This document shows, piece after piece, positions 1 through 64,000 of a stretch of 64,000 nt of DNA. Made by a program: the position numbers and the translations under genes. The notes under the pieces are model-generated. The model had not been told where the DNA came from. It saw only the letters and a program-made list of their open reading frames with translations, and did not search any database. Source of the DNA: Oculina patagonica (lineage: Eukaryota). The DNA lies in the NCBI RefSeq assembly GCF_052425735.1, contig NC_135758.1, positions 12,772,001 to 12,836,000 on the forward strand. The letters run 5' to 3'. Within the stretch, counting starts at the first letter, position 1. Every line of letters starts with the position of its first letter.

Positions 1-96
1 CGCGCCAGAGAGCGTAAAAGAGCTGGAATTAAAATGCCGAGACATGGCAAAAAGTGCGTGGTAATGGATTTCACAATTTCAGACTTGAGGGTATAA
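1..96 (+). CDS. 3' end (RARERKRAGIKMPRHGKKCVVMDFTISDLRV*) of an upstream tandem copy of the homeobox gene; truncated by the window start
   Basis: Bases 1-96 are identical to 5608-5703 (offset 5607); stop TAA at 94-96. Confidence 0.85.
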   Translation, partial: RARERKRAGIKMPRHGKKCVVMDFTISDLRV

Positions 97-3000
97 AGTA
101 TGCGGAGAATTTTGCTGGGAAGATCGCAAGAAGTTTCATTGATACGGTGGTACACACTAAGACAATGTCGTGTCCATACCTTTGGAGCTAAGTATCTGGA
201 GAAATCGTTTTAATGCAGCCTTCGTGGCCGCATTTGTAGCACAAATTGCACTTTCATTTTCGTTGTGGTTTGACAACAAGATGTTCTCGCTGTTCAGCTG
301 ACAGTTTTGCAACGCAATCTCTTGAACCTAAGTCTAGTACACTCGTATAGGGGTGAACATTTTAGCCGCTTTACGAGCTCACGATGAACGTTATATAATG
401 TTTTCTTAGCAAACACGTTTAATCGTCCATATAGAGTATATGTAGTGAATTTCGATTAGGTCCTAAAAAGTTGTTTTTGTTACAAATTTACTCGTTAGGA
501 GATTAGAGTGCATTTTAGCATGACCCGTGACGTCACATCTGATTTGCAAAGTCAGACAAATCCCATCGAAACGAGAGAAATGCGATCGTTGATTGTTTTT
601 TCGAGAGCTATTTTAGGGCCACCCATGCTCGTTAACAATTTAAACTCCTATACGTTTGTGTGGAGTTTTTCTTCAAGGACAGCTATCGACTTTAAATGCA
701 ATTAATTCTCCATATTCTTATTTTCCTGACTCGAGGTTTTGCTTGTGTTACGGTCGCCGTCAACAGGCGATATCTCGGTAAGATTATGTGAGAAATGTTT
801 ATTTAAACATAAAAGAAGTATGTAAACCAAGGCGGCAGACAGCAAAATAACCGCAGGATTTCATCTCCTCACAACTATTGTAAATATCCGGATCATGTTC
901 TTGTCTTTGAGGGCTAAGTTGATTATCTTAAGCAGTTTAAGTCACGGTAATTACATGGACCGCCTTTTGTTTGTTATTCTTTCATCAAGCTAGTCTTGAT
1001 AAAATCTTTAAAGACGAGTTAAAAGGTTTATTATCGCTTGCATTGTTATCGAGGGTGGGTTTTTAGATGACTGTGAAGAAGAGTTGAAAAATGGCTGTAA
1101 AAGGATTGTTTCAGTTGAGGTAACTGTCCGGGACGTGTCCCATAACGATTTGATTTGAAAGCTTTGAGCATGTATGAAAGGTGTCACGTTTAGTTCTGGT
1201 TCAAAATAAAACTGTAAACAAGGTTAAATGTTGGTTTAAAGTTCATTTGAGACACCAGAGAAAGCTTTGTGTGATGATAACCTCACCATTTTTTCTTTTT
1301 TCTTTTTTTCAATGGAAACAGTATACGAGAAACCTCATTTGGAAAACAACACGACAAAACACTTGCACACAAAAGAACGTTTTTATTAATATCAATTTCA
1401 ACGTCAAACATTGCTTCGTTTATCAAAACAACGAATTTTATCTATGGTGACAATATCAATTTTAAATTGAAGTGTTATCGCTCTTTTGTGTTACTAGGTG
1501 ATAGCTGACGTAGAAGGAACTGACATGGAGGGTTTGAAGCAACAAATTGAGGCGAACGTAAATGGACCAACAGACGTGGACCAGCCGGATGAGTCGTCAA
1601 TGGATGAAATGTTCCATGACCCGAGATAATTTGGACCTGTTCTTGAAGCAATCAAGGACCGTATTACTACCCGAGAACTGAGTGAGCTTTGGGCATGTTA
1701 ACATAGCTCGGTTATGCGCGAGGCACTTTTCTCCGTGTTAAGACGCCGAGGTTGGTATTTGCTTCGAGCCTTATACCGTGGAGAGTAGGACAATGCGTCC
1801 CTTGTCGTTTAAGAAGTAACTCCTTAGTGGAAGAAGAAATTGAACAGTAGAAAACAGAGAACAATGTTAAATTAATCAAAACATTGATTACTACACATAG
1901 TGTTGTAAAAAAAAGCAGGCTACCTGACTGCAACATTTAGGGAAACGAGGCATTTGTTTTCCCGTCGGCACATTAGGCCAGGCCATTCCCAAGATACCTT
2001 TGGCTGCTGTTTTAAATCGAGTCCTTCTCTAAAACCTTTTAAATGAGCTTAAGTAGATACAAATAAACTCTTTTAAAATAGGGAAAGGCAACTCGGCCGG
2101 AATAGTGTATTATTCGTAACCCATATAATGGCCGAGAGTTTTCGCTCAATTTTTAATCGATAAACGGTCCAAATGCACGAACTTTCTTTATACTAGATAT
2201 ATTAATACAGCGTAACCTAGATCGTACATAAGAATAAACCATTCTAAACGCTTTCTGACTAAAATGTTTTACAAACACGGAGCTTAGATTGCTTGTCATT
2301 CATTCATTTTTTACCCTTTGAATATTGCAGGCTAACAATCTAAAATTCAGTGTATTAAAACTTTTAGTCAGAGAACGTTTTCGTATATTTTTCGCCATGT
2401 TGCTTGATTTTGGCCGTAGTGTTGATGCTAGACTTTTTTTCGCATTTTTTGCCTTGTCATTTTTAAAACATAAATTTTAAGTTATATTAATCAAAATGTG
2501 TTCTTGTTATTAAAAGCAGATCAACATAACTTGTTGTCATTAATTTGCATATTTAACGGCGCCCATGTTGCTGTAAAAACAATCGCTTTCAATTCTTTCT
2601 TGCAACATTTTTTTTTGTTTCTGTACACCAATATGGCCGTCGTGGAAAACACCTATACAAAGTGAAGAAAATAAAAGATTTTTTTCATAACTTTTCATTA
2701 ATTTGGCTACAATTTTATCCTCGCAACGCAATTTCCCAATAAGAGACTTAATTTTGCGTTTTGGCTTTTCCCTAAACAAACACTGTTTTTCGCACCATTT
2801 GCAGACTTTTGTTGAATCGGCCTATAAAAGACTATACCAGCCTGTCTTGTCCTCTTGGTTGCAGCGGGATGCGTGTGGCGTTATGGGTCTGTTGCACTCC
2901 GCGTTTCGCCGCCTAACCATAAAACCCTGCTTCCTGTTTCCCGCCTTTAACCGACGACACCTGACGTCGCCTGGGGACGAGGCGGTTTCTGGCAACCGAA

Positions 3001-3187
3001 AGCACACTTGGGTGTTGTCCTGGTTTAAGAACTAACACTTAGGATTGTCCAACTCTAGGCTAATGTCAAAGGAGCTCATCTCAAGGATCTGAGAATACGC
3101 AAATTGATCTTTATAGTAGCTGTTTCGTCATCATAGCAAGCCAGATGCCCATTGACCTGAAATCTTTAGTCCACGTGTTAACATATA

Positions 3188-3622
3188 CAGTAGACCTCCG
3201 CCTAGTGCCACCTCACTTATACGGTCATCTCGTAATTACGGCCTTTTCTTTATTCCGGCGAAAACGTCCATACATTTTGTTATAACAACCGCCCAATTTC
3301 GTCACCCTGTTTATGCCGCCAGCGGCCGCATTGTGATCCCAACGTGTATGTTCTTTTATAAAGTACCCCGTTCATAAAGCCACTTTAACCAAATGTGCAG
3401 TCCAAAGGAAAGACAAGTGACAAAAAAGGGCCAAGTAAAAGAATAAATAAATATAAAAAATTCTCTCTTCACAATAATAAACCAAGTACAACTGGTTTGT
3501 TCGCCAAAGGACAAAATTTATTCATTGCTTCACTTAAAAGAGCTTAGACATGAAATCTGATTGACCTTCCAAATGTTAATACGGCCACCAACGTTGGCCG
3601 TATTAAGTACGAAGTTTTGCTG
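3188..3622. mobile_element. Degenerate Tc1/mariner-type MITE (TA|CAGTA...CTG|TA)
   Basis: TA-flanked CAGTAGACCT / AAGTTTTGCTG termini and internal repeated 'tacggcc' motifs. Confidence 0.5.
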
Positions 3623-4218
3623 TAGGTCTTTGTTGGTCGTGCTCATTGATGAACATATGAATCAAGAGCCATGTAACCCGTCTATGCCAATGCTGCTTAT
3701 TCACTTCATGTGCTGAGATTCTACATACTTTATGAAGTGTCCACCAGGTTATGGCACTTCTTTCCTTCAAATGGATCATTTACTGGTCATGACACTGCTT
3801 TTTGCTAACTCTATCTGGTGGCACTTTTTGAAGTGTCGTCCAGGTACTGGTACTGATTTCTCGTTTTTAGATGGGTCAAACGCTGCTATCGGCTTACCCT
3901 CGTATCATTCTATGGAGTATCTTCCAGGTTATGGCTTTTCCTGCCCTCAAAGGTAGCCACAGGTTCTTGACCCTGCCTCTTGCCCCGGTCGTTGGTGATT
4001 CCATCTGCTGAGCCTTTTGACGTGTCTTTCAGGAGTTGGCATTCCTTACCTTCAGGTTGGGTCGTCTAGATGGGTTAGTTACTATTCCAGGGGCCTTCTT
4101 CTTGGCGATGACATCTGCTCGGTGAACCTCGTGACATAAGAGTGTCTTTCAGGTTATGGCATTTCTCACCTTTAAATTGGTCAAACTCTGTGATAAATGT
4201 CTCTTACAAACAACCCAC

Positions 4219-4263
<45 letters not shown>

Positions 4264-4528
4264 AATGTGGATGATGATGACTTTGCTGTGGCATTTCCAC
4301 AGAGTGTTCTTCGTTCACTGTTACCTGATTGAATTGGAATTTAGAAGTGTTGTTTTTTTGTAGGGAGGGGGGGGGGGGGGGGTTGAAAACGGAAAACCCG
4401 GAGAAAAACTCTCGGAGTAAGGACGAAAACCAACAACCAACTCATTCCACAAATGACACCGGCTCCGGGAGTCGAACCTAGGTCACATTGGTGGGAGGCA
4501 AGCGCTCTCACCACTGCGCCACCCCTTG
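4219..4528 (-). mobile_element. tRNA-derived SINE with (CAT)n microsatellite tail
   Basis: The minus strand begins GGGGTGGCGCAGTGGTGAGAGCG (A box) ... GGTTCGACTCC (B box) and ends in the (GAT)n run at 4219-4280. Confidence 0.8.
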
Positions 4529-5178
4529 CTAAAATCGTGTTTTCGTGTTAGCTTCAAATTCAAACATTTTTATTTATCAAGGCCCCTTAGCATGGCATTA
4601 GTTTAGTGACTCGTTTAAGAAACCAAATAAACTCCAAAGGGGAACCGGGGAATATGTAAAACCGTTGGAAATTAAAATGCTTGCCGATGGTCATTGATGC
4701 AAACCGTCTTGGTACGTCTAGGATATGAACGGAATGCCTGCAAAGCGGGAATCTGTTACCATTTTAAAATTTACGAAAAGCATCCCAGGGCAGATAAAGG
4801 ATCCTTTGCTTGCTAGTTCCAAAGCTTAACTTATTATGGGTTAATTAGTTTTCTCTGGCTTCGTTTCCTCTGTCGTGGCGGTAGGAAAAGCCAGTGAAGT
4901 ATTTAGAAGTGCAGACGAGGATTGGCATCGCGTTCGTTTCTCTTGAAGTTGACCCCGGCCATTAAATCCGTACAAAATACCATTGATGAGCACGTTATCT
5001 GTAAATCATTAGCTTTTCAATGCGCTTGTGATATGATTGGAACTTGCTATATTGCAGCTGGGACTTGACAGCCCTCCTGGATCGTCGCTATCAAATACAT
5101 GATAACAACGACATGTGTAAATAAGCCCGGCTAATTGCTTTACAAAGTCTTGCACGCTAGCTACGTTCCACAACCATC

Positions 5179-5703
5179 ATGGCACAAAATGGTCTCGCCC
5201 AAATCGGATTTGGCGGTCTTGCAGAGCATGGAAACAGATTATCTGCATTTAAACCCGTCATTTCAAGAAAACCAAGAAAACAGGCATGCCCCCGATTTTT
5301 ACCTGAATACAATATCCAGGACAATCCTCTTGCCGCCTTAGAGGATTTTGTGACCAATTACTTCAGTGAAGAGTCATCTTTAGAGCTAGATCGAGTACCC
5401 TTGAAGAAGCACCGATCATTTAATCGTAAGCCTCTACCAGAAACAATATCGAAATCGACCAAAAAGAGTGTTTTTTCGGAGGTGCAAGTTCAGACGCTAG
5501 AGGACAGTTTCCAGTTTAAACAACATTTGTCACCCAATTCTAGAGAGTGGCTGGCGAAACTTATTGGCTTATCAAAGCGTCAGGTGATCACATGGTTCCA
5601 AAATCGACGCGCCAGAGAGCGTAAAAGAGCTGGAATTAAAATGCCGAGACATGGCAAAAAGTGCGTGGTAATGGATTTCACAATTTCAGACTTGAGGGTA
5701 TAA
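5179..5703 (+). CDS. Intronless ANTP/NK-class homeobox protein, Lbx (ladybird)-like, 174 aa
   Basis: Homeodomain at aa 92-151 with F8, LSPxxRxxLA and QVITWFQNRRA (Q50). The upstream NPLAALEDFVTNYF resembles the Lbx-family SPLCALEELASKTF motif. Single ORF from ATG to TAA. Confidence 0.88.
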   Translation: MAQNGLAQIGFGGLAEHGNRLSAFKPVISRKPRKQACPRFLPEYNIQDNPLAALEDFVTNYFSEESSLELDRVPLKKHRSFNRKPLPETISKSTKKSVFSEVQVQTLEDSFQFKQHLSPNSREWLAKLIGLSKRQVITWFQNRRARERKRAGIKMPRHGKKCVVMDFTISDLRV

Positions 5704-7548
5704 AGTATGCGAAGAATTTTGCTGGGAAGATCGCAAGAAGTTTCATTGATACGGTGGTACACACTAAGACAATGTCGTGTCCATACCTTTGGAGCTAAGT
5801 ATCTGGAGAAATCGTTTTAATGCAGCCTTCGTGGCCGCATTTGTAGCACAAATTGCACTTTCATTTTCGTTGTGGTTTGACAACAAGATGTTCTCGCTGT
5901 TCAGCTGACAGTTTTGCAACGCAATCTCTTGAACCTAAGTCTAGTACACTCGTATAGGGGTAAACATTTTAGCCGCTTTACGAGCTCACGATGAACGTTA
6001 TATAATGTTTTCTTAGCAAACACGTTTAATCGTCCATATAGAGTATATGTAGTGAATTTCGATTAGGTCCTAAAAAGTTGTTTTTGTTACAAATTTACTC
6101 GTTAGGAGATTAGAGTGCATTTTAGCATGACCCGTGACGTCACATCTGATTTGCAAAGTCAGACAAATCCCATCGAAACGAGAGAAATGCGATCGTTGAT
6201 TGTTTTTTCGAGAGCTATTTTAGGGCCACCCATGCTCGTTAACAATTTAAACTCCTATACGTTTGTGTGGAGTTTTTTCTTCATGGACAGCTATCGACTT
6301 TAAATGCAATTAATTCTCCATATTCTTATTTTCCTGACTCGAGGTTTTGCTTGTGTTACGGTCGCCGTCAACAGGCGATATCTCGGTAAGATTATGTGAG
6401 AAATGTTTATTTAAACATAAAAGAAGTATGTAAACCAAGGCGGCAGACAGCAAAATAACCGCAGGATTTCATCTCCTCACAACTATTGTAAATATCCGGA
6501 TCATGTTCTTGTCTTTGAGGGCTAAGTTGATTATCTTAAGCAGTTTAAGTCACGGTAATTACATGGACCGCCTTTTGTTTGTTATTCTTTCATCAAGCTA
6601 GTCTTGATAAAATCTTTAAAGACGAGTTAAAAGGTTTATTATCGCTTGCATTGTTATCGAGGGTGGGTTTTTAGTTGACTGTGAAGAAGAGTTGAAAAAT
6701 GGCTGTAAAAGGATTGTTTCAGTTGAGGTAACTGTCCGGGACGTGTCCCATAACGATTTGATTTGAAAGCTTTGAGCATGTATGAAAGGTGTCACGTTTA
6801 GTTCTGGTTCAAAATAAAACTGTAAACAAGGCTTTAAATGTTGGTTTAAAGTTCATTTGAGACACCAGAGAAAGCTTTGTGTGATGATAACCTCACCATT
6901 TTTTCTTTTTTCTTTTTTTCAATGGAAACAGTATACGAGAAACCTCATTTGGAACAACAACACGACAAAACACTTGCACACAAAAGAACGTTTTTATTAA
7001 TATCAATTTCAACGTCAAACATTGCTTTGTTTATCAAAAACAGAGAACAGTCCTACCCTCGCCTACAAATCAATCCTTTACCACCCTGGGTCAGACGCGT
7101 CCCAGGCGTCACTTTTTGGTGTACATGAAATGCAGTTGTACCTGAAGACGAGACAGACCCCGGGTAGACCCAGGGTACAACAGCAAAATCAGTGATAATT
7201 TTTTTAATCAGAAAATGCGATGACAACATCCTTTTTAGGCAACGCGCACTGATCATACGCTCGTTGGGTGCAAATGAGACATGACTGTATTACAAGCGGA
7301 GTTTTCATAAGAAAAAATGTTGACAACAATTGTTACATCCGTCAACAGATGTGTCAGCTGTTTTACGTGAAATGTCTTGCAACTATAAATAGATGTCATT
7401 GGACAGGCATGAGGTCTTTTTCCGAATAACAGAACAGAAACAGAATGGAAGAATATGGACGACCAAGACAAAGGCGATGTCCTAGACTATGACCAAGTAA
7501 TCCCTTACTTTCCTCATTGTCAGTCTAGTTGGCGAGTATGCCACCGCG

Positions 7549-7859
7549 CCATTCTCGTCCCCAGATTCGTTTGTCCCTGTTAGCCGGCAGAACCTGGGGC
7601 GCGAGAAAAAGGTGGCTCTGATTTGATTTGATTGGCTACATCTTCAACAATGGAAATTTTAAATCAAGTTAATCAAATCAACCGTTTTGAAATCCCTTTG
7701 TTGTAGCGGAATTTAAAACGGTTGATTTGATTGGCTAGATTTAAATTTTCCTTTGTTAAATATCTAACCAATCACATCGTGTGTCCCCAAAGCCACTTGT
7801 TCCTCGTGCCCCAGGTTCTGCCGGCTGAGAGGGACAAGCGGCTTTGGGGACGAAAATGG
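7549..7859. mobile_element. Palindromic MITE with long terminal inverted repeats
   Basis: CCATTCTCGTCCCCA..AGCCGGCAGAACCTGGGGC vs GCCCCAGGTTCTGCCGGCT..TGGGGACGAAAATGG; nearly the whole element is self-complementary. Confidence 0.75.
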
Positions 7860-8346
7860 TGACCGCCGAAAATAAACTCATAAACGACTCATAAATGTAC
7901 CAAAAGGAGACCACCGTATACTGACCGAACAAGCTGGGACTCGTACAACTTTGTTATGATAAAGACACATCCACATTCTCGGGAAACGCGCGGGACAACA
8001 CTTTCACACTCGAGCACTTTAAAACCACTTTCTCCGGAACGACAATGCAGAACCAAGATTACTTCCTAGTCAAGAGAAAATTGTTTTCCTTTGGAAATCG
8101 GTAAAGTTATTTCAAGGTTAGTTTTTCTTAGAGGTTCTTGTTGCAAAACTCAGACTTGTTTGGGCACCAATTGAAATTATCCTTTAACCACGTATTTATT
8201 TTGCCGGTATAATATGGAACTGAACAACTGGCCAGGAGTTAGCTGGTCAAGTATCTGAATCTTTATGGCCATATCTGGCTGTTAGCCATGGTGTTTTGCC
8301 CTCGCGAGGTTGTTCATGGTCCATTGGTAATTCTGTTTGTTGCTGG

Positions 8347-11300
8347 TCATTTTAAAATAAAATTTCCTCTTGGAGCCTTGAGAATTACATATAAACCGTT
8401 ACTCAAGATCGCGAACACCACGATCCACATAAAGAATTTATTGATAACTCGTGAGGCGAATCTCCATTCCTCACGAAGAATTTCCGCCTTGTCTTCTTCA
8501 TGAAATTTGTTACTCAGTAGATAGTCGTTCTCTGTATCGCTGGAGTGATCCTCCACGCTTTGGCCTTGAATAAGTTCCGTGGTTGGCACTTGAGAAGGCA
8601 GTGACAGGGCTGGCAGCCAATTTACAACAGCGCCTTTGGCAACCATCTCGTTTGACGAGGATTTTTCCTTCCTTTCCATTTGTTTGCGCTTTTCTTTGAT
8701 TGCGATCCATTCTTGCTGCATTCGCACCATTTTTGCTCCCCACTCGCACAACACAGTTCTCAGCCAGCGAGGCAGGGGATGCGCAGAGTGATGATACAAA
8801 GTGAGGACAATGCAAGAAAAAACCAGCGACATGAAAATGTTCAACATGGTGAGCCCGTAGTAGACCACGATCAGCGGTACTTCTGATGTTGGTGGAAGGG
8901 AATCGGATAGAATCAACTGTATGATGCTCAAAGACAACAGGACTGTTATACCAACACCCATCCGCTCCCCTGTTTCAGAAGGCAGGTAGAACGACAGGAT
9001 TGTCAAAGCCATCATAATGAGACAGGGCATGAAACAGTTCAGTACATAATACAATGATCTTCGCTTGATGTGAATGTCGTATGTCAGGTACACATACGGA
9101 TGAGGACAGCAGCGAAATTTAGTCACGTGTCTTTCCGAGGGCATGCTCTGTAGCGTCCATTCACCGTTTCCTATAAATGAGCTGATGTCACCATCCCCCG
9201 CAGTGAAGAGATTCATTTCATAAATGTTGTACGACCAGGAACCCAGTTTGAGCTGGCAAACCTAGCAAACAAGATCAAAAAAACGATCAATGGAGCTTGG
9301 TCACCCCACCCTACCTATCCTACACACTTTTGTCACGTTTAGACGATTATGTCATCCTGTGCTGGGCGTATTCCGGTTATAGCCCCCCCCCCGTTTTTTT
9401 TTTTTTTTCCTAGCTGTCTTAGGTGATTCTGTCACGCGAGGTCAGGCTATTTTGGAGGATCGTGTCATGTATAACTTGTCTTAAAACTAGAAGAACCCTA
9501 GCCTAAGAAAGAAATCATTTTATTGCACCTAGTTTTTCCTTGCTCAAGATACTTCAAAAATTTAACCCAAAAATATGTATACTGATGTCATACTTTGTAG
9601 CATGCAAAAGCGTCTCTGATTGGTTCTTGGTCTCGCTCCCGGGTTTGAAGGGCCGAGAACTTGCATTTACAGTTTGCAAGTTGTAGTTCATGAATTATTG
9701 GAAAGGATGTTACGAAAAGCCGCGTAGAAATGTTTCTTGCGCGTGCACTTACGCCAGTGGCCCTCCAGTATCTGCGATCCTTTTTTTTTTGCTGATCAAA
9801 ATATCGCGGTCTCTGGGGACAAGAATGTCTTCCTCTGTAACTTTTAGGACTTTAAGGAACCTATAAAAAATTGAGCGGTGTGGAATTCCTTGATTGCTTG
9901 ACGACAAAAACAAATGTCGTCCGTTGATGTTTGTAAACTGGTAAATTTCCTGTCTTTTGTATTCTAAGAAAAATTTATTTAAACTCTCGTCCAAAATTGT
10001 TACCTGGTCATCGAAGGGAAAATTCCTGACGTCCAGCTTACATGAGGATTTGTAAATAGTTGGAAAGTATCTTGATATGCTTCCATCTGAAGATATAGTC
10101 AGGCTGTGATATGATTCCTTGTCGATGTTATAATCATCTTTAGCACTGAAAGGAGAATCAAATCATTTCTGTTGCAGTCGATTTTAAATATTTGAAACTC
10201 TTAATCTCAAAACGCCCAAAATACACTCTTAAACTACCACAAATCACAATCCTATAAGCCACTAGCGGCCTGGGCCCGTCTGATAATAGCATGAATTGTA
10301 CGTAGTACTTTTTGCAACTAATACCGGCTCGAAATATTTTAAAGATTCTGAAATATTACTCGCGGTATTATTTCCAAATGCTACTGCAACTCATACTATT
10401 ACTTATAACCAAACATAACCCATACATTGTAGCTTTTGAGTACTTTAAAATTGTATTTGAATGAAAAACGTACTTGTTATAGAGTGTGAGGTCAGGAAGC
10501 CACAGATAACTAGCTTGAGTGACAATGAAATCCACGTCATCATATTGAGAGGAATTCCATTTGAGTCTGTGGTCATTCCAATACTAATGATGAAAAGAAA
10601 AGTTGTGTCCAAATTTTTAAGTTCCCAAACGTTTTCTAGATTCTGAAAGAGGCTAAGCAAGGATAAATGGAAGATTGTTTTACTGAGAGACTAGGCGTTA
10701 CAAATAAGTCCGTTTAAGTTTTTTGCTTAGCCGGGCGGGATAGAGAGGGAAGGGTTTTTTTTGTTTTTGTTTTTGTTTTTTTTTTTTTTTTTTTTTTTTT
10801 TGGGGGGGGGGGGGTCATCGTTGTATTATGCAGGGGGCAGTCATCAGCTTATCATAAGCTTCTCACGTGGTACAAATTATCTGAAGGATTTCAGTTAAAT
10901 ACGGAATACCTTTCTTTCGCCCTTTTCTTTCCTTATGAAAGCTGTACAAAGTTGATACTCTGGCTACAGTGGGCAAAATATGATGGGTAAGGGATTGTTT
11001 ATCATTGACAAAGGTGGTGTATTTGATTCTAGGTCGACCGAAGTTTTTTAAAGATTAAGGGCCTGATACAGAGCCGGGCGGCCCCGCAAAAAAATCAATT
11101 TTGCGATTACATGACAACCAGGCCGGCCCGGTTAGCCAAGATCCCGGTATCGCGATGCCGGGATCCCGGCAGCGGGATAAAATTTTTCAAGTTATCGCGT
11201 TCACCGGGCCAGCATTAAATTTCTCTTTAAAGCAGACTGCCTACCACAAAAATCAATATTCTCCTTTCCAAATATGATGTGGAGGCAGAACAACTCGTGT

Positions 11301-14300
11301 AGCTGCTTAAGGGTAGATAATAAAACAGCAAATTGCTGAAAAAGGTCATCAACATCATCTGACTCAATCTTCGCGCCAAAATTATTCGTACTAAATTTAA
11401 ACCGTCGTTCGTGCCAATCTAGTCCATCCCTGGCTGGCTCGGCTTATGTAATACCGGGCTGGAAGTCATCTCTGCAAACCGAGCCAGCCCGGCACATGTA
11501 ATCAGGCCCTCAGTGTTTTCCTTTTACCAGCACTCGTTGCTCGGAGTACCGAATTTGAGCTGGGTAGTCACGTTAACAGACTTTTAAATTAAAATATAAT
11601 AGAAAACAAAAGCAAAGAGAGAGATTCCCGTGTTTAATTGGATCCCTCTAGTCCAATTGAATTTTCAGAAGTATCCCGGATAATTTTTCAGTTGGGAACG
11701 CGCTTTCAACATTTTTTTCACAATCACGCTGACGGAAATGATGAAAAATAACCTTTATTTATCTAACACAAATTTGAGAAATGGCTTCCAATGGCCTCCA
11801 ATGGCTTCCGTTCTTTTAGCCAATTCCTTGAACTTAGCAACTGAATCAGAACCAATATTTTGGACAAAGAAGAAAACACTCTTCCTGCTTACCTGCCGCA
11901 CCCAAATAACAGCGGTCATGGTTTGCGATCGCTTGTTCTGCAAAAGGAAAAGTATGAAACTTTTAACGAATTTAAGTACATAAAACAAAGACTTCACATA
12001 CTCACAGCGCCGTTAAGTTCCAAGCCCAGTAGCTCATTGAGCTAAATCTCGGCTTCGGTTTTGTAACATAATCCGTCTAAGGATCTTGGTAGTATTGCTA
12101 TTCCACCCGGGAATGGAAAGCTGGTCCGATGCAAGCTACAAGCAGTAATTTGACAGAATTCTTCAACGATTTTTGAACTTTTCTATGGTACCGTTTTGTA
12201 CATGTGGCTTGATGGAAGCACTGCAATGTTTATTGTGCTGCTACTGATCAGGAAGGAGTTGAACCACTAGATGGGTTCAATGCATCCTCCGAGATCCAGG
12301 GACGGTTGTTCGGGACGAGATGTTGACGAAGTAAAATCGGCGCAACGACCCTTTTTGTGAGTCACAGACTTATTCACCTATTTTTGTGAGCTTTTGTTTG
12401 GCTGATTTTGCTGTTTGATTTCTTTCGTATCACCGAGGTTGGTAGAGAGGGATTAGCTACTATGGCCTCACCCCAAGCAACCACCCGTAGGTTCTCCGAG
12501 GATGTACTTGAGTACGGGGAACAATACAACCAGACGTACACCGTAATTGCTAAGTATTGTTATTCTTTTCTGTTTTTCAACAGAAGAGCTTCTGCATAAG
12601 TTAAGAGTAACCGTAACCGATACTATGGTAAACAGTTGCTCTTTGCTGTTTGGTGTCTAATGAAAACTTTCTAATTAAGGTGGGAGTACACCTGAAGGCC
12701 GTTTATCCTGCGAACTTTTCGTTCGCGTTTCAAGCAATCCAAAAACTCTTTGCTCAAAACACGAATCTCTTTTTTGTGGTGTTTTGTATATTTTTGGGTG
12801 ATTTTTCGGGATGTTTTGGAGGAGATAGCTTTTCTCAAAGGATTAGTAAAATTTGGAGAAATAAGAAAAATTGGAGATGAAATGTGATTTTACCATAAGA
12901 CTTTAAAGTTAAAAATTGGAAGACGGACACCAGACAGTCCCCTGACAACCTGGAGCGCTCTTGTATGGGGTAACTGTCTGGTGGTGTTTAAACTTTTTTA
13001 CCTTTTTTCATCCCCTTCTCATCCCCTTCTACAAAGCTCCTCCAACCCCCCCCCCCCCCCCCCCCGCCTTAACTACTGTTGCAATTTGCGGTTTTCTCCA
13101 TTTGCGGTTTCTTCTCGCCCCTGACTGGAAGTAACAACAATAAAACACAAACATTTTTAGCGGTTAAATAACGAGTTTCATAGTAATTAGAAACAATATA
13201 ATGACTTGGCATTCTGAATGTGAATTCGACTCACCACATCTATAATTTGGTTCAGTGCCAAGTCCAGTGTGACATTAACTCCTTCCTCCAGCTTTCTTTT
13301 GGGGATGACGCTTTTGTCATAAGTGCTTAACAATGTTTGCTCAAGTTGTTCAACAATCTGATAGCTTGGAACCCCTGCAACATTTAATTTAACAATTTAA
13401 TAAAGCTATTCAATAACAACAAGGTCTTCTGATTTTTTTTTATTATTATTTCCAACGACGGCTAGTTGAAAACAAAGTGAATGAAAAGCAAATTTTATCC
13501 ATGAAGTGTGAAAATACGTGAAAATAATTTTTTGGTTTGCGCTTTGCTAGTTTGATTTGCTTTTTGTTGTTTTGATTTGCAGTTTGTTGGTTTGAATTTG
13601 CACTTTGTTGGGTTTGGTTTGCACTCTGTTTGCCGAGAAAATCCTTTTGGATTGGTCCACGGGGGCTGCATGAGTTTCGCAATAACCAATCACTACTCAG
13701 AGAGGTGACAGAGGTCGAAAGCGCAAAACCAAACTAGACATCTTATTATTTTCTACGGATAATAAAAACACAGTCCAAATATATTTTGCAGACGAAATGT
13801 TTAGATTTCGCACTCTTTTTCATTTTTGATAAGGTCGTGTTTAGGCTAGTAATGCTGGCGCGTTTATTTTAATCGTCTTAGTCGGTTTGATCGTTTGTCA
13901 CTGTATCCCTGCGGGGAAAGATTTCTCGCTAATTTCACTAAAATACTCTGCTGGGAGATCACACCACATAAAAAAGCACTATATATACGAAACTTGCAAG
14001 GCTTACAGACCATACAAATGATTTTTTAAAAATAAATGTAACATTCAAACTGCTATTCACTTCACACATGAAAGGTCTCACTGTGAAGAAAATGAAAACT
14101 AGTGAACAGGCAGATTGCGTATAGCGAATGTTGTTATCGACAAATATTGAGTATCAACGCCAAATTCACACTTATTTGACTGTTGTCAGGGTTTAATTAA
14201 CAAATTAACCCTATTTCATGTTCCATTTTAACTTTCTAAACGGTAATTTATAAAGGTGAAATTGCACTTTATGGCTGTTTGCATCTTGCCTCAGGGTGTT

Positions 14301-14729
14301 AAGAATGATACAATTTTTTTTACTCTTATACTTGTCCTGGTGCTCTGCTCAAACCAATAATCATTTGACCGTCTGAAGAGTTTTTTTAATATGTGCAAGA
14401 AAAGATTATGCTTTAAGCGGATTTTACCTTTTTTTTGAATATGGTAAACACATGCAGAACTTTGAATTTTATGTTAATTGCAAAAATCTGAATGCATTAC
14501 TACGTACGCAGTTAAAACTAACGATTTAAGTACAATACTCGCACGCGAAGCGACTAAAACTATTTGAAGTTCTTGATAAGATTTTCGAATCAGATATTAT
14601 TTCAAAACGTATTTCTAATGCGAATAATAAAAACTTACCTTGGATTGGATTCAACATGTTGATGAAATGCAACAGAAACATGCTAATTAAAAGCGAAAGT
14701 CTGGATCGACAGAAAGCCATTTTTCTCAT
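8347..14729 (-). CDS. Nicotinic acetylcholine receptor alpha-type subunit (Cys-loop channel) gene 1, ~480 aa; exons 14729-14639, 13374-13235, 11937-11893, 10583-10474, 10145-10004, 9261-8347
   Basis: All introns are GT-AG and in phase (91+140+45+110+142+915 = 1443 nt). Signal peptide, WLPDLTLYN, Cys-loop CKLDVRNFPFDDQVC, SWSY, vicinal FRCCPHPY, GER-M2 and four TM helices are present. Confidence 0.95.
11059..11509. mobile_element. PIF/Harbinger-like MITE in an intron of nAChR gene 1
   Basis: TIR GGGCCTGAT / ATCAGGCCC; flanks TAA / TCA. Confidence 0.6.
12679..13068. mobile_element. TTAA-flanked non-autonomous DNA transposon (Kolobok-like); second copy inverted at 31365-31757
   Basis: TTAA|GGTGGG ... 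CCCGCC|TTAA; internal 12740-12990 is reverse-complement similar to 31430-31680. Confidence 0.6.
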
Positions 14730-16410
14730 CGAGAAGCACACCGAAAATTCACCACCATATTCTTGGCAAACTTGTGCAATTTTAAAGAGAACAGCTCAGG
14801 TAAGCTTAACCCAAAACTTCAAGATTTTGCCGTTGGCATTCTCGCCAACGCTAGCTGGCTGTTTTCAACGCGGTTATCTACAACTGTGATAATTGGCTGG
14901 CTGCATGGAACAGGTGCCTAGAAGAAGTTTTATTTATCTTATCAGATTCGCCATTGGTTGCTGATAAACTATTCTGCCTTCCTTGAAGAATAAAAAACCT
15001 GCGGGGAAACATGACAAATTAGTTGACCTCAGCATCACTATTTTTAATTATTTTTCCTAGCAGAACTCCTGGAAATAATCGGTTTAATGGTAGCCGTTTC
15101 TATTGTTTAATTTATTTCGGAACAAGAAATCAAATTACTGCTTTTTTGTTGTACTCCCTACCACTGTTTCCTAATAAAACCGGCCATTGTATCAAACTCC
15201 AAAGTTTATTCACAACAACCTTGGTTTTCAAAAGAGCTCCGTTTGTTTGGAATTTTCCGGACGTTTATATGAGGCAGGCTACACAAAAAACACAAAGCGG
15301 TGTTACGATATTCAAGCAGGTGAATAACCTGCAACAATCAACAACATGCTGAGAACCACACCAAAACAACAGGCGTTTTAAAAGCGTAAGACAAAGTCTT
15401 ATTCGCAGATTTCGGTAAATAAAATTATTGCAAAATAAAGCTATTTCTTTGCGTTTCTGGGACTGCAACACTGTAGATATTCTTTCTTAGCCCGTGAAAA
15501 GGTGCCTGGAATATCAAAAAAGGTACACAACCTATTTTACAAACTCGCGTTCTTTAACACCAAATTCAGCAATTTCCTCTGCAACCAAGACCTCACTTTA
15601 ACGCCTCGAGGAACTCAACACCGGCTTTCATTGCCAATAATATCTAAGTACTATAGTTCGACTGATAGACAAATCTTCAAGCTGTGAATGCTTGTTATTT
15701 AGATTAAAAAAAACAGCCTCCCGCCGGGTGAGTATATGAGATTAAGATTAGAAATACGAGATTTCGTTTGAAAAACAGTTAAAAGCGAAAATAACAGAAA
15801 ACATCAGAACGATTATGGTTTTTTTTTTTTAAAAAAAATGAGTTCGGTAAATGCGAACGACAAATATTAACTTAGATCACAATTACTTCACCAAGTCCCC
15901 TTTGTAGGGGTATCAAGTGACTCTATAAATAGTCAATACTTCGCCATTTTTTGACCAAATTGTTAGCATTTTTGCTAAAACTCGAAATAAAAAAGAGCTT
16001 AATCTTCGAAATAATCTTGCATGAAACTACCTTTCCAATTAACAGGTAAAAAGTGAGACGAGGTTTATTGCAGTCTGACGTCATTTTACCTCAGCTTCTT
16101 GAATTGATTTTGTCTCACCTTTCTTAATTTCTATTGCTTTTTAACCCATTGAGATTTTAATAGCAATTGCGACAATGGAATGTTTTGGAGTGAAGTTTCT
16201 TTCTGAAATGAGGTCTTTTTTATACAAACACTTTCTTTTTGACGGTTTCGCAACACCTATGGTGAATGGACCGTGCAGCAAGGTTTAAGTAAACTGAGGG
16301 AGAGCCAATAACGTTCCTTTCTAGCCCGACCTATTGTAACTCGGTCAATAAGCATTTTTATTACACCACTTTTATTGATCTAGGTATAGTTGGAACATTG
16401 TAACAATGTT

Positions 16411-16493
16411 CTGGGCGCAGTTGTTCAAAGGGCGGATAATGCTATCCACCTGGCCCCGGTTGTTCAAAGGGTGACACAAACTACGCTATCCAC

Positions 16494-16528
<35 letters not shown>

Positions 16529-16655
16529 TTCTTTGAACAACTGGGGACAGATAAATTGCTAACCTGCAGATAAGCGTTGGCAAACTGAAATAAACTACGC
16601 TATTCACTGGATAGTGATTAACTCTGTGAACGTCGTTATTCATCCTTTGAACATC
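16411..16655. repeat. Short MITE-like repeat cluster (GTTGTTCAAAG / CTATCCACTGGATAG modules)
   Basis: Repeated GTTGTTCAAAGGG, inverted CTTTGAACAAC and palindromic ctatccactggatag units. Confidence 0.55.
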
Positions 16656-17253
16656 CGAGGCCTGGTGAATGCGCGCGCTCAATTTATTGCTGACGTATGC
16701 GAGCGCAGGGGACCGATTATCAATTGTGGACAAAGCCTGTGCACACCAGGCAGGCAGCAAGGTTTTACTTCTTATCTCCAAGATCGGTGTTTATATTACA
16801 ACTTTATAGTATAGGTTCGTTTCCTTAGAGATGAAGTTCTTCCAATACGGCGAAAGGGCAATATCACGTGTATTGGTCAAAATTTTAACTAGCTAGCTAG
16901 CCTTGAGATGAGATGTACAAAACATCTCACTTGAAAACTGAACCCAAAATCGGCTTTTGATGTAGCAAACTTAAAAGGGAAATGATACAACGTTTCAGGA
17001 AATGACGGAAATGAATTTTCTTGAGATTGATACATCGGACGGGACTACTAAATTAAGAAAGGGCCAAAAATCAATCGACATTGGGTCGTATTATACGTAA
17101 ACATTATGAAAAAACTTCAAACAAAATCATAATGTATCTATTTTTATTGATGTTCGTTACAATAGTTAATTATCGTTGTCAATATCACCATATCCTATAT
17201 TACACACATTTTGACATTACTTACATAATAACTTCTTGTTAAACCATACTTAA

Positions 17254-17481
17254 TGGACGGACCATTATTTTCTTGGAGGGGGAGTATTAAAAATTCTCCT
17301 TTGCAAACCTTTTTTTAGTTGATGCACATCTCCAAACATTTTTTTTTTCGAAATTCAAACTATTTTTTTTGTTATACATATATCCTGTTTGCAAACAATT
17401 TATTTTGTCTTTCTAAGCCCTGCAAACATTTTTTTGTAAATATTTTTTCTACCCCCCTCCAAAAACATAATGGTCCGTCCC
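17254..17481. mobile_element. PIF/Harbinger (Tourist-like) MITE
   Basis: TIR GGACGGACCATTA / TAATGGTCCGTCC with TAA on both flanks (17251-17253, 17482-17484). Confidence 0.8.
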
Positions 17482-18486
17482 TAATCAGCTCTGATTACTT
17501 TAGTTTCGTAGTCACATGTTTCTGTTGATTAGCGAATAAACCACCATAACAAGTAGATGATTGGCGGCTGAGAGTTAATTTTATAGCTTCCACAGGAACA
17601 AAGGGTTTCTAAGAGCTGTAATTTTTATATCACCAGTCTTCTTGTGCCTCACAGAAACATATTCAAGGATTTCAAAACCTGATACGATGGGTGTTGCCTT
17701 TGACGATTTCTTAGCCCATCCCATGAAAACAAACAATAATACAAGAACACTGAGATCCAAATGTCTTCATCCGTTCCTTGGCCGCACCACTAAACCAAGG
17801 AATTTTTATGTCCGTCTGTGAGACTAACTTCCCCTTCCAATTACGTTTCTTTTTCAAGAATATCTTGTTTTGTGTTTGAGTTTTAATGTCTTTTGTTGAA
17901 CTGTTCACTGACTTTTCAATGTCGGATTTCTACATGTATATTGTATCTCTCTGCCTACCTGTAACACTGGCCTATTATTCAGTTCAATCCGTCTAAGCCA
18001 AATTATTACTGCCTCAAATGAATTAAGATAATTCGTCGTTCTCTGTGGAGCACGAGCTAAGTATTCTTAGCGCGTTTTTAATAACGACAGAGATGAATGG
18101 ATATGACTTGCTGTACATATGTCATCAGCTGAGATCTTGCTTAGGAGTTGTCTTGAACCATCAAAGTTTTTTCTATGGTCGCGTACTGTCGTACGACGAT
18201 TGAGCGACTGAGTATAAGTGGACTAGTTCAGAACCTGCTGTGACTGTCCGCCTAAGAGAAATGTCCGTCGTAGCGAAGGGTCCTCCTTAGAGAGGTGTCC
18301 GCCTTATGGAGGGGTCTGCTTTAAGAAGGTATCCCCTCAAAGAGGGGTCAGCTGGGAGGTAGATGAAGTAGGGGACTGCAGACTTTACAACAAGGACCTA
18401 CCAGCTCTCTCTCTACACCGTTTTAGAGAGCCGTCCATTACGTAAAACTGCACTGAGTCACGATGTTGCCACATTTGTATTTTGAT

Positions 18487-21400
18487 CTAGTTGAGGTTCT
18501 CACTGGGAGCCGAAAATAAAACACTGAGACAGTTGAATACAACAAGACACAGAACAATCCACATGAACAAGCGATTAAGCACCTGCGCGGCAAAACGCCA
18601 TTCCTCCTTATGCCGTTCTTTCTCGTCATCTTTCTTAGTTCTTTCTACGAGAATGTCCAAAGCTTCGGATTGCTTCGAATTTTGAGTGACTCGTTTCCGT
18701 ACATTTGGGTTTCGATCGTCTAGCTTCTTTAACTGGATGGACGCCGTTGATACTACAGACCCGGGCGGTTGAGCATGATTCGCGTTTACAAACGGGTTCG
18801 TTGCAGCAGGCTCTGCGCTCTCCTCGCTATACAACCTCTCTCCAAGTGAGTGTCTCCTCATGTTTCGGTTCTTTAGGAAGCGTTTCGCAGGGAGGCACGA
18901 TTCGTTTTTGCTTCCGTTCCGCTTGACGCGTAACACGTTTGCGCACCACTGACAAATAAAAAGACGTACCCAGGCCGGTAGAGGCGTTGGTGCGTGATGG
19001 TGAAACGTGAGTACAACGCACGTGAAAACGATTGAGATGAAAACGTTTATCATCGTAAGCGTGTAGTAGCGTGAAATGAGCGGAACCACTTCGGACGTGG
19101 CTGGAAGTTCTTCGGCTAATAAAAGAAGTATCACGGTTAACGACAACAGCACGGTCACGCCCACATTCATCCTCTCCCCAGACTCCACGGGTAGAAAAAA
19201 TCCGAGGATTGTCAAAGCCGACATGAGAACACAAGGCGTCAAGAAGTTTAGGATGTAATACATGGTCCGACGGCGGATTATAACGTTGTAAGTAATGAAA
19301 GGATAAGGCTCCGGGCAGCAGCGATACTTGGTTATGAACTTGGTAACAGGCATCCCAACTAGGACCCATTCTCCGTTATCTGTGAAGGCGTTAGTGTCGC
19401 CTGGTCCGCTGTGGAATATGTCAAGGCTTAGACCGTGATATGACCACGAACCAAACTTCAGGATACATTTCTGAAAGAAAAAGCAACAAGAAACAAATCG
19501 TATGTATCGATCACAATATGAGGCCAAGGTTTATCCTGTCGGCGCAAAACAGGATTCATTTTTGAAGCACTTATTGAGAAGACGCAGTTTGATTTGCTCA
19601 AATCCCAGCTCCTTTGATACTTATAGATCTAGACTAACAGAAGAACCGAAAAACCTGGTTAGAAATCGAACCCTTTGAGATGTTCTTTCCAGTTTGGACA
19701 GTGACACCTAATCTCCGCAATACGTACCATTTGCACACTTCTCCAGCTTCCAGTCTTTTTCGGTAGCGAGGCTAATATTAACTTTTGATCAGTTGGTCAT
19801 TTGATTTTGGGGAAAACCTCGCCATTATTGAAAGGTAACTTCAACTTGGTTCAGCTTGGTTTTACAAAAAAGAAGTAAGCACCCCACGTCGCCAAAACTA
19901 TTGTAAATATCACAGTACATGTACGCATGCTTATAACTTTAAGTGTATATACCTGATCATCAAATGGAAAATACGTCACGTCAATGGTACATGAACTCTT
20001 GAATATTGTTGGGTAGAACCAGCCTACATTTCCATTAGAGTTAATGGTAAGTCCATAATATTCCTCTTTCTCTTTGTCATAATTGTCGTTAGCGCTTTGA
20101 AAAGAGAAAAAAAGAAAGGTGAACAATTTGCGTCATGAATTAAATCCAGGATGGAATGAATGAAGTAGGGTATTAAATTCAACAGTTTGTCACTGGGCAA
20201 GGCTGATCAAATGAAGAAATTCTTGAGTTATGCACCTTAAATATACTAGTAGCGCCCGCCTAATGAGTTGCGAAGCCAGCCTGAAAAAAATAGGCATCAA
20301 CGGCATTCCAGCCCATGACCTTTGCGATGCCGGTGCAGTGTTTTAACACTGAGCTACTCAACCACCCTTTTCACTTCAAATATATGATTTTAATGCGCTG
20401 TTTTTATATAATTTATTTGTTTTAACCTTTTAAGTCCAAGCTCGACATAAAAGTTCTACTTACTCTTTTGTGCTAAGAGTTAAGACCGGGCAGTACGTGA
20501 GTATAGCAAGACAACAAACATCGTAAGTTAAAATACAAGAATGAATCTTTTCACACTCACTTGTTATACAAGGTGATATCTGGAAGCCAAACTTTCTTTG
20601 ACGACGTCACAAAAGACCGTATCGATCCATAATGAGAGCTGTTCCATTTTAGTCTAAAGTCGTTCCAGTACTGAAAAGAAAAACAAGATAAGGAATCATT
20701 GTTATAAAGACATTTTATCACGACAGCAGCGAAAACGTAGAAACAACGCATGCATGTAGAAATACTTCATCGAATTTTGAACTCATAGAGACTATGTGGG
20801 TTGAAGTTTGTTCTCATGCTCTCCTAATTCTGTGTGGTTTATGCTGGTAAACCTTGAAACTACTTAGTCTATTGCTTGAATTAAGTGACAGGCGTTAATA
20901 CGCAGGAAGACGGGGCTGCACAGAGCGGGGGAGACACTACCCTCGCCCCATACCTCTTACCCTGAGACGTTTTGTCACGCTGTTCTAGATGGCATTTCCG
21001 CGGCCAATCATGGCTTTTTGATCTAGATATAGATCTAGATCTAGTCAGAACAAGTAAAGGAACTGGTCGAGGTCAGGATACAAAGGAAAAGGGTTTTTTA
21101 TTCCTACATATCATAGGTATCATAGATCAAATAAATTCCTTTTCAGTTTGACGGTTATGTGGTCGCTATGGATAACTTACCAGCCTCACCCACACAATCG
21201 TCGTCATAGTTTGCAGTCTTTCATCCTACAAAATAAAAAAAAACAACAGTAACAAAAACATCGTCAGTACCATAAATACTGAAATAAACTGGTCCTTCTC
21301 CATAGGTAACTTTTTTGCTTAGTCAGACAAAAATGGAACATCGGAAAATGGAACAGAAGTTTGACTACTTCCACCATTTGAGGAAGTATGCAGAACACAG

Positions 21401-24400
21401 TCTAGCCGCCGTCACAAAAACTGAAACATGATTTACCACGTTGACACCAAAAAGTCTGACATCTTTTGAATGTCAATGTTGTGATTATGCTGTTGCACAG
21501 TTCCACATAGGACAAAGTCGAGTCAAAAATCTAATATCCTACAAAATCAGCTAAAAAGCTTAAAGCTGATTTCCAGTCCGTACTGCGCAGACTCGGGGTT
21601 TGTTTTCGTTTTTGTTTTGAATTCGTTGAAACGTTACACTTCGGTGACAGCATACATGAAGTTTTTTAGTCCGCCATTACAGTTCGTTTCGTTCAAGAAT
21701 TTCCAATGAGCTGAAACGTCGGTTTGAAATAGCGTCAAGGTTCCTCTACTCGTTATCTTTTGTTCTGCAAGGATATCTGGCGTTAATAATGAAGAAAAAG
21801 GTAAGTTTGTCGCGGAATTTTTAGTTTTGCTTGTAAACATTCCTTCATGTTGGGCTCCGATAAACATTGCAGCCGAGATTGCGCAGTACGGACTGGAATT
21901 CATCTTTAATGTTATTTCAACAGGTTAGAAACATTTCAAGGACTCTTTCGAATCCTTTCTTACGCCAGCAAACGGACCTTCTGGTTTAAAAAAGTTGTCC
22001 ATACTGAAACTCTGGACTCAACAGTTTAAATTCAAAATACTGTTCTGACATTGATGCTTTGAATTCTTAAGGAATCCCAAATCAGAGCACCAATTAAAGT
22101 TGTAGCTGGAGTAGCCTTTTTCTGATGGCACCAACATGACTTACCACAACAACAACAACAACAACAACAACACAACGGCTCATTACCTGCATTTAAATCA
22201 TAAAAAAATCCTCAGTCAGTGTATCACTCGTGGAACGAACGTATCATAACTCAGTGAGACGATCGAAGAAAGCCGATTTCGGGAGTCACTAAAACACAAG
22301 GTAATTAATGGGTACCTCGTGCAGTGTTTAACGGCCGTCTGTAGAGAAATTGTTCTCCAAGAAGGCCAAAAACGTCTCTGAGGTCACATGTTTCAGAGAA
22401 AAGAAAGTGGACCTGTAATGATAATCACAGTGAACTAATTTCGTCGTTGTTGGTGTCGTTGGCAAACGCGGAAACCCTAACAACACTGTACTAAAGTAGC
22501 AACCGGCTCTTGCCAAACGGGCAATGCAGCTCAATTGGATGAATTCGAGATACACTTTCAATGTGCATTGCTGGATCTGACCAACACTTCTGGAAGATGG
22601 TGCACCCATATGGCGCGCCATCTGTGTCAAAATTACTTTTCCGCATATTATGACACATCATGTATCGAAATAGGTCGTAATGGGTTGAAATGGGTCGTAA
22701 TAAGTTACGTCGTGTAACGTTATCTCGTAATAAAAATGGTTTCCATGGCTATACCGTGTAACACTATCTCGAAATACCTTGGTTTCCATGGCTATATCAG
22801 GTAACTTTATTCTCGTAATGACATTCGAACCCATGGATACACTTCATGTTGCTACGGAGGGAAAGTGAGTTCATACATGACCCACCTCTTGCCCAGCCTT
22901 CGCTCTCTCTTTCCCTCTCCACGGCGGCCATTTTGTTCGTGTGCAGACCATTTTTATTACGAGATAACGTTACATGACGAAACTTATTACGACCTATTTC
23001 GACCCATTACGACCTATTTCGATACATGATGTGTCATAATATGTGGAAAAGTAATTTTGACACAGATGGCGCGCCATACACCCAGACACCTATTCTGACA
23101 AATTGACCAGCACGATCGAACACCATGAAACCTTTAGCCTCTTCCATCAAGCGGTGTTAAACAAGATCGACCGTGGTCCGGCATCATCCCTTCCAGTGTC
23201 CTATTTGCGGCCATGGTCCTTTTTTCGTTCCATAATATGACACCGCAGCATGGATTAGCCGGTTGAAAACAATACCTCAGCACCCACTTGAAATCAAAAG
23301 AGCTATTTCCATCTATACCGCCTCAGAAGACTGACGAGAATAGAACGAAGGGATAAATTTCCATGGTTCCACGATGGTTGAACAAGCACAGCTAAGATAG
23401 TGGTAATGCCAGAATATCACCTTCCAAAGACGACATTCTGCGAAAAGCTCCTCTATTAAAATATAACGATCAGGGAAACGATCTGAATTCAAAAGTGAAA
23501 AATGTTGAAAACCATCTTACAAATGGACCTAACCAGTTAACAGCGGAGTATATGTGGTTTTGATAGCAGGCCGCATAAATAATGAACAGGCAGTAAAAAA
23601 TGTTTTACGCAGAATTTGGCTTATTAACCAACTTATGGATCAGTAATAACTCTAGGTCGTCAACACATTTAATGTTCAAGCAATCAATCGTAAATGTAAC
23701 AATATGTCCATTATAATTGTTTACGTCAAAGTAAAGTGAGTGCAATCACTCCATGGGTATGCGGTAAAACGTAATGAGAGAATGAACCGGTAGTGGGGCT
23801 TCCATGTTTGACTTGTAAAGTAACTCCAGTCTTTACTTTCCTTAAGGCTTCCTGTTTTTAAGATTAGTTTTAAGATGTAAAATATATCAGCTTGGCGGAT
23901 AGGTGTTAGAAACATAAGGATAGACCGAACTGGAAGTGAGGTTTCCATGTTTGAATTATAAAGTAACTCCAGTCTTTGTCAGAGCGACAAGCTACTTTCC
24001 CAAATTAAGGCTCCTTTTTAAGGAACGCAGAAATATTTTGAAAATATTGCAATTTGCTGCCGTTGACTTTGTTTGACGAGTGCCCCATGCCAGACGGCCA
24101 AAATGCCCAGCATCCCATGGCTGGTTGCGTGGGTTGTGCGGCGGACTTAGCATTGCCTGCGACTAGCTATAAGGCTAAGACATTACAGTCAAGTTAAGCA
24201 GGAATACGTTTTAAGTCAGACAACTCTTAAATACCGTGTTTTTTATGACTTGTAATTTTTTTCCTTACCATGCCTGAAAAAGAATAACTCGTCTCAACAG
24301 ACAACAATTATTTTAAGATATCCTACTGAGTTTTTGAAGATTTCCATCCGGTACTTATCAGTTTAGTTCTCACGGGGATCCTGAAACGGCTGCAGTTAAA

Positions 24401-25967
24401 ATGTTTGACGCATTTGAAAAAGCTTTTTAAAAAGACTTCAAGAACGGTCCAATTATCCCTACCTCCGATTGTGCAGAATTTACCAGAAAATCTGAGAACT
24501 AGGTAGGAACGATCTCCCATTGAGTATTTTGTAATGTATTCGATACAAAACATTCACTGAAAAGTGATTTTCTTTAACTAGGACATGTTGCAGAAGTCGA
24601 TTTAGAAAACTGATAATTGAACCGAATCCTAACATCATGACGTCCAAACTCGCACACATTTGAAATTCAAGATTGTCAGTCCCACGACCCAGCAGGTCTA
24701 ATGGCAGTGATTATAATAAGGCTATTCTCCCAGCACCTACAGGACATATGAAAACTATCTATTATTAATACACACTTGCGCCACCGTGATAAAACTGCCG
24801 GAAAACAAAATATGAAGCTTAAGCATTACTCTTTTCTTCCTTCTATTTTGGCTATGTGGGCATTATTTCGAAACAACTGATAACCGGTCTTTCTTCCGCC
24901 GGAATCTTTTAACTCTAACGTATTTTGATCTATTTTTACAATTTTTATGAGGAGAAACTTTTTCTATGTTTTGAACAATCTAAGTAATTTAATTAAAGTC
25001 TTAAGGCTCCAAACATGACATGAACACCATATACTTTTCGGAGAAATGGAAGCGACTGAATTATGTTTAGTTGACATTTGGCTCAGTTGCTCCATCGCAA
25101 AAACCAGATTTTTACACCAAAAATACCTCAAGATGGACTCCCTTTAGAATAACATAAAAACTTAACAAGCAAAGGTGTGTAAAGTTAACGTTATTAAGAA
25201 GAACTGTGAAACTTACCAAATCGATGATTTGGTTGAGGGCTATATCAAACTTCACTTTGACTGCAGTAGTTTTTTCTTTCTGTGGAATGATATTTGTACT
25301 GTAGTTTGTGAATAAATCTTTTTGGAGCCTTTCCAAGTCGGTGTAGTGTTGTTTGCTTGCAGCTGCCAAAAAAGAATAAGTAGTTTCGGTCAACAATCTT
25401 TAATTCAGCAATGGTAGTAAGAATACCCGTCGCATGTTATAAAAAATTAAAACAGCATAAAATTTTGTGAAATCGAGTTAGGTCATTCTTAAAAACGAGA
25501 CCTTTTTGAAACAGTTTCTTTTTTTAGTTATTCAAGGCTTGTTGCTTACACAAAAATATGAAAAGGCTTTATTCAATGGCAAAATGACAAAAGCGATAAA
25601 TTCTGTCGGAACGCATAAACAGCCATTATTGCAGTCTTTGAGTTCTTGTAAAGCAATTAAACCAGAGTGTGATTGATATCCATACTTGCTGTCTTTTACC
25701 TGAAAACGTTTAAATTAAGAATCGGAGGTGGAACATAAAGGTTTCATTTTAAGGAAATTCTGTAACAAAATGACCGATGTATTTGGGTTATCAATCTTCA
25801 AAACAGCCAAACTTAGCATTATGTAAATGCCCCGTTCAACTTTAAATGAAACAGAACGACGCTCTAACGTTTTTAACCAAAAGTTCAAAAAACTAAAGTT
25901 TCAACTTACCTATTGTATTAAGGCATAACAGCAGGCATAGAACTAGTTTTTCCATAGACCGGTACAT
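18487..25967 (-). CDS. Nicotinic acetylcholine receptor alpha-type subunit gene 2, ~494 aa; exons 25967-25910, 25362-25217, 21225-21181, 20670-20561, 20094-19953, 19470-18487
   Basis: GT-AG introns in phase (58+146+45+110+142+984 = 1485 nt). Signal peptide [29 protein letters not shown], Cys-loop [27 protein letters not shown] and GER-M2 are present. Intron positions match gene 1. Confidence 0.95.
22611..23076. mobile_element. Young TA-flanked MITE with >100-bp TIRs, in an intron of nAChR gene 2
   Basis: TA|TGGCGCGCCATCTGTGTCAAAATTACTTTTCC ... GGAAAAGTAATTTTGACACAGATGGCGCGCCA|TA; near-perfect inverted arms. Confidence 0.9.
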
Positions 25968-28867
25968 TCTTGTGAAACCGAGATCTCAACACAGATGATA
26001 AATACACAACAAGCGGTGAATCCCAATATTTTATCAGCGGCAGAAAATGTCAACAAACTCAACGCCGATTTTTCGCTAGTTCTTTTCCAACCAGTGCCTC
26101 TCCGTTGCCTCGGCGCAAATCAACGAGATGATTGTTAAAATCGTCCGAGGCAACAACGACATCAGATGTTATTTATGTTGATTTTTGATAACACGATTCC
26201 CTCGCGAGAATATACGTGTATTGTGGTCTTGTGGATAGACGGTCGAAAATTAATTAATAATTGCATGGAAATTAACGAGCTTATCTAGCTTTCTGATTTA
26301 GTGAATTTGGTAAACAACAACTCGAACTCTCTATGAAAAAAGGAACCCCCAGATTTCAAGATAAAATCGTTTGATAATTCTCGGTTGTTCTAGACAGGAG
26401 CTTTTTTCCTGTTTGACGGCAATAGATGATAACGGGAAAAGGGAAATGTTTAAAATTGCCAAAAAACAATGCGTCCCCACTTGTAAAATTACTTTTTGTT
26501 CTCCGATTGTTCCCAACAAATGAGTTTGTTCCTATAAAATATAAAGGAATCGTGTGAGGCTATTTTGGAGGGTTCGTGATTTACATTTTTATTGCCAGAT
26601 ATTTGCGTTATTGGCGATATGCCATTGAAACCATTAGTTAGAAAGTAAGAACGTCAAGTTTATTCATTCTTCTGAGAAATGCACCTTAAAAGGTGAAGAG
26701 TTAAAGACTAAACATCTTCGTTTTTCATCTTGTCTTCTTTATTATTTCCTTATCGTTACTCAAACTGTAGAAAATAACAACGCCGCTGATACGCGGCCTT
26801 ATCTCCCAGTTAATAAGCTTAAGTCATTAGTCATGTATCGATTTAACAGCCGTCCTGCTCTCTCACTTCTCGCTTAATTGATAAGCCTGCTACTTAGCTC
26901 AGGCCGCATACAGATATAATTACTTGGATATTCAGCACGTGCATGGTACATTAATCCGTATCACGTGATAAAAAGACGTGTTCTGATTGGTTCTCTAAGT
27001 TATCCGAATTTGCCAATTTGCGGATTGTCAAAACGAACCAAAGTGTCGTCGTGCCTTTTTTAATTATCTTGCAAAAGAAAACAATTTTTCGGTTTAGAAG
27101 AAGCCTTTTTCCGCTATGTCTGGGAGACAAAATTTGGTTATCCCTTTACGAAAGTAGCTTAAAAGTGCATGTATGTGTTTAACTTTATCATGCGTGTTTG
27201 CCTATATTGAATGTTTTGTTCATTCTTGCTGAATTGGACTCTGGTCCTTTTTCACAAGCTTTAGGATGGACCTTGTTTTCGCTTTCACGCGATTCGCTGG
27301 TTCCATAAACTTAGCAAAACAAGAACTTCATCAATATTTCCCTTATACGGACCTTGCCTAGTTGAAGCACACAAACTATATACACTTATCACATCACACA
27401 GTAACGTTGACCATGTAGCACAGAAAATACCTATTATACAACCCGACGAATCTGCCTTCGAAACGAGGTTTTGTATTCTCGTGATCGCTAAATATCGAAC
27501 TGAAAACTGTCGTGGTTTTAGTTTTGGAAAAAAGATTGATAGCGGTTTACACCAACCTTAACCTTGAATTGGCAAGTTTGATAAAAGGAATTGAAGTTCA
27601 GTTTCCATACTTAATTTGTATTTTCGAGAGAAAATGCAGCAGTTTAGAGACAACACTGCTCGCAAAATGGCAGCAAGATTTGTTAATAGTATAAAACATT
27701 TGGCTAATAGTAGTTTTTTTTATTTGTATAATGTATAATTTGCTCCTCCCCAATGTTTGCGGCAGACCGCTGCAGTTTCAATCTACTTGTATTTTGCTGT
27801 TTTTATGTTGCAGTTGGAAAAATTCCTTATTCTATGTCAAGATGGTTTGCCTTAAAATTTTATCTTAGAATGTTTCTTTATTGATTTTTTACCCATAATA
27901 TTTTCTTTCACACAAATTAGGACTTTGATTTTAAGACTCGCCCACTACTTGAGCTTCCACTGTTTTTTTTTTTATTTTTGGCTTCTAAATCTACTCAGGC
28001 TCTGTATATCCGGATATAGCTGTTATGGCTCATTTGGCAGGCAAATAATATATGCAATAGTTCTCGTAAGACTGGCTACATAAAGTAAATGGCAAAATGA
28101 TAAATGTAATTAGTGAAAAATGAGCTTTTATGATTCTGACACTGATTTATCAGTAAAGCCCCTTTTTAAACACATTAAAATTCAAAGGCTTTTGATCAAA
28201 ATACAAATTCGAAGCAAAACATCCTGAAACTTCAACACAATAGTACTTTGAACAAATAGCTCACACAAAAAAGCTCCTTGCCTTTTGTATAGGTATTTAA
28301 AAAAAGTTTCCTTAACCGTTCAAAATATAATTTGAATTGACCTCATGGGAATACCACCCATCGCAACTTAAAAGAACTTCTTATCACCGAAAATCGCACA
28401 GTCAGAAAAACTCGACCGTTGATTGGATAGGAGGGGGGGGAAAGGGGAGAATAAACCCCTATCCCCCCCTTATAGAGGCGAACTATTTAGCAAGGAACTG
28501 TGATTTCCTATCTAGACGTCATTTGGAAGATATTACACCACTTTGGGTTTCTAACACTCTGTGGATTGTGAAAAGAAACCAAAAAAATGGTTTTAGAAAG
28601 CATTTAGTGATATCTGCAGAAAATGTCAGACAACCCAAAAGGAAAATATCTTGTCAGTTTCTGTATTTTGAAACTGAACTTGAACTTGGCAAAATTGGTG
28701 AATTCAAATGGTTTCCTGGCGAGTGCGTCATTGCGGCATGCCGAGAAAATAGGATTACTACTATCAAAGGCAAAATATGATTACAGTTATTTATTAATGC
28801 TTTGTGACTCACGAAAATTCACTGTCAGACTCAAAAAATCAGGGAGATAAGGCTTACTGTAACATAC

Positions 28868-29047
28868 CAGTAGCGCATCCAGACCTCCAGGTAAGTTGGG
28901 GCCCCGATCATCCAGACCCTGGAATAAGGGGAGGAGGGCACGTTCTCAAAAATAATTTTTTTGGACTTTTGGCCCTCAGTTTGGACTAAAAATAAGGTGG
29001 GCGGCCGCCCCTTCCCCCCCGGGCCGCTTTCCAAGATCCGCGACGGT
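28868..29047. mobile_element. Degenerate short MITE (CAGTGGCGGATCCAG-type termini)
   Basis: cagtagcgcatccag ... caagatccgcgacgg imperfect inverted ends around a GC-rich interior. Confidence 0.45.
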
Positions 29048-29983
29048 ATATCATGCATACAAAATTTGAGGCTCACAGATTTTGACTGACTTCTTTTTCG
29101 TTCTAAACGCGTAGATTCGAATACCCGTGACTCGCGTGACACTGATCACGCAACTCTGGGCTACATCCAAGCGAGAACCCGCGCAATCTTTGCGTGTATT
29201 CGCCCGGTTTTGTTATATTGTAGATGGCGCAATTTGTTCTAAAAAAAGCAAAATTGTCCCATATCATAGGTCTGCGTGTACCCCGCGCTTATGGTCTCCA
29301 TCCCCGATTGTGGCTCCTGGTTAAACTCAACGAGAAATTGCCGTGTAGAACTAAAACCAAAATACCCCAGGACAGTTAGAAAGGACTAATACAAAGTATA
29401 AACAAAAGAGACAAATTATATTTGATGTGTTCTATTAAATTTAGTAAACAAAAATCTTTACATTCTTTTAAAACAAAGGGCCAGTGTAAACAATCACAAG
29501 ACAGTTTCTCACATTTGCTATATATTGGTATATCAGATGTAACGCTACAAGGTAATTCACTTTTTTGCTGAACAATCATTGAACCAGAAGTTGTCAGCTA
29601 CTTATATTTACTTTTTATTGTTTTTACAAATTTCCTAAAAATTATAAAATCCACGCCTTCGCTTATGCATGCATTGCGTGCCGTTTTTTTCACAGACCAA
29701 CGTACACATATTAAACAGCATGACCTGTATACACCTAATTCAAGAAAAGTTGACCCGTAAAAAGCATAAACCATGAACGATACGATCGTATGGCATTCTG
29801 GGTAGATAGCATTGGCAAGCTGAGTAATATTCCATTTATTAATAATCAAGATGTTTTCTTCTTTTGGAGCCTTAGAGTGTAATTTATACAACTTGTCGCA
29901 TCATACTGTTTATCCTGCCACAAACGGGGATTTTTTTCCGATTTCCAAGTAAACATTTTGGTCGCATCGTTCATGATTCATGC

Positions 29984-30610
29984 CAGGGGGAGGGGAAGAA
30001 AGTTGGCACTTTTCTTTGAATACATAGCAGTGCCGGAAAACGGTGCGAGCCTATGTCAATCAAGCCGTTGCTAAGAAAGACGTCACACCAAAGTTTTGTT
30101 TCCTCAGAAAGATTTAAATATCAATGACTGCGTACGTGTCAAATTCGAATAGTCGCGGTGTTTGCGTTTGATGTTTTACGCCCGCCGCTGAGATGTTTTG
30201 GCATTTTCTGCGAGATTTCTCACCTAATGTCTCACGTCACTGAGAATGTTTTTGCGGCGTGGAATAACAAGCGAAAAATTTGTCACGGTTGAAATTTAAC
30301 AACCAAAAAATGGGAGTTATTTTTAATTAGTATAATTCACAAGCCTTACTTTTGCCAGACTGGTCACCGTTATTAATATTTGTTGTTTTGATGTCCGGAA
30401 GACTTTAAAGGAGCAATCAAAATGCAAATAGCTATTGTGTTTGTGCACGGTCAAGACCAAATCATGCGAACTAAACAATGAACTTTGTCAAGCTATTCAC
30501 TACGCCCTTAGCAACCACTCGATAACTACTGCGCAGTCTCGGTTGCCCGGCACAGCTATGATTACTTTTTGAGTCGACGGTAACAAAGGAAGTTCCCCCC
30601 CCCCCCCCTG
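29984..30610. mobile_element. hAT-like non-autonomous element (copy 1; copy 2 at 53178-53761)
   Basis: CAGGGGG...CCCCCTG termini and an 8-bp TSD ATTCATGC/ATTTATGC; interior clearly homologous to 53178-53761. Confidence 0.75.
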
Positions 30611-31364
30611 ATTTATGCTTTTCACAGGTCAACGATTCTTCAATCAAGTATATAATACTGTAATTGGCGTTATTTATGATAACAGGGCATCAATATTTAT
30701 TAATTAGACAAACCTTCACATTGAGATCAATTCTCTAAAATTTTTCAATTTGCATACATTTAATGTTTTAGCTTAACAATGTTTAGTGCATTATTCATAT
30801 TAAACACCTGAATAAGTGTATTCTGTGAAAAACAAATTGCAGATGATGATGGCAAATGCATGTAAGGTGATTCCTTAGCATTGCATTGCATTGCATTGCA
30901 TTGCTCATAATTTCACACAAGTAACACGACAACTTTACCATCTCGTAAACAGGTCTGGTGATCTACGCAATTTTTCTCGATTTTGATTATAGCAATCACT
31001 TTCTGTAAAAAACGAATTGAGACCAATTTTTACTGCAGAAGAGTAAATAACCACCAGAAAGGTGAACTTAACTAGTGCTCCTTAAAATATAATCGTGGTC
31101 TCATGCAACTACACTGCAGGCTAGCAACAAGTTTAATCAATGTCCAAAGAAAATATTTCACTTTATCATGAAACAATCATCTATAAACGTTTCTGGAAGC
31201 TAATATCGTATGAAATATGGGGTAATATGGGGGTATATGAAACGTAATATAAAACGTCATCTGTCCCTAAATGAATACTGGTACCCCTCTTTATTTTTCA
31301 AACTTAACTTCAAAATAGCCGAAGAAGACCTATTAAAAGTTCTACTGCAGTGAAATGACGTTAA

Positions 31365-31757
31365 GGTGGGCGTAAATGTGAATTTTAAGGGCTTTAAAGA
31401 TGGGATAGAAAAAAGAAAATTATTTTTGAAACACCACCAGACAGTTGGCCCCCACTCAAGAGCACCCCAGGTTGTTTTCGTGTCCGTCTACTAATTTTAA
31501 AATTCTAATTCTAATTTTAAAGCTACATTAAATCATCAATATTTCATTTCTTTCTCTAAACTTTACAATTTCTTGGAGAAAAACTATTTCCTCTAAAAAA
31601 TCCCCCCAAATCACTCAAAACTTTACAAATCACCAAAAAACAAAGATTTAAGCGGTAAGCAGAGAGATTTTTCGCTACTTGAAATGTTAACGACATTTTA
31701 CCAGTACAGTCAACCCGTGTAAAGCGGCACAAAATGGTATTCATGTGTATTCCCGCC
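31365..31757. mobile_element. TTAA-type MITE, inverted copy of 12679-13068
   Basis: TTAA|GGTGGG ... CCCGCC|CTAA; not seen in the paralogous 3' flank at ~48430. Confidence 0.55.
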
Positions 31758-32700
31758 CTAAGGGGCACTATAATAACGCTGTGATACTAATAAAACCATT
31801 AAACCTATTTATTTTGCAACTATAATATTAAAACAGAATGCACAAGCAAATTTGAGCCGCCATGAATTCGCTTTTCATATCTTTACCTGGTTGTAGTAAT
31901 CAACCAAGCTGGTAAACAAACTTCAATGCATTCTGTCCAAATAATTAAAGGGCATATGTCTATAAGGATCTATTCACCTGTCAAGGTAAAGCAACAAAAC
32001 CTGAAGTCTCTTCAACTTAAATAATAATGAACGAGCTATGGGTTCTATTTTTGGCAACACAGACAAATATAAACTCCAAGGTAAACAACAAGACCCACTA
32101 CTTCAGCCTAAGTTTTAAAATGCACCACAAATAACTGCTAGAACTAACAAATAATTCACCTAAAACTCCAGGTGAACTTGTACGGTTCAATATTCTTTAA
32201 AAGCTGCCAGCAATCAACATCTAACTTACCATTGGATCATTAAACCAAATTCTGGTATTGTCATCAGCTGCATCAAAACGGGTCTACAGTCTCCTCTGTA
32301 AGATCTTTTATCCCAGAATACGACCTGTACAAACTAGGGATATAAACTTAAATCATCTTACCTCAGTCCACACCAGTCGATGGCACGTTGAATTTAGCAA
32401 GTCACACTTGAAACTTCTGCTTGATGTACAACTTTTCATCAAGCAGCTGCTATAAAAATGGACCCTTTCGAAGGAAAAGGTTGTCTGCGACGAATTAATT
32501 CGAATTGGTTGAATTATTTTGTTATTTTGCTTTGATTGGCACTTCAATGGGACTGATGTTGACTAAGTCGTTTAAAGTTTATATTGACTACATACTAAGA
32601 AAACTAAGTTATATGTACTGTCTGTTGATGGCAATTCTAAAAACCTTTATATCCTTCTTGCATTTTGAGAGAAATTCTGAGCTTTAACAGTCATAAGCGC

Positions 32701-34854
32701 CTAGTGTGTCAATGACGTCAGGTACAAATTCAATGCCAAGTCACCACCTGCTTTATAAGCATTGAAAGTTCCTCTACATTTAGGACACTTGGCTTTCCGA
32801 AAATTGCCAGAATAATCAACCACCAATGATTCAACAGCACACAAGGGACACTTGTATTTCGCCACCTGAATTCCTTTTAGTGATCGTATCAATTTGGCAG
32901 CAACCTCAGCACCATGTTGGCCGTACGCTTTTCTTTCTTCCGAACTCAAGCTGTTCAAAGTCCAAAACACGTCCACAAATTTTAGGCCAAGGACATCAGA
33001 ATTCTGCACCCTGAAGAACCCATTGTCTGCCCAGTCATCCCCCCATGAATTCATCAGACGTAAGCTCTCCGCGTCATAACTTGTGAGAACTACTGCATGG
33101 CCGCCTGGTTTGCTTGCTGAGTGATGCTTCAAATCGAGGTAGGCTCTTGTAAGGATTCCTTTTGGATTCTCTTCATAGAACTTGGAGAACTGATCCCACT
33201 GGGCTCCAGTCAGATGAAATGTGACAACCACTGGTCTCTTTGCAGAGACGGCTTTCATAGCACCAACAGCATCAACCTTTTTGCATTGCAGACGATATCT
33301 TGGACAAATTTCCTTGAGAACTTTAATGGTTCGGGCTCCATCTTCTCCATATTCAGCAATCAATTTCTCTCGTAACTCAAAGAAATCTGGATAACCACCA
33401 TCTCGCCCAATGATGCGCTTCATGGCCAGGTGTAGAACAGCAGCAGATGCATTTGCATAACAGGTACCTCCATGTTGCTTTTTTGCACCAAACCCTTCAC
33501 TTGCCTGGTTGATATAAATATCCAGATCAACTGAGGAGAGAATATCTGAAAGGGCATCTTGACTCAGGACTCCGTTCTTGGCCATGTCACAGACATCTTT
33601 GATGATTTCTGGATTGTTCACTTGAAAGAAGAGTCTGGTTTCATTGTTGTCAATATCGATCTTCCATCCTCTCTTCACAAACATGGTGCGTGGTATCTCC
33701 TGAGTTGTGATGGTGGAGCTCATTCTGAACATGAACTTTGCTGGCTCTTCCCAACTTTCGTCTGGAATGCTGTACAAATGACGAGGATCTGATAGCCTTT
33801 GGTCTGTAATGAAACAACTCACAATGGCAACTCCCAGATCAGACAACTCTTGGAGTGGTGGTTTGTTTCCATCAGACGGCTGACCATCGGAGAGAATAAA
33901 AAGAAGTTTCAGATGATTTGCAAACTCTGGGTTGGAAAACAGTTTCACTGAATCACGCATAGCTTGGATGAGCGGAGTCCCTCCATAAATGAAGGGTTCT
34001 ACAGCATTCAGCATCTCATCAACCCGTTTATCAGTTAGGTCTTGATCACCGATACTGGCATGTAATATTTCTGATGCATTGTGAACACTCCTAATTGCAG
34101 CTTTGCTGACACCCACCATTTCTACAACGGCTTTCATGGTTTCAGCCACAAGTTGTTTGTTGACACCCGCCATTTCTACAGAGGCTCTTATGGTCTCAGC
34201 CACAAGTCGTTCACCCTTCATAATCGCTTCTCTGATTGCATCTTCTGTCCCTGCTTGCACATGTTCACCACAACCTGGAACAAAGCCCGCCATGAAAACC
34301 AAACCATCATTAAAGGTTAATTCGCGACATTCTCTAGGAAGACAATCTTCAACAAACTTTTCAGTAAAATAAGGACTTTTTTGTAGAAAATGAAGTATCG
34401 CAGCAGCAGTACTCTCATCAACAACTTTGAGCAAGATATCCATTTCTGCCCATTTGCGAACTCTCGATGCTCCATTTCTTTCAAGAATAGCCAAGGCTTC
34501 ATTCAGAATTGATTCTGTGCTTCTCTTTGATCTCAAATCTTCTATGGAGGATTGATCATCTTGCGCTTTTTCAACGGTGCTCTTGCTGCTACTTGATCTC
34601 AGTTCTCCAATGGAGGATTGTTTCTCTTGTGCTTTATCAACAGTGCTTAACAAATCAAAGACTTCAGGATGAGAAGGACTACCAAAAGCCAAAGCAAAGG
34701 TCTGATTTGATGATGAGACATCATGCTTGATCAATTCATCAACCACTTTGAAGATAGACCTTACCCAACTCCCACCTTCCACACCCGTCCCGTCACCAAC
34801 ACTGTTTCTCATGGAGCCAGACACATCCACCAAAATGCCTATCAGGGTCGGCAT
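32701..34854 (-). CDS. vWA-domain + papain-like (C1) cysteine peptidase + C-terminal zinc-ribbon protein, paralog A (717 aa), single coding exon
   Basis: MIDAS DVSGS, GGTPL and LFILSDG. Catalytic QHGGTCYANA, GGHAVVLTSY, MNSWGDDWADNGFFRV. CPLC...CPKC at the C-terminus. Acceptor TTTTCAATTAG|GAACG-ATG. Confidence 0.92.
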   Translation of the reverse strand: MPTLIGILVDVSGSMRNSVGDGTGVEGGSWVRSIFKVVDELIKHDVSSSNQTFALAFGSPSHPEVFDLLSTVDKAQEKQSSIGELRSSSSKSTVEKAQDDQSSIEDLRSKRSTESILNEALAILERNGASRVRKWAEMDILLKVVDESTAAAILHFLQKSPYFTEKFVEDCLPRECRELTFNDGLVFMAGFVPGCGEHVQAGTEDAIREAIMKGERLVAETIRASVEMAGVNKQLVAETMKAVVEMVGVSKAAIRSVHNASEILHASIGDQDLTDKRVDEMLNAVEPFIYGGTPLIQAMRDSVKLFSNPEFANHLKLLFILSDGQPSDGNKPPLQELSDLGVAIVSCFITDQRLSDPRHLYSIPDESWEEPAKFMFRMSSTITTQEIPRTMFVKRGWKIDIDNNETRLFFQVNNPEIIKDVCDMAKNGVLSQDALSDILSSVDLDIYINQASEGFGAKKQHGGTCYANASAAVLHLAMKRIIGRDGGYPDFFELREKLIAEYGEDGARTIKVLKEICPRYRLQCKKVDAVGAMKAVSAKRPVVVTFHLTGAQWDQFSKFYEENPKGILTRAYLDLKHHSASKPGGHAVVLTSYDAESLRLMNSWGDDWADNGFFRVQNSDVLGLKFVDVFWTLNSLSSEERKAYGQHGAEVAAKLIRSLKGIQVAKYKCPLCAVESLVVDYSGNFRKAKCPKCRGTFNAYKAGGDLALNLYLTSLTH

Positions 34855-36989
34855 CGTTCCTAATTGAAAAATATTAATAAAATGTATTGATTTCTAATAA
34901 TAATAATAATAATACTAATAAGATTAACAAGAGAAAAACATATTGTAAAACAACACATATAGATACATACAATTTTTTACGACAGATTTACGATACTGGA
35001 TAGCGCTTTAGAACGCCATGCGCGCTATTTTCGTCTTAACTATCTGTCCTAGTACGCAACAGACCGTTGAAACGAAAATCACACGAATGGCTTTCTAAAG
35101 CATTAGAATGACAAAAAAGTGACACCAGGTGAGATTTTAAGTTTTATTATAGCTTTTCAATGGCTGTAAGAGATATTTTTCCCAACTTTATTTAAAATCC
35201 ATACAAGCTCTTCCTATAGCACATCCATACAAACTGTCATAGTACGCTTTGGGTACCTGTGGACTCGCTTACAAAAGTGCAAGATTTTCATTTCACTTAA
35301 AAAATTATGTGAATGGCAGGAGGCTTGTTTTAGTTAAGGAGCATGTTCATTTCCAAACAAGGTGACATCTCATAGTCTGTGCAAATTGCAAGTTATTATA
35401 AATGCAGGAATAAAAGATGATGTAAACAAGATCCACTGTTCTGACATGTTTCATGAACATTCGTTTCAATTGTTAACTTTTAAATAATTTCTCCCAAATT
35501 TATTGCTGTAAATTTACTAAAAATTCCATTCAATTGATTGAAATTTTATTTTCCAGACTCCAGCATTTCTGCTACCTTAGTGATCAAAGATCCGGGCACA
35601 ACAAAGATTGCCCTAATCATGCAGCATACAAATGCAAATGTTAGAGCACATGCCTTTATCAAAATAAGTCGACTTAACATTTGGCGAGATCAATAATGTA
35701 TTTGCTGACTCAAAACTTGACAAAAGTTGTGAAGAATATGGGGATACCACTGAAAGACTGCAAACAAGAGAATAAAAAAGCTTCCAAACAAAAGAGAAAT
35801 CATTAATATATACAAGATTCAAGAAAGAAGGGATGTTGAAAATTTTAATCACACAAGTTTCTGTATGTCTATCTTTTATACGTTTTTCTAAGAAACATGT
35901 GTCAATACATGTACAAAAACAACTTTCAAAATCTATAAATGAAAACCAGACATACAAATATGACATGTACAGGTGGCAAAAAGTGGCAAAAGAGTGATCA
36001 TTATTACAATTCTTAGAAAGAAGGCATGTTGAAAATTCCAACCATAATAAGTCATGCAGAACTGGCATCAATGTCTTTTACTAAGGAAATGCGTTACAAA
36101 ACAACATCCAGTTGGGCTCTTAGTCTCCTCTTGCCAAGCACATTGGTATAATAATTAACAGAAATATACATGTTCAGCAAAAACAAATTCTTGATTATGT
36201 GTGAAATTACAAATGGCAAAATGAAATAAGTAGCCATGACTCTGTGTGCGGACCTTCATCTCCCTAGTTATTCTTAGAAAGATGGGAAGTTGAAACTCCA
36301 AAAAGTACGCCTAACTTTTAGGCATGTCTGTATAAAAACGAGCGCCCTGCGATCTGTCAGACAGAATTCGAAGATTTCATTTCAGTTAAGATTTAGTATA
36401 AAATGCAGAAATGCAGTGGGGCTTTTTCGTCCACAATAACTAAGCATGTGAAACGCATCGTAACATAAATAAATCTAGTTTACGTTCAATCAATCAATCA
36501 TTTTTTATGCTCTTAGGACTACAAGCTCATTGGTATAATAAAAGAAATATAGACATGTTTAGCAAAAATATTCTCGTTGTTTTTAATGCCTCGCTAAGTA
36601 AAATTATAGCTCGCACACAAATTAAATGGCAAAATAGATTAAGTAGCCATGACTCTGTGTGAAGACCTTCACCTCCTTAAAATTCCTAGAAAGATGGGAA
36701 GTTGTAACTCTAAGTGCGTCTATCTTTTAGGCGTTTATGAATAAAATGAGCGCCCTGCAATCTGTGAAAGAGAAGTTTTATTTCAGTTAAGATTTGGTAT
36801 AAAATGACTTGCCTGAATAAGACATGCTCAAATTTTACATGTAAGCTTGACATGACTGCTCATGGTTCAAGTAATACGAGATCTCAAAAACCGAAAAACC
36901 CTTCCCTTCCCGGGAACCTTCATGTAGCAAATCAAAGCTATAAAGAGGAAAAATCTCGTTTGTGAATAACATCTCAGCAACTTACGATC

Positions 36990-37380
36990 TACAGTACAGC
37001 CCCGATAACTCGAACTCTGAAGGGAAACAAAAAACAGTTCGAGTTAGCGGGGTTTTGAGTTATCGCGGTCGATTTAATATTTAATTTGCAAAGTTAATAA
37101 TTGATAGTTTACTGATTGTTCAGCACTTTTCAGTATACAGTACAATGTAAGTTGAATTTATCCCTCCAGAAACTCTAACACGACCATACATTATTATGAT
37201 AAGAGTGCAAAATGGCTGTCAAATACGTGATCTGTTCGTTGCTCTAATCAATGGGCAACCGTGGCGAGTTGCAAGAACTAAAATTCGAGTTATAGGGGAA
37301 AATTGATCCAAATGGTTATCAAGTGAAACGAAATTTAGTTCAAGAGGGCGGATTGTTCGAGTTATCCGAGTTCGAGCAAT
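36990..37380. mobile_element. Degenerate Tc1/mariner-like MITE (GATAACTCGAAC / GTTCGAGTTATC modules); copies at ~39270-39665, 42205-42595 and 44485-44880
   Basis: TACAGTA..CGATAACTCGAAC at the left and GTTCGAGTTATCCGAGTTCGAG at the right. Confidence 0.55.
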
Positions 37381-37915
37381 TGGTTGCAAGTAAATTTTCA
37401 CTAGCTCTTTGCAATTCACGAGAAAATATGTGCACAAACGAACAAAACCTAACAATGTTGACATTTGCGATCCCGAAATAAACATTCGGATGAATTTCGG
37501 AGACAACACTGATCAGATTAACGCCTTATTACAGCAAATTTTGATGAAGTCAACATTTATTTCCTTGTTCGAACAAAACTTGGGGCTTTTTGCATTGGTG
37601 ACCAAATTGGTCAGAAACCGTGAGTTCAACGGAAGCAAACCAAATAACAGTGAGGTTAAACCATAGACGTTTTTTATACACATGCTAAGCCGAATTTTCG
37701 CCAAAACATCAATATATAAAAGCTCAGTCGATTGCTTTTCCTTCTCATTGTTAAAAGTGAAAGTGCGCCACAAACAAGAATTTTAACTTCCGCTTTCCCT
37801 CCGTGGCTTACAAATTTTCGTTTTTACGTTCCTTAATGCAAACCTAACACAAGAAATGAGTCTGACTATCTCTAATAAGTTACATCAGTGCTTAAAAAAA
37901 TTTACATTTGTATTT

Positions 37916-38040
37916 GCTTACCTGGAAACTATAAACGCTATATCCTTCCAACCTCTTGGGTTGTTTACAGCCGATATTTTAAATCATCACTGCACGTAAA
38001 AGAAAGTTGGACACCAGTCACGTGTCAGTTGTTCACCAAT
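37916..38040 (-). promoter_or_regulatory. Putative promoter + non-coding first exon cassette A1
   Basis: CCAAT 38036-38040; GTCACGTG 38017-38024 (11-nt gap); donor CAG|GTAAGC at 37921-37916. Confidence 0.6.
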
Positions 38041-40217
38041 GTTACATTAAAATTACAATTGCCGAAATGTGCCTCAAAACTCAACAAAAGTTGTCAAAAA
38101 TATGGGAATACCACTGAAAGACTGCTGACAAGAGAATAGAAAAGCTTCCATACAACAGAGAAATCCTTTAATGTATACAAGACATACAGCAAACTACAAT
38201 CACTGCCCATAACCCTTTTGACCCCAATTTCCGAGTCAATTCCAAGAAAGAAGGAATAATGAAAATTGCAATCACACAAGTTTCTGCATGTCTATCCTTA
38301 TACCTTTTTCTAAGAAAGATGTGTCTACCTTCAATACCTTTTACTAAGAAAATGAGTTACAAAAAACAAAAAAGGTTTAGATCTGCAAAGATATACAATG
38401 GACGAGCACATTGGTAAAATAATTAACAGAAATAGACATGTTTAGCAAAAGATCTGTTGTTCATAATGAATAAAATGACAAATGACAAAAAACCTTTATC
38501 TCCCTAATAAATCTTAGAAAGATGGGAATTTAAAACTCTAAAAAGTACGTCTAACTTTTAGGCATTTCAGTATGAAAATGAGCGCATGGCAATCTGTCAG
38601 ACAGAAGATTTCATTTCAGTCAAGATTTACTACAAAATGCAGAAATGCAGTGGGGCTTTTCGTCCACAATATCTAAGTATGTAAAACACGTCGTAAAAAA
38701 AAAATTACGTTCAATCAATCAATCAATCTGCATTTTTGGTGCTGGAATTTCCTATGGCCAAGCTCATTGGTATAATAATGAGACATGTTTAACAGAAATA
38801 TTCTTGTTGCTTTTAATGCCTCGCTAAATATAATCATAGGTAACACAAAAATTAAATGACAAATGACAAAATACCACAAACAGCCATTACTCTGCGTGAG
38901 GACCTTAACCTCTCTATAATTCCTAGAAAGATGGGAAGTTGTAACCCTAAGTGCGTCTATCTTTTAGGCGATTTTGTATGAAATGAGCGCCCTGTAATCT
39001 GCCAGACAAAAAGTTTCATTTCAGTAAAGATTTAGTATAAAATGCAGAAATGCAACAGAATGCCCAAAGTCACTTGCTGAATAAGACATGCTCAAATTTT
39101 ACATGTAGGCTTAACATGACTGCACAAGGTTCAATTATAAAAACATTTTCAAAGTTATTAAATACATTGTAAATGCAAAAAACCCTTCCTGGCAACCTTC
39201 AAGTAGCAAATCAAAGCTATAAGGTTGCAAATATCTGGTTTGTGAATAACATCTCAGAAACTTGTGATGTACAGTACTGCCTCGATAACTCGAACTAGAT
39301 CTGAAGGAAAACAAAAACCCGTTCGAGTTAGCGAGTTTTCGAGATATCGAGGTCGATTGAATATTTAAAAATTTGCAAAGTTAATAACTGATACTTTACT
39401 GGTTTTCAGCACTTCTCAGTATGATGTACAGTGCAAATTTAACATATCTTGCCTAGATCTGTAACACGACTATGCATTCTTATGAAATGAGTGGAAAATT
39501 CACTGTCAAATACGTGATCTGTTCGTTTCTCTAATCAATGGGCAACCGTGGCGAGTTGCAAGAACCGGAATTCCAGTTATCGGGGTAAATTTGACCCAAA
39601 TATTGATCAAGAGAAACGAAATTTAGTTCGAGTGGGCGGGGTGTTAAAGTTATCCGAGTTCGAGCAATTGGTTGCAACTAAGTTATTACTAACTCTTTGC
39701 AATTCACGAGAAGATATGTGCACAAACAAACGCAACCTAGCAATGTTGACATTTGCTTCCAGTAGAGCTGCAAGTTTATACAAAAGGCATCCTTGAGACA
39801 ACTAAACCTTCAGATAAATTTCGGAGGATCAAAAAAACACCTTATTGCTGCAAATTTCGATGAAGTAAACATTTGCTTTCTTTTTCGAACGAAACCTGGG
39901 GCTTTTTGGCAACCACAATGGTCAGAATAGAAACCGTATTTTAACCAATGCAAACCACATAACAGTGAGCTTAAAACATAGACCTTTTGTATTCACCTCC
40001 TAAGTCAACTTTTCGTCAAGAACATCCGGATCAAACGCTTAAACGATTGCTTTTCTTTCTTATTGTTTAAAGTAAAAGTGCGCAACAAACAAGAATTTTC
40101 CGGTTTCTGTTTGTGTCTTAAAAATCTTTTCGTTGTTACGTCCCTAAATACAAACCTACACAAGGAATGAGTCTAACTCGATTTTAGTTGCATCCTAAAA
40201 CAGCTACATTTGTATTT

Positions 40218-40374
40218 GCTTACCTGGAAACAATAGAACTGTAATATGAGCCAAACGCCAAGACTGCGAGCCTTTCAAGCTTTTGTGTTGTTTAAATACA
40301 GCCGATAGCTTAAATCACCACTGCATATGAAGGAGGAAGGTTGGTAACCAGTCACGTGTCAGTTTTTTACCAAT
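40218..40374 (-). promoter_or_regulatory. Putative promoter + non-coding first exon cassette A2
   Basis: CCAAT 40370-40374; GTCACGTG 40351-40358; donor CAG|GTAAGC at 40223-40218. Confidence 0.6.
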
Positions 40375-43130
40375 AAAATTCGATGTTTATGGCGGATGTA
40401 AATAAGCCGTCTCCCGAGTTTGGGATGGGGGTGGGGGGGTGAGGGTGAGGTACTCCCATTACCAGAAACTGCTACAGAACGGTATAGAAACGGTAAAGAA
40501 ACAATACAGAACGTCCTGGAGAAGGGTAGGGAGAATTTTCTTTTGATTCAGCGAAGTATTTAATGACACGACGTAACAATAATGCGGAATTTAAGCTTAA
40601 TTGCAAGTTATTATAAATGCAGGAATAAAAGATGATGTAAACAAGATCCACTGTTCTGACATGTTTCATGAACATTCGTTTCAATTGTTAACTTTTAAAT
40701 AATTTCTCCCAAATTTATTGCTGTAAATTTACTAAAAATTCCATTCAATTGATTGAAATTTTATTTTCCAGACTCCAGCATTTCTGCTACCTCAGTGATC
40801 AAAGATCCGGGCACAACAAAGATTGCCCTAATCATGCAGCATACAAATGCAAATGTTAGAGCACATGCCTTTATCAAAATAAGTCGACTTAACATTTGGC
40901 GAGATCAATAATGTATTTGCTGACTCAAAACTTGACAAAAGTTGTGAAGAATATGGGGATACCACTGAAAGACTGCAAACAAGAGAATAAAAAAGCTTCC
41001 AAACAAAAGAGAAATCATTAATATATACAAGATTCAAGAAAGAAGGGATGTTGAAAATTTTAATCACACAAGTTTCTGTATGTCTATCTTTTATACGTTT
41101 TTCTAAGAAACATGTGTCAATACATGTACAAAAACAACTTTCAAAATCTATAAATGAAAACCAGACATACAAATATGACATGTACAGGTGGCAAAAAGTG
41201 GCAAAAGAGTGATCATTATTACAATTCTTAGAAAGAAGGCATGTTGAAAATTCCAACCATAATAAGTCATGCAGAACTGGCATCAATGTCTTTTACTAAG
41301 GAAATGCGTTACAAAACAACATCCAGTTGGGCTCTTAGTCTCCTCTTGCCAAGCACATTGGTATAATAATTAACAGAAATATACATGTTCAGCAAAAACA
41401 AATTCTTGATTATGTGTGAAATTACAAATGGCAAAATGAAATAAGTAGCCATGACTCTGTGTGCGGACCTTCATCTCCCTAGTTATTCTTAGAAAGATGG
41501 GAAGTTGAAACTCCAAAAAGTACGCCTAACTTTTAGGCATGTCTGTATAAAAACGAGCGCCCTGCGATCTGTCAGACAGAATTCGAAGATTTCATTTCAG
41601 TTAAGATTTAGTATAAAATGCAGAAATGCAGTGGGGCTTTTTCGTCCACAATAACTAAGCATGTGAAACGCATCGTAACATAAATAAATCTAGTTTACGT
41701 TCAATCAATCAATCATTTTTTATGCTCTTAGGACTACAAGCTCATTGGTATAATAAAAGAAATATAGACATGTTTAGCAAAAATATTCTCGTTGTTTTTA
41801 ATGCCTCGCTAAGTAAAATTATAGCTCGCACACAAATTAAATGGCAAAATAGATTAAGTAGCCATGACTCTGTGTGAAGACCTTCACCTCCTTAAAATTC
41901 CTAGAAAGATGGGAAGTTGTAACTCTAAGTGCGTCTATCTTTTAGGCGTTTATGAATAAAATGAGCGCCCTGCAATCTGTGAAAGAGAAGTTTTATTTCA
42001 GTTAAGATTTGGTATAAAATGACTTGCCTGAATAAGACATGCTCAAATTTTACATGTAAGCTTGACATGACTGCTCATGGTTCAAGTAATACGAGATCTC
42101 AAAAACCGAAAAACCCTTCCCTTCCCGGGAACCTTCATGTAGCAAATCAAAGCTATAAAGAGGAAAAATCTCGTTTGTGAATAACATCTCAGCAACTTAC
42201 GATCTACAGTACAGCCCCGATAACTCGAACTCTGAAGGGAAACAAAAAACAGTTCGAGTTAGCGGGGTTTTGAGTTATCGCGGTCGATTTAATATTTAAT
42301 TTGCAAAGTTAATAATTGATAGTTTACTGATTGTTCAGCACTTTTCAGTATACAGTACAATGTAAGTTGAATTTATCCCTCCAGAAACTCTAACACGACC
42401 ATACATTATTATGATAAGAGTGCAAAATGGCTGTCAAATACGTGATCTGTTCGTTGCTCTAATCAATGGGCAACCGTGGCGAGTTGCAAGAACTAAAATT
42501 CGAGTTATAGGGGAAAATTGATCCAAATGGTTATCAAGTGAAACGAAATTTAGTTCAAGAGGGCGGATTGTTCGAGTTATCCGAGTTCGAGCAATTGGTT
42601 GCAAGTAAATTTTCACTAGCTCTTTGCAATTCACGAGAAAATATGTGCACAAACGAACAAAACCTAACAATGTTGACATTTGCGATCCCGAAATAAACAT
42701 TCGGATGAATTTCGGAGACAACACTGATCAGATTAACGCCTTATTACAGCAAATTTTGATGAAGTCAACATTTATTTCCTTGTTCGAACAAAACTTGGGG
42801 CTTTTTGCATTGGTGACCAAATTGGTCAGAAACCGTGAGTTCAACGGAAGCAAACCAAATAACAGTGAGGTTAAACCATAGACGTTTTTTATACACATGC
42901 TAAGCCGAATTTTCGCCAAAACATCAATATATAAAAGCTCAGTCGATTGCTTTTCCTTCTCATTGTTAAAAGTGAAAGTGCGCCACAAACAAGAATTTTA
43001 ACTTCCGCTTTCCCTCCGTGGCTTACAAATTTTCGTTTTTACGTTCCTTAATGCAAACCTAACACAAGAAATGAGTCTGACTATCTCTAATAAGTTACAT
43101 CAGTGCTTAAAAAAATTTACATTTGTATTT

Positions 43131-43255
43131 GCTTACCTGGAAACTATAAACGCTATATCCTTCCAACCTCTTGGGTTGTTTACAGCCGATATTTTAAATC
43201 ATCACTGCACGTAAAAGAAAGTTGGACACCAGTCACGTGTCAGTTGTTCACCAAT
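43131..43255 (-). promoter_or_regulatory. Putative promoter + non-coding first exon cassette A3 (copy of A1)
   Basis: CCAAT 43251-43255; GTCACGTG 43232-43239; donor at 43136-43131. Confidence 0.6.
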
Positions 43256-45432
43256 GTTACATTAAAATTACAATTGCCGAAATGTGCCTCAAAACTCAAC
43301 AAAAGTTGTCAAAAATATGGGAATACCACTGAAAGACTGCTGACAAGAGAATAGAAAAGCTTCCATACAACAGAGAAATCCTTTAATGTATACAAGACAT
43401 ACAGCAAACTACAATCACTGCCCATAACCCTTTTGACCCCAATTTCCGAGTCAATTCCAAGAAAGAAGGAATAATGAAAATTGCAATCACACAAGTTTCT
43501 GCATGTCTATCCTTATACCTTTTTCTAAGAAAGATGTGTCTACCTTCAATACCTTTTACTAAGAAAATGAGTTACAAAAAACAAAAAAGGTTTAGATCTG
43601 CAAAGATATACAATGGACGAGCACATTGGTAAAATAATTAACAGAAATAGACATGTTTAGCAAAAGATCTGTTGTTCATAATGAATAAAATGACAAATGA
43701 CAAAAAACCTTTATCTCCCTAATAAATCTTAGAAAGATGGGAATTTAAAACTCTAAAAAGTACGTCTAACTTTTAGGCATTTCAGTATGAAAATGAGCGC
43801 ATGGCAATCTGTCAGACAGAAGATTTCATTTCAGTCAAGATTTACTACAAAATGCAGAAATGCAGTGGGGCTTTTCGTCCACAATATCTAAGTATGTAAA
43901 ACACGTCGTAAAAAAAAAATTACGTTCAATCAATCAATCAATCTGCATTTTTGGTGCTGGAATTTCCTATGGCCAAGCTCATTGGTATAATAATGAGACA
44001 TGTTTAACAGAAATATTCTTGTTGCTTTTAATGCCTCGCTAAATATAATCATAGGTAACACAAAAATTAAATGACAAATGACAAAATACCACAAACAGCC
44101 ATTACTCTGCGTGAGGACCTTAACCTCTCTATAATTCCTAGAAAGATGGGAAGTTGTAACCCTAAGTGCGTCTATCTTTTAGGCGATTTTGTATGAAATG
44201 AGCGCCCTGTAATCTGCCAGACAAAAAGTTTCATTTCAGTAAAGATTTAGTATAAAATGCAGAAATGCAACAGAATGCCCAAAGTCACTTGCTGAATAAG
44301 ACATGCTCAAATTTTACATGTAGGCTTAACATGACTGCACAAGGTTCAATTATAAAAACATTTTCAAAGTTATTAAATACATTGTAAATGCAAAAAACCC
44401 TTCCTGGCAACCTTCAAGTAGCAAATCAAAGCTATAAGGTTGCAAATATCTGGTTTGTGAATAACATCTCAGAAACTTGTGATGTACAGTACTGCCTCGA
44501 TAACTCGAACTAGATCTGAAGGAAAACAAAAACCCGTTCGAGTTAGCGAGTTTTCGAGATATCGAGGTCGATTGAATATTTAAAAATTTGCAAAGTTAAT
44601 AACTGATACTTTACTGGTTTTCAGCACTTCTCAGTATGATGTACAGTGCAAATTTAACATATCTTGCCTAGATCTGTAACACGACTATGCATTCTTATGA
44701 AATGAGTGGAAAATTCACTGTCAAATACGTGATCTGTTCGTTTCTCTAATCAATGGGCAACCGTGGCGAGTTGCAAGAACCGGAATTCCAGTTATCGGGG
44801 TAAATTTGACCCAAATATTGATCAAGGGAAACGAAATTTAGTTCGAGTGGGCGGGGTGTTAAAGTTATCCGAGTTCGAGCAATTGGTTGCAACTAAGTTA
44901 TTACTAACTCTTTGCAATTCACGAGAAGATATGTGCACAAACAAACGCAACCTAGCAATGTTGACATTTGCTTCCAGTAGAGCTGCAAGTTTATACAAAA
45001 GGCATCCTTGAGACAACTAAACCTTCAGATAAATTTCGGAGGATCAAAAAAACACCTTATTGCTGCAAATTTCGATGAAGTAAACATTTGCTTTCTTTTT
45101 CGAACGAAACCTGGGGCTTTTTGGCAACCACAATGGTCAGAATAGAAACCGTATTTTAACCAATGCAAACCACATAACAGTGAGCTTAAAACATAGACCT
45201 TTTGTATTCACCTCCTAAGTCAACTTTTCGTCAAGAACATCCGGATCAAACGCTTAAACGATTGCTTTTCTTTCTTATTGTTTAAAGTAAAAGTGCGCAA
45301 CAAACAAGAATTTTCCGGTTTCTGTTTGTGTCTTAAAAATCTTTTCGTTGTTACGTCCCTAAATACAAACCTACACAAGGAATGAGTCTAACTCGATTTT
45401 AGTTGCATCCTAAAACAGCTACATTTGTATTT

Positions 45433-45589
45433 GCTTACCTGGAAACAATAGAACTGTAATATGAGCCAAACGCCAAGACTGCGAGCCTTTCAAGCTTTTG
45501 TGTTGTTTAAATACAGCCGATAGCTTAAATCACCACTGCATATGAAGGAGGAAGGTTGGTAACCAGTCACGTGTCAGTTTTTTACCAAT
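45433..45589 (-). promoter_or_regulatory. Putative promoter + non-coding first exon cassette A4 (copy of A2)
   Basis: CCAAT 45585-45589; GTCACGTG 45566-45573; donor at 45438-45433. Confidence 0.6.
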
Positions 45590-46089
45590 AAAATTCGATG
45601 TTTATGGCGGATGTAAATAAGCCGTCTCCCGAGTTTGGGATGGGGGTGGGGGGGTGAGGGTGAGGTACTCCCATTACCAGAAACTGCTACAGAACGGTAT
45701 AGAAACGGTAAAGAAACAATACAGAACGTCCTGGAGAAGGGTAGGGAGAATTTTCTTTTGATTCAGCGAAGTATTTAATGACACGACGTAACAATAATGC
45801 GGAAATTAAGCTTAATTCACAAAGAACATGAGTTCAAATCATTGAAATTTTTTCAGGCCCTCGACTCAACTTCTTTAACTGCAAAGATCTTCTTTTCTTT
45901 CGGTGTTTCTACTGCAGTTGAAACGAACTAACTTTAAAATATTGTTTTCAACGTTGGTGCCTTTTTTGTCATTGCTGATGTATCAAAACTGCTCTATGTA
46001 ACAGCCCATTGTAAACTATTATTTAAGTTTAGTTCTGTTGTTTTACACATACCTTAGATAGTAACATTACGTTTAACCGGTGAGAGTTG

Positions 46090-46164
46090 CTATATAAATG
46101 AAAGAGTCATAAGGTATTCCAGAGACTTTTTACCATCATTATTAACAGCCTAAAGACAATCCAT
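46090..46164 (-). pseudogene. Decayed fragment of the UBAP1-like last exon (MDCL*AVNNDGKKSLEYLMTLSFI*)
   Basis: Aligns to 60920-60994 with a CAG>TAG nonsense change. Flanking 45960-47150 matches pieces of 60810-63975. Confidence 0.85.
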
Positions 46165-46617
46165 TAATCAGTAGGCCAATAAATAAATGAATTCATAAAC
46201 CTTTATAATCCAAGTTAAATCTCAGTTGAGAAAAAGTGCTGCAGAAACCACAAATAGGTAAGAAACAAGCAACATTTTCAATGATATAAATGGAACCAAG
46301 AATTCTATGGCCAGTTTTTCACATATGGGGGGGGGGGGGGCAGGCACAAGTCTTCTTTGTGGTCAATTATTACATTTGTGGCTTTTACACACCTTTATTA
46401 CAAAGGAGGTGGAGAGATGCTGGTGTGAAGTCACATTCATTGTTTTCTGTAATGCATGAAAAAGTGTATACTAGCTTTTCACTGGGCTACATTGCGCTAC
46501 TAGTCCACGACCAGTGATGAGGCCACAAAGGTGTTTTTTCCCCAACATTTTTATTTCCCCTCAGTTATTTTAAAATATACTTTTGGGCACAAAGATCAAA
46601 AGCATCTTTACAGCATA

Positions 46618-46956
46618 CTATAAAATTCCAGTTATAAGCCCTGGTCTTATACAACTTCGTAAGGGGTTTTGGTTGGGGTCATAAACTGAGCGGCTTATTT
46701 TCGGGAGGGCATATAAACGGAATAAAAAATGCTGCCAGCCACCGGGAATTACGTTTTTTATGTTAAAAAATCATAATAAGGCAACATTTATTTAGCCCTG
46801 GTCAGTACTGTCATTCAGTAGAGGTGGGCTTATATCCGGGGGAGCATTTAACCGAATGTTTTTTTGTTTTGAGGTAGATGGGCCTACGACCAGGGGCCTT
46901 CTAAGCGGGAAGGCGGTGGGGGGGGGGGGGGGGGGCTTATAACCAGAATTTTACGG
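46618..46956. mobile_element. Tc1/mariner-type MITE
   Basis: TA|CTATAAAATTCCAGTTATAAGCCC ... GGGCTTATAACCAGAATTTTACGG|TA. Confidence 0.75.
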
Positions 46957-49152
46957 TACGTTAAATATATATAATAATTATTATTCAAATCTACATGTAT
47001 AATATTATTAATACATAAAATAACGGTACAATAAGTTCATCTTTGTTATAACTAGATGATTATCTACCACCTATGAACAATTTCCATTCATTTGGGATTA
47101 CACCACTACTAAAAATTATTTATCACTTAGTTTATCCAATTTACCTATCAAAAAATCCCGAACAATTATTTCAAAATATTCACCGAAAAGTGCAAAACAG
47201 AAGCTTTTAAAATCCTTCCAAAAAGGTTTATGAGAGGGCATTTATAAAATAGGTGATAAGCCATTTCCGATCTAACTAACAAAATGTGCAACAAAGCCTA
47301 CATTAATTTAATATTGGCTAGAAAACTGTTTACTTGACAAGTGTTGTATCATTCAAGATTTTAAATTTGAAACCAAATAAAAAGCCTTACTTTTAAAAAC
47401 ACTCAAGTACGAGTTTAGTCATCTACACCAAGACCACGTATTCGTGTACACCTCGAAACCAAAGGATCATTATGCTGTCTAGTGTAACTGATTTCTTATC
47501 TCTGTATGTTGCATTATTTCAGGAAAATGACATTCTCGTGTGCTATATTGAATTAAAACTGAAAGGCGAGATTGCTTAATCTCATTAAGCATATTCCTAG
47601 TTAAATGCATAGTTAAAAAACATAAGCTGAAGGTGATTATTGTTGTGAGCAAATTGTCTGTGTGTCTAGCTAGGTCCTAGAAATAATCCTAATTTCCTCC
47701 ACAACCATAGTGGTATTTTAACTTTATTTCTCGTTAATTTATTACCTAAACACTGACGTGCACAAGAAAACCTGTATGACCTGTGTATACTACTGTAATT
47801 TGGTGTAATTCGTAATAACATGACAACAATATCTGTTAGACAGACTTTTACTTTGAGGTCCGTTCTCTAGAATTAAAACTAAAATTTAACCCCATTTCCT
47901 TTTGCATACCCCAAAATGTTTTACCTTAGCAAAACATTGTTAGTTAAGCTTCTCAACGACTTTTTGTGCCTTATTTTCTCTAAGCGCTTTAATAAGAACA
48001 CGTGAATACGTTAATACATTCAAAAACAAATTCCAAACGATGGCAAATGCAATTAAGGTTATTCCTTGGTATTGCATTGCACATCCTTACTGCACGTAAT
48101 TTCACACGTGAGTAGCACGCATACGTTAAGAAAATATGCTAGTACACTACATGATAGCAACAAGTTGAATCAAAGTCTATAGAAAATGTTTCACTTTATA
48201 ATGAAAAACTCACTTGTTCAATTGTTCCTTGAAGTCAATGCAGTACACTTTTTCTCATGTTTCACTTTACTTTATCCCTTTTTCTACTCCCATATATGAA
48301 GCCTAATAAAAGTAAACAGTTCAACTATAAAGTTTTCTAAAAGCCAATATCACAAGTAATTATCAGGTAAAATAAAAGGTCATCCTGCCCCTTAATGATT
48401 ACTGGGACCCCGTTTTTATTTCAAAACGTAACTAAAGGGACGCTACAATTTTACTGTGATACGTATCAATGAACTTATATATTTTCTTTGCAATTATAAA
48501 ATTATTTATTAGCAACCGAATGCACAAGCAAATTTGAGCCGCTACGTAGTCCCTTTTCATTTTTTGCCTGGTCGTAGTGTTGAACCAAAGTAAACAAAAT
48601 TCGTTGCTTTTTCTCTAAAGGATGAAAGGGACATATTACTAAAAGATCTTCTGCTAGAACTAACAAATGATTCACCTAAAACTCCAGGTGAACATCCACG
48701 ACTCAATATTCATCAACAGCTAACTGCAATCAGCATCTAACAAATCAGATCATAAAACCAGATTCTAGAATCATTATCAGCCGCATCAAAAAAAGGTCTA
48801 CAGTCTCCCCTGTGAGATATTTTATCCGAGACTACAACCTGCACCCACTAAGAGCTACTAAGGCTATGACATACAACCTACAACATACTACCTCAGTCCA
48901 CACCAGTCGATTTCATGTTAAATTTAGCAAGTCACACTAGCAACTTCTGCTTGATGTACAACTTTACAGCTTTCATAGGACAAAATGGCAATTGAGACAA
49001 GGTTGGTTTGTTATCTTGCTTTGACTGGCATTTCAATGGGACTGCTGTCTAAAGTTAATATTGTCTGCATAGCCAAAAAACTAAGTTATATGTAGTCTGT
49101 TGAAGTCTAAAAAATTTTTTCTCCTTACTGCATTTTGAGAGTCCGCGTTTCA

Positions 49153-51225
49153 TTAGTCCTGAATACCCTCGTGCGACAATGACATCAGGTACAAATTCAA
49201 TGCCAACTCACCGCCTGCCTTATTAGCATTGAAAGTTCCTCTACATTTAGGACACTTGGTTTTCAACAGATGACCAGAATATTCTACTACCAATGACTCA
49301 ACAGCACACAAGGGACACTTGTATTTTGTCACCTGAATTCCTTTCAGTGATCTAATCAATTTGGCAGCGACTTCAGCACCATGTCGGTCGTAGGCTCTCT
49401 TTTCTTTCTCACTCAAGTCGTCTTCAGTCCAAAACACGTCCACAAATTCTAGGCCAAGGACATCAGAATTCTGCACCCTGAAGAACCCCTTGTCTGCCCA
49501 GTCATCCCCCCATGAATTCATCAGACGAAAGCTCTCGGCGTCATAACTTGTGAGAACTACTGCATGGCCACCAGGGTCGCTGGTTGAGTGATGCTTCAAA
49601 TCGAGGTAGGATCTTGTAAGGATTCCTTTTGGCTTTTCTTCACAGAACTGGGAGAACTGATCCCACTGGGCACCCGTTAGATAAAATCTGACAACCACTG
49701 GTCTCTTTGCAGAGACGGCTTTCATTGCACCAACAGCATCAACCTTTTTGCATTGAAGACGATATGTTGGACAAATTTCCTTGAGAACTTTAATGGTAGG
49801 GGCTCCGTGTTCTCCATATTCAGCAATCAATTTTCTTGTTAACTCAAAGAAATCTGGATAACCACCATCTCGCCCTATGATGCGCTTCATGGCCAGGTGT
49901 AGAACAGTAGCAGATGCATTTGCATAACAGGTACCTCCATGTTGTCTTTTAGCACCAAACCCTTCACTTGCCTGGTTTATATAGATATCCAGATCAACTG
50001 AGGAGAGGATATCTGAAAGAACATCTTGACTCAGGACACCTTTCTTGGCCATGTCACAGACATCTTTGATAATGTCCGGATGGTTCACCTGAAAGAAGAG
50101 TCTGGTTTCATTATTGTCAATATCGATCTCCCATCCTCTCTTCACAAACAGGGTGCGTGGTATCTTCTGAGTAGTGATGGTGGAGCTCATTCTGAACATG
50201 GTCTTTGCTGGCTTTTCCCAACTTTCATCTAGAATGCTGTACAAATGACGAGGATCGGATAGCTGTTGGTCTGTAATGAAACAACTCACAATGGTGACTC
50301 CCAGATCAGACAACTGTTGGATTGGTGGGTCGCCTTTATCACCTGGCTGACCATCTGAGAGAATGAAGAGAAGTTTCTGATAATCTGCAAATTCTGGATA
50401 GGAAAACAGATCCACTGAATGGTGCATAGCTTGAATGAGTGGAGTCCCTCCGTAAATTAAGGGTTCCACCAGTTTTAGCAACTCTTCAGCCCGTTTATCA
50501 GTTAGTTCTTGATCGCCAATACTGGCATGCAGTATTTCTGATGCATAAGGAATACTTTTAATTGCAGCTTTGCTTACACCCACTAATTTTACACTGGCCA
50601 TTATGGTCTCAGTCACAAGTTTTTTACCCTTGTCTATTGCTTCTCTGACTGAATCTTCTGTGGCCCATCCTTGAATTCGGGAACCCACAAATGGAACCTT
50701 TCCTGTCATGAAAAATGCACCTTCAACACCAATATTACGAAAGTCATATAATGATAATTCTCGACATTCTCGAGGAAGACAATCATCAACAAACCTTTTG
50801 GTAAAATCAGAACTTTTTTGCAAAAAATGAAGTATTGCAGCAGCAGTAGTATCCTCCACAACTTTCAGCAAGGTTTCCATTTTCCCCCAAGTGCGAACTC
50901 TACTTGCTCCATTTGTTTCAAGAATAGTCAAGGCTTCATCTATTATTTCTCTCTTGCTTCTCTTTGATTTCAAATCTTCAATGACGGATTGTTCCTCTTG
51001 TGCTTTATCAACTGTGGTTAACAAATCAAAAATCTCAGGATCAGAAGGACTTCCAAAAGCCAAAGCAAAGGTCTGATTTGAAGATGGGACATCATGCCTG
51101 ATCAGTTCATCGACCACTTTGAAGATAGATCTTGCCCAACGCCCAACTTCCTCATCCACCCCGTCACCAACACTGTTTTTCATGGAGCCAGACACATCCA
51201 CCAGAATTCCTATCAGGGTCGACAT
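49153..51225 (-). CDS. vWA + papain-like C1 cysteine peptidase + zinc-ribbon protein, paralog B (690 aa), single coding exon
   Basis: Same motifs as paralog A: DVSGS, GGTPL, ILSDG, QHGGTCYANA, GGHAVV, MNSWG, CPLC/CPKC. Acceptor TTTCTTTTCAAGATAAG|GAACG-ATG. Confidence 0.92.
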   Translation of the reverse strand: MSTLIGILVDVSGSMKNSVGDGVDEEVGRWARSIFKVVDELIRHDVPSSNQTFALAFGSPSDPEIFDLLTTVDKAQEEQSVIEDLKSKRSKREIIDEALTILETNGASRVRTWGKMETLLKVVEDTTAAAILHFLQKSSDFTKRFVDDCLPRECRELSLYDFRNIGVEGAFFMTGKVPFVGSRIQGWATEDSVREAIDKGKKLVTETIMASVKLVGVSKAAIKSIPYASEILHASIGDQELTDKRAEELLKLVEPLIYGGTPLIQAMHHSVDLFSYPEFADYQKLLFILSDGQPGDKGDPPIQQLSDLGVTIVSCFITDQQLSDPRHLYSILDESWEKPAKTMFRMSSTITTQKIPRTLFVKRGWEIDIDNNETRLFFQVNHPDIIKDVCDMAKKGVLSQDVLSDILSSVDLDIYINQASEGFGAKRQHGGTCYANASATVLHLAMKRIIGRDGGYPDFFELTRKLIAEYGEHGAPTIKVLKEICPTYRLQCKKVDAVGAMKAVSAKRPVVVRFYLTGAQWDQFSQFCEEKPKGILTRSYLDLKHHSTSDPGGHAVVLTSYDAESFRLMNSWGDDWADKGFFRVQNSDVLGLEFVDVFWTEDDLSEKEKRAYDRHGAEVAAKLIRSLKGIQVTKYKCPLCAVESLVVEYSGHLLKTKCPKCRGTFNANKAGGELALNLYLMSLSHEGIQD

Positions 51226-52168
51226 CGTTCCTTATCTTGAAAAGAAACATCAATATATAAGATTAACAGGGATAATTAGTTATAAGACATTCCTAATTTT
51301 TGTCGTCGAAATGACAATATTTTTTCTAGGCAGGACCTTTTGAGCCTACTCCAACTTGTTTTGTTGTTTAATTTGCTTTCGTTAACATGATGTAAGGCAA
51401 TGTGTTGACCAGATTAGTGTAGCTATGTTTTTATTTCTGGTCAACAGGGCGGGGAGTGTTACGGATGTCGTGACATTATGTCACGCTTTAATGGCGCAGT
51501 GCATTGTGAGAGGCTGAGAGCACGAGCACACCTTCACAGGCAATGTTAATGTTTCCTGGCGATTAAAGTGGAGGAGGGAGAAGCCTTCTGAACCTACTCC
51601 AACTTGCAATAGTGTTGGATATTTAACAGGTGGACATTGCTTTGGCATTACTGATTAGATGTATTAGAAGACTTGTTGTATTTTCTATATTTTTGTTATC
51701 TGTATTTAAAATGTATTTGCTGCTGTTGGAGATGTTTCGCGCGACGTTAGCGCGTTTCCAATATCCGCGTCAGTTGTTGCTGTTTTGGATCACAAATTGG
51801 CAGTTACTTGGTGAAATCCGAGTAAAATGTTTTCCACAAGCTGATTCGTGTATCGCTGTTCTAATCCCGTAGTTATTTTATATCATAATTTGTAACTTTC
51901 TACCTCTTGGCACGTACAAATTGTCCATGTTTGAGATATGTTACAGTTTTGAATGTATTTAATGGGTAGCCAAAATAAAATGTTGTTTGAATACTAAATT
52001 CAAAATTCGCGCTTTTCGCGCATGGCACAATCAGGTCGTTCTGATTTAGTTTAATCTGGGAAATTTGCACCTGAAGCCTAACTGACGCTATTTCACTAGC
52101 CTATCGTTCTTTTGCCTAGTTCTTACACGAACCATTATTAAGATTACATCATGTTGCTTATAATTATG

Positions 52169-52359
52169 TAGCCTATGTTCAATATATCAAAATTCAACCA
52201 TGGCATTAAGGCTTTCTGACCAATTTTTTTTTTTTTTTTCAACACTCTTGTGGAAGTTAGCAGAAAGAATTAACAGACAAAGAAATATTTAAAAATTAGC
52301 ATTTTAGCCAGAAAGCCTCTGAGTTCTGTTAGAATTTTGATGTATCGAACATAGGCTAT
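52169..52359. mobile_element. Short MITE
   Basis: TIR TAGCCTATGTTCAATATATCAAAATTC / GAATTTTGATGTATCGAACATAGGCTA. Confidence 0.7.
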
Positions 52360-52974
52360 TGAAACTGTTATACCCAACCATGGCAAGGTTTCCCACAAGA
52401 AAAATTGAAGGGCTTCCCCCAGTCATTATTGAGCCATTTTGTCCGCCTAAAATTGACCAATTTTGCATGTGATAATAATTTAGTGCTTCATTTTCAAGAA
52501 CAAATCCTTGGAAACCGACACGTTTTTTTTTTTACAACAGTGGAGGTACCATCTGAACGTTTTTATTAAAAAAAATAAACAAGAGGTGTCCTATCCTTTG
52601 GTACAGGCCCTTTCATTAAAAAGGAGTTACATCATTATCTCTTAGGCATGCACAGTGGATTTAAACCTGAGCAAATTGTAGCCGTGTCGTGACGGGTCGT
52701 GAGCTTCCTTTTTTTTGTTTTCGAGCTCCGAATATTACAACTTTGGCGGCGAAGATGCTAAAATGGCTTTGGTGGGTTAGTGAGAAAATATATAGAAGGA
52801 AAAGCGTATTATGCAGTGATTTACGTCGAGATAGTTCACGAGGCTCAACATTTCTGCTTTTTGATCGAAGCGGAACCTGCCTGTGGAATTCTTCGCAATA
52901 TGCTGGCCCCTGAAAGAGGCCGAAAGATAAGTCTTTTAAAGCTTTGAAAGAGATTTTAAGCGCTCATTATTCTC

Positions 52975-53914
52975 GGAGGGTAAAATCTTTTCTAATACCG
53001 TCGCACTCGTTCTTTCAAAGCTTTCCTATCATTAAACTTCAGCCTTGTTTTGCAACTGTACGAACGACGCACCACTCTTAACAATAGCTCTACTTCATCA
53101 TCTGTCCAACTAACGCTTTCTGTGGCATCTTGATCCGTGTTGGACCTCGTTTTGGACGATATTTTGTTTATTTTGACCAGGAGAAGAAAGTCGGCAATTT
53201 TCTTTGACGGCAAAGTGGTGCCTGAAAACGGTGCAAGTATGTATTAATCAAGCTTTTGGTAAGAAAGACATCACCCAACTGCATGTGTGTGAAATGCGAC
53301 TAGTGGCGGTTTTTGTGTTTGATGTTTCACGCCGCTGAGATGTTTTCTGCATTTTCAGCCAGATTTCTCACCTGACGTCACTGATAATGTTTTGGCGGCG
53401 TGGAATAACAAGCGAAGCATTTGTCACGGTTGACATTTAAGAACCAAAAAAGGGTAAATCATTTCAGAATCACTGGTATTTTTAATTAGTATAATTCGCA
53501 AGGCTTACTTTTGCCAGACTGGTCACCATTATCACTGTTTGTTGTTTTGAAGTCCGGCAAACTTCAAACAAAATGTAAATATGAATTGTGTGTTTTGTGC
53601 ACGGTAAAGACCGAAACATGCGAATTAACAATGAACTTTGTCAAGCTATTCACCAATCCCTTAGCAGCCATTTGATAGCCACTACGCACACTTGGTTGCC
53701 CGGCACCGCTATGCCTCATTTTTTAGTCGTGTAACAAAGGAAGTTTCTTCCCTCCCCCCTGATGTTTACCGAGCAACAGATCGTTACAAAATCAAAGCCC
53801 CCATAGTTTCGATGTGTGTAAACGGTTGAGAATCCAAATATCCTTTTAATCTTCTAATATTCTTCTTCTAACATCTATGAATCCGATAAAATATCCCCTG
53901 CTGTAAACGTAGTC
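52975..53914 (-). mobile_element. Decayed PIF/Harbinger-like element with Myb/SANT-like remnant (SWTDDEVELLL), interrupted by hAT-like copy 2 (53178-53761)
   Basis: Homologous to 56970-57260; right TIR ...GTAAACGTAGTC|TTA. The nested element is flanked by a degenerate 8-bp TSD (ATTTTGAC/ATGTTTAC). Confidence 0.55.
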
Positions 53915-54668
53915 TTAAAGTCATTATTCCTTTTGTTTTGTTCATTATTCCTTTTCTCAGAACTAATCATTATTCATTATTCCTTTCTGGGAACTATTTC
54001 AAACAACTGCGAAATGGTTGATTTGTAAATAAGATCTTGCTTATTGCTGAAAATGGGAGCGGTACGATCTATATAGTCCAACATTTAGTAGTTTCAAATA
54101 AGTCTATAGCTATTTTGCAATCCACAAGAAAGTGTATTTGAGGATTTGATAAGAGATCATAAGGCGCTGTGCCTATGATGATATGATAACATCGAGTAAT
54201 AACTTGTAAAGCTTAGTGCAGGTTTTCATTAAGATGCCACAAATAAACCTTCGAATCAACATAGAAGATAATATGTTAATCTGAAATTCGCTGCTTTAAA
54301 AAGCGGCAAATTTCATTGCAAATTTAAAGCCCGAATTTTACTTCGTTGACCGAAAGAAACTTCGGACTTTTTGGTATCCAATTTGGCCCATAATGGTCAG
54401 AAACGAAACTTTGCGTTAAACGAGTGTAAACCAAATGCTTGTGAGCTTCACAGACGAACTCGATCTTTCCTCAAAATCGCCAGGGTTTTTAGTTCTAAAG
54501 CGATTGATTTTAAACTCATCGGTGAAAGTGAGAGCCATAAACACGAATTTTAACTTCCGGTTGCTCTTATGGCCAAAATACCCCTTTCTTTGCAACGACT
54601 CCAAATCCTAATAGGAGCAATGCGTCTGAGTCGCTCTTAGATGCATCCTTTACACACACGTTTCACTT

Positions 54669-54816
54669 GCTTGCCTGATATTTCTAAACGCCAAAAGCCA
54701 AGAAAGCGAACCTTCAAACTTCTTTGCGTATTGATCACACCTGCCCGAATTGCATTAATTAAACACTGGACGCCGAGGAAGGTTGGGGTCAAGTCACGTG
54801 CCGATTTTTCACCAAT
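54669..54816 (-). promoter_or_regulatory. Putative promoter + non-coding first exon cassette B1 (GC-type donor)
   Basis: CCAAT 54812-54816; GTCACGTG 54793-54800; donor CAG|GCAAGC at 54674-54669. Confidence 0.5.
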
Positions 54817-56142
54817 GAAATTTGTCGTTGTTCCATGATCACGATTCCTGGAAATTCTTGAACAGGAGGTGTGACGTGTCACCAAGGACTTACTGTTACG
54901 TCTAAATATACTTCCTAGCATGATGCTTTTTTAAGCCCTCGGAAAACAGTTCTTCATTGTATTGTTTCAACTGCAGTATATTTGTCAACGGTTTTCGATG
55001 TTGGGGCAAATGTGTTTTGACAATCAGATTTGCCCAGATTTGGAATTTCATAGCTTGTGTAGCTGCAGAATTTCGTGCGAGTGCTTTGCTGCAGCAGCGG
55101 AGCGTCTAAGAAGGTACGGCCAAGCTGCGAGGAGAATGGGAATTTTTCCTTGCGGCGGAACAGAGAGAAGATATGTGTGTTCTAGTGGTATGTTTACACA
55201 CTTTCCAATTGCAACTTGCCATCTCATCCCTTAAATTTGTCTGTTTTCATTCGCTTCAAGACCTATTTCTTTGTTATCGGACACCCTACCGTTGTTTTGG
55301 AATAATAGTTATTTTTCCACAAAGATTGATGCGGAAACATTAAATCCTTTTCTCGGAAATATATATATTCACCATTCATTATTCATTTCTGGGAACTATT
55401 TCACACAAATGCGAAATGGCTGCCCCTGGGCTGATTTCAAAATAACATCTTGCTTACACTTGCTATAGTCCAACATTTATATTGAAGCCTGAAGCTTTTT
55501 TCCAATCAACAAGAAAGAGGATTTGAGGACCTGAAAAGGCGCTATGCCCTTCAAACTTAAAACTTACAAAAACCGAGTTAGACGAACACCACTTAGTGCA
55601 AGTTTTCGTCAAGACGCCTATAAAAAATAAACCTTCGGATCAACATAGAAGATAATATTGATCAGATTACATGTAATACCTTATAGCGGGAATTTAAAAC
55701 TTACTTGACCGAACGAAACTTGAGGCTTTTTGATAACCACAATGGTCAAAAACTGTGCGTTGAAACTGTTGTAAACCAAATACTTGTGAGCTTTCAAATA
55801 AAATCACCCTTTCCTCAAAATCGCCAGGGTTTTAAATTCTAAAGTGATTGCTTTGAAACTCATCGGTGAAAGTGACAGCGCTACCATAAACATGAATTCG
55901 GTTAACTTTCGGTTGCTTTTTTAGCCAAAAAAAACCTTTCTTTCCAACGGTTGCCTATACCTATACCAGCAATGTGTCTAAGTCGCTCTCAGCTGCATCC
56001 TTTACACATAGGATGCATCAAACCTATAAACGCCAAAAGCCAAGAAACCGATGCTTCGAACTTCTTTGAGTGTTGATCACACCTGCCGATCGCGTTTGAA
56101 AATAAGTACTGAAGGCCGTGCCTTCTATTAGGCAAAATACTT

Positions 56143-57260
56143 TGACTGCGTTTACACTAGGGTAAATTTTTCGGATTCGTAAAAAATCCGGGATGTTTTG
56201 TTACCGGATTCGTTTTGCCGTTTACACGTAGGTGGGCGAACCCGAAATGTCCCGGTTTAGTGGCGTCTCCGAAGATATTGAATCCGCAATCCAAAGATCA
56301 TACTTTGTATCCGAATATTGTTGAATCCGCAATGTTTTGTCGTGTAACGCTCTTGCAATGAATCCAAATATTTATACGCTTGCGATAGTGACTTTTCTCC
56401 ATCTTCTTGTCGATATGAATCTACGAAATCTTTTCTAATACCCTCTAAAGTACATTTAATGCACCTATCAATGTAATCCCGCGGGGGGAGGCGGGAAAGG
56501 CACGGGATGACAACAAGAAGATCCCCTCTGTCGGGCATTTGACTGCGAGTCGCGTCCCGGGGGTTGGGACAGACTTTGACCGGGAAGCGCCGGACCAATC
56601 TCAGACGCGATACCAAGTTCTTCCTCTCGTGGCTTGGAAATCATATGCTTCATGCAGACGATCTGATCATCGGCATTTATCTGCCACTTTTAACGCCAAG
56701 TCATAAAATAGCGAAAGAATATTTTACTTTCAAGTACATTTGGAGTAGGAATCCTAAGGGAAATCTAAGACGTCGGACTTTTCAATATGAATACCGAGGG
56801 ATGAAGAAAATCAGTAAAGGTATGTGGAAAGTATGTGTTTGAACTGCCCCTGGGTGGGTCTCTAGGTATGAACAAAAATTTTTCCCACCCTCGGAGACTC
56901 TTTTTACTTTTTTGTCAAATCCCCACCCCTGGCCCGCACCCCCCCGCGGGATTTACATTGATAGGTGCATAACGCTTTTCTCCTCCAATCCTTGGAAATC
57001 GTTTTTGAAGCTGTACGAATGCAACACTCTTAACAGTAGCTCCATTTTATTACCTATCCATCTAACGTTTTTTGTGGCATCTTGATTCCTTCTGGACCTT
57101 ATTTTGAGTGGTATTTTGTTCATGTTGACCGAGCAACGCCCGGATCGTTCCCTAATAAAGGGATGTGTGTTAACGGTTGAGAATCCGAATACCCTAAATT
57201 CGATAAATTCGGAAAAAATTATGAATCCGAAAAAAATATCCCCTGTTAAAAACATAGTCT
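56143..57260. mobile_element. PIF/Harbinger-like non-autonomous element with a nested MITE
   Basis: TIR GACTGCGTTTACACTAGGG..TTTTTCGGATTC / GAATCCGAAAAA..CCCCTGTTAAAAACATAGTC; TTT on both flanks; degenerate Myb-like remnant RWIGNKMELLL. Confidence 0.7.
56460..56969. mobile_element. MITE nested in the Harbinger-like element
   Basis: Perfect TIR TGCACCTATCAATGTAA / TTACATTGATAGGTGCA with TAA on both sides. Confidence 0.88.
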
Positions 57261-58073
57261 TTATTCGATATTCCTTTTCATTTTCAAACAGGGTATTCGT
57301 TATTTATCATTTCGTTTCTATTCACAAAGATTGATGCAGAAACTTAAAATTCTTTTCTCGGAACTATTTATTATTCATTATTCCTTTCTGGGAACTATTT
57401 CAAACAACTGCGAAATGGCTGCTTTGTAAATAAGATCTTGCTTATTGCTGATCCCGAGAGTGGTATGATCTATAGTCCAACATTTACTGTTTTCAATTAA
57501 GCCCATAGATTTTTTGCAATCCACAAGAAAGTGTATTTGAGGACTTGATAGGGCGCTGTGTCCTTCAAACATGAAAAATCCGAGTTAGACCAACATCACC
57601 TAGCGATACTTATAATTTGCTTTCAGTAAGGTTTAGTGGAGGTTTTCATCGAAAAAAATAAAAAATAAAATAAGATAAACCTTAGGATTAACATAGAGGA
57701 TAATATTGATCAGATTAATACCTTATAACGGGGATTTAAGCCAAAAACTAACTTCCTTGACCGAACGAAACTTGGGGCTTTTTGGTAACCAAAATGGTCA
57801 GAAACTGTTCGTGAAACTGATGTAAACCAAAAACTTGTGAGCTTTCTCACAGGCGAAATCGACCTTTCGTTAAAAACGCCAGGGTTTTTACATTCTAAAG
57901 CGATTGCGTTCAAACTCATTGGTGAAAGTGAAAGCGCTGTCATAAACACGAATTTTAACTTCCGGTTGCCTTTTTGGCCAAAAGACCCTTTCTTTGCAAC
58001 GGTTCCAAATCCTAATACGAGCAATGTGTCTGACTCGGTCCTAGATGCATCCTAAAACACATACGTTTTGCTT

Positions 58074-58221
58074 GCTTACCTGAAAACTATAAACGCCGAA
58101 AGCCAAGAAAGCGATCCTTCGAACTTCTTTGCGTGTTGTTTACAGCTGTGGGGATCGCATTAATCAAACACTGGACGTAGAGGAAGGTTGGGCACAAGTC
58201 ACGTGCCGATTTTTCACCAAT
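58074..58221 (-). promoter_or_regulatory. Putative promoter + non-coding first exon cassette B3
   Basis: CCAAT 58217-58221; GTCACGTG 58198-58205; donor CAG|GTAAGC at 58079-58074. Confidence 0.62.
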
Positions 58222-58285
58222 GAAAATCGTTGTTGTTCCATGATGATGATTCTTGGAAATTATTGAACAAGAAGTGTCACCAAGG

Positions 58286-58532
58286 AGGCCCTGCCAGGGG
58301 GAGGAGGGGGGGGGTTTCCTGTGTCGCTTGTCTTAATTTGTGCCGTGTCGTGCCGTGTCGCTGTTGTATCAAACTTCGCGTCGCTGTCCGTAGTAAAATT
58401 GAAGGAAAATTGCTTGTCCTTGTCGGAATTTAAATTTTTCCAAAAGAGTTATCGTTTGACGCGATTTTATTTTATGTGCTGTCGCTACTCTTTGGGCGAT
58501 GTCGCTTGTCGGAATTTACCCTGGCAGGGCCT
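58286..58532. mobile_element. hAT-like MITE with 8-bp TSD
   Basis: Perfect TIR AGGCCCTGCCAGGG / CCCTGGCAGGGCCT; TSD CACCAAGG/CACCAAAG; empty site visible in the paralogous unit at ~54880 (gtcaccaaggactt). Confidence 0.9.
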
Positions 58533-60029
58533 CACCAAAGACTTGCTGTGATGTCTAAATATACTTCGTTACTTGTTTTTTTTAAGCCCTCGGAAAACAG
58601 TTCTTTATTATATTGTTTCAACTGCAGTATATTTGTCAATGGTTTTCGATATTGCTATGGCAAATGTGTTTTGATAGGCAGGTTTGCCCAAATTTGGAAT
58701 TTCATAGCCTGTGTAGCTGCGGGATTTCGCAAGCGTGTGCTTTGTTCCAGCAGCGGAGCTTCCAATAAGGTAGCCAAGCTGCGTGGAGCATGAGAAAAAC
58801 TCAAGTTGGGAATTTTCCCTTGCGGCGGAACATAACGAATACATATTTGATCTTATGGTATTTTTACACACTTTCTGTCTGCGACTTGACAGTATTAGTG
58901 TATTTAACTTTCTGTTACTGCGTTAAGGTCGGGTCATACTAGGCGACAATTCGCAGCGACAGGTCTCTGCGACAAGTCGCTCGGTGTGTAGTGCTTCAAA
59001 ACAGGTCGCTGCGACAAGGCGGTTGTTCAGTGCACACACAGCGAATTTGGAAGTGGGAATGTGAACTTGTTTTCAAATTCAATATGGCGAAATTATAGGG
59101 GTGTAACGATACAAACAGCTGGCGACTCACCATTTATGTGGAAACTAAGCTGATGGGATGAACCTAGGAGGAAGTAGAACGAAAAACCCAAACTCGAGTT
59201 CGCTGGCGACAGGTTGTCAATGTCCCACCTGGAGCCCAAGTAAGTATAAAGTCGGTATTATAGAGTGTTGTTCCAGGGGGGGATGGCTAATGTAATCGCA
59301 GTTGACTAATGTAATCGAGAACAACATAAACTTTGTTTTGTCATATTATTTCCTTGTTTATCTGCAATGTTTATTTAATCAATGTCGAAACCACGTTATT
59401 TTTACAACTATGAAGTGGTTGCTGTGTGGTCTATCTTAAAAATAAAATAAAAACTTTTCCATTAATGTCTCGTCAACAAATAATTCAGCTATTAACAATT
59501 CCTTTTGCGTGTATTACCTATTAATAAAAATAAAAGTGGGGTAATGACTGGCTTTGTAAACTAGTTATGGAGGTGATTTAATCACTAATAACTGGCAAAA
59601 CATGACAATTTAGTCTTGTGTCGGGGTCAATTCAAGTTACTATTTTTACTGTACAGTACAGTTGGTTCCATGCCTAAGACATCACTAATCCACACACTGC
59701 ACGTTTCACTTATGCAGTGTAGTCATAAAGTGTACCAAAGGACCAGTTCAGACCAGTGACATATTACACGGGTCATACAATAAATTTGTACTACATTCTC
59801 TAACATAAAGTTAATATGCATCTGATTACCATCATTTTAAATTCTATTAGAATTTTGACTTGATATTTAGATTTAAACCTAATATTTATAAGCCACCAGG
59901 CAGCCAATTGCAAGGTTCCACTACAAACTCAGGTAGTTTGTCAACAGGAGCAGAGAAGAAATGGACCTGAAGAAAAAAGTGACATATTGGTATTACTAAT
60001 TAGTCTGATTGTGGAATGAAATTGAGCAG

Positions 60030-60270
60030 GCAAGTGGGTGAGTAAGGGAGTAGGTGGGTGGGTAAGTGAGGAGGGGTAGGTGAATGGGTGAATGAGAGGT
60101 AGGTGGGTGGGTGTGTTAGGGGGTTGGTGAGTGGTTGAGTGACGGGGGAGGTGAGTGGTTGATTGAGGGGGTAGGCGAATGGGTGAGTGAGGGGGTGGGT
60201 GGGTGGGTGGCTGAGTGAGGGGGTAGGTGAGTGGATGAGTGAGGGGGGAGGTAAGTGGGTGAGTGTATGA
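60030..60270 (+). repeat. G-rich low-complexity (GGGT/GAGT)n tract
   Basis: Degenerate tetranucleotide repeats; source of the spurious Pro/His/Thr-rich ORFs. Confidence 0.85.
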
Positions 60271-60919
60271 ATGTCTTTTTAGAAAGATGGGACAAAACAA
60301 AATGGGAATATATGGTACAAAAGGACTTAATAAAAGAACAAACAAACAAACAAACAGACGAAAGACTCTATATAACAAACTTGATTATTCAGAGAAATCA
60401 AACAGTCCCAGGGGTTAAACGATTTATTCCTCAAACATTCCTGCTCAAAGGATTCCCAAGTTGCATAATTTCAACAGAACCTATAAACATCACAGAAAAA
60501 ATTAACAAAACTACAATTGACCAGTGGCATCATAGCTCAGTGATACAGCATTTGCCCCACGATCACAAGGGACATGGGTTCAAATTTCCAACCCTGAAAG
60601 CCGACTTTTTTCCAGCAATGATCTCGTTTTACATTTATTCTGTAAGGGAAAGTGTCACAAGAAGTCTCCTAAGTTTTTGTGTAAACTTTGACTGAATTAT
60701 GAGGGTGCACTCAGTGATCAAAAAATAACCTCTGAACCAACCATGGTGACACTGTCCCTGTAACACCGTAGTTGAAAGAAATGATCCATTTCAAATCTTC
60801 ATCAATTTATAGTTACCGGTATATCAACATTGCTGCACAAACCAGCCCATTGTCATTTATCAGATACATAAAATATACTTACATAAAATTTAGTCGCTCT
60901 TTTAAATTCCACAAAGTTG

Positions 60920-62062
60920 CTATGTAGATGAAAGAGTCATAAGGTATTCCAGAGCCTTTTCCCCATCATTATTAGCAGCCTGAAGACAATCCATTATATT
61001 GTTCTCCTTGAAGCCATATTCCTTAAATTTTTTCACCAGTTCAAGGAATTCTACTGCCTGCAAACATAAGGCATAATTAAGTGGGTAAATCATCAAGTCC
61101 TACTTACAGCATGTATAAGCATTTTATTTACAAGTCCTACAAAGTGGGCACACAGAGAGATAACGACTTGCACATTCAACTCTCCATCAAGTGCAGGTCC
61201 AGACTGGAGCCTTAGCTGGTGTCAGTGTGTTGTGTTCTAAAGCAAATCATTTCAATCTCATAGTGCCTCTCTCCACTTAGGTACTGGAAAAGTAAACGCT
61301 AAGGGCTACCCTGCAATAGCTAGACCAGCCGCAGACCCTGACCAGGGCATGAACCCAGGCCACTTGATCCAGAGTCCAGTCCAACCATTAGGCAACTGCA
61401 CTGCCCACAACGTTAAAGCCTGTGAATAGCATGTGACCATTGAAATAAAAGCCAGTGAGCAGAACGTTGGTGTTTGTTTTTTCATGCAGTCTGTCTACAA
61501 CATACCAGCACATCATCCTGATTGATTGAAAGTAATTGTTTACTTCTCCAAGAACAAATATATACAAGACTAGTTCACGTTAGGGAGGCGCGGTGGCTTA
61601 ATGGTTAGCGCACTCGGCTCTGAGTCGAACGGCCTGGGTTTGAGACCTGGCTGGGGCACTGCATTGTGTTCTTGGGCAAGACACTTTACTCTCACAGTGC
61701 CTCTCTCCACCCAGGTTATAAATGGGTACTGGCGAATTTACTGCTGGGGATTTATAACCCTGTGATGGACTAGCATCCCATCCAGGGGGAGTGGCAATAC
61801 TTCTAGTTGCTTAATGCTATGGAAACCGGGATAAGCTCCGGCTGTATGGGCCACTTAGGCTCGGACACAGACTTTACCTTACCTAGTTCACGTTAAATGA
61901 AATCAACTCAATACAGCTGGTCCAGGTTAATTAATAGGGTCTGTTTATAACAAAATATACCTTAGCTTTCTCTGTGTCAGTGTAAACAAGGGCAACTTCT
62001 ACAGTGTCTGCTGGATAGTTCATTTCACTTAACTCCTGTGTAGCAAGTAGGAATTCCATAAC
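60920..62062 (-). CDS. UBAP1: Last two coding exons (62062-61961, 61057-60920) of a UBAP1-like (ESCRT-I, SOUBA/UBA domain) gene; upstream exons lie beyond the window
   Basis: AG/GT-bounded phase-0 exons encode VMEFLLATQELSEMNYPADTVEVALVYTDTEKAK|AVEFLELVKKFKEYGFKENNIMDCLQAANNDGEKALEYLMTLSST*. This matches the UBAP1 C-terminal pattern EFLxLxxKFKExGF...NNDxxxALExLM as I recall it. Not in the supplied ORF track. Confidence 0.82.
61583..61882 (+). mobile_element. Full-length tRNA-derived SINE (Deu/Nin-domain-like) with a 13-bp TSD; older degenerate copy at ~61165-61325
   Basis: A/B-box head GGTGGCTTAATGG...GGTTTGAGACC; core TTGTGTTCTTGGGCAAGACACTTTACTCTCACAGTGCCTCTCTCCACCCAGGT; TTACC tail; TSD CTAGTTCACGTTA at 61570-61582 and 61883-61895. 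Confidence 0.92.
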
Positions 62063-62423
62063 CTGTAAAGATTGGTAAGGAGTATAAATTCACTTAGAGC
62101 CATGATTCAACAGGAATGTATTACATGTAACAAGGCAGTTATGTACTTCACACAGTTAAACTGGGCATTGAAGTTAAAAAGGTAAAGCAGTAATATGAAT
62201 ACAAGACACAAACATCTAAAGTGTGTTATTCACAGCCAGTTAAAAAGTGGCAAGAAAGAATGACACTTCGAATTTAACACTGTCAAAACTGCTCCAAATT
62301 TCGCATGCAATTTTGTTTACGCGTGCTTAACATTGTCCTGATTGGTGTCTTTCTTGCTCACCACCTTTCAGTTGTGTTAGCATAATATCTTGATTGGCTT
62401 TGATTTGGTCTTGGATACCTTGC

Positions 62424-62459
<36 letters not shown>

Positions 62460-63054
62460 ATTAAATACTTGCCCTGCTGTTTCACATAATATTTATACAC
62501 ATAGGCAAATGCTAAACATGAAAAATTAATATTATGAAATCTCATTTTTCAATACTAAAAGAGCATTTATATAATACTTGAAACAATTTCAAAAGACCAA
62601 TGAATTAATAAGCAAACCTGCATAATCTTAGTTAGAGTGATTTCATTTAACCCGTGAAACAATTTTTAACAGTTAGTGTACAATAGTAAAGAACCCCAAA
62701 AAACAATGGAGTCGGTGCCTAATAGTGTCTATAAAAGTGTAAAAACTATTTCACAGGTTTAGAAAACTCACTTTATTTAAAATCTCAAATGAGGAAAAAT
62801 ACAAAGGAAAAGCCTGCTTATGCTATAATCTCTTGAAAGATGTAAACATTATTTTAAGACAAATTACACCTGTACCTTTGAAATCGGTCAGAGACAAGTC
62901 ACAGTTGCAGTGTTATAAATCAAACAACCATGTATTCTATGGGCAGTTTTTCACATGGGGCCTGGTATAATTCATGTTCTTACCAACTGCCATGTGTTTA
63001 TGACATAGCACCATCTTCCCCAATATTGTAGCTAAAGAGCAGGGCCCAGTTGGT

Positions 63055-63440
63055 TAAGGAAAACCTCTACAACTTTTGACATGTTGACGTTCAATTGTTT
63101 GAAAGAATGCCTAAATTCGAAATTTTAAAGGACAAGGGAAAAAATTAATAAAATTAAATAATAGCAACAAAATGTGGAAAAGATAATGGCCTTTAACTTT
63201 GCGGCACACAGCCAATTTAGATTTCATGATGCATAATGGTTGCCCCTATTGATTGGAAGCAACCATTACACGTCATAAAATCCAAAAAGGCAGTGTGCGA
63301 CAAATTTAAAAAGCCACAATTCTTTTCCATTTTTTGTTACTATTAAATGTTATTTCTCCCTTGTCCTCTAAAATTTGAAAATAAAAGCATTATTTCAAAC
63401 AATTCGATGTCACCTTGTCATAAGAGTAGAGGTTCCCTTT
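63055..63440. mobile_element. Old palindromic MITE
   Basis: AAGGAAAACCTCTAC...AATTGTTTGAAA vs TTTCAAACAATT...GTAGAGGTTCCCTT; arms are ~180 bp and imperfectly complementary. Confidence 0.65.
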
Positions 63441-64000
63441 GAAGTGTGACCAGGCTAATAGAGGATTAGAAGATAATCACGGTTGTGAATTCTCTTAAGT
63501 AAAAGCACTCCTGAGTGCTCACGTTCTGTGGTGTTTGTCATAGTGATGCATCAAGAGAACAATGGCACCTAATACTATTACAAAGGGGTGGGAAGGTGCT
63601 GATGTGATGTCACATTCATTGTTGTTGTTTAAAATAGTTTCTATTCATTTCAAGACAGGGAGTGTAGGAGGAAGAATCGATTACCAGCAGTGAGCACATT
63701 TTTGTAATTTTTTCCCAAAATTTTATTTTCCCTCAATTACATGTACTTTAAAGTTCAAAGCGCATTTCTTGTAATCTTTATAACATTTATATAATGCTAT
63801 AATTACTACAAACACAAAAGATAATAGTACAATTAGTTTATCTTCGCTATAACCAGATGATAATCTACCATTAATAAACAATGTCAATTCATCTGGGTTG
63901 ACGCCATGCATGTTCGTCAATAGCAAAACAAATATGAATTACTTTCTAGTTCTTCCAATTTACCTAACAAAATATACATGCATGTATATCTTGTAAAGTT

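Follow-up and report, generated by a model that had tools for sequence, protein, structure and literature searches.

Two long open reading frames (ORFs) on the reverse strand of the Oculina patagonica genome, each joining a vWA domain to a papain-like protease domain and a zinc ribbon, raise the question of what kind of protease this architecture represents, where it comes from and what it might do in a coral. Corals possess very large and poorly understood immune and cell-death gene repertoires, bleaching and disease are central to their biology, and O. patagonica is a classic model of Vibrio-associated bleaching. If active, a vWA-coupled papain-like protease would constitute a new kind of regulated protease beside the caspases, paracaspases and metacaspases. 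The analyzed stretch of DNA (the window) spans 64,000 nucleotides of contig NC_135758.1, and an earlier note on it had proposed both the architecture and an intact catalytic set; both are confirmed here in the two ORFs by the reading frames themselves, Pfam, the structural model and homologues.

Gene 1 (32701..34854, minus strand) encodes 717 aa in a single coding exon, and the order of its domains, as established from ORF, Pfam, model and homologues, is vWA (with an insert), linker, C1 peptidase and zinc ribbon. Gene 2 (49153..51225, minus strand; 690 aa) is a paralogue for which ORF and Pfam give the same order. The two are tandem paralogues with 75% amino acid identity and a dN/dS of 0.42, indicative of purifying selection. 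The duplicated region takes in the coding sequence and a portion of the 3' flank, beyond which matches are short and scattered, and 5' of the ATG the similarity ends after ~16 nt. The public annotation of O. patagonica holds partial models only for both genes, one of which, ACROYT_G001160, maps to gene 2 at 98.7%. A splice acceptor AG precedes the gene 1 ATG by 5 nt (34860..34861, minus strand), where ACROYT_G001159 is spliced exactly; its counterpart in gene 2 reads ...aagataAG/gaacgATG, and fused paralogues read through the same exon boundary. The upstream exon of gene 1 (40222..40305, minus strand) ends in a canonical donor, G/GTAAGC, at 40222/40221; an in-frame stop is found at 40315-40317, with no ATG downstream of it, and the exon is probably 5'-UTR. 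A second, identical copy of this exon (45437..45520, minus strand) belongs to the next unit of a 5215-bp tandem repeat. We considered whether the ORFs might be the last exons of GT4/TRADD-N genes and rejected this, as there are no such exons in the window and the sole upstream exon is non-coding; with the N-terminal parts of proteins P0067, P0074 and the GT4-fused P0063, tblastn gave no match in any part of the window. The pair is flanked not by an immune cluster but by ordinary host genes, a homeobox gene and genes for Cys-loop channels, and the locus of the closest homologue aligns with the window only in the coding sequence and in short pieces of the 3' flank. As for expression, the absence of which the earlier note had held would speak against its proposal, contigs from runs labeled "RNA", a label that is itself guessed, extend over the gene 1 ORF and leave its 3' flank uncovered; the runs so labeled give weak support for gene 2 (share at most 0.21).

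The vWA domain of gene 1 is split into an N-terminal part (aa 1-67; 34654..34854, minus strand), which contributes D10, S12 and S14 of the MIDAS DxSxS motif, and a C-terminal part (aa 256-412; 33619..34089, minus strand), which contributes Thr293 (GGTPL) and Asp323 (SDG). All five residues are present in both genes and are kept in 90-96% of family members. The domain matches Pfam PF00092 above cutoff and adopts a Rossmann-like vWA fold, and the vWA half of the model matches complete vWA structures, the closest of which include the intracellular TFIIH p44/Ssl1 and Rpn10; complement C2a is also among the matches. The C-terminal part carries, in addition, a family-specific series of motifs (IVSCxxTD...PRxLY...RGWxI) and a conserved beta-hairpin (NETRLFFQVN), and can be aligned to bacterial vWA-TIR proteins. 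The eukaryote-specific insert between both parts (aa 68-255 in gene 1; 34090..34653, minus strand) is helical and ~185 aa long in both genes; in gene 1 it is the fastest-evolving segment (dN/dS 0.63) and contains tandem duplications of 22 and 18 aa (54-nt repeat, 34102-34211). Structural searches gave no match to the insert. An alpha-helical linker follows (aa 413-454; 33493..33618, minus strand), modeled as helices at residues 415-454 between vWA and peptidase, with low confidence at residues 433-448. Because this segment is the most constrained of the protein (dN/dS 0.13), the linker helix just before the peptidase would be a better candidate for a pro-peptide substitute than the vWA domain and its insert, if any segment is auto-inhibitory.

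The papain-fold, C1-like peptidase of gene 1 (aa 455-635; 32950..33492, minus strand) contains Gln460, Cys465, His586, Asn602 and Trp604, with the catalytic codons at 33460-33462 (Cys465), 33097-33099 (His586) and 33049-33051 (Asn602), all on the minus strand; the codon of the equivalent Cys433 in gene 2 lies at 49927-49929 (minus strand). The Pfam matches to Peptidase_C1 (PF00112) are marginal (23.2 and 21.3 bits against a gathering cutoff of 20.7) and restricted to the C-terminal third of the profile. The model is confident, and its peptidase half matches complete papain-family structures, with both L and R lobes present. In an ungapped alignment His586, Asn602 and Trp604 correspond to papain His159, Asn175 and Trp177, and Cys465 can be placed as the catalytic cysteine by way of a xylellain-like peptidase from a phage, which has the GTCYANA box as well and itself aligns to cathepsin L Cys25; Gln460 sits at -5 from the cysteine instead of -6, which was counted against the assignment. 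The earlier remark that secretory and lysosomal hallmarks are absent also holds. Both proteins lack a signal peptide, a TM segment and any hydrophobic segment, the chain beginning at vWA strand beta1; there is no Pfam match to the Inhibitor_I29 pro-domain; and the peptidase domain has only three cysteines, none of the cathepsin disulfide type, so that the hallmarks of C1A lysosomal or secreted cathepsins (signal peptide, pro-domain, QGxCGSCW disulfides) are missing and the proteins are apparently cytosolic. The zinc ribbon (aa 665-700 in gene 1; 32755..32862, minus strand; CPLC-x17-CPKC) lies between a long helix (aa 636-664) and a C-terminal helix, and each of its cysteines is kept in at least 97% of the members having a residue at that column.

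The papain-like protease is probably active. Some members of the family are less complete: ~14% lack a catalytic residue, with serine in place of cysteine in 11 of them, TRADD-N-fused paralogues included, and a parallel loss is known from Plasmodium SERA5. These cases would fit proteins that are non-catalytic scaffolds or decoys, in which vWA and papain fold serve for binding only, but the Gln-Cys-His-Asn-Trp set is intact in both window genes, the Gln/Cys/His/Asn set is kept in 203 of 235 members (86%) and His586 in 240 of the 241 having a residue at that column, and we regard a pseudo-protease as quite improbable. The nature of the bond cleaved deserves separate consideration, since a papain-fold enzyme of the cytosol is very often a deubiquitinase or a ubiquitin-like (UBL) protein protease. 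An isopeptidase or amidase acting on ubiquitin, UBLs or another non-peptide-bond amide, with the zinc ribbon binding the modifier or nucleic acid and the vWA domain docking as in Rpn10 or TFIIH p44, would be in keeping with the closest vWA structural matches and with the near-universal retention of the ribbon, and the Cys box (GGTCYANAS) resembles, as a lead only, the USP box GNTCYMNS. Against this, every significant match, whether of fold or of sequence, points to family C1 (papain, cathepsins, xylellain) and none to USP, UCH, OTU or Ulp enzymes, the form of the His box and of the NSWG motif is that usual in C1, and Pfam detects no ubiquitin-related domain; this reading seems unlikely to us, and a C1-type protease is preferred.

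The family comprises 259 representative clusters at E<=1e-30, drawn from corals, an annelid, a clam, a tardigrade, rotifers, a brittle star, clupeid fishes, a foraminiferan, protist-like contigs and fungi. It is thus eukaryote-wide yet patchily distributed, with hundreds of uncharacterized members, many of them automatically annotated in UniProt and AlphaFold DB, and it is greatly expanded in corals, with dozens or more copies per genome. Such a patchy spread, together with multiple copies and an intronless coding sequence, is also what might be expected if the genes were cargo or derivatives of mobile elements or viruses, their number reflecting transposition and not host function. An RNase H fusion is seen in one Macrostomum model, the closest homologue has Mutator and Pox_A32-like ORFs a few kb away, and weak Atlas leads point to giant-virus and phage C1 clusters. 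Nevertheless, neither inverted nor long terminal repeats were found flanking the genes, the duplication takes in the coding sequence and some of the 3' flank, with nothing but short scattered matches beyond, gene 1 possesses a spliced 5' exon of canonical type, the neighbors are normal host genes both in the window and on the protist contigs, dN/dS is below 1, and the single viral contig matched encodes a stand-alone xylellain-like peptidase. On account of the missing repeats and of this lone viral match, mobile or viral origin was rejected as the main explanation, and we hold it to be very improbable.

In some members of the family a Death, TRADD-N or GT4-conflict domain is attached, none of which is present in the window genes, and the mid-length eukaryotic relatives are mostly truncated models or forms with vWA and insert only, in which no other effector domains were recognized. 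The earlier statement that this is not a recognized characterized family stands as regards characterization, but the architecture itself is on record, in UniProt and AlphaFold DB and as an Acropora paralogue listed as "GT4+TRADD-N+vWA+SERAprotease+ZnR" in the supplementary tables of Kaur et al. 2021 (eLife 10:e70394), the main text of which is silent on the module. Literature searches by architecture, by SERA plus vWA and by coral orthologues' NCBI locus names turned up no characterization or experimental work, and the curated prokaryotic libraries NCBIfam and PADLOC yielded nothing meaningful, with no hit at all in PADLOC. The family has therefore been catalogued once, in a supplement, and is experimentally uncharacterized; new here are the 86% retention of the catalytic set, the Death, TRADD-N and GT4-conflict fusions and the homology of the vWA-linker half to bacterial vWA-linker-TIR proteins.

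Bacterial relatives were sought with a length-restricted profile search and a scan of prokaryotic genomes with a bacterial protein. The profile search (hmmsearch) recovered them at E 1.4e-13 against 5.8 billion sequences, hhalign aligned residues 288-429 of the query to residues 125-270 of P0361 (99.7%, E 3.2e-25), and Foldseek matched, at E 9e-10, a TIR protein of the same length. A TIR domain is carried by seven of the nine bacterial loci, which span six phyla. A neighboring TIR gene in Bradyrhizobium was dismissed as a relative, having no vWA relationship. No MoxR partner was found beside the bacterial relatives at five loci, and neighbors vary from locus to locus. The vWA-linker half is derived from bacterial vWA-linker-TIR proteins or has a common ancestor with them, so that the peptidase occupies the effector position of an effector-swapped module.

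Taken as a whole, we give an even chance to the proposal that the pair are tandem paralogues of a family of intracellular multidomain cysteine proteases acting as MIDAS-gated effector or signaling proteases of the immune or cell-death type. The MIDAS site would capture a partner or target protein by an acidic residue or by an extended peptide, a model taken from the MoxR-vWA systems, where the MIDAS has been proposed to bind an extended peptide (PMC7159879). Ligand binding, alone or with oligomerization, might then act by way of the linker on the peptidase, turning it on or bringing it into position, so that it would cleave cytosolic substrates, and in some paralogues the attachment of Death, TRADD-N or GT4 domains could connect the module to adaptor networks. 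The earlier suggestion of a role in innate immunity or stress response is strengthened in its immune part, in that a link to innate immunity or cell death is likely because of these fusions, the large coral expansion and the bacterial vWA-TIR homology; as members are found in fungi and protists too, an animal-type immune role is not directly applicable there. A broader proposal, which we put forward tentatively and as less probable, is that of a class of cytosolic cysteine proteases, MIDAS-gated, spread across the eukaryotes and hitherto undescribed, derived from a bacterial vWA-effector defense module by exchange of TIR for a xylellain-like C1 peptidase and, in corals, expanded and wired to Death/TRADD-N adaptors as a caspase-independent executioner or signaling protease in immunity, allorecognition or stress-induced cell death. 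What the analysis does show is the architecture, the folds, the retention of key residues, the spread of the family, its fusions and its bacterial homology. The finding is tempered by the prior listing of the architecture and by the fact that catalytic activity, cytosolic location, MIDAS gating and an immune role are all four things that we infer, as are functional claims throughout. Because fungi, protists and a few fishes have members as well, learning what the family does in any one system would give a function to hundreds of proteins now labeled "uncharacterized".

Among known proteins, Acropora digitifera LOC107356762 (P0067) is 64% identical over all 717 aa (100% query coverage), with identical domain order and an exon boundary at the equivalent place just before the vWA domain, and tblastn of its residues 530-1217 (the C-terminal ~690 aa) matches both window genes. 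It differs in its N-terminal GT4 and TRADD-N domains and in a serine at the nucleophile position (K-S-H-N), whereas the window genes are stand-alone and keep the cysteine. With family C1 (papain, cathepsins B/L/C and the bacterial xylellain, PDB 3OIS) the window proteins share the two-lobed papain fold, equivalent Gln, Cys, His, Asn and Trp residues and the GGH...NSWG His box, the Cys box being nearest to the xylellain-like bacterial and phage type. They depart from it in lacking a signal peptide, an I29-type pro-domain and the three conserved disulfides, in a shorter domain (~180 aa vs ~215), in the -5 glutamine and in the position of the domain between vWA and zinc ribbon. Complement factor B/C2 likewise combines, in a single chain, a MIDAS vWA domain with a protease C-terminal to it and functions in innate immunity, its MIDAS docking the enzyme on a cofactor and so licensing proteolysis. 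Factor B/C2 is, however, secreted, bears CCP modules and a trypsin-like serine protease and has neither zinc ribbon nor insert, and the resemblance is one of analogy, not of protease homology.

The MoxR-vWA ternary conflict systems described in eLife 9:e52696 (Kaur et al. 2020) offer a similar layout of vWA, alpha-helical linker ('vWA-L') and C-terminal enzymatic effector, but no MoxR AAA+ or third component (VMAP/iSTAND/TERNS3) is found in the window or beside five bacterial relatives, there is no Pfam match to their components, and the coral family is eukaryotic. The bacterial vWA-linker-TIR proteins, an unnamed family exemplified by Bradyrhizobium forestalis CVM73_17555, are homologous in MIDAS vWA, hairpin and linker, family-specific motifs included, and likewise place the effector domain directly after the linker. 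They are ~430 aa long, without the ~185-aa helical insert and the zinc ribbon, and their effector is TIR where the coral proteins have the C1 peptidase and zinc ribbon; the homology is a further instance of eukaryotes reusing a prokaryotic conflict module and supplies a concrete effector-swap pair for comparison.

The earlier note had described a tandem pair of genes, each encoding a vWA domain split by an insert, a papain-like (C1) peptidase domain and a zinc ribbon, and this observation is confirmed: two long minus-strand ORFs lie where it had placed them, at 32701-34854 (gene 1, 717 aa) and 49153-51225 (gene 2, 690 aa), and both contain every motif that it quoted. The two proteins share 75% identity. 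Their Nei-Gojobori dN/dS is 0.42 across the full length; by region it falls from 0.63 for the vWA insert to 0.39 for the peptidase and 0.13 for the pre-peptidase linker. These values indicate that selection maintains both genes. The greater length of gene 1 is due mainly to two internal tandem duplications in its insert, one of 22 aa and one of 18 aa, the latter being a 54-nt repeat at 34102-34211. The remaining recognisable genes of the window are one homeobox gene, with a homeodomain-encoding ORF at 5179-5703 (plus strand), and two Cys-loop channel genes, represented by paralogous exons for the transmembrane region of a ligand-gated ion channel at 8347-9216 and 18487-19527 (both minus strand), which constitute a second tandem pair.

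Pfam detects VWA at 26.3 bits in gene 1 and 24.5 bits in gene 2 (cutoff 23.8) and Peptidase_C1 at 23.2 and 21.3 bits, respectively (cutoff 20.7), the latter match being confined to the His/Asn part of the domain; zinc-ribbon matches fall below threshold. AlphaFold2, run on a family alignment of 57 sequences, gave a confident model (mean pLDDT 85.5, pTM 0.71). This model predicts the first vWA strands and helix (residues 1-67, gene 1 numbering), an all-helical insert (68 to ~255), the remainder of the vWA domain with a beta-hairpin at its end (256-412), a linker formed by a long helix (415-454), an alpha+beta peptidase domain (455-635), a helix (638-664), the zinc ribbon (666-700) and a terminal helix (705-716). 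Foldseek matches the model to ervatamin, xylellain, papain and cathepsins (probability 1.00, TM by target 0.55-0.59) and returns no structural match to the helical insert. The top structural match of the vWA domain is PDB 4fx5, a 426-aa structural-genomics vWA protein from C. acidiphila.

Sequence comparison aligns papain 158-191 without gaps to residues 585-618, making His586, Asn602 and Trp604 the equivalents of papain His159, Asn175 and Trp177. The Cys box, KQHGGTCYANA, differs from the cathepsin QGxCGSCW and aligns to QGQTGTCYANA in a phage peptidase of the xylellain type. The phage protein itself can be aligned over its whole length with xylellain (E 8e-33) and with cathepsin L, its cysteine landing on Cys25. 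Because of these two matches, transitive alignment designates Cys465 as the predicted catalytic cysteine, at a spacing of five residues, not six, from Gln460. A domain of papain fold could also act as an isopeptidase or DUB-like enzyme, a reading that we consider unlikely. The peptidase domain contains only three cysteines, and the protein presents no signal-peptide or TM-like hydrophobic stretch; together with the lack of a pro-domain, these features argue for a reducing, cytosolic setting.

A pyrimidine-rich tract with a terminal AG lies 5 nt upstream of each ATG, and the similarity between the two genes ends ~16 nt upstream of the ATG. The public Oculina patagonica model ACROYT_G001159, partial, which reproduces the N-terminal portion of gene 1 exactly, joins an upstream exon at 40222-40305, with a canonical donor (G|GTAAGC), to gene 1 at the acceptor 5 nt before the ATG. 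Since this exon contains an in-frame stop and no ATG downstream of it, it is most simply read as a 5'-UTR exon, with Met1 as the probable start of the gene 1 protein. ACROYT_G001159 comprises 311 aa of gene 1 plus the UTR exon read as coding, and ACROYT_G001160, partial, is a gene 2 fragment of 386 aa (98.7% identity); as both models are partial, that proteome does not reveal the full architecture. An identical copy of the upstream exon lies at 45437-45520, and each copy falls in one unit of a 5215-bp tandem repeat (35384-45813, units starting at 35384 and 40599, 100% identity), which contains an older internal repeat of ~2.2-2.3 kb (83-87%). The tandem repeat either arose by very recent duplication or is an artefact of assembly; it could supply alternative first exons.

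In sequencing runs whose RNA label is a guess, contigs cover the gene 1 ORF, including a 1000-nt piece with 6 mismatches, and the best word share is 0.65 for gene 1 against 0.21 for gene 2; the 3' flank of gene 1 has no contig cover in run X2 of this set. Upstream of gene 1, the segment 35074-35407 is covered in all three such runs, at the very high depth of about 500-1000 in run X14, and coverage is essentially zero over 34907-35073, with a GT at 35073-35072 on the minus strand. The covered segment may represent a repeat, or else a further 5' exon that uses the gene 1 acceptor; no joint was reported.

A word-indexed search yielded 607 relatives. More than 100 are separate proteins of Acropora or Montipora whose only name is "uncharacterized"; the annelid Owenia and the fish Coilia contribute others. 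The exhaustive representative search returned 1265 clusters at E<=1e-3, of which 259 reached E<=1e-30. The named distant members are proteins of a tardigrade, a clam, a flatworm and a foraminiferan, together with others of an octocoral, a brittle star, rotifers and a second clupeid fish. AlphaFold DB clusters contain additional members under the automatic names "VWFA domain-containing" or "Peptidase C1A...". In the ESM Atlas the protein falls (score 0.98) into a 322-member cluster that is entirely eukaryotic, Ascomycota being commonest. Vertebrates among the named matches are restricted to two clupeiform fishes, Coilia grayii (P0116) and Alosa pseudoharengus (P0351), a strikingly patchy distribution that reflects either loss elsewhere or horizontal acquisition. 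Eight relatives of ~380-480 aa (P0306, P0308, P0314, P0321, P0328, P0307, P0309 and P0315) all stop at one profile position, immediately ahead of the hairpin and linker, and may be a sister group comprising only vWA and insert, not truncated models.

Corals carry a greatly enlarged set of these genes, single contigs bearing several paralogues, and the closest relative (P0004) likewise occurs in a tandem pair. Carriage of these genes as mobile-element cargo is very improbable; two metagenomic members reside on compact contigs amid typical eukaryotic housekeeping genes. Separately, another genome carries, a few kb from P0004 (L006:16205-21512), ORFs for Mutator transposase, RNase_T-like and Pox_A32 (packaging ATPase) domains, which may belong to a Polinton/Maverick-like or other mobile element.

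Conservation was assessed on ~280 aligned sequences (278 fetched proteins and the two window ORFs). The Q-C-H-N set is intact in 203 of the 235 members covering the peptidase domain, the catalytic His is kept in 240/241, MIDAS residues are retained in 90-96% and each zinc-ribbon Cys in at least 97%. Eleven members carry Ser at the nucleophile position (P0067, P0074, P0059, P0065, P0076, P0079, P0211 and others), including both TRADD-N-fused paralogues (P0067 and P0074), and have either switched nucleophile or become pseudo-proteases. That the peptidase domain serves as a pseudo-protease scaffold is, with this degree of conservation, decidedly improbable.

In several relatives the module is preceded by a further domain: GT4-conflict in P0063 and P0067, TRADD-N in P0067 and P0074, and a Death domain in P0145 (E 2e-18); the short N-terminal extension of P0030 has no Pfam match. 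The fusion junctions visible in P0067 and P0030 coincide with the exon boundary seen in the window genes, and no GT4 or TRADD-N exons are present in the window. P0067, an Acropora digitifera protein with 64% identity across the whole query, is tabulated as "GT4+TRADD-N+vWA+SERAprotease+ZnR" in the supplementary tables of Kaur et al. 2021 (eLife 10:e70394), the main text of which nowhere mentions the protease; we conjecture that it was labelled after Plasmodium SERA owing to its Ser at the nucleophile position. As we found no experimental study of any family member in the literature, the architecture is catalogued but uncharacterised. The interpretation offered in the earlier note is supported in part. 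Its suggestion that no characterised family has this architecture holds as regards characterisation, and the novelty is curtailed by that single tabulation.

A profile of the vWA and insert region reaches a vWA-linker-TIR protein of Bradyrhizobium forestalis (E 1.4e-13), and profile-profile comparison gives 99.7% probability (E 3e-25). The alignment covers GxTP, LFxLSDGxPTDG, IVSCxxTD, PRxLY, RxW.I and RLFxQVN and enters the linker; the N-termini are also similar, and in the bacterial protein a TIR domain directly follows the aligned region. These results indicate that the eukaryotic family and the bacterial proteins have a common vWA-linker chassis with different effectors, a pattern typical of conflict systems. 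The bacterial proteins lack the large helical insert. A prokaryotic genome scan identified nine loci in diverse phyla, seven with the vWA-linker-TIR layout, one ending after the linker and one, in Catenulispora yoronensis (L015:4782-6236), with a ~130-aa C-terminal domain without Pfam match in place of TIR. PDB 4fx5, from the same genus, may be a representative of this bacterial clade whose structure has been solved. At the Bradyrhizobium forestalis locus (L007:8001-11096), a second gene with a TIR domain (447 aa), without vWA homology, comes after the vWA-TIR gene, and the two may form a two-gene TIR unit.

Partner binding by complement factor B and C2 is comparably MIDAS-mediated. In the family described here, the MIDAS site would bind a partner through an acidic residue or an extended peptide of that partner, the mode of binding put forward for vWA domains of this kind (PMC7159879); binding or assembly would be relayed via the highly constrained linker, and the papain-like domain would then cut its targets in the cytosol, acting as effector or signalling protease. 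The insert, fast-evolving and also variable through internal duplication, is a candidate specificity surface; for the part of a pro-peptide-like inhibitor, the linker is the better candidate of the two. The bacterial vWA-TIR link, the Death and TRADD-N fusions and the size of the family raise the significance of these genes, and the earlier cataloguing and a functional reading reached by inference lower it. The layout resembles that of the vWA/vWA-L/effector proteins described by Kaur et al. 2020/2021, but those systems include MoxR and third components, which are absent here, no conserved MoxR neighbour having been found beside the bacterial relatives. What distinguishes the family from known systems is a C1 peptidase occupying the effector position of the vWA-linker module.

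Follow-up and report, generated by a model that had tools for sequence, protein, structure and literature searches.

Tandemly duplicated, untranslated first exons upstream of two vWA and papain-like protease genes in the coral Oculina patagonica

Why should a gene whose entire protein is encoded by a single exon be preceded by several related copies of a promoter-like region and a non-coding first exon? The question is raised by a stretch of 64,000 nucleotides (here called the window) from the stony coral Oculina patagonica, in which two tandem genes on the minus strand each have a single coding exon for a protein with a vWA and a papain-like domain. Open reading frames and Pfam matches place the coding exon of gene A at 32701-34859 (minus strand, 717 aa, vWA and papain-like C1 domain, ATG at 34854) and that of gene B at 49153-51230 (minus strand, 690 aa, ATG at 51225). 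A first-pass annotation of the DNA letters had noticed an acceptor AG 5 nt before the ATG of both genes, and this is confirmed (AG/GAACG-ATG, with the slash marking the splice site). At gene A (acceptor at 34860-34885, minus strand) the AG occupies 34861-34860, follows a T-rich tract (ttttcaattAG/GAACG-ATG) and sets the exon start at 34859; at gene B (ttcttttcaagatAAG/GAACG-ATG) the exon starts at 51230, directly after the AG. The whole protein is encoded by this one constant exon, and the exons of the upstream cassettes are untranslated. The gene A first exons A1 and A2 contain no ATG and the start codon lies 5 nt past the acceptor, so that the coding sequence is the same whichever first exon is used.

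Motif and profile searches confirm that cassettes with shared motifs and donors lie upstream of both genes and on the genes' strand, in the order ATTGG-N11-CACGTGAC, AT-rich box and CAG/GTAAGC. Gene A has four cassettes, and gene B has two intact ones and one that has decayed. The motif ATTGG-N11-CACGTGAC occurs six times in the window, always on the minus strand (38017-38040, 40351-40374, 43232-43255, 45566-45589, 54793-54816 and 58198-58221), against 0.03 occurrences expected by chance, a figure that has to be read with the six being homologous duplicates and not independent occurrences. CAG/GTAAGC donors set the exon ends at 37922, 40224, 43137, 45439 and 58080, and a GC donor (CAG/GCAAGC) sets that at 54675. 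All cassettes are encoded on the minus strand. Those of gene A are A1 (37881-38116, GT at 37921-37920), which is the most eroded copy, A2 (40181-40461, untranslated exon 1 at 40305-40224, GT at 40223-40222) and their respective twins A1' (43096-43331) and A2' (45396-45676), the exon of the latter (45520-45439) being identical to the A2 exon. The four gene A cassettes of the first-pass annotation are thus all present, but they represent only two types, A1 and A2, doubled by a tandem duplication of 5219 bp. Those of gene B are B1 (54634-54899), which carries the GC donor, B2 (55986-56115) and B3 (58039-58297). B2, which had been described as broken, is indeed a remnant: its profile match (nhmmer E = 2.5e-15) covers model positions 127-262 only, just the 3' half of the exon region is left, the ATTGG/CACGTGAC motif is absent and the donor is deleted. 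B3 is nearest to the family consensus among the window's four cassette types with an intact motif, and all intact cassettes can be aligned across promoter, exon and donor. A tblastn search detected no coding remnants between the cassettes. A candidate for a further decayed cassette beside gene A was rejected, as the match between 35706-36300 and 38070-38540 is merely the tail of the A1 unit.

The cassette is embedded in a larger conserved module, which consists of promoter-like motifs, an untranslated exon 1 of ~80 nt and ~300 nt of conserved intron start. The promoter-like region contains, in this order, a reverse CCAAT box (ATTGG), the E-box-containing CACGTGAC, CCAACCTTCC, CAGTG and an AT-rich stretch. 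Cross-species alignment places the conserved intron start that follows the B3 donor at 57800-58079 (minus strand, ~280 nt, with CCGGAAGT and CCAAT); the equivalent blocks lie at 54400-54674, 39950-40223 and 37650-37921. A structured RNA in this block was considered and rejected, because the consensus fold is negligible (-2.7 kcal/mol) and an Rfam search of 30000-64000 returned no match. Four family genes in a second coral assembly have 3, 1, 1 and 1 cassettes (nhmmer E 1e-37 to 5e-49), every one of them upstream of its gene and on the gene's strand. One full cassette and one cassette fragment accompany gene C, which lies immediately beyond the window, and a single cassette is the state of most family genes examined. 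Judged from these comparisons, the cassette is in all likelihood the normal 5' module of the vWA and papain-like gene family. Its conservation upstream of family members in another coral supports the earlier description of the cassettes as promoter-like motifs with a non-coding first exon of these genes.

Splicing of an A2-type exon to the gene A acceptor, as predicted by the first-pass annotation, is encoded in a deposited protein model. The partial O. patagonica protein KAL9986941.1 (P0122) corresponds exactly to the translated product of 40305-40224 when joined to 34859, stop codons would interrupt it in the unspliced genome, and the annotated range of gene A starts at 40305. The RNA contigs used, which are of low depth and mostly filed under other organism labels, agree with some of the predicted splice sites. 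Contig X4-31 spans 37921-38064, matches A1 at 140 of 144 positions (97%) and breaks exactly at the A1 donor, and the match is specific for the A1 type, as A1 and A2 are only ~78% alike. X4-31 also reaches 90 nt beyond the A2-equivalent start on its upstream side and includes the ATTGG and E-box motifs, so that at least some of the transcripts with A1 must begin upstream of that point and A1 may at times serve as a longer or an internal exon. Contigs X2-12 and X3-20 have matches that end at 34861, as expected for a CAG/GAACG junction. Among the RNA contigs aligned, the A2 exon is uncovered and the A1 exon is covered by X4-31 only, and none of the listed contig joints links a cassette donor to 34859. 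Homologous cDNA-like contigs have the cassette exon at their start (a score of 41 in local alignment vs a shuffle maximum of 23-32), and beyond this exon their sequence is unrelated to the intron; the possibility that such a cDNA continues without splicing into the conserved intron block was rejected, with its downstream part scoring at shuffle level. Neither P0122 nor two NCBI homologs had a match in exact-protein look-ups.

The cassettes are homologous to each other and conserved across species, and the deposited protein model fits an A2-type exon joined to 34859. We consider it probable, at roughly 0.68, that the arrays are redundant alternative first exons generated by local segmental duplication, as in the Drosophila gene hydra. 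Local segmental duplications would have copied the 5' module without the coding exon; at gene A, an older duplication of ~2.3 kb would have been followed by a very recent one of 5.2 kb with 4-bp microhomology, and the duplications at gene B would be similar to the ~2.3-kb event at gene A. Each copy that has kept its donor and is still able to initiate transcription, presumably driven by the shared motifs, would be spliced to the one acceptor that lies 5 nt ahead of the ATG, and all cassette-derived transcripts would yield the same protein. Use of A1, B1 and B3 as well would be expected, and the array would largely be a redundant by-product of frequent tandem duplication, its copies free to decay, and not a regulated choice. 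Dating of the duplications by divergence failed: K4 between the coding exons of A and B is 0.19, yet their introns fail to align, which suggests that gene conversion or intron turnover may have taken place.

It is unlikely, albeit worth serious consideration, that each gene has only one working cassette, of the consensus-like distal type (A2/A2' and B3), and that the others are inert relics removed with the intron. The divergence of the extra copies is close to that of the intron (A1-A2 identity is 77-79% in the cassette vs 81-82% in the flanking intron), and of 139 family-invariant positions 84 are kept in A1, 99 in A2 and 115 in B3. Decay is apparent in the eroded A1 and clear in B2 and in the gene C fragment, B1 depends on a GC donor, the sole junction with a deposited model is of the A2 type, and three of the four genes of the second coral assembly possess one cassette each. 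However, X4-31 fits the A1 type specifically and breaks at the A1 donor. In addition, divergence of ~15-20% has left all 13 motif bases and a usable donor intact in A1, B1 and B3, and family-invariant positions show a slight depletion of differences between A1 and A2 (Fisher p = 0.02). This depletion hints that both A1 and A2 may retain some constraint, which would fit uneasily with pure redundancy. The persistence of motifs and donor within diverged surroundings, as noted in the first-pass annotation, accordingly stands for A1, B1 and B3, but the extra copies as a whole show no more conservation than the intron around them, and some are now decayed.

A bolder proposal, which we regard as quite unlikely, is that module copy number acts as a heritable and rapidly evolving dosage dial for the expanded coral vWA-protease family, with every intact copy firing and the module amplified independently across genes and coral lineages. 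If cassette number were polymorphic and correlated with expression, the locus would be a tidy natural case of dosage evolution by promoter duplication.

Half of the gene A cassettes derive from a single very recent 5.2-kb duplication. The tandem pair extends over 35384-45817, with copies at 35384-40602 and 40599-45817, each of which consists of two ~2.3-kb units, A1 and A2. The 5219-bp copies are 99.94% identical and differ at three positions only (35578, 39612 and 40590). Such identity would also suit an assembly artefact, e.g., two haplotypes placed in tandem, in which case gene A would have only two cassettes, and the confinement of junction-specific words to DNA runs of the probable source sample points in the same direction. 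We nevertheless hold an artefact to be improbable, as the junction is clean and gap-free, with a 4-bp microhomology (AATT) that is typical of genuine tandem duplications, and two read sets of the probable source sample contain the junction words. The silence of the other DNA runs of the species is uninformative, since at 13-71 million letters each they are too small for absent junction words to count.

Redundant first exons produced by segmental duplication, the reading that we prefer, have to be set against known multi-promoter loci. In the protocadherin and UGT1A clusters, tandem homologous units of promoter and first exon lie upstream of a constant sequence and each unit has a conserved promoter element, an arrangement that the coral array, with its promoter-like motifs, resembles; the variable exons of these clusters, however, are coding and provide protein diversity, and promoter choice is regulated. 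The organisation that the first-pass annotation had likened to these clusters fails on this defining point, because the variable exons of the coral are non-coding, near-redundant duplicates that give no product diversity, and the locus shows no evident mechanism of choice. We assess as very improbable a selected and regulated system of variable first exons in which the number of cassettes, or the choice among them, determines the dose or context of expression. Multi-cassette arrays are indeed found in two coral species and are not confined to one gene (three copies at one gene of the second assembly), four diverged copies retain motifs and donor, and the 5' module is conserved across species. 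Yet non-coding near-duplicates with identical motifs offer no obvious basis for differing regulation, copies decay, most examined family genes have one cassette, and the most recent duplication, which hardly differs from its parent, has been seen in a single individual. The earlier suggestion that promoter copy number tunes dose or context is not supported.

Several untranslated alternative first exons that share one common acceptor are found in CYP19 (aromatase), the glucocorticoid receptor gene NR3C1 and GATA4; published examples include PMC2795200. There, as here, the first exons are non-coding, the shared acceptor lies a few bases before the start codon and the protein is the same. The first exons of these genes are unrelated, however, and their promoters are different and tissue-specific, whereas the coral first exons are paralogous and have the same motifs, which makes redundancy likelier than context-specific control. 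Genes A and B each have at least two distinct first exons upstream of one downstream exon. For hydra of Drosophila melanogaster, nine alternative first exons that arose by tandem duplication have been reported (Chen et al. 2007, PMC1904467). Repeated tandem duplication has there copied exon 1 together with its start site upstream of one gene, much as in the coral; in both, the units contain repeats and the structure varies between related species. Several hydra copies can act as alternative transcription starts, while here A2 is represented by the deposited model and A1 by a single contig. Hydra is a young fly gene, whereas the coral array belongs to a gene family, its exon 1 copies are wholly untranslated and its module also takes in ~300 nt of conserved intron. 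The coral first exons are, like those of hydra, paralogous tandem duplicates. What is new is this coral locus; the arrangement of tandemly duplicated alternative first exons is already known from other genes, and as it stands the locus is a well-documented, unsurprising case of it.

The idea that the cassette is a dispersed mobile element carrying promoter and splice donor, without a true link to the genes, is almost certainly wrong, for although the cassette is repeated and parts of the A unit (36888-37285 and 39475-39673) are very deep in RNA contigs, like high-copy repeats, RNA-contig depth over the cassette intervals themselves is low, mRNAs of the family have the cassette exon at their 5' end, a profile search found no further cassettes in the ~40 kb that make up the rest of the window, and all of the ~14 copies in the window and at the related loci examined (L001, L002, L004 and L011) lie upstream of a family gene and on its strand. 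The dispersed transposon that the first-pass annotation had named as a possible objection to its own proposal was thus not encountered in the window and these loci. A cassette-pattern scan of metagenome contigs, which is uninformative on dispersal, produced three chance matches, none near a family gene, and no cassettes.

For a large, uncharacterised coral gene family, these results provide the correct gene structure, i.e., an untranslated exon 1, an intron of 2-7 kb and a single coding exon, and define a conserved 5' module of ~550 bp as a possible handle for finding the family's regulators. The deposited model P0124, which neighbours that of gene A, is chimeric and joins gene C to gene B.

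Two paralogous genes, A and B, lie on the minus strand of the window from the stony coral Oculina patagonica (assembly GCA_052425735.1, chromosome CM126635.1), with ORFs at 32701-34854 (717 aa) and 49153-51225 (690 aa), and both give weak, yet above-threshold Pfam matches to VWA and Peptidase_C1. Each has an AG with a T-rich tract exactly 5 nt 5' of its ATG, so that the coding exons begin at 34859 and 51230, respectively, which bears out the AG|GAACG-ATG acceptors proposed in the first-pass annotation. Gene C, a third tandem paralog with an apparent frameshift, lies just past the right end of the window (9221-11334 of the neighbouring-locus sequence L004, about 64814-66927). Its reading is interrupted near L004 10945-10993, leaving ORFs of 590 aa and, in another frame, 122 aa, which points to a pseudogene or else to an indel in the assembly.

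Upstream of these genes stand copies of a cassette of promoter-like motifs, untranslated first exon and conserved intron start (A1, A2, A1' and A2' at gene A, B1 to B3 at gene B, C1 at gene C). The motif ATTGG-N11-CACGTGAC has six matches in the window, each on the minus strand, where chance would give 0.03. The donor CAG|GTAAGC follows each about 95-125 nt downstream, with CAG|GCAAGC instead at 54675. These same-strand cassettes had been described correctly before, with donor coordinates that denote the first intron base. The matches are homologous copies and do not make six independent events; alignments between the cassettes extend across promoter-like region, exon, donor and beyond, and a profile search found none elsewhere in the window. 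B2 (55986-56115), a fifth cassette type already recognized as broken near 56020, retains only the 3' half of its exon region and has lost its donor, while gene C has one cassette and one promoter-less fragment of exon plus donor. We take CACGTGAC to be a predicted bHLH-ZIP-type E-box and ATTGG a predicted NF-Y site.

Segmental duplication of the 5' module, yielding redundant alternative first exons, is the best reading of this array. Local duplications would copy promoter, untranslated exon and intron start, and any copy still firing with its donor intact would splice to the sole acceptor and give the same protein, leaving a set of largely redundant, variously decayed alternative first exons. 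Genes in which alternative untranslated first exons splice to one shared acceptor immediately 5' of the start codon are a classical type (CYP19, NR3C1, GATA4). The coral array is a real feature of a kind already described in other genes. The likeness to protocadherin and UGT1 clusters suggested earlier fails on their defining feature, as the variable exons there encode protein, whereas the coral cassette exons do not. The closest described case is hydra of Drosophila, whose nine alternative first exons arose by tandem duplication, at least four of them acting as start sites (PMC1904467).

A possible rival reading is that only one copy per gene works; at gene A, transcript-related evidence involves both A2-type and A1 exons. 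The 90% cluster of the gene A protein includes the deposited partial protein KAL9986941.1 (P0122, 311 aa), whose first 29 residues are absent from the gene A ORF. P0122 is reproduced exactly when 40305-40224, an A2-type exon, is fused straight to 34859 and translated; read without splicing, the genomic sequence contains several stops, and the annotated gene A range begins at 40305. The predicted junction from the A2/A2' donor to the common acceptor at 34859 is therefore present in public annotation, and the model, open at both ends and with a non-ATG start, looks transcript-derived. Deposited models are not error-free, since the partial protein KAL9986942.1 (P0124) is a chimera, identical to gene C over its first 37 residues and to gene B over the rest; this accounts for the annotated range of gene B starting inside gene C and suggests that the annotation has paralog-chimeric transcript assemblies. 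Among RNA-run contigs, X4-31 equals A1 at 140 of 144 positions (37921-38064) and diverges exactly at the donor, and X2-12 and X3-20 do so at 34861, which fits a ...CAG|GAACG junction. Because X4-31 spans the ATTGG/CACGTGAC motifs, at least one A1-containing transcript begins upstream of the supposed promoter, and A1 may at times be a longer or internal exon. In cDNA-like Logan contigs of a more distant homolog (P0090), the cassette exon comes first, followed by sequence unrelated to the intron.

Another possible rival is a selected dosage or choice system, along the lines of the first-pass annotation, which had proposed multiple promoters that tune dose or context of one protease exon. The structural reading given there was largely correct, including the junction found in public annotation; evidence for a tuning function was not found. 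The cassettes are no better conserved than the rest of their units (A1 versus A2, 77-79% against 81-82% identity; B1 versus B3, 84% against 85-88%). Of 139 positions invariant in six other-species copies, 84 are matched by A1, 99 by A2, 104 by B1, 112 by C1 and 115 by B3. Differences between A1 and A2 are modestly depleted at these positions (Fisher p = 0.02), those between B1 and B3 show no depletion (p = 1). Taken with the decay of B2 and the fragment at gene C, these results indicate that maintenance of the extra copies is weak at best.

At gene A, units A2 (40374 down to 38070) and A1 (38064 down to 35706), each ~2.3 kb, are 77-82% alike. Their homology begins almost exactly at ATTGG, so that the downstream copy has the promoter core only. 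No decayed coding sequence was found between the cassettes by tblastn; the 5' module alone was duplicated, and these are not remains of whole genes. A 5219-bp segment with both units is itself tandemly repeated (35384-40602 and 40599-45817), with AATT microhomology at the joint and three differences between the copies (35578, 39612, 40590). None of these falls inside a cassette, which makes A1 and A1', and likewise A2 and A2', indistinguishable in RNA. A further possible rival takes this newest duplication for an assembly artefact; joint-specific words were matched only in two DNA runs, from the probable source sample, the species' other runs being too small to inform. Within and near the units, 36888-37285, 39475-39673 and 35097-35295 have RNA-run contig depths of hundreds to thousands and many odd joints, compared with about 1-34 over the coding-exon stretch 34500-34897, and resemble expressed repeats of high copy number within the A units.

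In another coral assembly (ENA ERZ25067872), whose family proteins are ~73-75% identical to that of gene A, the cassette occurs at four family genes, in each case 2-7 kb upstream and on the gene's strand (nhmmer E 1e-37 to 5e-49), with three copies at one gene and one at each of the others. A mobile element is disfavoured by these data: the cassette lies upstream of family genes in both corals and nowhere else in the window, and is therefore, within the sequence searched, the usual 5' module of the family rather than a dispersed element. Conservation between the two species takes in the promoter-like region (GCACGTGACT, CCAACCTTCC, CAGTG), the exon (AAGAAGTTNGAAGG, TTTATAGTTTCCAG), the donor and, unexpectedly, ~300 nt of the intron that follows, including CCAAT and CCGGAAGT, a predicted ETS site. 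ATTGG is less constant: five of the six other-species copies have an altered form or lack it. The conserved intron starts lie after the donors at 57800-58079, 54400-54674, 39950-40223 and 37650-37921 (minus strand). No RNA structure was found in this ~300-nt block, which, with its ETS-like motif and CCAAT box, may be a downstream promoter or enhancer.

The coding exons of A and B (32701-34870 and 49153-51243) differ at four-fold sites by only K = 0.19, and their 3' flanks are alignable over several hundred nt, while intron alignment stops ~10 nt upstream of the acceptor; this pattern suggests coding-exon gene conversion or rapid intron turnover. The protein family is strongly expanded in scleractinian corals (Acropora, Montipora, Oculina patagonica), has full-length matches (52-56% identity) also in the annelid Owenia fusiformis and the fish Coilia grayii, and includes a subfamily of ~800-880 aa with an N-terminal extension. 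Two neighbours are annotated: a gene for a Cys-loop ligand-gated channel lies downstream of gene A (~22701-25967; 24339-27605 of the neighbouring-locus sequence L003), and beyond 60920 there is a UBAP1-like gene (L004 1-15228), whose annotated range overlaps, on the same strand, both the region of gene C and the range annotated for gene B in its 5' part.
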